Positions 1-64,000 of a stretch of 64,000 nt of DNA are shown one piece after another. The DNA lies in the NCBI GenBank assembly GCA_964247055.1, contig OZ176050.1, positions 3,410,001 through 3,474,000 on the forward strand, written 5' to 3'. Numbering within the stretch: the first letter of the stretch is position 1; every line of letters begins with the position of its first letter. Source of the DNA: Paragordius varius. Lineage: Eukaryota > Animalia > Nematomorpha. A program made the position numbers and the translations under genes. The notes below the pieces were generated by a model. It saw nothing but the letters and a program-made list of their open reading frames with translations. It was not told the DNA's origin and did not search any database.

Positions 1-45
1 GCGCCTGGTGCATTAACCCCCTTCGCCCCTCTAACCAGGCCACTG
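1..45. mobile_element. 3' end of a CAGTGGCG-type MITE (same element as 10950-11217), at the paralogous position in gene copy 1
   Basis: gcgcctggtgcattaac...aggccactg matches 11170-11217 (gtgcctggtgcatcagc...acgccactg) and is followed by homologous flanking intron sequence. Confidence 0.65.
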
Positions 46-277
46 AGGTAATTATATGAGTGATATGTAATTTAAATCACTTAGTTTTTAAATCAAACGT
101 ATGAGTCATATTGCATTTTGGACAAATAAAAAATAGATTATCATTTTGAAAGCCTATTTTATTACTATCCAAATTATATCATCTGTTTTTTACAACTAAT
201 TGTATGGACAAATGAGTTTGTTTTATATACAATTTAATGTTTTTGAAAATCTGTTATAACCAAGTTATTAAAAATAG

Positions 278-499
278 GTTGAATTAGGAAAAACATGGCG
301 AGTTTTTCCCCTGAATGAATCATATCCAATGTGTTTTATGAGATACCGAGAAAATGGTGAGGATTGTTTTGAAATGAAAAGCCATTCTTTCAGTTTTTAT
401 GCGGATGCTATTAGAAAGGTACAAATATTACACATAAAAAATTATTATAAATATAATATATCGCTTTTTTATATGATAAAAATAAACAAACAAATTAGG

Positions 500-537
<38 letters not shown>

Positions 538-3278
538 TTCCTGACCTTTTGGGGTAGATATCCTAAAGAGATTTAAAATTTGAATATAAAAATATAAGGC
601 ATTAAGCCGAATTAAAAATATGATTTCTTTGTAGGTGCATAATGCAAAAAAATTTTTAAAAGACGAAGTTGTAAATCTTATCTCAAACTTTTCCGCCGCT
701 TTTATAGTTATAATAAATAATTGACTCTAATAAGCTTTCTGGTTTCATTTTACCAGAAACTTATTTATTGATTTTAAAATTAGCTGTTTAGTTCGATCGT
801 GTTTTGAAGCTGTCCCAATTTAAGACGCTAGCACTTGTAAAAACTGTAAAAAATATAAGCATTTTTATCTAATTCAGGAGAACAATGTTCGACCTAAATA
901 ATTAATATAACTTTCAAAGCAGTTTTTTAGTTATAAGATTGAGCTTTAGAATACAAAACTACCCAAATATGTCATGGAGGACAAATTAATGAAATGAGTC
1001 ATGAGGTGTTATATAAGCTTGTTATCTCAAGAAACTAAAAAAACGTTAAGCAATATAATTAATAATTATTTAGATCCAAGCCCAAAACATTGATGGTACT
1101 GTCCTGGCTAAAGAATTTTATGAAAATTTTTATGTCGTAAAAATTCTTCACTCACAATCTGGTGGCCTAATGACTCTTGATGCTCCACAAACTACAGATA
1201 CTGCTAGCACTATAACACGCTCTTTTCGCAAATTCCTAAGTGTTGAACCTAGTAAATAATACAGTATGAGTAAATATATTGCTGGTTTTCATTGCATAAT
1301 TGCCCGATACCATATACAGCAAAGATAATTATTATTAGCTAATAGCAATAAAAATTGGAAAAATAACTTTAAGCCAATAATATTCCATTTACTATATATA
1401 TACTGGCATTATTTAATAAAACCTAGCAATATATACTTTTACTCATACTGTAAAATCACTCATATCAAAAGCTTATTCGTATTTCATATACTATCCATGT
1501 AAGTCTTTGAAACTAACTTGGATGGCAAAAAGTTTTCCAAATTTTAACTAGAAGTGATCTTACAATACAGATAGAATCAATGACAGAATTAAATGCCATG
1601 CTTTTAAATACAGTTTAGAGTCTTTTTTTTTCTTTTTTTATTAATGAGTAGGGACTTAAATTTTATGGTAAGTATCTTCAAGTGTCATGCTTTTAAAAGG
1701 CCATCATATATGCGAAGGCTACAAAAAACTATTTAGTAATATCCTTTGGCTGTGGTAAAAATTGAATTTTGCACAGATAGGCGTCTTTTTCAAAAAAAGG
1801 TTGTTTTTAATATTATGTTATTATCGGGTTATATTATTTGGGGACCTTAAATTTAGTTATATACCAAAAGAAAATAAACGACCCAAAAAAAATAAATTAA
1901 AATTCTAACAGCCTACGCGATTATTATCTTTGTTTCTTGTTTAGATCAATACTATGATATGAAAGATATTTGCGCCTTTTTGACTGAATCCGATACTTAT
2001 AATCTCTATAATGATGGTGTATTATACAGGTAATATTGCAATCGACATAAATTATGTTACAAAAGGATATTATTTTTTTAAATAATACAACTCATTAAGT
2101 ATTCCACCAATATTTTATACTATGGCAAAAACAATTTAACGTTAAAATTTTTGGCATAAAAAACTTACAAAAATATAAGAGTAAACTTTTTTTTCCAATA
2201 AATAGCGGTGTAAATTTGGTGCGCATCAATAATACAGTGTATGAAGGGATTGCCTCTCGATATTCATCTAGCAGTTTGGAGGAAGTAACAATTCTTAGCG
2301 AATTTACGCCATTCAACCCCGAACTTCTCAAAGACTATGTCAATGATGAAAAAAATGTTGAAATTGCTTTAAATGAGGTCAGGTCGATATTTAATTAAAT
2401 AAAAATTTTAACTTATTTAATTCATTAATAAGCCAAATAAACATTTCATATATATATTTATATATATATATATATGCCGGATAATTTCATTTTCTTGCAC
2501 TTTTATAACCTAAAACCCTTTATCGATTTATTTTGTAAAAAATATTTAATCACTGATTGATAAACTAATTTACCCCGGAAAAATAAATGCTATTTTAATT
2601 TTAAGTGTATTCATTGTGATCACGCGACATATACTTAGTACAAAATATCGTCAAAACCTACATTCTCACAAATGAATATAAAAACAATATTTTAATAAAA
2701 AATACGGTCCTAAACCATTTTGGTCATTATTAAACTAATCAAGAGTGTTAAATGCTAATTAAATACCGATTTAGCGTAATAAATTAAAACTACCTATTAA
2801 TATGGCTTGTTAATTTTGTCAATATAATTTCAAAAATTAATTTGCTATTTTTATATATTTTTCGCTATTTCTTAACACATAAACATTATGTATTTTATTT
2901 TAGGTAACATTTGATGCTGCCGGACCCTATAACTCTCTATCTATCGTCAATCTTTTTAACAATTCTGTAATCAATTTGCAAGCCAGAAAACACAAAAAGG
3001 TATGTTTCCCTCTGTAAAAAATCAAAATATTTATTATAATACAATTCATATAGATTGTGGTCCATCAAAGCAATAGAGGTGTGAAGGTAAGCATTACAAA
3101 AGAGGATGATCAAGTTGATACTACTTTTTACAAAAACTATGTCGTTTTAAACTTCCAAAAATGGGTGGCCAACGTGCCAAGATCTGAGCAAGTATCATTG
3201 AGGGGTCAGGTCATTTTATACAAGAAGAACGCTATAAAGACATGTGATAACACCATTAAAGCAAATACATTTTATTGA
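278..3278 (+). CDS. Secreted protein of unknown function, paralogue 1 (5' exons lie upstream of the window)
   Basis: Exons 278-418, 1074-1251, 1945-2029, 2206-2377, 2904-2999, 3054-3278. All are GT-AG, phases are compatible, the joined ORF is open, and exon lengths match paralogue 2 except the last exon. Translation VELGKTWRVFPLNESYPMCFMRYRENGEDCFEMK...IKTCDNTIKANTFY*. AATAAA near 3380. Confidence 0.85.
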
Positions 3279-3781
3279 GATACACTAAAATACTAGGGGC
3301 CTTATAGTTAAATATAAAAATAATCAAAATAAGAATATTATAGCATAATCACATATCCATGGTAATTCAATACATTAAAAATAAATTATGAATGATCTTG
3401 ATAATTTGTCTTGATATTTCATTACTACTGATATTTAAAAAGGTATATTAAATTATGATATGCAGGTAGAATGGGGAAACCAGACTACAACCATGTTAAT
3501 TAGAAGCTAAATTTTTGTTCGAAAGATGATACAAAAAGTTATTATACGTCTAATTTTACATTTGTAATAGATTTCAACACATATTTTTTTAACTTTACAA
3601 TATAAAATTTATTGTTTGAATAGTGAAATATGATTGTATAACAATATTTTTAGTTCTCATCAAAATAGACCATATGATAACATTTTTCTTGTATACATAG
3701 AAATTATCTTAACAAATTTTTATTATCTACCTTTAAGACTAAAGAACCACAGACATGCTATATAATATGTACGAATATTAA

Positions 3782-5382
3782 CACTTCGATTCGAATCGGG
3801 GATCTAAATACCACACACTATTTTTAAATTGATATTAATAAACTACAGAAAAAAACGGTCCTAATTAATTTATGCTTCCATCCTTTTAAATATTATATAA
3901 ATAACACAATATATCTAAAATTGATATAGAGAAAGCGTTTGACAGGATTCCTAGAGAAACTATTTGGTGGAGTCTCCGTTAGGTGCCAGAAAGTTATATT
4001 AAGTTGTTATAAATAATGTACGAATCACACACCTCCGGCATTAAAAATCCACAAGGTTTATCAGAGCCCTTTTCAATAAAGCATGGAGTCTACCAAGGCT
4101 CATCACTCAGCCTTATTGTTTATAATTTGTATGGACGAGGTAGCCAAGGTTGTTAATGTGAGTTCAGGATGGTACTTAATGTATGCAGATGACATAATCA
4201 TCTTGTCTGATTCATTAATTGAGTTAAAGCGAACGGTAAACAGATGGGTTGTTATGCTGGATCAACATGGTCTGAAAGTAAACAAAGCAAAAACCGAACT
4301 TATTACTTTTGGGGGTCCACAACATAAAATGGTAGTTGATGATAGTTGGGTTCTGAAGGGTAAAGAAAGTTGCAAATATCTGGGAGCTATGTTAAGTGCA
4401 GATGGTTAGTTGACGGATGATATTAATTTAAGAATAAAGAGCAGCTGGGTAAATTGGAAGAAAATTTCGACCCTATTATGCGATCGAAATATTGATGTTA
4501 GAGTGAAAGGTAAGATTTACAGTTCAGTTGTCCAGCACTCAATGATGTATAATTTACAGACGTGGGGTGTCGAAAAATTCGAAGAAAGACATTTTAACGT
4601 GACTGAAATGAAAATGCTCAGAATGATGTGTGGGGTAACAAGAAAGGACAGAATCGAGAATAGATTTATTCGTGGGAGCACAGATATTAAACCAATAGTG
4701 GAAAGAATGTCAAAAAATGGGCTGGTTCGGGCACATTGAAAGGAGAGATTCTAATTATATTGCAAAAATAATAGATGGTTATATAGTTGAGGGAAAACGA
4801 GGACGTGGGCGACCTAAAACAAAATGGATAGATACAGTAAAAAGAGAACTAGCAGAATACGAGCTTAATGCAGAAGAGGCCATAGATAGAGTTTTATGGT
4901 GAGACAGGTTGTATAACATGACCGCTCTCACGAGTGAAAACATGTAATGTAATAATATTAACAATAATCTAAAATTTATTTTTAAAAAAGTTCCATATCA
5001 AACGATTTTGGCAATATTTATTTTTATTTTTAAACATTTCGCAAAATATAGTGATTATTTAATTCTAATGCTAAAATTCAGTTACTTTTTTTATTAAAAT
5101 CACATTTGACATTAATATAAACAGAAAAAAATGGTGTGCATCATTTTTATATTTAGCTTAAACAGACATGATGGATTAATTTTTACCTTTGGGTTTTACC
5201 TCTGAATAACTAATATCAATTTTTGAATGAATTTTTTTTATATTTTGGATAATGTTATATTAGTGCACACTTTTGCTATGGTATCAATTCCTTCCACATT
5301 TTTGTAGCATTTAATTTTAACAGGCCTGGGGATCCAACTACCATAATTAATTAAAGAATTAAATGATGTTGTATCCAAGTTG
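3782..5382. mobile_element. piggyBac-like MITE (TTAA|CACTTCGATTC...GTATCCAAGTG|TTAA family), interrupted by a LINE
   Basis: Starts ttaa-cacttcgattcgaa and ends gttgtatccaagttg. The sequence on either side of the LINE is collinear with the uninterrupted copies at 52487-53003 and 55378-55947. Confidence 0.65.
3923..4966 (+). mobile_element. 5'-truncated, decayed RTE-clade non-LTR retrotransposon (reverse transcriptase C-terminal half)
   Basis: IDIEKAFDRIPRETIWW, YADD (YLMYADDIIIL), KYLG, EMKMLRMMCGVTRKDRIEN and RGRGRPKTKW motifs with frameshifts and stops. TAA-rich tail. Flanked by a 10-bp direct repeat atctaaaatt (3913-3922 and 4967-4976). Confidence 0.9.
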
Positions 5383-6499
5383 TAATTAAGGAAATAAACT
5401 TCGGGTTAAAACATAGATTATGTATTGGGGTTGTGCTGACCAAGTCAAGACCCGGTCTTGATCGAATTATGACCATATCAGTGACTATTTATTTTTGATC
5501 ATGATTTAAAATAACAGCTATTTTCTGAAACTGATAAATATTTTTTGGAAGAGAGATAGTAAGATTATTATGTTTTTTCATTATTTTTTAAAAAATATAA
5601 AATAAATATTGAAATCTGCTTAAGTAAAAATATAAAAACTGTTAAACATGCATCCTTATATCATTATCATTTAAGCATATCCAGTCATTTTGAAAAACAA
5701 AACAATCAAGCACTCTGCAAAATATCCAATGATTCTATATGTGTAAACCAATAAAATGAAAAACCATTTTATAATTGGATATTTTAATAATGAAAGAAAG
5801 TGTAAAACAAACTAGGTATAATTTTATTTGAAAGACCCAGTATTAAAAGCTATGTGTTTGAAGATTTAGAAAGCCACAAATATGTGGCAAAATTTATTTG
5901 AAAATTCTTGATTAAGTTTAATAAAATATATTCGTAAATAATAAATATATAAAAGTATAATACAAACTTTTAAGAAAAAACATGACATTAATAGTGAAAC
6001 GCAAGTGTCGTTTGAACATTATTTTCGCAATCCAATATCGAATGGTAATTACTTAGGAAAAAGTGCTGGGTCTGACCGCACTTTTTTGAAAAAGCAGGCA
6101 AATTCACAACTCTATGTATTGGAGCCTAGTTAGGAAAATGTAAAATACGGTGTATTCATGTTATGCATTCTTAACTTCTAAAAATTTTGAAGAAACTACA
6201 AATGATTTTACAATATCTAAATTTTAATAAAACCCATAGAGTATAGCGTGTAAGTCAATTACCTAATAGGGAAAAAAATGATGCAAATAATATATGTCAT
6301 CCGACCGGGGTTCCACAGTTTTACAAAAAAATTAAAATTTTCACGTAAGGTTTTAGCGGTTAGCGGTTCCCAATACATTATTATGTTAGAAATGAGTTCC
6401 AATATGATAAAAACTGGGATGTTGCAGATTTATATAATGTGATACATTTAAATTTATTTAACTTTAACAGTCAAGTGTTCGGTACTAATTTATTTTAAG

Positions 6500-6833
6500 T
6501 CAAGAATTTGGTTTTAAAAAAAGTTCCATATCAAACTAGGACGCCATATTCATTTCACAACTTTTTTTGCAAGAGATCGTGTTTTTAACGAGAAAATTAG
6601 AGTTATTTTTTGTAGAAATCACATAAATTGGTGTAGTCAAAAAAATGTCAAATTTAGAGAATAACATGTCATATTGGCGAAATTTTTATTTCGGGTTATT
6701 TTGATGAAGCCATATAAGTGCAAACTTTTGCAATGACATCCATTATTTCATATTGAAATATTTGATTTTAAACAGTCCTGGCGTTACTTGACACTCTAAT
6801 GTGAATTGATGATCAATGTCTTGTATCCAAGTG
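6500..6833. mobile_element. 3' half of a piggyBac-like MITE copy
   Basis: Shares aaaaaagttccatatcaaac, agtgcaaacttttgcaatg, aaacagtcctgg and the terminus ttgtatccaagtgtta with the other copies. Confidence 0.55.
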
Positions 6834-7509
6834 TTACAAATTTAAAGCATATACATATAATTATAGAAATTTGAATGGGCAAAGGGTTTTTGTTTATATT
6901 AACAATATGGAAAAATCCTGAATTTAAAAATCTCTGGTTCCGTGGCTTATGAATACTCGACGACTTACCTGTCAATTTATGCAAGCTAAAATTATTTTAT
7001 CCATATCATATTTCGAAAATTTGGAAAAAACAATTAAAATGATTCTCAATCATGAGTTGGTTTAATAGCCTACAAAAACTAAATATATATTTTTAGGGTG
7101 AATTTAGAATGTTTAACAATGAGTTGAATTTTACAATGATCAGGTTTAAGTAATAGGGCTTAAATGGTATACATGCGTAGAAATAAAATAAAGATCATCT
7201 TATTATTTTAGTCAATTAGGGAATATATATTGTAAAAAGTAAAAATCCATATTCACTAAAAGTTACGCTAATTTTAATACATTAACTTTAAAATATTTAT
7301 CTCGATTGTTGTTGTTGTTTCTAAAATTGATTCCGACTAACTGCAGCATTGAAAATATAACTTCTCCATTCATTGCGATACAAGATCTGGCGTTTGTTCG
7401 GATAATTTTTGGTTGTTTTTTTGAGTATATCCATCCAACCAGTTCTTTTTTCCTCATTTATGAGCATTACGCACTTTCCCTAGCATCATTGACTTTTAAG
7501 TAGGAAATG

Positions 7510-9570
7510 TGGTTAAAAAGGATAGTTTTTGCCGTATTAGGCTGTCCAGTAGTGACATTTCCGAATTAATTTTATTTAAAATAGTGTTGTTAGTTTTGTC
7601 TGTCCATTTTATTTGGAGAAGTTTTTTCTAAACTCATAATTTGAAAGAATTTATTAGTCGTTCGTCACATTTTTTCAGCGTCCCCCATATAGGAATGTGG
7701 GGAAAACTGTTGCCTTAATATATCTACTTTTGCATTATAGTTTGATGTCATGTGACGTCCAAATCTTGTTGTATTTGAATGTAACTGCTTTTGCAATGGC
7801 AATTCTTCTTTTTATTTCTGGAGTAGAGTTGTTTTCATTGTTTATAATGCTGCCCAAACACGTGTAACTGTTTAACGTTTCATTCTGATTACCATTGATG
7901 ATTGAGTTGGTTGTTTGAGCCGAGTTGATTTGTATTACTTTTGCTTTAAATTGATTTTTAATCCGTATATATCGCATTCAGTTGCAAACAATTTCAGAGC
8001 TTGGGATAATGTGTCTATACTGTCCGCGAAAATAACTGTGTCATCCGCGTAATGAACAGATGTGAGTAAGTTTGCTCCTACGTTGCCATAAGTTTCTGAC
8101 ATGTTTCTTAGTATGCATTCGAGATATTCGTTAAAGAAAATTGGGGATAAAACACAACCTTAATGTAAGACGACTTGCACCTCAGATGAATCAGTTATAC
8201 CGTGAGGTGTAGATACTGCAGCAATGGAATGTAAGTAAATTAAGAATATGACGGTGATTAGATGTGTTAATTTTCCAAGTTGTTTTAGGAATGGTCGTAA
8301 TCTATTGTGATGGATAGAATCAAATGCTTTGAAAAAATCGACAAAGCACATATGCAGTTCTTTGTTAAATTCGTTATGTTTCTCTATTTCCACCTCATAT
8401 TGCATGTCATATTGCATGTCATATGGCATCCTCTTCCTTTTCGAAAATCCTAAATCGCAATCTCGGGGTCAAGAAAGGTATTTAGCAGAACCTGTATTCT
8501 TTTTAGGACTTTGGACACCTGTTTAATGAGCGTTGCGGTTCGATAGTTGTCGCACAGTTCTGGATTACTTTTTTAAAAAATAGGAATCATCATTGATTTA
8601 CACCAATCATCAGGAATTGTTTCGATATCAAATATATTTTGGAATAAATTGTGAGTATGTTGATCGGAATATTCAATAGGGATGTCTCTGTGTCCTCCTA
8701 TTGATTTGCCGATACTAGAGTTTTTATAGCATATTCAACTTCTTCTTTCATTAGTGGGTCTATCTCTTGAATAGGTTCTTTAATAATCTGAGGGTTATTA
8801 TGTATTTAGCCAAAGTTTGCGGATTTCGTCTTTTGCAGTGACGATTGAGTTGTTGTCGTTTCTCATAGGTTCCCTGTAGAAAGTTATTTGTGTGGAATAA
8901 TATTATTTCTATGGGCAAAAATATTTCGGTTATTTTTGGCCTCTGTTTCTAACTTATCGCACAGTTGGTCGTAAAAAATATTTTTGTCCACTCTTGCACT
9001 CTTTTGAAACACTATTTAGTTGTTATTCATCCCATTTGCATTCGATTTTGGAAATTCTACGTTTTACTGCGATCTCAAGACTTTTTGCTCACAATTTCAT
9101 TTTTTGTTGAGTATGTTTTAGAGGCTGTATAAATTCGTCGGCTCTCTGCAAATTGTGTGTATCGCGTACCAAAAAGAATTTAAGTTGTGACAGTTTCAGA
9201 ATTATGATCAAGACAATCGAAACGATTTGATAAAACGGCTTAAAATTGTCGTCGATAGTGTCATTCTATTCTTGTTCTGGTGAGTCTGGATATTTTGGGA
9301 AGTTGTAATTTAATGCAGAGTTTGGCAATCAATAGGTTGTGGTCGCTGTAGCAATGCGATCCCGGCAGGCATTTAACATTATGAAATGAACTTTTATATT
9401 TAACCATACCTAATAGGAAGTCAATATGGTTACGGTATCTTTAACACGGGGAACGCCATGTTTATAAACGTCTTTTAGGTTGTTTAAAAAAGGTGCTAAA
9501 CGAAGAACTGGTTAGCACAGTATTCGATCTATCTCCTCGACACAATTATGCTTTGACTCTTAACCCTTAC
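7510..9570 (-). mobile_element. Decayed RTE-like LINE (endonuclease plus RT remnants)
   Basis: Minus-strand fragments HMCFVDFFKAFDSIHH, a YADD-region remnant near 8045-8055 and CLGSIINNENNSTPEIKRRIAIAK, with many stops and frameshifts. Boundaries approximate. Confidence 0.8.
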
Positions 9571-9862
9571 AATTTATATATCACTTAAAGAAACTAACTA
9601 TGAGAAAATTTATGCAATGTCATTACTTAAATAAATATTTGTTACTTATATATATTTATTTAAAGTACATGCTAATTGTCGCTTCTTCTGTTTAAAACTT
9701 TTTATAACAAAAATTTGCCCTTAATTAATCAAAATTACTGGATTCAACTTGAATGTTATATCAGCGATAAATTATTTGTCACCTTCTTTACTAACATATA
9801 AAATAAAATTAAGGATGCCCTATAATTTATTAGTTTTTACTTTATTTTAATTTAAAATAAAA

Positions 9863-12800
9863 ATGTACGTTCTATTTGTTGGATTACTATTTACGTTGGT
9901 CCACTGTATCTCTAATCAAGGTAAGATTTTACGCTTTATTCTTACTTTGTCTTATGATTATTTATAATATTAATTAAAAATAATATATACAAAGAACAGT
10001 TGGTATCATGCATATATTTATAACCTATCAAATTTATGCAAACCTAATGTCAAACATAGATCAAAGCCTTCAATAAAAAGACTTTTTCATTGGTTTTTTC
10101 TTTACTAAAAATCAAAACTTAGAAAAAAAATACTTTGTTTAATTATTTTTTTTATGTAAAATTACATCAGTGATATATTATAATTTAAAGATCGTTGCTT
10201 TATTATCAAAAAGGATAGGTCATTTTAAATCTAATAACTCTTATTATTATGTGTGCGCAGATATTTTTTGTATTTGACTCAGCATTTTAGATGTTAACGA
10301 CAGTAGTAAAATATTAGAAAATAATAACAGCTGAAGCTTAAATAAAAAAGACCATTAGTTATCAAATTTAACATCGGTTTGGGTTGCGATCGGAGGATTA
10401 TTAGAAATTTAAAGAAATATTAAGATTTTAAAAAGTATGGCTGTCTTCAAAAAAATATATTTCCTTTAGTTTTTATGTCTGTATTAATGAATCGCATAAA
10501 AATTTTCAAAATCTCCAAATCAATAAATGCGAAGGCGCAGTCTAGTTAAATGTAATTCCTAACTAAGCTCAATTTTTTTGAACGTATAAATATCATTCAG
10601 TTTCTATATATTTATAGAAGTTGCGACTACAACTGCACCACCACCACCTAATCCAATCCAGATTATATCTGATTATTTGGAAAAAACGTAAGTCGTTTCC
10701 ATAAATAATACTTTTATTTATATATTATCATTCAATAAACCAATATTCTATGCATTACACATATAGACGTCATTCTTCTCTAAAAGTCGCCATTGTGAAT
10801 GTAAGTTTAAAAAGTTTTAATTTTAATATGCTATTAACTGATAATTTAAAGACTTATAAATTTTTTGCATTTTAAACGGATATATACTAAAAAGGTAAAA
10901 TGTCAGCTATAGTACAGTCAATACAAACTTCTATTTGATTTGATTAACCCAGAGGCGTGGCTTACATTTCTGGGGCACGGGGCAGGAATTCGTGATGGCA
11001 CCCTCCCCCTCCATGCCACTTTTTGCATTAAAAAAAATAATCAAATCTAAACGGGGTTATGACTTCTCGTAAATGGGTGATTTTTCTAGTACTATTTAAA
11101 ACAATAACTTTTAAATGCCTATTTTTTAAAATAAAATTAGATTTTTTAAATCCGGCGCCCCTTCAAATATGGTGCCTGGTGCATCAGCCTCTCTTCCTCC
11201 TTCTAGCTACGCCACTGAGCTAACGTATAAACCATTAGTTTTTAATTTATGAAAACGTAAGGGTCGCATTCCATTTTGAATAAATCAAAAATAGATTATT
11301 ATTTTGAAAATCAATTTCGTTACTACCCAAATTATGAAATCTGTTTTTTACAACTAATTGTATGGACAATGAGTTTGTTTTATCTGCAATGATTTAATAT
11401 TTTATAAGTTTGCTATAACCAAGTGAATTACAAATAGATTGAATTAGGAAAAACATGGCGATTTTTTCCCGAAAATAAATCCTATCCAATGTGTTTCATG
11501 AGATACCGCGAAAATGGTGAGGATTGTTTTGAAATGAAGACACATTCTTTCAGTTTTTATGCGGATGCCATTAGAAAGGTCATACAAATATTACACATAA
11601 AAAATTATTATTAATATAATATTTTGTTTTTTTATATGATAAAAATTAACAAACATTAAAATAACTTCTTTAACCCAAGAAACTAAAAGCACATTAAGCA
11701 GTATATATATATTATTTAGATCCAAGCCCAAAACATCGATGGTACTGTCCTGGTTAAAGAATTTTATGAAAATTTTAAAGTCGTAAAAATTCTTCACTCA
11801 CAATCTGGTGGCTTAATGACTCTTGATGCTCCACAAACTACAGATACTTCTAGCACTACAACACGCTCTTTTCGCAAATTCTTAAGTGTTGAACCCAGTA
11901 AATATTACAGTATGAGTAAATATATTGCTGGTTTTCATTGCATAATTGCCCCATACCATATGCAGCAAAGATCATTATTATTAGCTAATAGCAGAAATTG
12001 GAAAAATAACTTTATACCAATAATATTCCATTTGCTATATATATACTGGCAATGTTTAATGAAAACCTAGCAATGTATACTTTTACTCATACTGTAAAAT
12101 TACTCATATCAAAAGCTTATTTGTATTTTATATACTATCCATGTAAGTCTTTTAAACTAACACTATCTTTGATGGCAAAATCCTTGTAAATTACCTGATC
12201 TAACAATACAAATAGGAAGTTTAAGATCCAAATTTAAATGCTCTTTTAAATGATATTTTTGCAAAGGGGTAAAAAACCAAATATTATATAGTATCTCTTG
12301 GTTGTGGTAAAAACAGATGTTTTTTTTTTGAAAAAATATTGCTAATATTATATTATTATCAGGACAAACTAGTCGAGCTAAAAATTCGTTTTATAGCAAA
12401 AGAAAATTTAAGACGACCCGAAAAAAATAAATTTGCTTCTATATTTAATGTACATTTGTCGCTATATTTTTTCAAAAATTTTAGATTATGATATAAAATA
12501 GCTTTTAAGAATAGTAAATCATTATATTATTATAATAGTACTGGTACAAGACAGTTTACCTAAAAGTGTGATTTCTGTCTATAAAATTTTATAAAAGCTA
12601 AAAATTTAAAAATATTATTCGCTTAGAATTTATTTAATAGATCAATTATTTATTGATCATTTATAGGGGCATATTTTAGACAATGATGAAATTTTAATAT
12701 TTTAATATTTAACTAAGATTGATCACAAAATACAAACATAGTTTTCATTTAAAATATTCATTCAATGATGATACTATTATCTTTGATTTTTTATGTTTAG

Positions 12801-15800
12801 ATCAATACTATGATATGAAAGATATTTGTGCCTTTTTGACTGAATCCGATACTTATAATCTCTATAATGATGGAGTATTATTCAGGTAATATTGCGATGG
12901 CATAAACAACTGATTAAGTATTTCACCAATATTTTATACTATGGCCAAACAATTTAACGTTAAAATTTTTGGAATCAAAAAAACTTACCAAAAATTATAT
13001 AAACTTTTACAATAAATAGCGGTGTATATTTGGTGCGCATCAATAATACAGTATATGAAGGGATTGCCTTTCCATATTCGTCTGACAGTTTGGAAGGAGT
13101 AACGATTCTTAGCGATTTTAAGCCATTCAACCCGGAAGTTCTTAAAGACTTTGTCAATGATGAAGAAAATGTACAAATTGCTTTAAATGAGGTATTATTT
13201 AGTTAAATATAATTGTTAACTAATTAATTTATTAATAAGCCACAAATATATTTCACATCAACATATATATACACATATATATTTATGTGCTGTTGATGTT
13301 GAACTTGCAGTCGATTATCGACCATTAGCAATTTAAAGGAAAACTTCCTTCTCTCGGTTCTGTGGTGGGCTTTTTGAGATAGTTTTTGCAGTATTTTGGA
13401 AAATTATAAAATTTCGTCTATCCACCGAATACGTCTTCTTGCCATTTACTTTTCCTAACATAATATCCTTTTCCAAAAAATGTCCTCAAATCATGTGTTA
13501 AAAATAACCGAATTTTTGTTTAATTATTTTACCACGAAGCGTTGTTTGTGCGTTGATTTTGTTTGCAATATCAATCTTCACTTTGTCCTTCCATGTGATG
13601 CAAGTATTTTTCTCCAGCAAAACAATTCAAAAGCATTTATTCTTTTCTTGTCATCACCTTTATGACCAGCTTTACAGCCGTATCACATAATAAGAAATAA
13701 GCGTTTATTAATTGGATTTTTGTTTTTGGATTTATATCATGCGATTTCCATATTTTGTAATGTGAGGCTAGAGCGCATTTGGCGATAGATATGCGTCTTT
13801 TTATGCCATGTGAACTTGAGCTTGATTTGTTGATAATGCTCCTAAGGTATATGTATTCGTTGACCACTTAAATTGTTTCGTTATTAATCCCAAGCGGGTC
13901 ATTGATATAAGGGGAGTTGATGTGTAATATTTCTGTTTTATTGGGATTCAGGATTGTATTTTTTGCACTCATTTATGAAAAATTGGAAGACTGTTTTCAA
14001 CGCTTGATTGTGAATTGGCTGGGATTAGCGTGTCGTCGATGTAGTGGGGAGTTGTTAGAGTGTGATCACCTCCCTGTATCCTGGAAGATTTAGATTTATC
14101 GTGATGCATTCCAAAAAAATGCTGAAAAACATGGGAATAAAATACAGTCTTGACGTAAACCTATGTTCATTGGGCATGTGGGTCCATGCGGGGTGCTAAG
14201 TAACTGTTATGAATTCGCGTATATGGAATTAATTTGTTTGATTAAGTGTACGGAAACTTCTATTTGTTTAAGGGCCGTGTTAAACAGTATCAACGGCCTT
14301 AGAGAAATCCACGAAGCATAGGTGTAACTCATTTTGGGATTCATAGTTTTTTTCCATCATCTAATGTTTGAGATCACATCTCGGCTTTCTTTTTTTCTCT
14401 AAAGCCCGTCTGTGTGAGATTTCCTGGTTAGTATAGGTTTGTAGACGATTTTGTATTAGTTTTAGAAACATTTGTTAGATTTTGTTAATTAATGCTATTG
14501 TGCTGTAATTTTCACACAGTTTAGGATCGCCCTTTTTGAATGTCGCGACCACTAAAGATTTTTTTCAGTCCGCCAGGAATTACTGAAAATTTTTTGGAAT
14601 GAGTGAATTAATTTTAAGGATATGCTTAGTAGTTCTGTAGGAATTTCGTTATATTCTTCTGCTTTGCCAGTCAATGAATGCCTCAGGGCCCAATCAATTT
14701 CTTCCTTCAGTATTGGTGGCTTTTTATTTGTTCAAGATTTTTTCCAAAGTTTAATTACTTCTTTCCTATCAGTCAGAAGTTTTCCATTAGGGTGAGACAT
14801 GGGGCTGTACATTTGTTTGCGCGGGTAAATATCTTTAATGTAAGAGAGTAGTTGCGGTTAAATTTGGCAGGTTGATCTAGGTTAGCGCAGATTGTATTAT
14901 AATGAGATTCTTTGTCGGATTTAATGCTTTTTTGTAGTTTATTATTAATATTTATATATTCAATGGGAGTGCTTTTAGCTATTCTTCTCTGATCGATTAG
15001 GTAGATGCTTTGTTGTGATATGGTAGATTTTTTATTTTTGGTTGGGCAAGCGGTATAGCTTTGACTGTTTCAGTGGTAATATTTTATGCTGACCAAAGTT
15101 ACTCAGTATTAAATGATTCATGGTTTAAGGATTGGAATTTATTGTTAAGGGTGAAATCAGCAGATACTAGATTATAGTTTTTGGTTGGCAAAATTTTTTG
15201 TGGATGTTGAAGTCTTAATTTTATTTTTTTTGGGCAGCTCGCATAGCATCTAGTGTTCTGGAATGAGCTTTAGTTTGATTGCATTCCAATATATAAAATA
15301 TTTGGCTTCGATATTTATGGAACGGTGAGGTCCAAGTGTAAAGGCGTCTATTAGGTTGTTTAAAAACTAATTTGCACTCAAAAATTTGTTATTGTCTATA
15401 ATCAATTAGTCATTCACCTCGAGGGTTTTTGGCTTTACCGAGACCTTTTTCCACCAGTTACCTTGTCTGTTTTATCGTTAGCTATGTAGTTAAAATTACC
15501 GATGTAGAAAGTTTCTTTTTTGGATGTTTCTCTGAGAGTTGTTTGTAAGTCATTATAGAAATTTTCGCCGTCTTCGGACGAGCACTCATGGGGGCATAGA
15601 CTTGATATATTGATATAGCCTGGGATTTCAATTTGTAGGGATATATTTTGATCGTAGATAGGTCTACATATATCGGTATGTTCAGCGAGAAAATTCGAAT
15701 TTAACTACATCCATTTCGTTTAAGCTCACCGTCTGAATTATAAAACGAATGACTGTGGCATTTATGAGTTATGTTGCATGTGTCTCCGACAGCCCCAACA

Positions 15801-16332
15801 CATAGATGTTTACATTTCATCACGCGTATTATATAAAAACGTATATTTCATGTCGCCATGTTTATTGTAAGGTTACCGTATTTCAAAGTTATTCTTTTAT
15901 ATTGGGTTTGTGGCTTAGTGGTGGTGTACTGTATAAAAATTAATAAAAAGAATCAGTATGATATTTCCACTGATGTTTAAAATAGTTTTTATAAAATAAT
16001 TTAGTTGTTTGGGTTAAAAACTGCCGATGTGCTATAAATTTTGGGTTTATGACTTGTAATCTGTGGTAAAGCGATAAACATTTTCTGTCATAAAAGTCGT
16101 GTAAAATATCTGGAAGATAAAGTGATTTTCTAAATGATGGAATTACTTTTGAATAAAAAACTGATAATGGATCGATGAATTATAGGATTGTAGTTAGCTA
16201 ATATTTATTTTGGATAATTTAATTTTAGATCAGTAATATAGGTGAAATAAGAAATTATTATAATACGATAAAAACCATTTATCACATAAAAAATTTCCTA
16301 GATATTTAAAGGTACACGCTTCCCAGGTGTGA

Positions 16333-16372
<40 letters not shown>

Positions 16373-17153
16373 ACTTCCGCTAGATCTCATTTTATTAGAT
16401 TTTTATATAAACCCTTTTTTGCTTTATAAAAAAATTTTGGAGAAAATATTGAATAACTAATTGAATTTGAATTTTTTAAGTAAGTTGGCACCTTGCCGGA
16501 AAAATAAAAGCTAATTTAATTTTGTGTATTCGCTGTGATCATGCGACACATACTTAGTGCAAATTATATCTAACACGGTCATCAACCGGTCATTACTAAA
16601 CAAATCAAGACTCTTAATTGCTAATATAAAACCGATTTAAGCAAATAAATTAAAACAACCAATTACTATGGCTTGTTAATTTATTTTATCAATATAATTT
16701 TAGAATGCTATTTTTATATATTTTAATTATTTCCCACCAAATACAAACAATATATATAATATTCAAAGGTAACCTTTGATGCTGCCGGACCCAATAACTA
16801 TCTAGTTATCTTCAATCTTTTTAACAATTCTGTAATCAATTTGCAAGCCAGAAAACAAAAAAAGGTATGTTTCTCTCATTAAACAATCATAAAATATATA
16901 TAATTTTCAATTCATATAGATTGTGGTCCATCAAAGCAATAGAGGTGTGAAGGTAAGCATTACAAAAGAGGATGATCGAGTTGATACTACTTTTTACAAA
17001 AACTATGTCGTTTTTAGCTTCCGAAAATGGGTCGCCAACGTACCGAGATCCGAGCAATCAGTATCATTGACGGGTCAGGTCGTTTTATATAAGAAGAATG
17101 CAATCAAGACATGTGATAACACCATTAAAGCAAATACAAATTATTTAGAATAA
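9863..17153 (+). CDS. Secreted protein of unknown function, paralogue 2 (complete, 8 exons, 344 aa)
   Basis: Exons 9863-9920, 10618-10688, 11438-11578, 11720-11897, 12801-12885, 13020-13191, 16769-16864, 16920-17153 sum to 1035 nt and are open. The N-terminus MYVLFVGLLFTLVHCISNQ is signal-peptide-like, followed by a TTTAPPPP linker. AATAAA near 17240. An alternative phase-1 donor 18 nt downstream of 11897 is possible. Confidence 0.85.
10950..11217. mobile_element. ~270-bp MITE with CAG(A/T)GGCGT(G/A)GCT terminal inverted repeats (hAT-like termini)
   Basis: Left end cagaggcgtggct; right end agctacgccactg (reverse complement cagtggcgtagct). No clean 8-bp TSD remains. Confidence 0.65.
13285..15900 (-). 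mobile_element. Decayed RTE-like LINE inside intron 6 of paralogue 2
   Basis: Minus-strand endonuclease remnants (~15200-15520, ...PNRRLYTWTSP...) and RT remnants (LCFVDF/AVD region ~14300-14330; IKRRISIAKCALASHYKIWKSHDINPKTK). Absent from the homologous intron of paralogue 1. Boundaries approximate. Confidence 0.85.
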
Positions 17154-17444
17154 TGAAATACCATGGTGCCTTATTAATTAAACAAATAATTAAAATTAAA
17201 ATTATAGCATATGATACATATCCATAGTAATTTAAAAAATAAAATAAATTATGAATGATCTTGTTAATTTATCTTGGCATTCTTACTGTTTTTTAAGGGA
17301 TATTGATTTTGAAGTTATTTACAAATGTAGAATTAGTCGTAAATACTTTTAGTATCATCTTTCGAACAAAAATTCAATTCTTTAATTAACATGATGGTAG
17401 CCTGGTTTATGATTAATTCTACCTACATATAATAGTTTTAACCA

Positions 17445-18415
17445 GAGCCCGGACCAGAACGTGGTTTCTGATATAACAGATATTCCTTCAGTATGCTTTC
17501 ATGCCGGTTTAGATTCCAAAATTTTAGGGACCAACCCTGCTCCGGTTCTATTCTTTAAGTAGCTAGTTTCAAATTTAAATAAGTTTTTATTTTTTAAAAA
17601 ATAAATTTATTGTTTTTTTTAATAAAAGTTTATTGTATAACAATTTTTTAGTGTTTATCAAAATAAAATGTAAAATGTTGTTCAAATTATTTAAAAAAAT
17701 GATCATATGATAACATTTTTTTTCTTATACAATGGCAATGAAATTACCGTAACTATTTTTTAATAATCTACCTTTAAGACTTAAAAACCATAGATACGAA
17801 GATTTTTTATTCTATACATTAATATTGTTTGAAATAAACTTTTAGTTACAAACCATAAATTATATATTGGGCTCTACTCAGGAAAGGTAAAATACTATGT
17901 ATCCGGGTAATGCATTCTTATATTATCCTAAAAATTTAAAAGTAACTTACAAATAATTTTATAATATCTAATTTTAATAAAACCCATGGGGTATAAAAAC
18001 CCAAAACAGAAAAAATGCGGCAAACAATATATGTCATTCGAACAGCAGCCCCACATATTTTACAAAAATATTGAAATTTTATCATGTAATGTTGGATTAG
18101 CGGTATAGTGGTTCACAACACATTATTATGTGAAAGTTCCAATATAATAAAAACAAGGATCTCGTTATTTTATAAAATGTGATACTTATTTTAAATTTAA
18201 GCAGTCAAGTATAAATTAATTTACGTTGGGTCAGAAAAAATTGGCACCGGTTTTAGAGTCATTAAATATGGATTAACCCGGTTTTGGTTCTACTTGCTCA
18301 AGATCCCCCTATTACGGTTCCAAAATTTTAGAAACTACCTCTTCCATTTAAATTCCCAGGAACGAAACCGGTTCCAGATCCACTTTTCGAACCGTTCGAA
18401 GCACTGATCTTCACT
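17445..18415. mobile_element. ~1-kb non-autonomous DNA element with clustered GAACCGGTTC-like subterminal motifs
   Basis: Ends cagagc...gcactg. Both termini are rich in aaccggttc variants. The internal sequence matches 3470-3770 plus 6140-6480 and the dispersed copy at 41365-42455. Confidence 0.55.
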
Positions 18416-20387
18416 ATTCCCAAGATGTTTAGTATTTTGGTTTCGTATATTTTATCTTCTGAAAAAAGTAATTAATGTTTTCTAATTTCTTAAAACACAT
18501 TAGATTATTTATTACAAAGGCACCTTGAGTTTAGATTTGTATTTAAAAATATTTAAGCCTTTTTCGTTAAAAGATCAATCTTTAAATTCAATGCATATTC
18601 AAGTAAAATAGTTATGATTTAGCCATTGCTGCCTGACCGGACGGTACACCATATTTTTGGCAGCAGAGAAAAGACTAAACCAGGTGGTATATTTTTTCAT
18701 TATACTTTTAATAAAACATATTCATGCTACTTTTAAATAACATCTAGGCTCTAGGCACATCTTAGGTTTGTTAAAAATGCTTTCTGGTTTCTCTTGATCC
18801 ATAATAAGTCTGATATATATCGAGCATTTTATCAATAGCCAACAATAATTTTTTATCCATGAGATTAAACCTATTTAAACTTGCTTTTCCTCTGAACGTT
18901 TCTTATTTATCCACAAAGTCATACACCGTTTTCTAATTTTTCAATGGAGACATATCTTTATTTAAGACAAAATGAAGAGACGAGATTTTATGGTTTATAG
19001 GATTTACAAATGTTTTTTAGCCCTTGGCGTATACTCACTGACCTCTATTATTGATTATTACATTGGTTGATTGCCTTTATTTACTCCTATCATGGGAGAA
19101 AACATTTACCGTCAGACACAATAGAATTATTTGTTTGATTCCCCTATAAATTTTAGAGTTTCATAATAGAAAAACTCATTAAACAAAGGTCGTATTTAAA
19201 TTGCTACCACAAATTTTCCAAGTCTAATTTTCAATTATCCATCACATTCTCATTTCAATGAAAAATAATAAAATTCTTGACACCTTATTTCCCTCATTTC
19301 TTAATAGATCTTTTTGATGCATATAAAAAATAAAATAGCCAAAAAATTTGCATGGATCACTGGTTTAAAGATTTCTTTTACCCGAAAATTTGAGAAAGAA
19401 TTGGGCTAAATATAAATTTACACCCGAATATAGGAAAATTCTTAGGTGCATATAATCGGCAACGTATTATACAGTAAAAGTTTTACCACCAACCTAATTG
19501 GTTCAATTGTTACCGGTTAAAATTTTTTAAATACCATGCATTTCTGGCATCTAACCCTACAGAATCAAGAAAAACGGAAATAGAAATGAATAGATAGACA
19601 ACTTCTTCTGAAATATGTGACTGCTGTGAAAAATAAGTAAATGCAATAGATTTAGGTACTTATGGCAAAAATTCTAGTATATTTTGATGTCTGATATCCT
19701 CACAACATGTAAAATTTTGCATATTAGTTTCATTCCCAAATATAACATTTATATTTTAAATTCAGCCCTAAACATTTTAATTTATCTTTAAATTAGAATT
19801 TACGTTCAACATTTCAAAATCCTAAAACATGCGTAATTAATTAATATTTTATATTTTTAACATTTCGAATATACCCTTAAACTCAGATTTGCCCAAAAAA
19901 GAAATTGTTATTTTTGGAAAAGGAAATTTTGTTTGAAATTAACACATGTTTAAATTAAAAATGTTCGGGGGCGATCAATGGTGAATTCTAAGTGTCCAAA
20001 AATGAATCGAGGTGTAAACAGTATATATTTTTATATAGTAAATATATGCACTTTAAATTTAAAAGACAAAAAAGTTTTTTTAACTAATCCATAGAATAAT
20101 TATTGCCGAAAATATTCGGCTTTTTTAAGGAATTCAATTTAACGTGCATGGATTCAAAACTGATTGAATATAAAATGACAAATCTAAAAACACCCTAATT
20201 TATTTTTTAGCTATTACGGTTCTTATTAACAAAACTAATATTTATTTACTACCCGATGAATGCATGATGTTACAGATATTTATTATTTTTTATCTTATTT
20301 ATATATATACAATCATATTTTTGTACAGAAAAATATGCATAAAGGTAGGAATTATATATACACTGATAAGTAGTAGACAATAAAAAT

Positions 20388-20656
20388 TTAAGCCGCTTCC
20401 ACCTTAATTTTAATGGGCATTTCACTTCCGTCAGCATCACATTGATATAAACCATAATCAGAGGCTTGGACATTCGGTATCAAAAGTGTGCCTTGCCTAC
20501 TTTGCGAAGTACTGAGAGATCCGTCGAGTCTGACCCATTTAGCATTGCATTCCGTTTGTCCTGGGATGGGGCAATTGCATTTTAAAGTTAAGGGTTTCCC
20601 GGGTGCTATTCGCACAACCGTTGGTGGAACAGTTTGTACAAACTTTGTTTGCAATG
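20388..20656 (-). other. Ig-like domain 3 (terminal exon)
   Basis: PGKPLTLKCNC...AKWVRLDG...GTLLIPNVQASDYGLYQC shows the Ig core Cys(B), Trp(C) and D-x-G-x-Y-x-C(F) pattern. Stop follows IKIKVEAA, with no TM segment. Confidence 0.9.
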
Positions 20657-23600
20657 CTATTTGCACACATTTAAATAATATTTTTTAGGAAAAGTTGGCC
20701 ATTTTTAAAATATGACTATTCTAAATAACTTTTTAAATCTAAACTATCTTTCTTATTAACCTTATGTTTATTTTCTTGGGACATTAAAAAGATTGGACTT
20801 ATTTCATAGCGCAGATTATATCTAAATTTGGTTAGTATGTGATATATAAGTGATATTATATATGTGCATATATAATTTATTTATTCTATATGGCATTATA
20901 TACATAATCCAGGTAAGTGCATGATATTGTGCCAATATCAAAATAATTTCATGCGTGCTGCTGTGATTTACATATTAATATATATACAGTATCAAAACTA
21001 GGGTGCAAATTAGTAAAAAATATAAAAGATTTATATAAGATTGATGGCAATATCAGTTAAAATTAACCGGTTACAGGAGATACAGCTGTTACAGACGGGA
21101 CAATGGAAGATGCGACGCCTAAAAGAATAGCATAAAAATATGAATTATTATTGCAGGGAATCTATGTATTTTATCAATATTTATTTAATAATAATTCTCT
21201 CAAAATAGCCAACTCTTTGGCACGTATATGCATTTGGACTCACAAAAATCATTTGAATTGCATTAAAAGTAAAACCCTTACACAGCCTCTCTAAATTAAT
21301 TGTTTATTGTTTTAATAAATTAAAAATGATTTTTCCCTTCATGGAAAATATTTTATAATATTCATAAAATATACCCGAAGATACAGGAAAACTTCCAGTT
21401 AAAACTGTTGATGCACTCGGAGGCTCAGTAACAATCTCTGCGACTGTAACAATAGTTGTCAATTCAGGGAGAGCGGGTTGAGATACAAGGCTGGCTGTTG
21501 GAGCTTCTGAAATAACTTGACCAGCCGCAACATTTTCTATATTAAGCAAAAATAAAAGAATTGTTATTTTCAAATTTTGGTATTGAGATTATAAGAGTTG
21601 AATATATAATCGGATAAACTTGTATGTAAAATTTTAATAAATTTCTCATTACACACGCTTCTTTTTTTAATATATATTTTAACCTTAAAATGGTTAAATG
21701 CTATATATAAAAGAGCTTTGTTCAAATCAAATATCAATACGATTTTAGTATTCAATTAAAATTAATTCGTACCAACTGGGGCCACATTAATAATTGGGGA
21801 GGGTGGTTCAGTTACAACCTCGGCTACTGTGATTACAGTTGTGGCTTCTGGAATGACAGATTCGGATATTACCGGTTGAGGTTGAACTGGAGCTAAGAAT
21901 TGATATAATTTTATAACAATGCGAATTAGGGAATATAGAAATATTTACAAATTAGTGATATTGATGGATAAATATGGTTAAATTTATGATATTTACAATA
22001 CCCGATATTGGTTGAGCTATATTAGTACCTGTTTGTGAGGGTATAATGACAGGAACAGGGGCTGGAATTATAGTTTGAACTAATAATAAAAAAGATTGTA
22101 TTTATTTTCATTTTGATTAATTAACTTCAAATATCAATGATTCCGATGGTTTATCAAATTGTCATTAAATTATTTTGTTAGATATAATTTAAGAAGTGTA
22201 GTACCTGGACCGACTACAGTTGGGGTCACGATTTCTGTGGATGGTATCACGAGCTGTTCTGATATCAATGAATCAATAGGTGTTGCAGCATCTAATCAAT
22301 AAATTAATAATTGTATATTTATAATTAAAAATAGGGAAATCTGTTAAAAAATTCATCATTATAAAACAAAAATGATTCATATACTTTCTAAAGATTCTGT
22401 AACGATTTCAATGGGGGGTGTGGTGGCATAATCAATTTCAACTGGGGCGGGAACTGGTTGTTCTATAATTATATAAAAATATTATTCAAATATTTTTTTC
22501 ATTTTTGTTATTATACTATCAATGACTTAATATGAACCTGGGGCGACTATGGGCTGTGCCGTTTCTCCAACTACAATGGGTGCTGGAACTATTGCTGTAT
22601 GAAATAAAATAAAAAATATATATTGTTACAGTTTTGGAATCAAGTTTGAGTCCCGAATTATTATTAACTAAAATCTGTAATAGACTTCTTTTTAAATATT
22701 TTTGACCTTTGGTAAGCTTTTTTTAAAACAGAAATTAAGTAACCTGGCGCGACAGCTGCAGAAGGCGGTTCTGTAATAATTTCAGTTACAGTTATAACGG
22801 AAGGGGCTTGGGATACGGTTTCAGAAACAACCACCGCTATCATATAACGATAAAAAATTATATGAATTTTTAAAAATACAGCGGCCCGAAAAATTATATA
22901 ATTTATATACGTGATTGTGGTGCATCAGGGACTGAAGGCGCTGCTATGGGAATATATGATAATTTATGTAAATATTACATTAACTAGTGATCTCTTAAAA
23001 ATAATTTTTAAAATGTGATATATTTTTTCAGAGTATTTTATACCTGGTAAAGGTTCGACGGATTGGGGAACTTCTTGAACAGCTGGAGGGAGTGGAACAG
23101 CTATGGATTTTAAAATAAAAGTATATTTATTGTAAAAAAATATTTGTAAACTCCATATAGTAAGAAAAAGTTAGCAAGTTTTAACATTTTAGTTTTAAAA
23201 AAAATGTACCACCAAGGCCTGGGGCGGCAACTAGAGGGGGTTCGGTAATTATCTCAGTAACAGTTATTACCGATGGTGCTTCTGACACACTGGATTGTAA
23301 AACAACGGGGGCTATATATTTTAACACATATCCGATTACAAAAATATACTTTTTGACTAAAATATTTATAGTCAAATAACTTAGATAAAATCAATAAACA
23401 TCATTAAAATTCACAAAAAAAATTTTCCCCAATTTATCTCGAAAACCACCAGTTTTAGATATTGTTTAATTTCATGATAAGAATTTGGACTCAGAACTGG
23501 AACCGTTTTTTGGCTCCGGCCGATTCTGGTTCACATGTAAAAAACGGTTTGGGACATATGTTATTTGATAAATATTTGTTGAACAAATAGTTTTGATCTA

Positions 23601-24935
23601 TATTCCATAATTTTAAAGTTATTAATTATAGTTGGGATGGTGCGATGAATTATATATAAACAAAAAATCTCTGCAATCTGAAACCTATAAAATATAGATT
23701 TATTGTATACAAATAAAAACTATAAATAAGGGTAACATTATTAATTATAAAAAGAAAAATGAAAAAACTATTATCGAAACCTCGGTTTTAGCTCTAAAAC
23801 AGAATTGTTCAATTAGCAAACGGTAAAAAATAAGGTCATGGTACCGGTTCCATATAAACCACTTCGGTTTCAATCCTTGAAAATTAAGGATTTTTTACGA
23901 CAAACGGATTATTTTGTTAAATCAGAAAGAACCCTTTACTATATTTATTCTCGAAATATAAATAATTAAATCAATAAATACCAGATGTGACTTGTTCGAT
24001 TAAAAAATTTTAAAATATTATTAAAATTTAAATATAAGTATAGTTAATAAATTTTTTAAAAAATATGACTGTATCTAAATAATACCTATTGATTCTGGTG
24101 CTGTTGGTGTAGGTTGTCCTATTTTTCAATTTAAATAAATATTTAACAGATAAGTTTCGACAAACAACAATTTGATTGATATTCGTTTGTTAAAAATTTA
24201 AATATCAAACATAAAAAAACCATATTTTATTATAAAAAGGAACCTGGTTGTAAAGCAGCACCTGCGGCTAATACTCCTGCAGCTGGTAAAGCAGCTAAAA
24301 TTGTTAGAAATAAAATGTTATATGTCAATTATATGTAACCTCCTGTAAAAAGGTAATTCAATTAATTATTATTGCATCAAATATATTCACCATTGTAACA
24401 AAATAACCAATCAAACATACAAGTTAGATATCAGCAAATAAAAATATAAAATCAAATGTGTATAATAATATCCACAAGTTAATTTTGTATTAATCTTTCA
24501 CATATTTTGTTTTGATTATTAAATACTTTGACCGTGCATAACTTCATTTGTCAAGCTATTATTTTATCCCGTAAAAAAGAGCACAAGGTACAATCATGCT
24601 AAGGCAACTAATGAAAAATTGAATAATTAATCAATAAAAAACCAAACCTTGAGGTCCTTCTGTAGGCTGCGCAACAGATTCCTGAGGTTGTACGGCGCTA
24701 ACCGCGCTTTCAGCTAAATCAAGAAATTATACAAGTTTAAACAAGATAGATATACACTTGATATTTATTACAAATCAGGCAGATATTGAAGAAAAATATT
24801 TCATTTGGAGTCGCTTAAACACGAATTTAATAATTACCAGGGGGAATTTCTACTGGTATTGGCGCTACAACTGGTGCGGATGGAGTTTCTAAAACAAAAA
24901 GGGTTACACATATTTTTTTAATTTATCATTAATCA

Positions 24936-24967
<32 letters not shown>

Positions 24968-27900
24968 GTAAAAGTTGAAATTATACGGACAAAACGTTAA
25001 AATTAAAAGACAATCATATTTTCTTAATCTGGATTTATTTTAATTAACTCATTGTTTTGTTTTGCGACATGGGAATCAGACATGTAAATTGGTAATGCAC
25101 TCAATATTTTAAAATGTAATTATAAAGATTATGTAGTAATCAAAGTTCTAAAAGTATGGTTTATTAAAAAAAATTTGGCTTTTAATTTTTACGTTTTGTC
25201 CGTATAATTTCAATTTTTACTGCAAAATTATCATACCAGCTGGTGTACCAGCGGCCAATACACTTGTTGCAGGCAAGGCAGCTAAAATGTTAAATGGAGA
25301 AATAACTTTAATTTACAGACAAGGGTGTAAAGATATTTAATTTTAATAAAAATTATTATATATTTTAATACCAGATGCTATCGTTTCCTGTGGTTGAACA
25401 ACTTCAATTGGAGCTATAAACACATTTTTATATATAAAGCGGTTTATTATCAGATAATTTATTTTTTCAAATCGGCAATCTCATGTTTAAAAGGCGTAAA
25501 AAAATTAAAATCTACCTGAAGGACTTTCAACAGCCACGGGAGCTATGACTTGAGGGGTAGCTTCTGAAAAATATAACATTTTTAGTTAAAATGATTGAAC
25601 TTGAGAAAAAATTAAAATATTTAAAATACCTGATCCAGCTTCTCCCACCCCCAGAGCACCAGCGGCTGGCAAGGCGGCTATAAAAAATCGATAAAAAATA
25701 AATTATTTTTTTCCCAATTTCCGCCTTTTTTGTGGATGGATAATTATATTAATATTGCATATACAAATAAAATTTGAATACCAGAAGGAACAGCTTCAGT
25801 AGGTGGTTGTCCAGCAACTACGGGTGGCCCAGCTAAAATTATCGAAAAATATTTTATAACTGCCTATTGTAAAATTAACCTTAATTTTTAAATATTATTG
25901 AAATGAAATTTTTTGAAAATTAAATTAACCTTCTACAACGGTTTCAGATCCCGCTGGAACTGCAGTACCTGCTTCCCCGCTGGCTAAAACAAAATTATAG
26001 ATCAGATTAAATTAAAATCTCATAATTGTTTGCCTTTAATGTTTTTACCATATACTTATATTTTTTACCCTTTTGAAAGATGTTATTGCCTTAAGCTAGA
26101 TGTGGCTAACACACAAAAGGTAATAATTTGCTTTCTGGCATAAATTCTTTGTTAAAAAGCACATTTATTTAAATATTTTATAGGCAGCAACTATAATAGT
26201 ATAGAGAATTAGGCGCAGTTAAATTTGAATTAAATTGTTATTTCGATGTTTTTGTTTATAGGTTTTAAAAAGCTTCATTTATATATTGATATTGAATCTA
26301 ACAAAAAGATAATCTTTATAGTAAAGTATGCGTACTCTAGAAAATTCTTGCTATAAAAAACGGAGATCTATTGTAAAATCGCTGTTAGAAATATTTCTTT
26401 TATTCAACTTAAAATTTAATGTTTACAGGACTTCCTAGTTTTCTTGATACAAATTGTGCAATTTAAATAATTTTTGTGGTCATTTATTGATATAAATTTA
26501 AAATAATTAGGAAATGTGACATAACCCCAAACAACCCGAATTTTCAAATACAATGGAACCGGTACCAAACTAATTTTTTTTAATAAAGTCAAAAATACCA
26601 CTTTGTAAGTATGTGGAATCCATAACAAAAAATGTTAGAATACAGTCCCAGTTCCAATACATTGTTTTCTATCATTTGCAATTCAAGACATGAATATTTT
26701 AAATTTATTTTGCACACTTTAAGTTTGTCCTTCAACTATTTGGTTTTGTTTTTACTTTTTATCAACCAAATCTATATCATTCATCTAGTTTGTCATTTTT
26801 AACATATATTCTACATTAACATAGATTTTAAAAGATTATCAGCTTTTAATTATTCAGAAACCGTATATTTTTATTAATTTCTTAGAAAATATTTTAATTT
26901 ATAAGATTTTAACACGTAATTAAAAAATATATATATATATATATATATATATGTTTCCGGGTTATTATTTAGAATTTTTTATTATAAACATTTATATTTT
27001 TTTTGAATTGGAAAAGATTAGTTGGAAACAAAAAAGTGGTTTTTGAATAAAAAAAATTATTTTTTTAAGGAATAAATATATAATAAAAGAAAATTAGGTT
27101 AAAATATAATTAAACAAAAAAATGAATGCAAAAATTATGGTTAAATTAAAACTTAATTTTTTAAGGACACCTTGAAGTGTTGAGGGACCAACTTAAAGTG
27201 AACGACCAACTTGAAATGTTCAAGGACCAATAGAGTGTTCAGGATATGGTATATTTTAATTAGTTGAAATAACCAATTATTGCTCTCTCACTTAATAAAA
27301 TTGATAATTTGAGCAAATTTATTATAACAAACTTTATCGATTTATGTATAAAAATAAGACTAGTATTTACAGGTAGGTATTGATGAGGCGATTTTTTGTT
27401 AGTTAGTACAGATATTGTGGGTTAATACTTTACTTACAATATTATAAATTATTTCACAATTATATTTGAGATGAGTGCATAATAAATTAAAATCCCGTGA
27501 TAATTTAAGAGTATGCGTGCTTGAGATAACTAATTCTAAATGGCGTTTAACCTGCGGGTGTGGGTTGGACGACGACAGGAGTTCCTTCAACTACGCCTAA
27601 TTTAAATTAAAAATATAATAATTTCCTTTAAAGACAATTTTTTGAATATTGGATATAGGAAAAAGTCTTTTACTTAGAGAAGCACATCAGATAATTTTTA
27701 ACCATATTAACCGAAATTTTACATTATTTGTCATAATAATTAAGAAGTTACAAATATAATTAAAATTTGATTTATGCCAATTATAATTATACAAGACAAC
27801 ACGGATAGCAAATGCTAGTATTAATGTTAATTTAACAAAACACTTATTCATAAAAAACACCCGTATAAACTCGGCCATGCAGTATTTTTTTAAATTTGCG

Positions 27901-30900
27901 TGAGAGTAAAATTGACTACACAATATATTTATTTAAAAGAATTTTATTGTTGAGTTTTTGAAATATACTAGAAATAACAAAACCTATCAGAAACTCACAA
28001 TGAACAGTTTGACTGCATGCGGTTCAGCCAATGAATGCATGCTAAACATTTTATTATTTAACACAAAAAATGATGTACTGTGGGATTATTTTAATTACGA
28101 TTCATGGAAATAAACTACTTCGTATGAAATTAGTTTAGGTGATAATAACCTTTGATAATGTGGTTAAAAAGATTTTTCATAATAAAAAAATATAGAAAAG
28201 GGTTGTATTCAAGGGAAATTTTAACAAATACCGCTCTCTACCTAAAATACCCCTTAACAAAAATGGTAAAGTTCGCTTAAAAATAAGATGAAATATTTGA
28301 AAAATAAATATTTAAGAAGTAAATACTTGCGGGCGCAACACCTTCCGCTCCTCCAACAGCTAGTGGTACCACAGCTACAATTATAAAAATTATTGGATAT
28401 TAATAACAAATTTGAATCTTTATACATCGTAATATTATACATAAATGGTTTTGGAATGAGTTAAAATTATCTTAGTTTAGAAAATTAGGTTCAGAAAGAA
28501 ATTCACTTTGCTTAAATCCATCATGCTCGAATTTATGACATGATTTAGCATTTTCTTTTAAACAAGTTTAATTATTCGATATTTGTTAACTTTTCAAGGG
28601 AATATATTCTTATTGATAGTTAAAGAATTATATTAAAACCAATATTTTATTAATATCAAATCGAATTAGAATGGTTATTTAATATTTTATTTTTTAGTGG
28701 ATAAAATTAATTTTTTGTTATGAATCTAATTTAAAATCCCTCATTATGAAATTTAAGATGTAGCCTGCCGAAACGGTCATAAACATAATTTATCCATTTC
28801 AAAAATTTCATATAAAATAATATTTTACCCGGTGCAACGCTCTCGGTGGCTAAGGGAGCAGCTTCAGTCGCTATTTTTTAAAACAAAACATAATATACTA
28901 TATTTAAAAGAGAAATATAAATTTTGCAATGCTCATAACCTAATTTTTAATTAATAAAATTACTTTTAAATGCAAAAAATTAATTTATATAGATGTTTAC
29001 CTGGTGGCACAACGGCGGCAGGGACAGCTGCTTCTGTAGCTTTATATAAATAAATTAATAAAATTTGTTGTTTATAGAAAATAATTTAAATTTTATCTAT
29101 AAACTTACAAAAAGTAAATTTTACAAAATTTAAAATACGCACCTGGTGGAACTGCTTCTACGGCTGGTGGCGCTCCTCCCTCTGCTATATATTTAAATAA
29201 TAAAATTTTCTTAGTTATAATTATTATGTACTAATTTTTAGAGAAGAAATGCATATTTTAAACAATATGTCCAAAAAATAGTGTAATAAAAATCAACCTG
29301 GTACAGCGGAGACAGTAACGGGTTGAGCTATTATTTTATAGAAAATAAATTTAACAAATTATTAAAACATTAATTACCTAACCAAAATGAAAAAATTTAA
29401 TATAATATATTTAAAAACTTTCTGCTACAGACTCTATTTCATTATTTACTAAAAAATAAAAAACATTTACCTGGTGCACTGGCATCGACTATTGGCGCAA
29501 CTGCTCCTTCCACTGAAAAAATATTAATATATTTTAATTTTCTATCAAGATTACTAAAGGTTTAAGAGGCTTGAAAACTTAAAAAATGGAGAAATTAACA
29601 TTGGGGACGAATTACCTCCGTTATTTTATCAAAATTTATTTTTGCAGTTTATCATAAACTAAATTAAAAATCAAACATTTTACGGATCAAACCTTTTTAA
29701 TTTAATTTTTATAAAAGGCAAAATTTATTGATTTCAAAAAATTTAATGATTTATTCTAAATTACCATCTAAATTCAATTTTACCTGGAGCCACTACGGTA
29801 GCTTCAGCAGGTTGAGCTGTAACAATAAAAATTAATTAATTGATAAAAATGATTGCCAAATTTAATAATAAATATATTTATAAACACAGTGTGAAAAAAA
29901 TAGGGTTTATTTTTTATTAAAAAATTTGTTTCATGAGATACCTTATAACCAGCGAATTCCTTTGCCGAAGATAATTTCATTGTCGACGTCCTAGTTTTAA
30001 GATATTGAAAGAAAATCGAAATTGGACAAATAAAAATTAAAAAATAATTGAAAAATAATGACAAACGTGGGATATTAAATTTTATCATTTTATCAGATTA
30101 AAATTTATAAAAGCCTAAAATCATATAGTTAATGTTTTTATTAAAACTCAGATCAATAATTCGTGTTCCCTCAATATACTTACTAAAAAAATCTTACGAA
30201 ACTATAATAACATAATTTTTTTAATTATTTACTAGCTAAACTCCCTAATAATATCGTAATCAAATTTTATACAGTAATGGTTTATATCAAAATAAAATTA
30301 ATAAAATATTTTTTATTTTTTTTACATCTGTTTCATGAGTGTATAAATTTACTGTTGTTTTGGACCAAAAATAACAAAATATATATATTAATACAAAATA
30401 TTATTTACAAGTAGTGGAATATCAACCAATCATACAAATCCCAGTTATATATTGTTTTAACACAAATTGATATTTTACTGGGATTTGTGCGGATTTTTGT
30501 TGATATACTACTTAACCCTATTTTGTCTTCATTTATATATTCTGAAATCCGTTCATGTAGGATTCCAAAGTAAAACAGTATATTAATTATACACTCATAA
30601 ACCAGATTACAAAAAATAAAAAAACAATATTTCATAAATTTTATTTTGATATATAATTTATTTTTATTGTATAAAATATGAATGTTAAGATTTTAATAGT
30701 GAGTTTAATAGTATAATTTAAATTAATATAGTTTCATAAATCGTGCATTAAGTACTTTAAAGAAAACCCGAATTAGGATTTGAGCTTTGATAAAAACCTT
30801 AATTATATAATTTTACAATTTATAATCTATAAATATCCGATAAAATGATAGCAAATCTTAATTTATCCTTATTTTTAGTTTTTGCCCAATTTCGATTTTA

Positions 30901-33900
30901 CGATATTTCAAAAACAAGGTCGTCAAAAAATTTTGTGGCAAATGAATACGCTAGTTATAAGATATCCCATGAAAAAAAATTTTTTTGTTAATTTAATTTT
31001 TTTGCACGCAGTTAATAATTTATACCAAAAATTATAAAACATTAAAGTTAGTTTGATACCTGGTGCAACTCCTTCAGTAACGGCAGGCGTTGCTCCTTCC
31101 GCTATTTATTTAAATAATTTATATAATATATATACCCAAAAATACATCCAATCTCTATTATTTATGTAAATACATTTTTATTTCTTTCATAATGTTCATA
31201 ATTGTGTTTTTATTTTTTTAGTTTAATTAAAAATTCAAATTTTTATTTGATTATGTTTGGATGAAAAAATTTAAAATTTACCAGGGGCGGCGGCTTCAAC
31301 AGCAGGAACTGGAGCTAAAATTAATGGATGAAACAATATGTATGAATAATAATTGTGAATTACATTTTTTTTAAAAAAAAATAAAATTTACCCGGAGCAG
31401 CGGCTTCAACAACAGGAGCTGGAGCTAAAATCACAATATAAATATTGAAAATAGCTCGTAATTGATAAAATATAATTTTTTAAATAAGGTTTTAATAGTG
31501 ATATTACCGGGTGCGATTGCTTCTCCTGATGAGACTGCTCCAACAACTAAAATTTATTGTAAAAATAATTCAATCAAATTAATTTTAATAATACGAAATT
31601 TAAACCAGTTCACTAGCACATTTATTTTAACTTAACATTAAATACTCTAAAATACATGGATGACATTGAATTTATTGGTTAATAAAGTTTTCTTTTTGAA
31701 TTTGAAGTTAATTCGATACTTTATCGGCCTTTAAATTTACAAATTTATCCTAAACCAAAAGAAACCTTACAAAAATATATCATTTTGTTAGATTGCTTAC
31801 TCAAGGATATATTTAAAATTCGATTCTTACTAATTAACAGTCCCTATATATTTAAAGAATAAACGTAAAATAATTTAAAAAGTAATCATTAATTAAGACA
31901 TTCAAATATAAATTATTAATATACCTGGTGCAATTCCTTCAGTACTTGCTGGTGCCGCAACTTCAACTATTATAAAAAATTAAGTTTTTTTTATTTAATA
32001 TTATTTTTGACAAATAATTTGTGAATTACGCTTTAAAATTATTAAAATTTCATAAAAACTTAAAATAAATTATTTATTACCTGGTGGAGTTTCAACAACT
32101 GGTGAGGGGGCCACGCCTTTTGAATTTAAATAAAATATGTTATAATATAATTATACAATTAATTTTTGGTTTTGGCCGATTCGCAATACAGTAGCGTATG
32201 GGTAAAACAACAAATGATTGAAATTATCTTACAACATTAAGTTTTATTTAATTATAACAAAATTTGTTTGATATACGATATTGTATTCTAATATTTACTA
32301 ACTAAACTCAATATTAAAACCTTAACATCCATATTTCATACAGAAAAAATAAATTATATATCAATATAAAATAAATAAAATTTTATTTTTTATTTTTTCA
32401 TTTGGTTTAATGCATATTAAAAATTTTTTATTTTCAATACATGAGCGGTTATTACAGAGTACATAAATTACAACAAAATGGTACACGCAGTGGAATGTCA
32501 ACCAACAACGCGTACAAACCCCAATAAAAATATAAATTAGTTTTAAAACAAACTTGTTACAGGATTAGTACGGATCGTTGGTTAATATTAAACTACTTGT
32601 AAATCCTATTTTGTAATAATTTTTATATTCCAAAATAAAACAGTAAATTTATTATACACTCATAAACCAGATGACAAAAAAATAAAAAAAACAATATTTT
32701 ATTAATTTTATTTTGATATATAAGTTTTTTTACTGAGAAAAATAATGTAAAGATTTTATTGAGTTTATCTAGTACATAATTGAAAATAATTATTTTGATA
32801 TACCTCATAAAAATATTCATATAAAGTAGGTAATCGAAAAACGCGATTTTTTCATCTGAGTTTTGATAACAACTGATTAGGATATTTACATATTGTAATC
32901 TGATTAAATTATTATACACTCATGTTAAAAATATCTTTTTTTAATCATTAATTGTCCTTATGTTTCACTTTTTGCCCAATTTCGATTTTGTCTCAATATT
33001 CAACCTGGTCATCAACTGCGGCAAATGAATTCGCTCGTTATAAGTCTCATGATTAAAAATTTTTGTTAGAATTTTTTTGGACACAGTGTAATGTGCATAC
33101 TGTAGCAATATATAAAAATTTGTTTACCAGTGGTGACTCCTTCTCCAGATGGGACTGCTCCGGCCACTAAAGATAACAAACAACAAATTTTTAAATACTA
33201 TATTATAAATATAATTTAAGGAATAAATAATTTGTCAAGTGTAATGATGAAGTATTAATCCTCGATCAAAAATTCATCGGAACCGATTATGAATATAAAT
33301 CATAATGTTTCATACAACAAACACAATTATACCTCAACTTAAATAAAAATAATTTAATCAAGGTAATATATTGAGTGCAAATATATAAAAATTTAATTGA
33401 ATTTCAAAATAGTTAAAGTATTTCTTAAATTAAATTTTATTGCGACAAACCTGGTGCTGCTGCAGTTTCGGCACCTGTCGCTGGCTGAATCACTTCTGTT
33501 CCTAAATATAAAAAATAATAAAATTAGAAATTATAAATAAATTATTAAAAATCGAAATAGATATTTGAATAATAAACCTGGTACTGCTACTGTTTCTGTG
33601 ACCGGGGTCGCGACAACGGCTCCAGATGCTAAAAAATATTGATAAATTGAATAAAGGAAGTCAACAAAACATGAATGTGATCTTATATTCCTTGATTGTT
33701 GAATTTAAAAAATGATTTATTATGTAAATTTTTAATCATTAAAATATTCAATATACCTGGTGCAACAGTTTCCGCCCCAGTAACAGGAACCGGTACTGCT
33801 ATAATATAAGAAAAATTTTTTTAAAGGAATAATTTAGTATCTGAATAGCTGTCCAAATTATATTTATATTTTTCTATCTCCTATTTAAAAGTCTCCAAAA

Positions 33901-36900
33901 AAGTAGGAAAACTTATATTCAATTAAATTATGAATTTAGACAAATAATACCACATTAAAATTCGTAAACAATTCTAATTAATGAAAAAAACAAATTTTGA
34001 AAATATATTTAAATTTTAGTTCATTTAACCTGCTGGCGTTTCTGCTCCGACTACGGGTGCAACTCCCGGTACAACAGCTAATTATAATACAATAAATTTT
34101 TTAAAAATATCATTTTATAAAATTGTAATTAATATATATAAAAAAAATTTGCTTGTGTAATTAAAACATAAGTTAAGCCTTACCTCCAGTAGCGGGTACA
34201 GCCTCTGTCGCAATACCTATTTACAAACAATAAAGAAACATTAATAAAAAAATGTTTTGTAAATATTATTTATAGAAAATTATCAAATGAATTATAGTAA
34301 AATCTACCGGCTGGGACTGGAGTTTCAACACTACCAGCTACAAAATATTTAAAAGATTGAATTTTAAGAATTTTAGCACAATCATATAATTATTTGATAT
34401 TAATATATACCTGGCACAGCAGTTTCGGTACCGGGAACTATATATATATAATTTATAAGATAATGGAATAAAAATTAATAAAAAATTATGATAAAAATAT
34501 TTCTACCAGGGGGTAAGATAGCGCCAGGAATCGTAGTACCTCCAAACAAAGGACTCGCCCCATCTTGTGGAATGACTGTAGCTGTTTGCCCAGGTATGGC
34601 TGTTCCACCTTTATGCAAAACAAGAAAATTTTAGGATAACATATAAAATAAGGACCCCGTTGTTAAGCATGGAAAATAAAATAAAAATACAAAGCGTTAC
34701 CATGATGATGTATAATTTTTTACAAGTTTTTAAATATTGATTGAATAATATTAGAAATTTTGTAGAAATATTTGAATCATTATATATACCAAAAATAGGC
34801 GTAGCTCCTGGTTGGCCTGGTATGGTTTGGGCAGCTAATATCACATATAATAGAATAATAGCAATTGGAAAATTGATTTAAAATATTAAACTGTCGACAT
34901 AATATCGCAAACTCCAAGAAATTACTCGAATTTAAAAGGACAATATTAATATATAATTCAAGGTGATCCTATAAAAATATACCTCCAGGCAAGAGTTCAG
35001 ATCCTTCAAGTCCAGGGCTTATTCCAGCTGGTACACCTAAAATAAAGATTTTTTAGTTACACTTCTGAAACAGAATGACAGAGGTTAAAAAAACGGTTGT
35101 ATTTTTTTTCAATCTTTGATATTACGTTAATCTTAATTTTTATGCATTCAATTTTATTGAAATATAAAATTAATATTCAAATTTTTAAAATAAAACTAAC
35201 CTACAATGAAAATCGATGTTATGTCTTGTTTATATAATCTAATTGTATCAAAATTTAGGCTATCATAAAAATTAATATTAATGGCCCAAATCAGAACTAT
35301 TGGACCAAAAAACAGTCAAAGAAAACCATTTTATTGGCAAAAAAATCCATAACTGATAATCCCTATAAATAGTGCAACCAAAAACATAGAATGAAACTGG
35401 AGAAAAAAAATTGATTTGGTACTGGACAATTCTAATTCCTTCTTATCATTAGTTTATAAAACAAAATTATTTAGAAATATATGTGTTAAAAGATACCGCC
35501 TGGAACGAATTCTGAGCCTTCTTCGCCTGGGAATACACCTGTAGTACCAGGAACTCCTAAATTTAAACAATTGGTTAGCATTATCATTGTGCAATTTAAA
35601 AAAATTTAATGTCTCACAAATGGGGGTTTGACAATTTAACACATATACACACAACCAATTAAAATGTAATACAGTTAAACCTCTTTTTTGTGCGAACGGA
35701 TTTTGTGAGTCAAGGAATGTGTCTTTATTCTTTTTGTGCCAATTAATTTTTGTTTTATTTACAATTCCATTTTTGTTTAATCATTTTTATTTCGCACTAT
35801 GTTTATAATTTCCTGTCGAAACTTTACATCATAAAAAATTTGATATTATCCGCATCGGTAAAAATTCATAAAATTAAATAATTTCAAGTAATCACGCATT
35901 AAACGCCAAATTTTTAAAAGAAATCAGATGCCTTAACGCTAATTAGTGCTCCCAAATAATCCCACTCGGTGGTCTGTAATATCATAAAAACTAAACTTAG
36001 AAATATTATGTTACCAAAACTAATGATATTTTTTAGTATTTTAATTCTAAATTTGTCATACGCTTTACCATATTGGTTAACTCAAATATTTTGTGTATTA
36101 AAGGTAAAGGGTTTTTATGTTGCATTATGCTAGCTTACTCAAAAAATCAAAAAGCCAACATTTACATTATCATCAACACCAACTCATTTTGCTACATTTT
36201 TTATATAATCCATAAGGCATTTAAATTTGACTACTAAATAAAATTATAAGTATTGAAATTAAATGATTCTTAGAGCTATGAAAAAAATACCAGTTGGAAG
36301 TTCTGATCCTTCTACCCCAGCGGGAATCGGACTAGCGCCACCAGGAACCGCTGTTCCTAAAACAAAGTTTTAAAATTGTTAGCCAAAAAATTCTATAGAC
36401 TATTCATTTAACCAAAATTTGATGTATACCAAAATATTACCTTGGGCAGGTAAAGCAGCACTGCCTTCTGCTGGCGTAACTTGTCCTGGAACCACCCCTA
36501 CACATTTATTTATAAAAATAAGAAATTTTTTAAAGGATAATTTTAGAGGAAAAAAATGTTTCTAAAAAAATATTCGTACCTGGAGTAGCGCCCACCACGC
36601 CAGGAATCACAGATGCGCCACCTGGCTGTTGCGCTTCTAAAAAATAAAAAAAATTACACAAATATTGTTTTTTAAATTCGAGTCGGATTTATTAATAACA
36701 AATAAAAAGTATATTTAGATCCCCAAATTATAAACCTGGAGTGATGAGTGCTGCGCCTTCAACTACTCCTGGGACAACTTGAGTTGCTCCTCCTTATAGT
36801 AAATATGTAATATGATAATTATATGGAAATTTAATTATATTTATGTCTTTTATTATCTCATTGCCATACTTTAACCATATAATAATTAGGAAAGTTTGTA

Positions 36901-39900
36901 AAATTAAAATATTTCAGTAATGTAAAAAAACCTACTTATATAGAAATTATGAAAATGAAAATATTAAGAAAGATATACCTTCTACAAGCTCTGACCCTTC
37001 AACTCCAGCTGGAATCGGACTTGGACCGGGTATAGCTCCTATTAATTAAAATTTATCTTATAATTTAATACATTTTCGTATTAACTGGTTAAAAACCATT
37101 TTATATTAATAAAAAATCATATTTGGAAAATTAAAAATGATCCTATTTCTGTAACCATTTTAAATTAAAAAAAAATTTATTGCCCTATAATATATTAAAG
37201 GTGTATGATAATTTTTCTGTAAACTGGTTACCTCCTTGAGCCTCTACAGTTCCTGGGATAACTTCAGTCCCATCCACAGCTAAATAATTCGTTTATAAAA
37301 AAAATACGACTTTCAAAAATATTTAGTAAATTTTGTCAAAAAAGATCACAACAAATCAAAATTATAATAAAAACTTTGTACTTAAAAATTAAAATATAAA
37401 TATATAGAAGACAAACCGGGTGAGGCTGTCTGAGCACCTCCAACGACTCCTGGTACAACCACAGCACCTCCTAAAAAAAGATTTATAAAATGTCTGGAAA
37501 TGCACAATAAGTCGGTTTTAACATTACAAAATTTATTTGTAATATATTGAAACAATTTGGTTTTAACAATATTAAGCGTCGAATCCTATAATAAATACCT
37601 GCTGGAGGAACCGCTGCAGTTCCTTCCACTGTTCCAGGAATGACTTGGGTACCTGCGCCTATTATAAAATATATAATTTTAAGTACAAATAAAAATAATT
37701 TGTAGAATTCTGACAAACTCCCATTTTAAGCAATATTGCTAATAGTATTAAAAAATTTCTTTTATAGATGCCCTTTTTAACATTTTTTAATATTAATTAA
37801 ACATTAGTCAAATAAGAGCAATCATTTTAAAAAATAACCTTCAGGTGGTAGAGAAGTTCCTGCGCCTTCAACTCCTGGGACAACTTGAGTTGCTCCACCT
37901 AATAGTTAATATGTAATATATAATTATATGGAAATTTAATGTTAACCGTTAAGATTCTATTTATTCTTTTATTATCTCATTGCCATACTTTAACCATAAA
38001 ATAATTAGGAAAGTTTGTAAAAATAAAATATTTTAGTGATGGAGAAAACCTATTTATATGGAAATTATTTAATAAAAATTTAAGAAATATATACCTTCTA
38101 TAAGCTCTGACCCTTCAACCCCAGCTGGAATCGGACTTGGACCGGGTAGAGCTCCTATTATTTAAAATTTATTTTATAATTTAATGCAAATTTTCGTAAT
38201 AACTGGTTAAAAAATACTTTATAATAAAAGATCATATTTGGAAAATTAAAAATGATCATTTTTCTGTTACCATTTTAAATTAAGAAAAACCTATTGCCAT
38301 ATAATAGCTTAAAAGTGTATGATAATAATTCTGTAAACTGGTTACCTCCTTGAGCGCCCTCTACAGTTCCCGAGATAACTTCAGTCCCATCCACAGCTTA
38401 ATAATTCGTTTATAAAAAAAATACGACTTTCAAAAAAATATTTAGTGAATTTTGTCAAAAAAGATCACAACAAATCAAAATTAGAATCAAAATATTGTAT
38501 TTAAAAATTAAAATATAATTATAGAGAAGACAAACCGGGTGTGGCGGGCTGAGCACCATCAACGACCCCTGGTACTACCACAGCGCCTCCTATTATTAAA
38601 AAAAGATTTATAAAATGTCTAGAAATGCACAATGAGTCGGTTTAAAAAAAAATTTAGAATTTTTAACAGTACAAATTTCATTTGTAATTTATTGAAATAA
38701 ATTGATTACAATACTAACGGTCGAATCCTATAAATACCTGCTGGAGGAACCGCTGCAGTTCCTTCTACTGTTCCGGGAATGGCTTGGGTTTCTGCGCCTA
38801 TTATAAAATATAATATTTTAAGTGAAAATAAAATAATTTTCGAAATTCTGACAAATTCCGACAGTATTATTGCTTATAATAATATATTGAAAAACTTTCT
38901 TTTATATATGCCCTTTTTATCATTTTTTAATATTAATTAAACAAGTAATAATTCAAAAAATAACCTTGGGGTGTTAGAGAAGTTCCTGCGCCTTCTACGA
39001 CACCTGGAACGACCTGGGTTGCGCCGGCATCTAATAATATGGCAAAATATGTAAGTTTATAGTTATCATTTAAAGAATATAATTTATGACACTGAATGTA
39101 AATAATTAAGGTAGTTGCCATATAAAATTTATTTTTTATAAATTATATACCCGGTTGGCTGGTTAATTCGGTTCCTTCTACTGTGCCGGGAACAATGCTT
39201 TCACCTGTGGCTAAAATATATATAGAAATTATTTTCAAATCAAGTAACCAATAATATATAATATATACCGCCAGGAACTGGGGTAATTTCGGACCCTTCT
39301 ACTCCAGCAGGTAATGGAGATACGGCTCCTATAAAAATAAATAATTTAGTATAGCTCTAAAAATATTATTTTAAAAAATTTAAGAAAAAACCTGGTTGAG
39401 CACCTTCAACAACTCCAGGAACAACTACTGCTCCACCTGTTGTTTCAAAAAAATTCATTTTATTTAATTTTTCTATGGTAAAATGAAAAATTTATCGGTA
39501 AAAAAAGTTAATTAGTTATTATCGTACGTTATTTTTTGGCTTTATATTGCTTACATTCGATAGTGTGAGTTTACTTTTTTATATAGTGAAACTTTTTTAT
39601 ATATGACCATTTTGAAATTTATTTTTTTATCTTACTGTAAAAAATTTAATATTTTAAATGAAAAACCCACCAGGTATAGTTGTCGGGGTAGCTGTCCCTT
39701 CTACGGCACCGGGTAATTGAGACGCAGCTTTAATAAATATTAAAAATATATTTTAGTTTAAACTTCCAATATATTTTGTTGTAATAATATTTTTATACAA
39801 AAAACAGTTGAATAACCATTTACCTCCAGGTTGAGGAGTTTCAGCTCCTTCAACGACTCCTGGAACTACAGTACTGCCGGTTCCATCTAATGCAAAAACA

Positions 39901-42900
39901 GAATTTTAATAAAATTGATTGAATAAACATTAAATTTAAAAATTAAAAGTTTAGGGAATATACCCGAATTTCATATATATTTTTTCGACTTATTTAATTA
40001 AAAGGCCCCCTAAAATCTATATAATTTGATATTTTAATGCAATCTTTTTAACGATCCCCAAGCAAAAATATTTTCTAGCATTAAGGGAAAATATTTATTT
40101 TTTAACCTGTTACGCCTGCTGGTGGAGCACTTTCCACGGTTCCGGGTATTACAGTTTCTCCTAAATTAGTATGTTTAGATAATTTTAGTATTTGAAGCAT
40201 AAAAAATTATTTATATGAAACATTTTGACAAAATTAGTTTTCGTAAAAAAACCTGTGGCTGGAAGTTCGCTCCCAGTCACAACAGCCCCAGGAATAACGG
40301 CAGCTTAAATATTTTTCGAAATTAAAAAAATAATTATTTTATAAAAGAACCTTAATACCACATGTAATGTATATATTTAATAAAAAATTGCAAAAGCTAT
40401 AGAATTTATACCTGTGGGTGGAAGTTCTGATCCTTCTACTCCTGGTGTAATGGCCGTTTCTCCCGGAGCTAATATGAAAAATTAATGAATAAGAACACGT
40501 TCAGATTATTATTTGTAAAAAGTGATAATTAAAATTGGGAAAATATAAAATACCTGTGGGAACAGGTGATGCGGTTTCTACTGCTCCAGGTATCACTACA
40601 GTCCCGGGCACTATATTAAAAAATTATATTATAAGTTTATTTTTTAAATAATTACTCCATTTCTGATTTTTATAACCCTTTTTTGTAGTGTATTCCACAT
40701 ATTTTTACATAAGCACAATCATTAATTTATTTAGATACCTTCTGCAATACCTTGTTATTAAATGGTTTAAATATAATTTAACATTTATAATTATGTTTAA
40801 TCTTAATAAGTTTGTAATCCTCGAAAAATAAAACCAACCTGGTGTTGGAGTCTCGGCACCTTCAACGATCCCTGGGACAACAACTGTTCCAGCATCTATA
40901 CATAAAATTAATTATATTTAATATCTGATGATAATTTATAAAAATTAAAATTTTTCCAATTATTTAAAAAAAAATATGAAGTAATTTTTTGATTATTATA
41001 AATATAAATAATTTATAACCTGGTGCCGGTGTTATTGGTGCAGCTTCTACCGTTCCGGGGATAACTTAATATATTTTTTTACAAGATTAAAATGTTTTTC
41101 ACAAAAAATCGGCAAATTAAGAATGTTAAAAACATTTTACCTGTGGGTGTTTCTGCACCTTCCACCACACCGGGGACGACTTCAGCTCCTCCTATGTTAA
41201 TTGTAAAAATTTTAATACTGAATTTACAGGAATAAATATTTTTATAAAAATAGAACCTGGAATGGGCTGTCCTTCCACAGTCCCAGGAATAACAGTGGGT
41301 GGTGCTTAAAATGTAATAAGATTTTATTAATTTTTTGACCATAATTTAAACGGAGAAATCAGGGCTTCGAGCCTAACTAGAACCACATAGATCCGGAACT
41401 CGGTTCCTGAGATTTCAGCAGAACCAGTCCCGATGTTGAAACAGTTACGATTTTACTTACTCAGGAACTACCTCGGTTTCATGAACCAGATCGGTTCCGT
41501 TTCCCCTCCAAAATAAGTAGTTCCCATATGGTTTTATGTTAAAAAATAAAATTATTGTTCAAATTAATATTTTATATTTGTTTAAATAACATTTTCTCTA
41601 GTTTCTCATCAAAATAAAATGAATCATTATTTTGTTGTTTGAATATTGTTTTTTAAAAAAGTTGATTCTTCTTACATCCAATTGAAATAAAATTATTATC
41701 AAATATTTTAATATCTTACCTTTAACGCTTGAAGAACCACATATATAATTTTTTAACGTAGATTTTTTTTAATCAACAGATTGATAACATTTAAGTTATT
41801 AATTATGAATCTAGTAAAAAACCGTAAACTATAGCGTTCATAATCAATACCATAACGAAAAAATTGCACATTATATATATGAGTGACTAAAATAGCGGCA
41901 CATGGGCCGCATGAGACAGTTAAGATATTAAAAATATAAAAATTTTAACATCTAAGGTTACATTAGCGGTTATTTTATGGCTCACTATATAAAAAAAACT
42001 TATCCACGCTAGATCTGGGTAGTATTGCGACAATCGATATGCTTAATACAATTATTTTTTAAAGTTAAAAAAATTTTTTTACATAGATGCAACAAATACA
42101 AATACACTGCTACCCTTGTACTTATACGCTTGGCAATTAAATTTTTAATATGTTTTCATTTACGATTTATTCTGGTTTTTATTGCAATAAAAATGTTATG
42201 TGGAAATCTTTTGAGGAAAAGTCAGGAACCAAAATGGAATCGGTTCCAAATTTAAAGAACCGCTTCCAGAACCCTTAAAATTTTAAGGAACCAACCCGGT
42301 TCCGACTCCGCTTGCTCAGCAGAAACCACACCGGCTCCACACCAAAATTTTAGAAATCCCCCCGGTTCTTTTTAAGTTTCTAGAAACCAACCCGGTTTTG
42401 TTTTCAACAGTTCAGGAACTTCCGGTTCCGGTTCCAATTGAACCGGTGGGAAGCTTTAAAAATCCCTTAATAATATAATATTGTTTGCAATTTTGGCCAA
42501 TTTTTACTCTCCAAAATACGAAAACCTAACCTTCATTAGCAAGCAAATGCCTTTTACATCAAAATTAGAAAAAATATTACTTTGGTACAAATTAAAAATT
42601 ATCTTACCTGCTGTAACTGGTGTTTCGGCTCCTATAACCACAGGTAATGGAACAATAGCGCCTCCTAGTTTATATTTCAAAACAAAATTATTATTTGATC
42701 TCAAGTAAATGTAAAATAATTAATTTTCGTGCATTTTAATAAACAACAGTTTAATAAGATAAGGGGTAAGCATTGCATCAAGTTCAATATTTATGTGAGA
42801 ATTTAATTTGTAACTATTTATTTTAAAAAATTAAATTTAAGGTAATTTTTTAAGAATATTGCATAAAATATGTAGCCAACCTAGTAGCATATTTAACAAA

Positions 42901-45900
42901 AAAACTGTCTTTTATTTGTAAAAACACCCCAAACTTAGTAACTTCAATTTACTGATAATTTAAGGTTTTTTACCAGGTGCAGATGGGACTTCCGTTCCAG
43001 GAACCGGGGTAGCTTCAGCACCTTAATATGAAAAATAGATAGTTGCAAAGCAAATTAGCAAATTAACGTTTTAAATTGTGAGTTTAGGCATTATAATTTT
43101 TGTTCCTATAATTTTGACAAAAAATATATAATTAAAGGTTAAGATTTATTTGTCAAATAATAATATTACCCGGCGACGGTGTCACCTCAGCACCTTCTAC
43201 CGTTCCTGGAACAACGGTTTCACCGGAAGCTGAATATAATAAAATGGGTTTTATTGTAAACAATCATCATTGAAAATACCAAATAATCAGTAAAAATTTG
43301 CTTTGTAATATTGCTTTCTGGTCAAATTTATTCATTATACTAAAAAATTATAGCGTGTATTTATTTCATATTATAAGTTGAATATTTACATAAAATCGGT
43401 AAATTTATAAAAAATTATGTATTCTCCAAACTTATGTATTACCTGGCACTCCAGCGTCAGGGGCGATACCACCAGCACTGATACTAGGAATGGGTGCTAT
43501 TAAAAACGAATGCAATAAAATTTGAGCTTTGATTGTGGTATTTTATAAAAATACATTTTTATATTTACATTAATATCTTTTATTAATACAAGATCATCCG
43601 ATCTTGAAACTTTTTCTTTTTCCTCAAAGTTTCATAGATCGCTATGTATGTAATGAATATATAAATACTTGCACCATCAGGCGTTTTCTCCAACACGACA
43701 GTTATGGTACGACCCGTGTTTTGGGAAACGCATCGATACAGTCCATAATCCTGAGCAGTTATATTCTTGATGACTAGCCGTCCCTCAATAACTACGGCGT
43801 TTGGGGTCATTTGAATGTTTCTTGGACGCGTCCAAGTCACATCACAAACACTGTTTGGTGGTAACACGACACAACTGCATGTAAATTCGACTTCCGATCC
43901 GGGTGGGGCAACAGCCATAGGTGGTTGAGCGACCATTGATCCATCTATATTATAATTGCAGTGTCAGAAAGATAATTAAAGTATGTGCTTTCACCAAGAG
44001 TGAATACTATTTAGATATATGCAATAAGCCAAAAAAGCTTGGATGTCTTAAAGTGGAACTAACTTATTGCGCACATTTACTAATATGAAGTTGGCAATAA
44101 AATTAGTCATTAAAGAATTAAATACCTTACGCCTGTTTTACTACATGTTCAACAACCCATTCAAAGCATAAATTTTGTAAGGACAAAATTTATTAAATTA
44201 TTCAAATTGAGTCAAAATTAATAGATCAATACTAGACCTGGTGAAGGCAAAACTGCACCTCCAATTACTGTTGGAGCACCTGGTTCAGACGGTTGGCCTA
44301 AAAATGGCAAAATATTTATTAAACAATTCATTAAAAAAATATCTTCCATAATTGTGTGTTCAATAGATAAATAACTCACCTTCAGTCAGGACCCCTGGAG
44401 CTGCGGTTACTGTTTCTCCTCCTATTGGAGCTTCTGTTATAGCTGTGTCTCCTACAACCGGTCCGGTAACGACGGTTTCTTGACCTTTATATATAATTTA
44501 ATATTGATGCCATTGAGATAATGATAAAGTAATTGCCTCAATGATATACATTATGATTTTATTTATCTTTCAGAAATTAATATATTGGTTGCCAATCTTT
44601 ATCTGCTTCGAACATGTGAATTTTAGCTATTACTTTGATTGTAAAAATAGTTTATATAATATATATATATATATTAAGAAAGATCTAGATTAACATAAAG
44701 GCTTGATTTAGGATAAGTTTCAAGATACAAATGAATAAGGTTTAAAATTAATATGTAAAAATAAATATAATATCAATATCCCATGATAAATGTAATGGAC
44801 CCTAACGGTTAAATGTAAATAAGAAATACCGCACATTTGCATTTTTTTTCAATTTATAGACTGTATTAGTTTCATAATTTTCCTACCTATAGGAGTTTCT
44901 GTGGCACCAGGTACGATTTCTCCACCAGGACTAGGAGTAACTTCTATTGTGGCTCCCGTGACTACTGTCTCTGGTTCTATAAATATCATTAAAAATGTCA
45001 TGAAATTGACATTATAATTTTTTATCATAAAAAAATTTATGAATAAAAGGCGTTTTTTGCTATGTCATAGTTTGCCGGTCACTAATAATGTCACTTGCAC
45101 ACCCGTATATTTAAATATCAATTTGTGTGTTAACGATCGGCACTCAAAATTATTTCGATAAGAGGGATGCAACAAGAACTATAATATAATCATCGAAAAA
45201 TCATTCTTTTTATAATTATTAAAAACGAAACAATTCGATACATATTCAAAAATGACAGCCCTTTTGTTAATACGGAAATAAATTAAACCTGTTGGTACGC
45301 CAGTGGCTCCTGGAACTACAGAACCATCTGGACCTGTAACTACTCCACCAATTACACTTGGGCCTATTATTATCACATATATATAAAATCGAAATTTGAA
45401 TTCTAATTCTTTAAAAAAGATATTTTCTAATATTAATTTACATACTTGTGGGCGTTCCAACAGTTTCAGGCACTGATCCATCGGGTGTTACAACCTCTCC
45501 GCCTATTACAGTAGGGCTTGGTGCTAAATCAAAATTTTATAAGTTTCCGAAAAATTATCATTCAATACCCTAACTATTTTCATAAATAATTATTAAGTAC
45601 ATTTGGATGAACTTACCTATAGGCGTTACTATTTCTCCTGAGATGGAGCCATCGGGGTTGGTTACAATGCCAGTAATAACAGTCGAAGTTACTAAATTTT
45701 CATAGAAAACAAGCATTTTTTATTTTAAATAAAAACATTTTTGATAGCGTCTGAAAATTTGCGAGTCAAATCAACTGCATGGTTTTTATTAAGGCCACAA
45801 TATATTTTATTAGTATTAACAATCATTTTTTTAGCGTAGGTTTGTATCCAAACCGCTTTTAAATACAAAAATATAAAAATGCATTTAAAATATCTCGTTT

Positions 45901-48900
45901 TTAAATTCTTAACAGTGCATAATTCAAAATAAATTTTTTGAATGTAAATTGTTTAAATAAATATATTAATCTTATTCGCAGCCAATTTTTTCTTTAGATT
46001 TATTTAGATAAATACAACTGGCAAATAAATTGTATATTATGGTTAAAAAATAAAAATAATTATTGTTAAAACGAAGCATTTAAATTACATTTTAGCAGCT
46101 GATTTTTGATATTTATGAATTTAAATCAGGTGTATGTTTCGATCGGGTTTTGAAGCTATCCTAGTTTTAGATTTCCGAAGTTATAAAATATAAAAAATAA
46201 AAGCTTTCTGTCTAATACGGGATCATAATGTTTAATAATAAAGTGTTAACCAGAATAACTTTTGCAGATGGTCAAAGTTTAGGTTACAAAACTCCCCCAA
46301 TCGCCACAAAAAAAATAAGATGGAAGGATGAAAAATTTTAAACTTAAACAACATCCAAATTATGATGTAAAATGTAAAAATAATTTATATAACACAAATA
46401 GAGTCATATTATAAAATCCGTATACCTTCAATGGGAACTGGTGTTTCGGCAATTATTGTAGATCCAGTCACAACGATCGCCCCTATAAACCGAAAGAAAA
46501 TATTTTAACAATGTATTCTATTGTTAAATTTGAAATCTTTATATAAATTGGGACTTATCGGAAGATGTGATTTAATTAATTATTTAATAAAACTACTCAC
46601 TCCGAAATTTTCATTCAATTTATATAATTTAACTTAAGACAAGATAAATCCTAAACTATAATGTTGGTTAAGATTTAATATTTTATATTTGGTTATAAGT
46701 GTAAGAATGTTTATAAATGTCGATATATAAATAAGGCATGTATGAATTTAAGCCAACATACGAGGAGCACTCATGAACTTATAAATGATATCCACAATCG
46801 TGACAAAACTGTTTGTTATTCGAATGAATAAACCAAAGTGTCGTGATTGAAAAACGAAAACTAATTAAATCACCTCTAGATGTGAAAACCAAAATTTTAA
46901 CACATATATACCAGAATTCTGTAATATTCATATGAAAATAATATTGATATTTTTAGTACCGGGAATTTCTGTAGCGCCAGGGGTTCCTCCAGGAGCAACT
47001 ATGAAAAGAATATTTATTATTATATATTTCAAATCAACCAAGTAGGTTTTTTAAAAAAATAACATTTTAAGTTATCATACTTTCAGGTGGGCTTGTTGCG
47101 ACTTCTACTGCGCCAGTTACTAATTGTAACAAAGTAGATTTAAAGATAAACAGTTAAAACATTATTAATATAATATAAATTTTAAAATAGGTTCGAAATC
47201 TTGGTTAAGCATTCTATGGAAATCTAATAAAATTATTTTATAGTATTTATGATTCAACTAATATTCATTAATTTATAAACCTGAAGTTGTAACAATATTA
47301 ATTGGTCGTTGAGTTGTCCGACCTCCGGGTCGTATAATAGGTAAAACATAGTTTTGTCGCCATTGTTGTCCTTTGACTGGAGAGACATATCTTTGCCCAA
47401 AGCCTGAATAAAAACGTTATAAAATATTAATATAAAATCATAAAAACAATATAATTTAGATTTTTTATTATAACTTTATCATACCTCCAGCCGGTCCTTC
47501 AGGACTTCCGTACCCTAATGCGTATAATATATATATATATATATATATATTAGATATGATTATAACAATCCGAATATATTTTGAACTATTTAAAAATGTC
47601 TTTTTAGCTTAACATATTAACAAAAATATTTTGCTTAATATATCTACTAGCCATAATTATAAGTTTTAAATTTATAAAAATACCCAACTTTACCAAAATC
47701 AACATGAAAGTTTTTTTCAATCTAATTTACAATTCCTTTTCTATCATATAATAAATATGACTATGATTAAATTAAATAAATATTTGAATTATATATGTAT
47801 TATACCTGCGCCAAGAGGATTTCCATCAGCATCGTAAATGCCCGCATTTCGAAGATTAATGGTTAATGGCATTAGTTTAGGGTTTCCTGGGGAAAAGCAA
47901 TCATACAAGCCAAAATCTGAAGCTTGCAAATTCGGAATTCTCAGTAGACCCCCGGATACTTGAGCTTGTGGCGGGAGGCCACCAACCCTTTTACGCCATG
48001 CGACTCGATATCCTGCGAAAAAAACGAAAAAAATAAGTAAAAGCTTTTTCGGTTAATATATTATTTAAGTGAAATTAGTTAAAGGCATTTCTATATAACA
48101 CTCAATTATTTATATATTTTAACTTTCCAAGTTTAAACCACATGATATTGGTGTTTTTTTATTATATTTAGCATAATTAGATTGATATGTTAAATATCCA
48201 TCTTTACTTCAAATGAATATAAAAATCTAATAAAATAACAAATTTTGAGTAAAAAGATATTATTTTAAAAAATGATCATTGGATTTCCAAAAAATCTCAA
48301 TCTTAAATTGAACAATACATTTCATTATTAACACAGCTCAGCAAATTTTTAAGTATAATAAAAATTTTTATTCTCATAACAACCTGATCTTTGCGGCGAG
48401 CACTTAAATTCAGCCGTTTCTCCCACTTGTCTTAACATAGTTCCTGACGGATTTACATCAAGCGGAAGAGGGGCATAACCCCCGTTGGGTGGAAATGGGT
48501 CTGGACCCTGAATTGTGGTGTCATATAATATTCCTTGTTGACTATCATAAGGTTCCACAGTTCCTAGCGCATCTTGTGACAAATGTTTGTGTGTATATAA
48601 AATACAGAAATTATTAGATGGTAAAGAGCAATAGTATTAGTTATAATGTTTTTAATTGGTACATATAATTTGCAGTGTTCACATTTATATTGTTTAGTTA
48701 TGGAAAAAAGTGGTTTTATAACACTGTATTACAAATTGAACAATAGTGTGAATGATCCAGCATAAATGTGCATACTGTTATGTGGAAGAATATATTTTTG
48801 GGTTTTCTCATTTCATTTAGGTTAGTTAGAAAAACAAAATACATATTTTGGCTAACAAACAATACCGTATTAATGCATCAAAAACCATATTAAGGTTATG

Positions 48901-50241
48901 TATGACGATTCCGTAAAAAATTATATTCGGTTTTAATATTTAAAAAATACAAATAACTTACAGATTATATATTTTACAGCTAAACTCATTTAAAAAAATA
49001 TTTTATACATTTGTATAAACCGATCTTATTTATGGAGTATATACTGATCGATTCATTCAAAATACCAAGCTCTACAGGGAAAATAAGATATTTATGGCAA
49101 GTTAGTATTTATTCTAAAAATATAATTTGATGTCATAATGTAGTAACTTTGCTTAATCACAATTTTATGCGCTTGGGTTTAGAGCTTAGAAAAGAATATA
49201 AAAACAGAAATATTCAAATCATCTATTAACATTTTTGGGCTTTCTTATTTAAATATATCTAATATATTGTATGATTTAACTTTTGGCGATGAAATTTTAT
49301 TAATATAGTGAATTAGTATTTCGATTTAACTTAATTATGAAATTTTTAATTTCCTGATAAGCTTTAGAACTAAAAGCACCATAAAAATTTAATACAATTT
49401 TTATTAAAATGCAAATAGAGCTTTGCATGCACTGTGACATATATTTATAAAAATTTTATATTTAAATATAACAATTACCATAACAAGCTATGGGCTATTT
49501 TTGTATCTAGTTATGATAAAAAATATTCCTGGTAAAAGATTGTTTAATTCCAATATTTGGGCTAAATGGAGAACCGGCATCGTTCTTAATCTTTATAAAA
49601 AAACTAATTATTTTTTAGGTGCAAAATAATTTTATCATATACTTATCTAAAAATTATAAAATTAAACATATATTTGTAAAACGTTACGTAGACTGTTAAA
49701 CGTTGAGTTTAACCGAATGTATAAGATTTTATCGGTCTGACCGGGTACTATGAATCGATTAGGTCAAAAACCCAAACCTACACATACTAGATTAAGGGAT
49801 CTCATTATTTGGCATATGAAAACACATGAATCAACTCAAAATTTGGATTAATTATTTTTACCGAGGAAAAATTAATGTGAATTCTAATTGAACCAAATTA
49901 TGACTTTACTAACATTTTTCAAATCGGCTTGCCTATTATCCATTTTGTTTCTTCTCGATGTAATTAACAAATTGGGCTTAATAGGTATTTATAATGATTA
50001 CAATTGAAACAACAAATTTGTAGGAAAAACGAGGAGGAGTCATAAAATTATCCCTGAGAGATTCAGAGGGTCTTTTTATACGATTTAATTTATTACAATT
50101 AAATTTAAATTGCATATTTATTAAAGTTAAATTTAATATTTTTCTAATTTTGCATTTATATTATATATGAATTTAGGACATACCAATTTGACTGGTTAGC
50201 AGTAGTATCACAGATATAAAAAATGGGATAAAATGGATCAT
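20388..50241 (-). CDS. Secreted ~2,010-aa protein: signal peptide - Ig - spacer - Ig - ~1,420-aa Pro/Ala/Val/Gly/Thr/Glu low-complexity spacer - Ig; 94 exons, all introns phase 1 (micro-exon gene)
   Basis: Exons in transcript order: 50241-50184, 48572-48384, 48012-47806, 47514-47485, 47403-47281, 47119-47081, 46998-46960, 46482-46426, 45691-45617, 45523-45446, 45363-45289, 44976-44887, 44484-44380, 44297-44238, 43944-43669, 43496-43443, 43229-43170, 43021-42974, 42664-42608, 41304-41257, 41191-41141, 41064-41020, 40895-40839, 40610-40554, 40468-40412, 40303-40253, 40160-40107, 39886-39824, 39727-39671, 39436-39392, 39328-39269, 39210-39151, 39030-38965, 38797-38738, 38589-38536, 38396-38346, 38154-38095, 37898-37839, 37658-37599, 37470-37417, 37279-37232, 37038-36979, 36792-36736, 36636-36580, 36497-36441, 36356-36291, 35556-35497, 35036-34983, 34834-34790, 34608-34507, 34437-34411, 34337-34308, 34216-34184, 34077-34030, 33798-33757, 33628-33578, 33501-33451, 33166-33128, 32116-32081, 31966-31925, 31546-31508, 31424-31392, 31314-31282, 31101-31060, 29816-29784, 29512-29471, 29327-29298, 29184-29143, 29039-29001, 28870-28829, 28374-28327, 27596-27552, 25983-25930, 25832-25782, 25677-25630, 25563-25516, 25413-25372, 25281-25237, 24888-24838, 24713-24648, 24294-24244, 24118-24086, 23311-23210, 23100-23044, 22943-22911, 22836-22744, 22594-22538, 22462-22385, 22291-22205, 22079-22002, 21892-21773, 21536-21375, 21118-21068, 20656-20388. 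Each is a GC-richer island bounded by AG/GT in ~80% AT introns. The sum is 6039 nt with no internal stop. The first exon, MIHFIPFFISVILLLTSQI-G|gtatgt, is the best upstream candidate and is less certain. Manual count; a few exons could be missed or have alternative donors. Confidence 0.88.
23450..23885. mobile_element. Fragment of the GAACCGGTTC-motif element family in an intron
   Basis: gaactggaaccgttttttggctccggccgattctggttc at one end and gtaccggttccatataaaccacttcggtttt at the other, with similarity to 41440-41600. Confidence 0.4.
29885..31010. mobile_element. Intronic MITE/foldback-like element with ~150-bp terminal inverted repeats and internal inverted repeats
   Basis: 29885-30030 (cagtgtgaaaaaaa...atgagataccttataaccagcgaattcctttgcc...aaatcgaaattggacaaa) is the reverse complement of 30880-31010. 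Internal IR: tttcatgagtgtataa / ttatacactcataaa. Confidence 0.6.
32360..33090. mobile_element. Second, left-truncated copy of the 29885-31010 element
   Basis: Collinear with 30290-31010 at an offset of about 2.07 kb. Ends ttttttggacacagtg-ta, a Tc1/mariner-like terminus. Confidence 0.55.
36745..38995 (-). repeat. Tandem duplication of a ~1.12-kb block containing five exons and their introns
   Basis: Exon pairs 36979/38095, 37232/38346, 37417/38536, 37599/38738 and 37839/38965 (offsets 1114-1139), with clearly alignable introns. Confidence 0.9.
41365..42455. mobile_element. Intronic copy of the GAACCGGTTC-motif element
   Basis: Both ends are dense in gaaccggttcc variants. The interior (cttacctttaacgcttgaagaaccac; tatagcg; ttagcggtt) matches 17600-18130 and 3560-3770/6230-6380. 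Confidence 0.6.
43669..43944 (-). other. Ig-like domain 2 (single 276-nt exon)
   Basis: PPGSEVEFTCSC...DVTWTRP...GRLVIKNITAQDYGLYRC. Confidence 0.9.
47806..48572 (-). other. Ig-like domain 1 (split over two exons)
   Basis: RQVGETAEFKCSPQRS|GYRVAWRKRVGGLPPQAQVSGGLLRIPNLQASDFGLYDC. The LP..A.V.GG.L.I pattern is reminiscent of perlecan-type Ig repeats (resemblance only). Confidence 0.9.
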
Positions 50242-52486
50242 CTTTGTTAAATGAATTATGATCGATATTTTATATTAAATATAATTTCCGCTAATTATAG
50301 AAAAGATTTGGAAAGCGAAAACAGGATTATTAAAAGTTGCTATTCGAATAACAAAACGGAATACGAGGTTTTAATCGGACTCTTTAAGAATTAAATATAT
50401 ATAACGGATTTGTTAACAATTTTATAATTTTTTATCTGATAAATATTATAATGCTAGTTGTGTCAATTAAATAGATATAAGGTTAAAATATTTTTTTTTC
50501 GGAAGAATTATTTTTGCTGATAAACAATTTTTTTTTCATCACCTATTGTTTATATCAATTGATTAATTTTAATTTGATTACTTTTTTATCGAAAGATAAA
50601 TGTATTTTGGATTTATCTAGTTTAATGCTTCAAAAACATGTTAATTATAATATACTTGTTAAAATTTCTTTGTCTTATATTATATTCCTTTCGCTTAATT
50701 TAAAATAGAACTAAAATCAGCATCTAATTTGGTTTAATATTATTAACCATAATCTTACAAAAACTCTTAAACTGATTTTGAATTTTTTTACCAATCTTTC
50801 GACTTAAACTTAGTGAAAAAAGATGAATAGGCATGCATTCAAAATTAAATTCCAAAAATTATTTAGACACGCAATTTCTATAATCCACATTCCTATTTAA
50901 TCAAGTTCAAGTTCAAAATATTAAATTTTATTGTATATTGGTAGGTGTATATAAGTTTTTTATTGCTTAATTACCCATTTTCCTACTGACATTATTCCAA
51001 AAATATAAGTCAAAATTAGCATATTAATTGATTTGTTTTGAGAATATTTCGCTTAAAATTTTGGTTTATAGTTCTTAGTTCTATTAAACTAAAATAAATG
51101 ATGTTTATACCTCATTACAAAAAATCAATTTAAAATCTTTACATGTAATGTAAAATTATACTATAGAAACACCTCTAAGCTCTCTTTCTTTTGTCGTAAT
51201 CGAATTTTGCAAAATAACATAAAATTCGACAGACATACAATAACAGTTAAATGCGGATGCGTAAATAAACCCTAAAATAAAAAATAAAATTCAAGGTTTT
51301 TCAATTATATACATGTGCGATTGATAATAACATTAATTCAACAATATCTGATTTAAATTATAAACAAAACGGATAATGTTAATAATATTTATATATAAGT
51401 TTATTAAGAAATGTATAAACAATATATATACCTACACACCTTGTTCAGATAAAATGGATAAATGTTATGTAATTCATATTCATCAAATAATCACAGTTTT
51501 GAGTAACCAATGCTACATTTGAAAATAATCAATTATCCGATGAAAAAATGGAAACATTTATTTCAGGCAAAAATTCGAAATCATTAATTTCAAATGCTAT
51601 ATTGATAATATTATTTTAATAAATGCAAATTTTGTTCTTTAGATCCTCTAAACCGTGGATAATTTTATTGGGTACACCAGGGTGTTCCAACAAAAAAATT
51701 TCGAAAGCTCTTTTAAAAGATCTACATTGCGGTGGATCTTTCCATAAACGTTGTATTAACTTAATATTTACTGTGTTGGAATACATTATTGATTGGTATG
51801 TTAAACGTAATTCACCCATATTAAATAAAATTATTAAAGGAATAATATAGATGATTGTTAAAAAGGTGATTAATATATATCAAAACTCAATTTAAAAATA
51901 CACAATTTAGAGTTCCCTCTTTCAAAATAAAGGGTACCTTTATTGTATTAAGTATTAAGCTTCAACGGGCCCGACGCACTAATTAGTTTACCACCGCGCC
52001 TTCAAACCAAATTCCCTCAATTTATAAAAACAATGTATTAATTATGGGTCATCAAATTAAAAGGGCTTTTTTATTTAAAAAAACTTGATATTATGCATCA
52101 TATGGAATAGTGAATTACCAAAGGAAATTTTTGTTTATGAACACTATTTATAAAAATTATATCCATATGAGATTTTTAATTAATAAAATATGGAAGCGCA
52201 TCGAGTGTCATGACTTTACAAAACATAATATTAATGCAGAACCATTTATAAATATATAATATATAGTTTCTGTGTAAAGCTATCCAAACATAGCACGATT
52301 TGGTATTTTATTGATATACCTTCCTTAAATGACTAATAAACCCCTAAACAAGAACTCAAAAAGAATCGTATTCTTAAAAGAGAATTGAATACAAACAAAA
52401 TATAGGTTTGTATGATAACAAACTCCATAGTTGTAAATAGAATTAAAATATAAAGTTCCTAGGTAACGAACAAGTAAATTTTTTAA

Positions 52487-53003
52487 CACTTCGATTCAAA
52501 CTGCGTAACAACTGACGCCAGACCATATTTAATTAGATATTATAAAAAAAACTAATTAAAGGGACGGTTTTTATAAGTATGCCTTATCCTAATAAAAATT
52601 ATAAATCAAAATAATTTGAAAAAAAGTCCATATAAAACTGCTTCGATGCCATTTTTTATTCTGAAATTTTTGCAAAATATCGTGTTTTTCAATTCTAAGG
52701 CAACTAAATTTTATTTTACATCCATTGATAAAAACAGTAAAGTGGTTTGTTTTGCATTATTTTTATATTAAGCTAATAAAGACATATCATTTCGGGTAAA
52801 TCTTGCTTTCAAGGTTATCCATTGAATAGGTAATATCAAGTTTGAATGAATCTTTTTTGATATTTCGGTTCATCAATGACATTAAAGTGCAAACTTTTGC
52901 AATGGATATTTATACCATATTTTTTGAAATATTTTATGAAACAGGCCTGTCACTAGTTACCCTTAGAATCAAGCGACCAATATAAGTATGTTGTATCCAA
53001 GTA
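52487..53003. mobile_element. piggyBac-like MITE copy
   Basis: ttaa-cacttcgattcaaa ... gttgtatccaagta; interior shared with the other three copies. Confidence 0.65.
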
Positions 53004-55377
53004 TGCACTAGCCAGCGTAAAACATATAAATTATATAAAGTTGTTTTGAATAAAACCAATAATGTTTATAATATTTTTTTAAAATATTTTTAATTATTTT
53101 AATTTCATTTACCTAATCCTAGATATCAAAATATATTTTATGATATGTATTATATATTATTAATTATTAATTCGCATCTTAGTCACCATCACTCACAGAT
53201 AAAAAAATTAAAACCGTGATTGCTAAAAGTCAGCTTTTGATGTTTATATGGTGGCTTCAAATTATTTTCAAATTCTGACTTGGTATTCTTTGCAAAAACA
53301 AAATTACTTCCCTATATTAACCCCAAATTTAACACATTATATTATATTATAATGATATTGCGTAATATACCTAGGAATTTATAGGCATCTTATAAAAGAT
53401 CTAGGATACCCTTTTTACTAGCTCATTCTTAAGCAGCTGCTAGAAAATCATTTTTTATAAATCTATAGAGTGTGGGTTTTAAGATATTGGAAAAAACTTA
53501 GCCTATTCGAATTTCATTTTGAGAAATTTTTATCATTCACCAATGCGTCAAGGTCGACTGCGCCTTATTTGAATTAGTCACTCAGTAAAGAACACCGTGC
53601 AAAATATAGGTTGAATCCAAGTCCCCAAAATTTCGAGTTAGAAGCACGTTTCTCAAACACGTGTGGGCTCATTCATTTTTTATAATTTTTGCGCCTGTGA
53701 CTAAGCCTTTGATTTTCCTAACAGTTTCACTCGTCTCAATGTAAAAATGGGTATGGATCCAATTTATGTTTATATTATTAAGGAAAATATATATAAACCT
53801 GTTTTAAAACCCTTTTTTCGTCAAATTCGCAGCGGCGCATGACCAAACCTGCTAGTGCTTGTCCAAGCAGAATATAAAAGTTTAAAATAACTGGGTGGTT
53901 TAAACATTCCATTATTATTATATAAAACTTCAACTTTAATTAAGATTTTAACGTGAAATATTGCCTTAAATTTTTAAAAAGTGTATAAATCGAAATAAAA
54001 TGTTTCCGAATTTTGCTAGTCATGAAAATATAATAATATAATGGAAATTTAATAGCTTTTAGACATATATTCCCTACTTTAAAATAAAAAATATATATAA
54101 ATGGAGCCAGGTCCCTTAATAATAATATATGAATTAGAGTTATAGATTGTTGATTAATACCTCATCATTGTATTTTCAATTTTTCGGCGATCATATTTGG
54201 AGTTATACACACGGTGTCCACAAATTTATCCTAATGAAATATATCAGATAGGAAACAATGATTGATTATTAACACTTTTGGGTAAAAACTCCATATCAGA
54301 AAATGGCAAAATTTGCTCACATTTATTTACATCAAATATTTGGGGAAAGTTAAATGCTTCATTCTAAAAAATATCACCAATATCATTTACTACATATAAA
54401 AAGCATAATTTTTATATGTGGCCTGCAAAAATCCCGAATTCTTTCTTCTAAAATGGGCTAGTTTTCTTAAAAAGAACGCAAAATTGTTGTATAATTTTCG
54501 AAGCCAAAATTTGTAATAAATTAATTTAATAACATCATACGATATATATACAAAACTCCCTCTTCTTATTTTAACATCCAGAATTTATAATTTAGATTTA
54601 TCCTTATTAAAACAAAATTTTTTAAAATACAGCCTGAAATAGCTTAGTGGTAAAATTACCTCCACAAAAATGAAGGCATTCTCAAAAACATCTTCATCAG
54701 AAGCAAATACAAAATGGTATAAAAAACAAAAATATTTATGTGTGATGTAACTAATGATTATGGTTAATCTTAAGAATTAATTTATTTTAGAAGATACTCT
54801 AAGAGATAATCATTTCAGTTTTCCTTCAAATCAAAGTGGGGTCGCTGGATACCCCAGGTCAGATTAAAATTAAAAACCTAAAAAATATGGAATATTTGAA
54901 ACCATGGTAAAAGTTGCATTATATAACATTAATGAACAGAAATATATAAAAATGACTCAAAACTAGATATTACTTATTTTATAGTAAAACTTAATGGTAA
55001 AGTTATGTCAACATGACTTGTGTGCATTAGTAATCAAAAATAATAGTTAATTCATTCACTTCTTTGTTTGTATCATTGTTAGATGTGATATAAAAAATTA
55101 GATTTACTTTTAGCTTTTAAATTAAATATACACGATGCTTCTCGATTTTTTTAAAAAAAGGCGTCGAGGTAATTATATATATATTTAAAATTATATTTTA
55201 TTCAAATATTTCCACTTATTGTATAATTTTTATAAGGGTAACATAAATTTAAATTGGGGCTATTTCTTTCAGCAGTTTTTAAAATATCAAATTAAATATA
55301 GTCTGGAGTCCAATTTTTTACAAGGTGTAAAAATGATTTATTATAAAGTAATAAAATATTAAAAGTTATTTCCTATA

Positions 55378-55947
55378 CACTTCGATTCAAATTGGGGTAT
55401 CTAAATACCCCATAAATTTAAATTAATATTTCAAAAAACTACTCAAGGAAACTATCCCAATTTAAATTTATGCTTCTATCCTAATAAAATATATAAATAT
55501 GCCAAAATATCTAAATAAAATTTTGTTCTGAAAAAAGTTTTATGTTAAACTACTTTGACGCCATTTTTATTTTGCAAAATTTTTGCAAAATATCGTCTTC
55601 ATTTAATTTTAAGAGTAAAATTAAAGATAATTTTTATTTAAATTACATCTAACATTTATAAAAATAGAAAAAGCTGTTAATTTTGTATTGTTTTTCAATT
55701 TTTCCATTTCACACATGTCACGTTGACAAAATTTTTACCTTTCGGTTTTAGCCTTAAATAAGTAATATCAAGTATTTTTGAATAAAATTTTTTACATATT
55801 TCGGTTTTTTAATGTTATATAAGTGCAAAATTTTGCCATGGTTTCAATTCCTTCCATTTTTAAAGTATTTGATTTTAAACAGGCTTGGGGTATCCAACTA
55901 TACCAATTCGAATCGAAGGACTAAAACGGGTGTGTTGTATCCAAGTG
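55378..55947. mobile_element. piggyBac-like MITE copy immediately upstream of the DDX54 coding sequence
   Basis: tata-cacttcgattcaaattggggtatctaaatacc ... gtgttgtatccaagtg-ttaa. Confidence 0.7.
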
Positions 55948-55996
55948 TTAAATATAGCAATATTTACATAAAAAACTATTTAACGATCGGTACGAT

Positions 55997-56986
55997 ATGA
56001 AACATGCTCCCAAGTCGACCTGGGGTTTTGAGAAAATAGGTTTTTAATTTTATATATTGATTAGGGTTAATATGGCCCATAGTCAAAGCCATACATTATA
56101 AAGGATATAAATCACCCACTCCTATTCAGCGAAAAGTTTGATTTTTTTAATTATAGGTTATACCATTAATATTAAATGGGAAAAATTTAATTGCAACTTC
56201 TCGGACAGGGAGTGGTAAAACTGCTGCATTTTTGTTACCTCTACTAAATCTTGTATTCAATAATAAAACTCAAAAAATAATTGAAGGTGGGCTAGGATCT
56301 TCCATAAAAGCCATAATATTGTCACCTACCAGGGAATTAGCTTTGCAAACATATAAATTTGCCAAAGAGGTACCTTACTTACGATCAATTTTTTCATACA
56401 TAATTAATAAAATGGATATGTTTAGTTTTCTAAGTTTTGTTCTCTCAACATTGAAGTCATTTTGGGAGGCGATTCGATGGAAAAACAATTTTCACTTTTT
56501 CATGCAACCCCGAATCCTGACGATTCAACATCAACAAACAATAATAATAAATTTTTAAACTCCAATCTTCCAGATATTTTAATAGCTACACCTGGTCGAT
56601 TATGTCATTTATTTATGGAAATGGGGATTGGTGCGCTTACTAATTGTCAATATTTAGTTTTGGATGAAGCTGATAGGTTTTGTTTCATTTACACAAATTT
56701 AAAAAATACTTTTAATAATATTACATTTTTGGTTAAAGAAAATCATTGAAGAAGAAATAGCAGAATATAGTTTAGGAATCTCTAAAATGATATTAATTAC
56801 ATATATGCACCAAATAAGAATATTATTTTATTAATATGTTATTATTTATTTATTTATCATTTAGGTTGGCTTATTAATAGGTTTGTATTAAGTTTTTAGT
56901 AAAAGGTATACCGACAGAGCGGGCAATTTTTTGTTTATTTATAACTAAGTCCATAGTGATAATATATTTCAGATTATTTTGAGATT

Positions 56987-57038
<52 letters not shown>

Positions 57039-60000
57039 TATGCATTTTAATGTATGTTAAGTAATTTTATTGCCTGCCAAATAACATAAATGGTTTATCA
57101 AATGCGTAAAATACTGACCCACAAAATTATTTCGTAGTACACATATGAAAGAGGATTGACGTGAGAATTATCATAGGCTTTAATTTGATGGATATTTTGT
57201 AATGTTAAATTTTGAGAATATAGCAATTTATGTTAACATTTGTAATATTGTTGTTACGTATTTAGATGCGGAATTTTATGGGTTTTTATCTTTGATAAAC
57301 TAATAAATAGTAAAATACGTATTTTAAGATTTTTTATGTTTCCCAAATTTAATAATATATATTTTTCAACATGCTAAATACCTGTATTAATTAATATTGG
57401 TATTATAATTTTATTTAGTTGTTATTACTAACAGGTAAACATATATTTGTGAAAATTTAAGTAGATTTTAGATTTTTGTCTTTTATGTTTTGCATTGTTA
57501 ATTATTAATAATTTTTAAGTATTTCAGACATTTTAATCAGGTAAAAATTGCGGTTTTTAACACATTTAGTAAAAATATAGTTTTTTTTAGTTTTTTAGGT
57601 TTTGCATTGTTAATTGTAATTAACTAGTACATATTTTGGACATTTTAATAATTACAGGTAAAAATTGCGGTTTTTAACAAATTTAGTAAAAATTTAGTTT
57701 TTTTTTGTTTTTTTTAGGTTTTGCATTGTTAATTGTAATTAACTACTACATATTTTGGACATTTTAATAATTACAGGTAAAAATTGCGGTTTTTAACAAA
57801 TTTAGTAAAAATTTAGTTTTTTTTTTTTTTTTAGGTTTTGCATTGTTAATTGTAACTAACTACTACATATTTTGGACATTTTAATAATTACAGGTAAAAA
57901 TTGCGGTTTTTAACAAATTTAGTAAAAATTTAGTTTTTTTGTTTTTTTAGGTTTTGCATTGTAAATTGTAACTAACTACTACATATTTTGGACATTTTAA
58001 TAATTACAGGTAAAAATTGCGGTTTTTAACAAATTTGGTAAAAATTTAATTTTTTTGTTTTATAGGATTTTCATTGTTAATTGTAATTAATTAATTTTGG
58101 ACATTTTAATTAATAAAGGTAAAAAATCAGGTTGTTTTTATATTTAGAAAATTTAATTTTTTCTTGTTTTTTTTTAATATTGTTAATTGTAATTAATTAC
58201 TACATATTTGGAAATTTTAATAAATACAGGTGAAAATGGCGCTTTTTAACAAATTTCAAATGTAAATTTTTTGTATCTTGTATCATTGTTATTTAATTAA
58301 TTACTAAATATTTTGGACATTTAAAAAACTGGTGTAAATTGCGGTTTTTAATAAATTAGTAAAATTTTATTTTTTGTTCAACCTTCCTAATTTATTTATC
58401 ACTATATATTTGTGATACATTGATATATACAGATAAAAATTACTATGACTTGCGGTTTTTTGAATTTTTTAAAATATTTTTTTTGTTTTACTTTGATATA
58501 TAATTAATATAGTTAACATAAGTAGGTAAAAATGCATGTTACGGTTTTATGTTTGCCATTTTATTTTCCAAAACTATTTATATTTTAACAAACACCTTAT
58601 GTCACCAAAGATTGAAAATAAGATCAAGATATATAAAACATCTTTTAAAGTATCTGAATAAATATAAATAAATTTATTTAAATTATAAATGTATAATTAT
58701 ACAAAATATTCATATTATGTTTCAAATTAACATTCTTCTTATTGATTTAATACAGCTGATTTGTTTATACAAATGATGTACGATGCGGTGTGCGTTCATG
58801 ATGATCATATAGATTGAAGAATAGTATAAGATACAATAATTAAATGTAGATAATCCAGAAAATTTTAATCACCATCATTTTTTAGTTAGATTCTATCAAC
58901 TAAAATATAAGATAATTAATATTAGAAAATTGATACCTGGATTCTAGAAGTATTTTCAACATATTTAAATATTAGGGGAAACATTCATAGTTTGAAAGGG
59001 AACTCAAAAGGTTGACTTGGCTTTTTAACAACTAAATTTGCAAAAAAAATATTTTCTTCATGATAAAAAATTCAAAAATAATACTTTATGTTTTTTTTCG
59101 TTCTACCATCCTAAACTATAAATATAAAAAATCATTCTTGACCAAAGCAAACAATGTTTGCCTGCTTAGTTTTTGGAGTGCTCCAAGCTTTTGAAAAAAA
59201 TTATTTTGTTTCTATTTTCTATTTGACGTCATTGGTATGGTGAAATCATAGACCCATGTTCGGGTAAGTATTACTTGCGTCCTTATGCTTAAATCCTTAT
59301 GCTTAATCCTTATGCTTACGTCCTTATGCTTACATCCTTATGCTTACATTTTTGAATAAAAATAATACATTCATCATAAGTCTGCTCCTAGTAGACTTAT
59401 TAAAATTTCAAAGTGGCATAACTTTAAAAATATTGTGAATTTTTGAATTCTGTAAATTGGAGGAGATAAAGTAAAGTATATTTAACAAATAATTTATAGG
59501 TTTGAGTAATGTTGCTTCAATCTTTTGGCATTAAAAGGGGTTTACACAACCCTGTTAAAAAATAGAAAATTCCTAAAACATGCATTTAAAATCAAAAGTT
59601 TTTTAGAAGAAATAGGTATGCATTTTATCCAACTATATTTTTTAGATTTTTTTGAGTTATCAAAATTGAAATATTTGCATACTTTGTGAAATAAAAAAAT
59701 CTATTCAGTTTTTCAAATTCTTTAAATTGGAGGATAAAAATGATGTATATATAACAAATTATTTATAGGTTTTAGAAATTGAATGATCGCATACACTCTT
59801 AGTGAACTAAGCTTCTTGAAAAATGGAACATACATGTAAAACCCAAAGTTTTTTAAAAGGTGTGCAATTGATTTAACCATATTTTTTAGATTTAGATGTC
59901 ATGGCGATCGAATTATCTGCGCACTTTTTGCATTTTGAGGATGAAGCATTGAAGAATTTATTTTATTGGATTGCATAAAATTTTTACTATTTGATATATA

Positions 60001-63000
60001 AAATTATATATTTATGTTTATTGTCAATAAATATGTGATAAATTTACTTTAGTTTCAAGCGTCTAAAAAGCATATTAATCCACAGTGCACAAAATCGGAT
60101 GCTATAAAAAATATTATGATCAATATATATTGCATATTAGGAAAATCATGGTGCTTGGTTTTAGGTCTAACGAATAATATTGAGGTATATCCAATTTTGT
60201 GGTAATTGCCTTATCGAAAGGTTGCAAATTAGGCAAACTTATTTGGAGTCTACGCTTAAAATTCTAAACAAACTTCATTTTGGTTTTCAAATATAGTTTA
60301 TAATTTAATGATATTATTAAAGGAAATTAAACTTTGACCAAAAAGACTCCCCCAAATTTAAAGCAAAAGCTAATCATAATTTTGAGGTGATAGAAATGTT
60401 AAACAAAAGTGTTTTTGTAATATCTTAAAGCACCATAAAATACGATTGCCAAAATTTTTAACAAAATCTATTATATTGTCAAATACTAATTTATATGAAA
60501 AATATTATCGCGCATCAGCTTTTTTAAAAAACTGGCCAATTTTAGAGAAGTCCAAAAAGTTGTTTTGGAACCTATGCTTAAAATTTTAAATTTCATTTTT
60601 GTTTTCGAATATAGTTCATATCAAAATATAATGGTATTTTTAAAGGGAAGCATTTAGCTTTCATATAAAAAATTATAATTTGCCTAATTTGTAACCTTTC
60701 AAGGAACAATTACCACAAAATTGGATATACCTCAATATTATTCGTTAGACCTAAAACCAAGCACCATGATTTTCCTAATATGCAATATATATGATTGATC
60801 ATAATATTTTTTATAGCATCCGATTTTGTGCACTGTGGATTAATATGCTTTTTAGACGCTTGAAACTAAAGTAAATTTATCACATATTTATTGACAATAA
60901 ACATAAATATATAATTTTATATATCAAATAGTAAAAATTTTATGCAATCCAATAAAATAAATTCTTCAATGCTTCATCCTCAAAATGCAAAAAGTGCGCA
61001 GATAATTCGATCGCCATGACATCTAAATCTAAAAAATATGGTTAAATCAATTGCACACCTTTTAAAAAACTTTGGGTTTTACATGTATGTTCCATTTTTC
61101 AAGAAGCTTAGTTCACTAAGAGTGTATGCGATCATTCAATTTCTAAAACCTATAAATAATTTGTTATATACATCATTTTTATCCTCCAATTTAAAGAATT
61201 TGAAAAACTGAATAGATTTTTTTATTTCACAAAGTATGCAAATATTTCAATTTTGATAACTCAAAAAAATCTAAAAAATATAGTTGGATAAAATGCATAC
61301 CTATTTCTTCTAAAAAACTTTTGATTTTAAATGCATGTTTTAGGAATTTTCTATTTTTTAACAAGGGTTGTGTAAACCCCTTTTAATGCCAAAAGATTGA
61401 AGCAACATTACTCAAACCTATAAATTATTTGTTAAATATACTTTACTTTATCTCCTCCAATTTACAGAATTCAAAAATTCACAATATTTTTAAAGTTATG
61501 CCACTTTAAAATTTTAATAAGTCTACTAGGAGCAGACTTATGATGAATGTATTATTTTTATTCAAAAATGTAAGCATAAGGACGTAAGCATAAGGATTTA
61601 AGCATAAGGATGTAAGCATAAGGACGTAAGCATAAGGATTAAGCATAAGGATTTAAGCATAAGGACGCAAGTAATACTTACCCGAACATGGGTCATATAC
61701 TTTTCATATTTATAGTTTAGGATGGTAGAACGAAAAAAAACATAAAGTATCATTTTTGAATTTTTTATCATAAAGAAAATATTTTTTTTGCAAATTTAGT
61801 TGTTAAAAAGCCAAGTCAACCTTTTGAGTTCCCTTTCAAACTATGAATGTTTCCCCTAATATTTAAATATGTTGAAAATACTTCTAGAATCCAGGTATCA
61901 ATTTTCTAATATTAATTATCTTATATTTTAGTTGATAGAATCTAACTAAAAAATGATGGTGATTAAAATTTTCTGGATTATCTACATTTAATTATTGTAT
62001 CTTATATTATTCTTCAATCTATATGATCATCATGAACGCACACCGCATCGTACATCATTTGTGTAAACAAATCAGCTGTATTAAAATCAATAAGAAGAAT
62101 GTTAATTTGAAACATAATATGAATATTTTGTATAATTATACATTTATAATTTAAATAAATTTATTTATATTTATTCAGATACTTTAAAAGATGTTTTATA
62201 TATCTTGATCTTATTTTCAATCTTTGGTGACATAAGGTGTTTGTTAAAATACAAATAGTTTTGGAAAATAAAATGGCAAACATAAAAGCGTAACATGCAT
62301 TTTTACCTACTCAGATATGTTAACTATATTAATTATATATCAAAGTAAATCAAAAAAAATATTTTAAAAAATTCAAAAAACCGCAAGTCATAGTAATTTT
62401 TACCTGTATATATCAATGTATCACAAATATATAATGATAAATAAATTAGCAAGGTTGAACAAAAAATAAAATTTTACTAATTTATTAAAAACCGCAATTT
62501 ACACCAGTTTTTTAAATGTCCAAAATATTTAGTAATTAATTAAATAACAATGATACAAGATACAAAAAATGTTACATTTGAAATTTGTTAAAAACCGCCA
62601 TTTTCACCTGTATTTATTAAAATTTCCAAATATGTAGTAATTAATTACAATTAACAATATTAAAAAAAAAAACAAGAAAAAATTAAATTTTCTAAATATA
62701 AAAACAACCTGATTTTTTACCTTTATTAATTAAAATGTCCAAAATTAATTAATTACAATTAACAATGAAAATCCTATAAAACAAAAAAATTAAATTTTTA
62801 CTAAATTTGTTAAAAACCGCAATTTTTACCTGTAATTATTAAAATGTCCAAAATATGTAGTAGTTAGTTACAATTAACAATGCAAAACCTAAAAAAACAA
62901 AAAAACTAAATTTTTACTAAATTTGTTAAAAACCGCAATTTTTACCTGTAATTATTAAAATGTCCAAAATATGTAGTAGTTAATTACAATTAACAATGCA

Positions 63001-63901
63001 AAACCTAAAAAAACAAAAAAAAACTAAATTTTTACTAAATTTGTTAAAAAACCGCAATTTTTACCTGTAATTATTAAAATGTCCAAAATATGTAGTAGTT
63101 AATTACAATTAACAATGCAAAACCTAAAAAACTAAAAAAAACTATATTTTTACTAAATGTGTTAAAAACCGCAATTTTTACCTGATTAAAATGTCTGAAA
63201 TACTTAAAAATTATTAATAATTAACAATGCAAAACATAAAAGACAAAAATCTAAAATCTACTTAAATTTTCACAAATATATGTTTACCTGTTAGTAATAA
63301 CAACTAAATAAAATTATAATACCAATATTAATTAATACAGGTATTTAGCATGTTGAAAAATATATATTATTAAATTTGGGAAACATAAAAAATCTTAAAA
63401 TACGTATTTTACTATTTATTAGTTTATCAAAGATAAAAACCCATAAAATTCCGCATCTAAATACGTAACAACAATATTACAAATGTTAACATAAATTGCT
63501 ATAATATTCTCAAAATTTAACATTACAAAATATCCATCAAATTAAAGCCTATGTTAATTCTCACGTCTATCCTCTTTCATATGTGTACTACGAAATAATT
63601 TTGTGGGTCAGTATTTTACGCATTTGATAAACCATTTATGTTATTTGGCAGGCAATAAAATTACTTAACATACATTAAAATGCATACTGTATATATATAT
63701 ATATATATAACTATACAATCCAAGCTAAAAATATTTTTACCTCTTTTAGGCTGTTAGAGATGGGATTTGCACCTCAATTAACCGCTATAGTTTCTAATCA
63801 TTTACCCAAACCCATACAAACTCTTCTATTTTCAGCAACATTAAGTTCAAATATGACTTCCTATTTTTTGGATCAAGCCAGTGACGCATCAATGCACAAT
63901 G
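55997..63901 (+). CDS. DDX54: ATP-dependent DEAD-box RNA helicase DDX54/DBP10, 5' part (continues beyond the window)
   Basis: Exons 55997-56039 (or an acceptor at 55957 if further 5' exons exist), 56065-56135, 56157-56369, 56426-56676, 63750-63901. Translation GFEKIG|LIWPIVKAIHYKGYKSPTPIQRK|VIPLILNGK...SRTGSGKTAAF...LSPTRELALQTYKFAKE|FSKF...ILGGDSMEKQF...IATPGRL...LDEADR|LLEMGFAPQL...LLFSAT. Q, I, Ia, GG, Ib, II and III motifs are present, with DDX54-typical GYKxPTPIQRK, RELALQTxKF and GGDxMExQF. Confidence 0.88.
56989..57035. repeat. (TA)n microsatellite (others at ~500-536, 2450-2474, 16338-16368, 24937-24962, 26927-26950, 47527-47551, 63690-63708)
   Basis: Directly visible dinucleotide runs. 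Confidence 0.95.
57480..58400 (+). repeat. ~118-bp minisatellite in the left foldback arm (8 units, the last ones diverged)
   Basis: Unit ttttgcattgttaattgtaattaactactacatattttggacattttaataattacaggtaaaaattgcggtttttaacaaatttagtaaaaa... starting near 57490, 57601, 57720, 57836, 57952, 58069, 58176, 58283. Confidence 0.9.
59281..59346 (+). repeat. 13-14-bp tandem repeat (ccttatgctt-a-nnt) x5; x7 in the opposite arm at 61572-61665
   Basis: Direct count of ccttatgctt and aagcataagg units. Confidence 0.9.
62440..63250 (-). repeat. ~118-bp minisatellite in the right foldback arm (7 units)
   Basis: Reverse complement of the left-arm array with one fewer unit. Confidence 0.85.
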
Positions 63902-64000
63902 GTATAAATTAAAAAAAATATTTTATAAAAAAAGTTTTAATTAATGGATATCCATTATAAGACCTCTTTCTTGGTGATTTTTTATATAAATGTAAAATTG

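What the first reader, a model, noticed from the sequence alone, without database searches (positions are those of the whole stretch)
20388..50241. 94-exon all-phase-1 micro-exon gene: a secreted Ig-flanked, spliceable spring or spacer protein
Seen: a 30-kb region that the ORF track shows as nearly empty contains 92 internal exons. All are multiples of 3 and phase 1-1, and 75 are 27-66 nt long. They join into one ~2,010-aa ORF: signal peptide, Ig1, Ig2, a 78-exon low-complexity spacer and Ig3, with no TM anchor. Established: frame-preserving small exons encoding low-complexity elastic segments occur in the titin PEVK region (between Ig arrays, length tuned by splicing) and in tropoelastin. Schistosoma micro-exon genes use symmetric micro-exons to diversify secreted proteins. 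Inference: this is an extracellular, length-tunable elastic linker or spacer (cuticle, ECM, adhesive or host-interface), which I do not recognise as any named family.
Basis: partly seen in the sequence, partly recalled or inferred. Interest (0 to 1): 0.92.

Follow-up and report, generated by a model that had tools for sequence, protein, structure and literature searches.

The report
Secreted Ig protein from 94 micro-exons
A probable horsehair-worm gene is cut into 94 small pieces that all break the reading frame the same way; it encodes a likely secreted protein with three antibody-like binding modules joined by very long, floppy, acidic linkers, a layout like vertebrate elastin or the titin spring, though whether it is elastic or variably spliced could not be tested.

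Summary
An independent exon search on the minus strand (20388-50241) rebuilt a 94-exon, 2,004-aa open frame. All 92 internal exons are multiples of 3 in phase 1-1, and 76 are 27-66 nt long.

Evidence that it codes for protein:
- A frame-blind search gave 85 of 92 strong exons divisible by 3.
- The other two frames carry 113 and 85 stops.
- GC at codon positions 1/2/3 is 0.72/0.59/0.27.
- 13 of 16 listed exonic variants in a DNA run are synonymous, and exon indels are 3 nt.
- A duplicated five-exon unit has pN/pS 0.28.

The protein has a signal-like leader, three Ig domains closest to perlecan/hemicentin and contactin types, and no other hydrophobic segment. The 1,415-aa Ig2-Ig3 linker has no K, R, H, C, M or W, and its net charge is -133.

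No protein with the same architecture turned up among the best hits of the one Ig-domain search that was possible. Spacer exons match no Pfam family.

Three RNA runs gave no contigs on the 3' 6 kb laid, so the splice chain, exon skipping and elasticity remain untested.

The scan noted this stretch before (s1-253121) and similar phase-1 micro-exon genes elsewhere in this genome.

Verdict: a real, lineage-specific extracellular linker protein, and a new variant of the elastin/PEVK exon design.

The parts
50184..50241 (-). Exon 1: ATG plus a 19-residue hydrophobic leader (putative signal peptide). It ends in phase 1 at the donor G|GTATGT.
   Evidence: Sequence read. It is the only 19-residue window in the protein with mean Kyte-Doolittle hydropathy of 1.6 or more (1.99). 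The upstream tract is A-rich and a poor acceptor, and an in-frame TAA lies 36 nt upstream.
47806..48572 (-). Exons 2-3 (48384-48572 and 47806-48012): a roughly 45-aa N-terminal segment and Ig1, split by a phase-1 intron.
   Evidence: Local phmmer matches Ig1 residues 34-105 to Ig repeats of a perlecan-like protein at 32 bits. Pfam Ig_3 matches exon 3 alone only weakly. Ig1 aligns to Ig2 and Ig3 through the shared L.I.N..A.D.GLY.C motif.
47281..47514 (-). Exons 4-5: a short Gly/Tyr piece and a 41-aa basic segment, the only K/R-rich part outside the Ig domains.
   Evidence: Both exons were recovered by the frame-aware and the frame-blind searches. No Pfam match.
44238..47119 (-). Zone A, exons 6-14: 206 aa of T/V/G/P-rich units of about 25-35 aa between Ig1 and Ig2. 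No K or R.
43669..43944 (-). Exon 15: Ig2, a complete domain in one phase 1-1 exon, with four Cys and one N-glycosylation sequon (NIT).
   Evidence: Pfam Ig_3 2e-9 and I-set 1.7e-5. PDB phmmer best match contactin-2 at 1e-15; perlecan Ig3 (1gl4_B) at 2e-5. Sequon found.
34983..43496 (-). Zone B, exons 16-48: 616 aa, about one (V/I)(V/I)PG(V/T)VEG-type motif per ~19-aa exon.
   Evidence: 30 of 33 exons contain PG; there are 39 hPG motifs and 20 VEG. P 0.16, G 0.19, no K/R/C/Y.
36736..39030 (-). Recent tandem duplication of a five-exon, ~1.15-kb unit (exons 33-37 and exons 38-42, running on into exon 43).
   Evidence: blastn: 1,244 nt at 83% including gaps. MAFFT: 88% identity in exons and in introns alike. 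pN/pS 0.28. Exon similarity peaks at lag 5, z = 6.2.
27552..34834 (-). Zone C, exons 49-72: 336 aa, mostly 9-16-aa A/P/V/E-rich exons such as APAPVVEAAAP.
24086..25983 (-). Zone D, exons 73-82: a three-exon super-repeat (AALPAAG... / E.P..VVAP... / ...VQPQE...).
   Evidence: Exon list. Lag-3 periodicity across zones D-E, z = 5.9.
21068..23311 (-). Zone E, exons 83-93: 300 aa of larger exons that repeat the motif SEAPSVITVTEIITEPP four times.
   Evidence: No Pfam match for exons 83, 86, 89, 91 and 92.
20388..20656 (-). Exon 94: Ig3 (four Cys), followed by the stop TAA (reverse complement of 20388-20390) a few residues after the last strand. No hydrophobic tail.
   Evidence: Pfam Ig_3 2.9e-10 and I-set 3e-6. 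PDB best match contactin-2 at 4.5e-17; titin only 1e-6. Best hits in the 1.84-billion-protein library are perlecan-like and hemicentin proteins.

Best explanation
This is an intact, selected protein-coding gene of an AT-rich animal genome. Earlier scan notes call it a horsehair worm; I did not test that. It encodes a ~2,000-aa secreted extracellular-matrix-type protein.

Shown: three Ig modules of the perlecan/hemicentin/contactin kind sit at the N-terminus (Ig1), about 290 aa further on (Ig2) and at the extreme C-terminus (Ig3). Between them lie two low-complexity linkers rich in Pro, Val, Ala, Gly, Thr and Glu. The linkers have no basic, Cys or Trp residues, one Tyr and five Phe. The net charge is about -155 over 1,620 aa. 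The linkers are encoded by about 87 phase 1-1 micro-exons (median internal exon 54 nt), each roughly one peptide unit ending in Pro and starting with a split G-N-N codon. The array grew by tandem duplication of three- and five-exon blocks.

Inferred: the linkers are intrinsically disordered and act as a long flexible, extensible tether or spacer. My own estimate, not computed in a call, is a contour length near 0.5 um for the Ig2-Ig3 linker. The attachment points would be the Ig modules rather than covalent cross-links. Because every internal exon is symmetric, any subset could be skipped without breaking the frame, so length could be set by splicing. This was not observed.
For: Gene reality:
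- 94-exon open frame.
- The frame-blind search reproduces 88 of 92 internal exons, and 85 of its 92 strong exons are divisible by 3.
- GC1/GC2/GC3 = 0.72/0.59/0.27 against intron GC 0.215.
- In DNA run X1, 13 of 16 listed exonic differences are synonymous and 14 of 16 fall at codon position 3. The two listed exonic indels are 3 nt, while 9 of 10 listed intronic indels are not multiples of 3.
- pN/pS is 0.28 between the duplicated units.

Extracellular placement:
- The leader is the only TM-like segment.
- The Ig domains have canonical Cys pairs, and Ig2 and Ig3 have an extra Cys pair.
- Ig matches are to contactin, sidekick, DCC, Robo, perlecan-like proteins and hemicentin, well above titin.

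Disordered linker: composition and alphabet, no Pfam domain.

Growth by block duplication.

Gene limits: transposon-rich sequence lies below 20 kb, there are no exon-like islands between 50.2 and 56 kb, and a plus-strand ORF with a helicase-like DEAD-box motif starts near 56.2 kb.
Against: - No RNA support. RNA runs X6-X8 gave zero contigs on 20150-26100. The tool warns that this is not proof of absence.
- Any exon can be dropped without breaking the frame, so the frame cannot prove that each one is used.
- Signal-peptide prediction is by eye and hydropathy only. The n-region has no basic residue.
- 2P+G is 0.46 overall and 0.51 in zone B. That is below the roughly 0.6 line that I recall for classical elastomers. 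It is closer to the coexistence zone where titin PEVK lies (PMC5424786).
- No binding partner, tissue or life stage is known.
Confidence: 0.55

Rival explanations
1. It is a surface-coat, mucin-like or host-interface protein. In this reading the acidic, Pro/Thr/Ser-containing linkers are O-glycosylated and hold Ig modules away from the parasite surface, or form a protease-resistant, non-adhesive layer while the worm grows inside its insect host.
For: The protein has a secretion-type leader. The linkers have no K or R (no trypsin sites) and almost no aromatic residues. T+S reaches 0.21-0.23 in zones A and E. The organism is probably a parasite (earlier scan notes).
Against: T+S is only 0.16 across the spacer, well below typical mucin PTS domains. 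Hydrophobic V, I and A dominate. There is no membrane anchor or GPI-type tail. No glycosylation predictor or expression data were available.
Confidence: 0.2
2. It is a bulk structural material (cuticle fibre matrix, egg-string jelly or adhesive). In this reading it self-assembles by hydrophobic hPG-type repeats as tropoelastin does, rather than acting as a single-chain tether.
For: Zone B carries hPGh-type motifs, about one per exon. The all-phase-1:1 exon design is identical to tropoelastin (PMC12554196). Non-polar residues are abundant.
Against: There is no Lys, Cys or Tyr for covalent cross-linking. A net charge of -133 should oppose coacervation at neutral pH. The Ig modules at the ends suggest specific binding.
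Confidence: 0.15
3. It is an intracellular muscle spring, a titin-, projectin- or kettin-like PEVK segment between Ig domains, and the 'signal peptide' is a mis-called first exon.
For: The layout is Ig - P/E/V-rich micro-exon array - Ig, as in titin. Human titin PEVK has 113 annotated exons and also shows block duplications (PMC6469411).
Against: - The hydrophobic leader is followed by phase-compatible splicing.
- Each Ig domain has a disulfide-type Cys pair.
- Titin Ig is a much weaker match than contactin or perlecan-type Ig.
- The spacer has no Lys, and no PPAK or other Pfam match appears in spacer exons.
- There are only three Ig domains and no FN3 or kinase. The gene is bounded by transposon-rich DNA on one side and a divergently oriented plus-strand gene on the other.
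Confidence: 0.05
4. It is not a functional gene: a decaying exon array or a chance pattern in repeat-derived DNA.
For: There is no RNA evidence. This genome is reported to have introns stuffed with exon-edge repeats (earlier notes).
Against: There are zero stops in 2,004 codons against 85-113 in the other frames. Allelic variants show a synonymous excess and indels are in-frame. pN/pS is 0.28. GC3 sits at the genome background while GC1 and GC2 are high. TRF finds no simple tandem array.
Confidence: 0.03

Closest known systems
Tropoelastin (vertebrate ELN)
   Same: Both are secreted. Every splice site is phase 1:1, so exons are cassette-like (PMC12554196). Exons are short and the introns make up most of the gene. 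The repeat style is non-polar hPGh: hPGhGG in elastin, (V/I)PG(V/T)VEG here. The repeats diverge by insertions and deletions.
   Different: Here there are no Lys-Ala or Lys-Pro cross-linking domains: the spacer has zero Lys. It is strongly acidic with regular Glu. Gly content is far lower. It is flanked by Ig domains. It lacks the elastin C-terminal Cys/RKRK domain. There is no sequence homology. Elastin is reported as absent from invertebrates (PMC12554196), so any likeness is convergent.
Titin PEVK spring region (and invertebrate PEVK/PEVT segments of Sallimus, projectin and TTN-1; the invertebrate examples are from my own knowledge)
   Same: A disordered P/E/V-rich entropic-spring-like segment between Ig domains, encoded by about 100 short frame-preserving exons. 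It expanded by block duplications. Standard gene finders handle it poorly (PMC6469411). Ig domains rather than cross-links serve as anchors.
   Different: Titin is intracellular with no leader, Lys-rich, and carries PPAK and poly-E motifs. Here there is a leader, no Lys, no Pfam PPAK-type match in the ten spacer exons scanned, extracellular-type Ig domains with disulfide cysteines, and only three Ig domains.
Schistosoma micro-exon genes (MEGs)
   Same: Secreted products of a parasite. Most of the coding sequence lies in short symmetric exons (3-81 bp) separated by longer introns (bioRxiv 10.1101/2023.06.21.545858, listed).
   Different: From my own knowledge, MEG proteins are small and have no Ig domains, and their exon skipping yields variant peptides. 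Here the product is ~2,000 aa, repetitive and domain-flanked. No homology was tested or expected.
Perlecan (UNC-52) and hemicentin
   Same: The Ig domains score best against their Ig repeats. The five top-ranked hits were all named perlecan-like, basement membrane proteoglycan or hemicentin. Class 1-1 Ig exons are typical of such modular matrix genes (own knowledge).
   Different: No LDLa, laminin-type, EGF, LamG, VWA or G2F modules were seen. Nothing outside the three Ig domains resembles them. Identity is only about 30-36% per domain.

Membership tests
Immunoglobulin superfamily (Ig_3 / I-set type domains) | Pfam Ig-domain match above the gathering score, with a B-F strand Cys pair and the D.G.Y.C motif | tested here: met
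   Ig2 and Ig3 score 38-41 bits on Ig_3 (cut-off 30) and 25-28 bits on I-set (cut-off 23.7). Ig1 is confirmed only by local phmmer at 32 bits. The Cys pair and the DxGLYxC motif are present in all three.
Tropoelastin | All exons phase 1:1 | tested here: met
   92 of 92 internal exons. The family feature is taken from PMC12554196.
Tropoelastin | Alternating hydrophobic domains and Lys-containing (KA/KP) cross-linking domains | tested here: not met
   Zero Lys in 1,415 aa of spacer and in zone A.
Tropoelastin | Sequence homology, vertebrate distribution and synteny with LIMK1 | not testable with these tools
   Spacer exons match no Pfam family. No tropoelastin sequence was compared directly. PMC12554196 states that elastin is not recognisable outside jawed vertebrates.
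Titin PEVK | P, E, V and K dominate; PPAK (~28-aa) repeats and poly-E segments | tested here: not met
   K = 0. No Pfam hit, PPAK-type or any other, for ten spacer exons even at E up to 10.
Titin PEVK | Part of an intracellular sarcomeric giant protein (Ig/FN3 arrays, kinase, no signal peptide) | tested here: not met
   A hydrophobic leader is present. There are only three Ig domains. The gene is bounded at both ends within the window.
Schistosoma MEG superfamily | Small secreted proteins with most of the CDS in symmetric micro-exons of 3-81 bp | tested here: inconclusive
   The symmetric micro-exon and leader features are met. Protein size and repeat/domain content are unlike MEGs. Homology could not be tested.
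Perlecan / hemicentin | Defining non-Ig modules (LDLa, laminin B/EGF and LamG; or VWA, G2F and EGF) | tested here: not met
   Pfam on the long exons finds only Ig. The rest of the CDS is low-complexity.
Mucins (PTS-domain proteins) | Pro/Thr/Ser tandem repeats with very high Thr+Ser content | tested here: not met
   T+S is 0.16 in the spacer and at most 0.23 in zone A. V, I and A predominate.

The most novel reading that the evidence does not exclude
This could be an invertebrate, convergent counterpart of elastin or titin: an extracellular single-chain molecular spring. It would have hPG-type hydrophobic micro-exon cassettes, all in phase 1:1. It would be anchored non-covalently by matrix-type Ig modules instead of Lys cross-links, with resting length and stiffness set by exon skipping. 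It may be one member of a wider set of phase-1 micro-exon secreted-protein genes that the scan has noted at other loci of this genome.
Probability: 0.25. Interest if true: 0.8.

Novelty: new variant of a known kind. Interest (0 to 1): 0.56.

Why it matters
Elastin has no recognised relative or analogue outside jawed vertebrates (PMC12554196). The best-studied splice-tuned protein spring, titin PEVK, is intracellular.

A secreted protein would be a clean case of convergent gene architecture for disordered or elastic proteins if it combines three things: elastin's all-phase-1:1 micro-exon design, hPG-type repeats, and titin's 'Ig anchors plus un-cross-linked spring' logic.

It would also offer a natural sequence with no Lys or Arg for biomaterials work. 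Finally, it shows concretely that standard ORF- or homology-based annotation would miss a 2,000-aa gene in this poorly studied phylum.

Tried and rejected
- RNA support. Two run searches found only DNA-like holders (X1-X5), whose share of words was the same in introns and in an exon. RNA runs X6-X10 had a share of 0.00. Laying X6-X8 on the 3' 6 kb gave zero contigs.
- Orthologues, full-library search. An Ig3 search of 1.84 billion representatives gave only generic multi-Ig proteins at 27-50% identity. None of the 150 best has a comparable low-complexity region.
- Orthologues, word-indexed search. The search with the Ig2 exon found no candidate.
- The spliced 2,004-aa protein could not be submitted to any database tool, because it has no contiguous reference and I did not type it.
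- ESM Atlas look-alikes of a spacer exon were uninformative low-complexity clusters.
- Pfam on ten spacer exons found nothing. Rfam on the window found nothing. TRF found no meaningful tandem array.
- My first exon search used the wrong phase offset and gave nonsense peptides. It was corrected.
- Five search-predicted 'exons' were discarded as non-coding or transposon-like: 49688-49747, 42409-42453, 42296-42334, 28006-28041, and 41352-41505 in the frame-blind run.
- Literature searches on hairworm cuticle proteins gave nothing usable.
- A look-up of earlier scan findings by sequence was blank.

Full report
**Where and on which strand**

The window is AT-rich (GC 0.21-0.35 in 2-kb steps). Reading 20-24 kb showed short GC-rich islands bounded on the plus strand by AC...CT, which is GT...AG on the minus strand. 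A scan for GC islands listed about 150 of them between 19.5 and 51.5 kb. Most had '...ag|' before them and 'CCAG|gt' at their ends on the minus strand.

**Exon model**

My first exon search used the wrong codon offset and is void. With the correct phase-1 offset (two bases complete a codon, one base starts the next), the search returned 97 candidate exons. I removed four that are AT-rich or transposon-like and that carry no repeat motif. I then added the ATG exon (50184-50241, read) and extended the last exon to its stop. The result is 94 exons, 6,015 nt and 2,004 aa with one terminal stop.

Exon coordinates, numbered 5' to 3' on the minus strand:
- 1:50184-50241; 2:48384-48572; 3:47806-48012; 4:47485-47514; 5:47281-47403; 6:47081-47119; 7:46960-46998; 8:46426-46482; 9:45617-45691; 10:45446-45523
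- 11:45289-45363; 12:44887-44976; 13:44380-44484; 14:44238-44297; 15:43669-43944; 16:43443-43496; 17:43170-43229; 18:42974-43021; 19:42608-42664; 20:41257-41304
- 21:41141-41191; 22:41020-41064; 23:40839-40895; 24:40554-40610; 25:40412-40468; 26:40253-40303; 27:40107-40160; 28:39824-39886; 29:39671-39727; 30:39392-39436
- 31:39269-39328; 32:39151-39210; 33:38965-39030; 34:38738-38797; 35:38536-38589; 36:38346-38396; 37:38095-38154; 38:37839-37898; 39:37599-37658; 40:37417-37470
- 41:37232-37279; 42:36979-37038; 43:36736-36792; 44:36580-36636; 45:36441-36497; 46:36291-36356; 47:35497-35556; 48:34983-35036; 49:34790-34834; 50:34507-34608
- 51:34411-34437; 52:34308-34337; 53:34184-34216; 54:34030-34077; 55:33757-33798; 56:33578-33628; 57:33451-33501; 58:33128-33166; 59:32081-32116; 60:31925-31966
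- 61:31508-31546; 62:31392-31424; 63:31282-31314; 64:31060-31101; 65:29784-29816; 66:29471-29512; 67:29298-29327; 68:29143-29184; 69:29001-29033; 70:28829-28870
- 71:28327-28374; 72:27552-27596; 73:25930-25983; 74:25782-25832; 75:25630-25677; 76:25516-25563; 77:25372-25413; 78:25237-25281; 79:24838-24888; 80:24648-24713
- 81:24244-24294; 82:24086-24118; 83:23210-23311; 84:23044-23100; 85:22911-22943; 86:22744-22836; 87:22538-22594; 88:22385-22462; 89:22205-22291; 90:22002-22061
- 91:21773-21892; 92:21375-21536; 93:21068-21118; 94:20388-20656

The median internal exon is 54 nt. The median intron is 143 nt, with a range of 58-1,611 nt. Coding sequence makes up 20% of the 29.9-kb span.

**Is it more than chance?**

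- A search blind to reading frame picked the same boundaries for 88 of the 92 internal exons. The other four differ by a donor 4-5 nt away. Of its 92 strong exons, 85 are divisible by 3, with P about 1e-32.
- The joined CDS has no internal stop in frame, against 113 and 85 in the other frames.
- The phase-1 chain on the minus strand scores 1,268. The other phases score 719-771, the plus strand 269-333, and the flanks almost nothing.
- 87 of 93 exons end in G, so the split codon is GNN. Acceptors are mostly TTAG or ATAG and donors mostly GTAT or GTAA.

**Is it under selection as protein?**

- GC at codon positions 1/2/3 is 0.72/0.59/0.27. Position 3 sits near the window's background GC, and intron GC is 0.215.
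- DNA run X1 differs from the window at many sites. Of the 40 best-supported listed substitutions in 20150-26100, 16 fall in my exons. Thirteen of these are synonymous and 14 lie at codon position 3 (P about 3e-5 and 1e-5). The two listed indels inside exons are both 3 nt, while 9 of the 10 listed in introns are 1, 2 or 7 nt. One caveat: only 40 of 102 substitutions and 12 of 29 indels were displayed.
- A five-exon block is tandemly duplicated (exons 33-37 and 38-42). Exon and intron identity are both 0.88, exon indels are in-frame, and pS is 0.216 against pN 0.060, giving pN/pS 0.28.

These three lines do not depend on the ORF criterion used to build the model.

**RNA**

Two run searches found DNA-like holders X1-X5. 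Their word share was the same in an intron-rich stretch and in the Ig2 exon. RNA runs X6-X10 under the same species label had a share of 0.00. Laying X6, X7 and X8 on 20150-26100 at 90% likeness gave no contig at all. So the splice chain and any exon skipping are untested. The tool itself warns that this absence proves nothing.

**The protein**

| Part | Exons | Content |
|---|---|---|
| Leader | 1 | MIHFIPFFISVILLLTSQI; the only 19-residue window with hydropathy of 1.6 or more |
| N-terminal segment and Ig1 | 2-3 | About 45 aa, then Ig1 |
| Gly/Tyr piece and basic segment | 4-5 | The basic segment is 41 aa |
| Zone A | 6-14 | 206 aa, T/V/G/P-rich |
| Ig2 | 15 | One exon |
| Zone B | 16-48 | 616 aa; 30 of 33 exons carry PG, 39 hPG motifs, 20 VEG; typical unit GGAEVVPGVVEGAETPT |
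| Zone C | 49-72 | 336 aa; very short A/P/V/E exons |
| Zone D | 73-82 | Three-exon super-repeat |
| Zone E | 83-93 | The SEAPSVITVTEIITEPP motif four times |
| Ig3 | 94 | Stop a few residues after the last strand |

The 1,415-aa Ig2-Ig3 spacer uses only 14 amino acids. It has no K, R, H, C, M or W, one Y and five F. Its net charge is -133. Zone A adds another -22. There is one N-glycosylation sequon (in Ig2), no RGD, and no C-terminal hydrophobic tail. Exon similarity peaks at lag 5 in zone B (z = 6.2) and at lag 3 in zones D-E (z = 5.9), which indicates growth by multi-exon block duplication.

**The Ig domains**

Pfam places Ig2 and Ig3 in Ig_3/I-set above the curated cut-offs. Exon 3 of Ig1 alone is sub-threshold, but Ig1 as a whole hits perlecan-like Ig repeats at 32 bits in a local phmmer run.

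In PDB searches the best matches are contactin-2, contactin-5, sidekick-1, DCC, Robo and DSCAM. Perlecan Ig3 (1gl4_B) also matches, while titin is far weaker.

In the 1.84-billion-protein library, Ig3 finds 901 proteins at E up to 0.001. The five top-ranked were checked by name. They are perlecan-like proteins of a nemertean, 'Hemicentin-1' and 'Basement membrane proteoglycan' of ascarid nematodes, and hemicentin-2-like of a skate. Identity is mostly about 30-36%, and the high totals are sums over many Ig repeats. Summed scoring favours proteins with many Ig repeats, so this ranking is only a weak pointer to matrix-type Ig.

All three domains share L.I.N..A.D.GLY.C. Ig2 and Ig3 share a four-Cys pattern. 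Together these features point to the oxidising, extracellular compartment.

**Orthology and family**

None of the 150 best hits has a 200-aa window with more than 0.66 P+V+A+G+T+E, against 0.81 across this spacer. None has a similar layout. A word-indexed search with the Ig2 exon found nothing. Ten spacer exons have no Pfam match at E up to 10. An Atlas look-up of one spacer exon returned only unnamed low-complexity clusters.

I could not search with the spliced product, so 'no orthologue' means only 'none visible through single exons'.

**Gene limits**

Below 20.4 kb lie reverse-transcriptase-like ORFs and duplicated ORF pairs, which is transposon-rich DNA. Between 50.2 and 56 kb neither strand shows exon-like islands. 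The ATG exon has a poor acceptor context and an upstream in-frame stop. I therefore take the gene to be complete within 20388-50241, apart from possible 5'-UTR exons.

**Mechanism**

Shown: an intact, selected gene; a leader; three extracellular-type Ig modules; long low-complexity linkers that are acidic, free of basic residues and rich in Pro, Val, Ala and Gly; symmetric micro-exons; and block duplication.

Inferred: the linkers are disordered chains. With no Lys, Cys or Tyr they cannot be cross-linked in the manner of elastin, resilin or cuticular collagen. Any mechanical role would therefore be that of a single-chain entropic tether or spacer held at its ends, and at one internal point, by Ig-mediated binding. 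That is titin's logic transferred to the matrix. My own estimate for the long linker is a contour length near 0.5 um.

P and G content (0.17 and 0.12 overall; 0.16 and 0.19 in zone B) would probably place it nearer the 'coexistence' zone of the Pro/Gly plot, where titin PEVK lies, than the classical elastomer field. The plot is described in PMC5424786. The numerical line 2P+G of about 0.6 is from my memory of Rauscher et al. 2006.

The absence of K, R and aromatic residues would also make the linker resistant to trypsin- and chymotrypsin-like proteases. That fits a parasite-surface reading equally well.

**Comparison with known systems**

- Tropoelastin: all splice sites are phase 1:1, the repeat style is hPGhGG, and no invertebrate relative is known (PMC12554196). 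Exon design and motif style are shared. Cross-linking domains, Gly richness, charge and termini differ.
- Titin PEVK: human titin has 113 annotated PEVK exons, gene finders miss many of them, and block duplications or triplications occur (PMC6469411). The shared logic is Ig - spring - Ig. Cell compartment, Lys content and motifs differ.
- Schistosoma MEGs: symmetric 3-81-bp exons and secreted products (bioRxiv 10.1101/2023.06.21.545858). The products are small and of a different kind.
- Perlecan and hemicentin: the Ig type is similar and nothing else is.

**Context from the scan (unchecked leads)**

Earlier notes identify the genome as probably a horsehair worm with ultra-short introns (s1-261268, s1-266886). 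This same stretch was noted as an elastin-like motif array (s1-253121). Other loci with symmetric phase-1 micro-exon genes were reported at s1-266888, s1-248866 and s1-257785. So the design appears to recur in this genome.

**Verdict**

It is a new variant of a known kind, the elastin/PEVK-type micro-exon cassette gene, in a lineage-specific extracellular Ig protein. Interest is moderate to high (0.56).

Noticed in passing
window 2095-17153: The region downstream of the gene is transposon-rich. Reverse-transcriptase-like ORFs lie at 4083-4902 (+), 7735-8429 (-) and 13637-13867 (-). Near-duplicate ORF pairs lie at 2095-2398 / 12975-13206 and at 2937-3278 / 16887-17153, which suggests a large dispersed or segmental repeat.
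   Followed up: no
window 30226-31016 and 32292-33092: An ~0.8-kb element is present in direct orientation in two different introns of the gene (introns 64 and 58). Identity is 68% over 867 nt. It is probably an old transposon family.
   Followed up: no
window 24926-25323: In DNA run X1 the summed word depth jumps from about 600 to 1.5e5-8.7e5 inside the intron between exons 78 and 79, running on into exon 78. This is either a very high-copy repeat or a low-complexity AT tract. Many loose ends and false joints cluster there.
   Followed up: no
window 41352-41505, 42261-42453 and 23476-23554: GC-rich, non-coding segments rich in GGAACCGG/GGTTCC-type words sit inside introns 19 and 82. They mimic exons in GC content but are closed in all frames. 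They are possibly a MITE-like element; only weak inverted repeats were found.
   Followed up: partly
window 20150-26100: DNA run X1 shows dense differences from the assembly. 102 substitutions and 29 indels were reported in 6 kb, including six substitutions within the 78-nt exon 88. This implies high heterozygosity, a different individual, or collapsed paralogous repeats.
   Followed up: partly
window 50241-56560: The gene is arranged head-to-head with a plus-strand gene that starts near 56.2 kb; one of its ORFs carries a helicase-like DEAD-box motif. About 6 kb with no exon-like islands lies between them.
   Followed up: no

Follow-up and report, generated by a model that had tools for sequence, protein, structure and literature searches.

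Introduction

To our knowledge, introns of less than 30 nt have long been held to be absent from animals. The introns of ciliates, chlorarachniophyte nucleomorphs and microsporidia are ultra-short and uniform in size, and these are unicellular or organellar systems that are highly reduced. A survey of 51 animal genomes published in 2026 found introns below 30 bp only in the Myxobolidae and in Dicyema japonicum (PMC13644364, Mol Biol Evol 2026), and nematomorphs are unmentioned in its main text. Introns are also unmentioned in the Gordionus genome paper and in the comparative preprint on nematomorphs and a mermithid.

Here we consider how a locus from the nematomorph Paragordius varius compares with these systems. 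The locus lies in a 64,000-nt stretch of contig OZ176050.1 (positions 3,410,001 to 3,474,000 of the forward strand; hereafter the window), in which a first-pass annotation, made from the letters alone, had placed two obligatory spliceosomal introns of 25 and 21 nt in a gene for the helicase DDX54. DDX54/DBP10 is a housekeeping ribosome-assembly factor. We refer to the two segments as A and B, and have assessed them through homology, independent DNA, orthologous loci, a census of helicase genes across the assembly and the spliceosomal RNAs.

Gene model and identity of the helicase locus

The window is AT-rich animal DNA (21-35% G+C), and the DDX54 gene model within it is given in Table 1, where A and B are the first two introns. 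The start codon is tentative, being the earliest ATG in the open frame with a high-copy repeat directly 5' of it, and an upstream exon is possible. Exon 1 encodes the conserved aromatic F that lies upstream of the Q motif. A further GT..AG segment of 33 nt within exon 5 (63845-63877) was considered as an intron and dropped, since it is in frame and stop-free and the homology does not need its removal.

Table 1. Features of the DDX54 gene model, in window coordinates
Feature	Position	Strand	Description
DDX54 exon 1	55997..56039	+	ATG at 55997; 14 codons plus first base of a Gly codon
Intron A	56040..56064	+	25 nt, GT..AG, phase 1, splits the Gly codon
DDX54 exon 2	56065..56135	+	71 nt; Q motif at end (...GYKSPTPIQRK)
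Intron B	56136..56156	+	21 nt, GT..AG, phase 0
DDX54 exon 3	56157..56369	+	71 codons; motif I (TGSGKT), motif Ia (PTRELA)
DDX54 intron 3	56370..56425	+	56 nt, GT..AG, phase 0
DDX54 exon 4	56426..56677	+	Motifs Ib and II (DEAD); ends in phase 2 within an Arg codon
DDX54 intron 4	56678..63749	+	7,072 nt; mostly foldback insertion, ~57036-63689, TA-repeat flanks
DDX54 exon 5	63750..63900	+	Motif III (SAT); 3' end tentative; gene extends past the window

The first-pass annotation also had the two tiny introns coexisting with introns of 53-80 nt and with one of 7 kb. Short and long introns do occur side by side here, but the neighbouring intron (56370-56425) is to be corrected to 56 nt. The long intron (56678-63749) exists, but ~6.65 kb of its 7,072 nt is an inserted foldback element. 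This inverted-repeat element (57036-63689) has TA-repeat flanks, makes up ~94% of intron 4 and carries mirrored ORFs, at 59525-59689(+) with 61227-61364(-) and at 59722-59880(-) with 61038-61211(+). The repeat directly upstream of the DDX54 start codon (55800-55969) is of very high copy number, with a summed contig depth of 10^5-10^6 as against ~400-800 over the gene, and has hundreds of diverged copies with many internal rearrangement joints. Elsewhere in the window there are fragments of reverse-transcriptase-like retroelement ORFs on both strands (4083-4739 and 7735-8429), as well as immunoglobulin-like domain exons on the minus strand (20388-20666 and 43583-43936; ...DYGLYQC and ...DYGLYRC) which flank a micro-exon elastin-like region.

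Exon 3 has a Pfam DEAD match, and its best database matches are fragments named DDX54/DBP10 from other organisms, at 57-64% identity; a word search of the protein database with this exon returned no transcript-derived protein of the same species. In the downstream DNA of the same contig (L002) helicase motifs V and VI are intact, and the four best PDB matches of the helicase-C exon found there are DBP10/DDX54. The Q motif and motifs I, Ia, Ib, II, III, V and VI were all found, as befits a DDX54/DBP10 DEAD-box helicase, and the gene is closer to DDX54/DBP10 than to other DEAD-box proteins. Exon 3 is unique in the genome, where the closest other match is a paralogue at 47% identity, and DDX54 is single-copy in this genome. 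A six-frame search of the genome found no DBP10CT (NUC160) domain; an ORF piece at L002 7832-8032 aligns with positions 1-31 of the DBP10CT profile at 17.8 bits, which is below the 27-bit cut-off. The segment at L002 1419-1616, tried as an exon, may not be one, and was unrecognised by PDB and Pfam searches. A downstream DDX54 intron holds a retroelement on the minus strand (L002 2449-3979; G000:C1:3476149-3477679) whose two reverse-transcriptase-like ORFs are 376 and 150 aa long, and a similar retroelement lies at L002 8112-9347.

Reading frame and homology at the two junctions

Read on in the frame of exon 1, segment A brings a TAA two codons in (56045-56047), and its 25 nt also shift the frame; B, read in frame, contains TGA, TAA and TAG. 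Both segments were thus confirmed as the first-pass annotation had described them, at 56040-56064 and 56136-56156. When the flanks are translated separately, exon 1 supplies the F-x-x-x-G of the extended Q motif, exon 2 reads L...GYKSPTPIQRK and exon 3 reads VIPLILNGK...TGSGKT...PTRELA.

All homology searches were run exon by exon, and no joined (spliced) protein was used. In phmmer searches against PDB sequences, residues 2-23 of exon 2 correspond to human DDX54 104-125, which was the sole match below E = 0.1, and residues 2-71 of exon 3 correspond to human DDX54 127-188 (E ~1e-13). Given that exon 2 leads to DDX54 104-125 and exon 3 to 127-188, the junctions are seamless, and over human DDX54 ~96-188 no residue is gained or lost at either of them. 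The earlier proposal that removal of A and B restores the GFxxxG-L and PTPIQRK-(T/V)IP segments of DDX54 is borne out by this exon-wise alignment. The GT and AG dinucleotides are rare in this DNA (0.044 x 0.039), and for B the boundary finder returned a unique GT..AG solution at the junction. Minor-class (U12-type) introns were considered and rejected for both segments, which start with GTTT and have neither the (A/G)TATCCTT 5' consensus nor a TCCTTAAC-like branch site.

Independent DNA and allelic variation

A contig from an independent sequencing run (X1) is identical to the assembly over 55911-56188, both segments included. A contig from another run (X4), which covers 55952-56794, represents a second allele in which both segments are again present, the only difference within them being a 1-base deletion in A, at 56041. 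The first-pass annotation had allowed that the assembly might have collapsed longer introns, and this can be ruled out because the independent contigs carry both segments. The contigs at this locus from runs X1, X3, X4 and X5 are all unspliced and DNA-like, and none of the sequencing runs matching the locus is recorded as RNA.

The second allele is also informative about constraint. Its 579 exonic nt show four substitutions, of which two are synonymous and two conservative (I to M; L to I), and are free of indels, whereas the opening 117 nt of intron 4 contain nine substitutions together with four indels. The deletion in A would be harmless only if that segment is removed. Such a pattern is that of exons under purifying selection whose interruptions are non-coding. 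The I to M change arises from an allelic A>G at 56038, which falls in the final complete codon of exon 1, and human DDX54 has M at this position.

Intron positions in other animals

Orthologous loci were found in two ENA assemblies (L035 and L036) and in one Logan genomic contig (L034). In both ENA assemblies the counterpart of exon 2 has the boundaries seen here and a length of exactly 71 nt: the same Gly codon is interrupted in phase 1 at its acceptor, and its phase-0 donor follows ...IQRK. The intron at the position of B is 2.6-2.9 kb in these assemblies, and that at the position of A is longer than 69 nt. Overall, the 71-nt exon 2 with the same phases was counted in three other animal genomes, the locus details giving the 71 nt for L035 and L036. 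The Logan contig has a 69-nt GT..AG intron at the exact position of A, in phase 1 and in the same Gly codon; it is without intron B, and has the position of intron 3 in common with the DDX54 gene described here.

Database matches to exon 3 add further animals, in which nine or more ORF fragments called from genomic DNA start at the B boundary and end at that of intron 3. These fragments begin at (T/A)IP after an acceptor-like ...Q, and end with ...KE followed by a V that comes from the GT donor. The orthologous DDX54 introns of L034, L035 and L036 have the same positions and phases as those described here, but are 69 nt to 2.9 kb in length, compared with 25 and 21 nt. Because their positions and phases match those in L034, L035 and L036, A and B are positional orthologues of ordinary introns.

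Ultra-short introns across the helicase genes

The whole assembly (110.6 Mb in 44 contigs) was searched with the DEAD and Helicase_C families. Profiles were our own, built from fetched sequences; stop-to-stop segments were chained by their profile coordinates, and junctions were accepted where GT/GC..AG boundaries kept both frame and residue count. In the N-terminal half (Q motif to DEAD) of ~24 DEAD-box genes, DDX54 among them, this census recovered 12 introns of 21-28 nt and 12 of 56-644 nt, with zero between 29 and 55 nt. Across the Helicase_C domain at 30 loci there were 14 introns, of 89-1016 nt, and none was ultra-short. Stops within the Helicase_C matches were considered as signs of tiny introns and set aside, as all fall at exon margins.

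The ultra-short class therefore accounts for 12 of the 24 N-terminal introns and for none of the 14 in Helicase_C (Fisher p = 0.001, for one gene superfamily surveyed with a custom profile and boundary finder, in which introns of the same gene are not independent), and for 12/38 helicase-gene introns overall. At 10 of 11 short junctions GT..AG gave one solution consistent with both frame and homology, compared with 0-2 solutions for three alternative dinucleotide pairs matched to it in base composition. All three census introns with a length that is a multiple of three carry in-frame stops. The best explanation of this one-superfamily census is that introns of 21-28 nt form a distinct size class which occurs genome-wide and is concentrated towards the 5' end of genes. 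Introns of 22-28 nt were seen in nine paralogous helicases (L005, L008, L009, L011, L014, L015, L016, L022 and L027), at varied positions around the Q motif and motif I, and L008 has two 22-nt introns ~110 nt apart.

Splice signals and spliceosomal RNAs

All 12 short introns have GT..AG ends. Their interior is 92% A+T, and conservation at their 5' end is limited to GT and a subsequent A or T. T predominates at positions -3 to -6, and A makes up about half of positions -7 to -12, with no sharp motif. The branch point is probably supplied by this A-enriched stretch 7-12 nt upstream of the AG, a compositional hint drawn from 12 introns.

The best U1 gene has a canonical ACUUACCUG 5' end, with which the 5' splice sites of the short introns pair weakly. 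The best U2 (L075 1495-1700) has a canonical GUAGUA box for branch-site recognition, the linker that precedes it being longer by a single A, and U6 has a canonical ACAGAGA box and AGC triad. The coexistence of short and long introns had earlier been taken to imply an unusually flexible spliceosome; with U1, U2 and U6 canonical at these sites that implication is unsupported, and nothing in the snRNA sequences points to an altered spliceosome. U1 genes are clustered at G000:C6:565000-634000 and C6:3718000-3734000, with 17 matches of which 8 are above the gathering score and many are degenerate. There are 46 U2 matches, many of them partial and many near contig ends (G000:C3:257000-527000; ends of C4, C6 and C8).

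Discussion

The proposal with which we started, that DDX54 carries two obligatory spliceosomal introns of 25 and 21 nt, is supported by homology, shared positions, independent contigs, the pattern of selection, the single copy of the gene and its intact motifs. Taken together, these lines of sequence evidence make it very probable that A and B are genuine, obligatory U2-type GT-AG introns of a single-copy DDX54/DBP10 gene. Both would be removed from the pre-mRNA, and their removal would be required for production of the helicase. We infer that they are excised from RNA and recognised across the intron by the major spliceosome, with the branch point located as suggested above. The signals available for this would be minimal, amounting to GT and an A or T at the 5' end and, at the 3' end, to a run of about four T's before the AG. 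On this reading ancient introns would have been reduced in this lineage almost to the physical minimum, giving a 21-28-nt class that would coexist with ordinary introns ranging from 56 nt to several kb.

It may be asked whether real introns with such weak signals are efficiently spliced. Retention, which would bring a stop after 16 codons, could throttle or regulate DDX54 output as in microsporidia, for whose short introns a median efficiency of ~25% has been given (cited in PMC13644364). The poor pairing of the 5' splice sites with the canonical U1 5' end is in keeping with this idea, as are the in-frame stops in the three census introns of multiple-of-three length, through which unspliced RNA would be exposed to decay. 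In ciliates, too, in-frame stops in introns have been reasoned to expose unspliced RNA to decay. We nevertheless regard regulation by inefficient splicing as unlikely, given that DDX54/DBP10 is a housekeeping factor and that half of the N-terminal introns of the DEAD-box genes are ultra-short, which makes them look routine rather than regulatory. A different view of the in-frame stops is that the locus is a pseudogene or decaying copy, in which A and B are disruptive insertions kept in the RNA. Transposons do crowd the gene, with the foldback element in intron 4 and the reverse-transcriptase element in a downstream intron, and the locus-matching runs include none recorded as RNA, but this explanation seems to us very unlikely: there is no other DDX54 copy in the genome, all of the helicase motifs are intact, allelic changes in the exons are only synonymous or conservative next to an intron full of changes, and the supposed insertions have GT..AG ends and fall exactly at ancient intron positions.

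The sizes of A and B also invite comparison with segments that are removed by other means, whether through programmed DNA elimination, as their size resembles that of ciliate eliminated sequences, or through an endonuclease-ligase route such as that of the XBP1 intron, which is 26 nt long and likewise similar in size. Against elimination, DNA contigs from two samples contain both segments, which moreover have GT..AG ends, whereas segments eliminated in the ciliate manner would be expected to be absent from the DNA of the sampled tissue and not to depend on GT..AG. Non-spliceosomal removal in general is difficult to reconcile with GT..AG ends in 12/12 members of the class, with GT..AG being the single solution at 10/11 junctions compared with 0-2 for pairs of the same composition, and with positions orthologous to those of ordinary spliceosomal introns, so that we consider it extremely improbable. 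Finally, DNA that is very AT-rich and of low complexity might be thought prone to collapse of longer introns or to spurious inserted bases, but an assembly or sequencing artefact carries a negligible probability when an independent contig is identical across both segments and a second-allele contig differs within them only by a 1-base deletion.

If A and B are indeed spliceosomal introns of an otherwise ordinary gene, it is of interest how they came to be so short. On balance, and with some caution, we favour the view that, independently of dicyemids and myxobolids, a slowly evolving, transposon-rich bilaterian shrank its ancient introns to 21-28 nt, and did so only near the 5' ends of genes. 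If this is the case, it would represent a third animal origin of introns below 30 nt, would separate extreme intron shortening from genome compaction, and would imply that introns near the transcript start are recognised, or shrink, in a position-dependent manner. Compaction would then not be the whole explanation, because the tiny introns are confined to gene starts amid long introns and transposons. A further lineage beyond two reduced, parasitic ones would also shift where the lower limit of animal introns lies and why it lies there. There is a practical consequence as well. Standard gene finders and RNA aligners work with a minimum intron length of ~20-60 nt, and default annotation will leave many genes here, the essential DDX54 included, truncated or broken at the 5' end, which can inflate apparent 'gene loss' in lineages of this kind.

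The first-pass annotation had listed ciliates, nucleomorphs, microsporidia and dicyemids as the main lineages with introns of about 20-25 nt, and that list has to be extended by the myxobolid cnidarians (PMC13644364). It is myxobolids and Dicyema japonicum that the present case resembles in being animal, with GT-AG introns of <30 nt at conserved positions and canonical U2 machinery (PMC13644364). The signals are also alike, consisting of GT and one further base at the 5' end, little polypyrimidine tract and a few weakly conserved A's before the AG. Those animals, however, have compact, fast-evolving genomes with a median intron of 22-27 nt, whereas here the lengths are bimodal (21-28 nt as against >=56 nt), the short class is found only in the 5'/N-terminal parts of genes, and the genome holds kb-sized, transposon-filled introns of up to 7 kb. 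With 12/38 helicase-gene introns in the short class, ultra-short introns are not the genome-wide norm that a median below 30 nt in a compact genome would represent. Nor does the genome look fast-evolving in the manner of myxobolids and Dicyema, in that a 1,004-residue Mi-2/CHD open frame shares 56-69% identity with proteins of mites and vertebrates, which marks the animal as an ordinary bilaterian. The present introns resemble those of ciliates, chlorarachniophyte nucleomorphs and microsporidia in falling within 15-30 nt, in having GT..AG ends and in carrying in-frame stops where the length is a multiple of three, but they occur in a bilaterian animal with a normal intron repertoire alongside. 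Relative to all of these known cases, what differs here is a bimodal, 5'-restricted distribution of ultra-short introns in a genome that is not compact.
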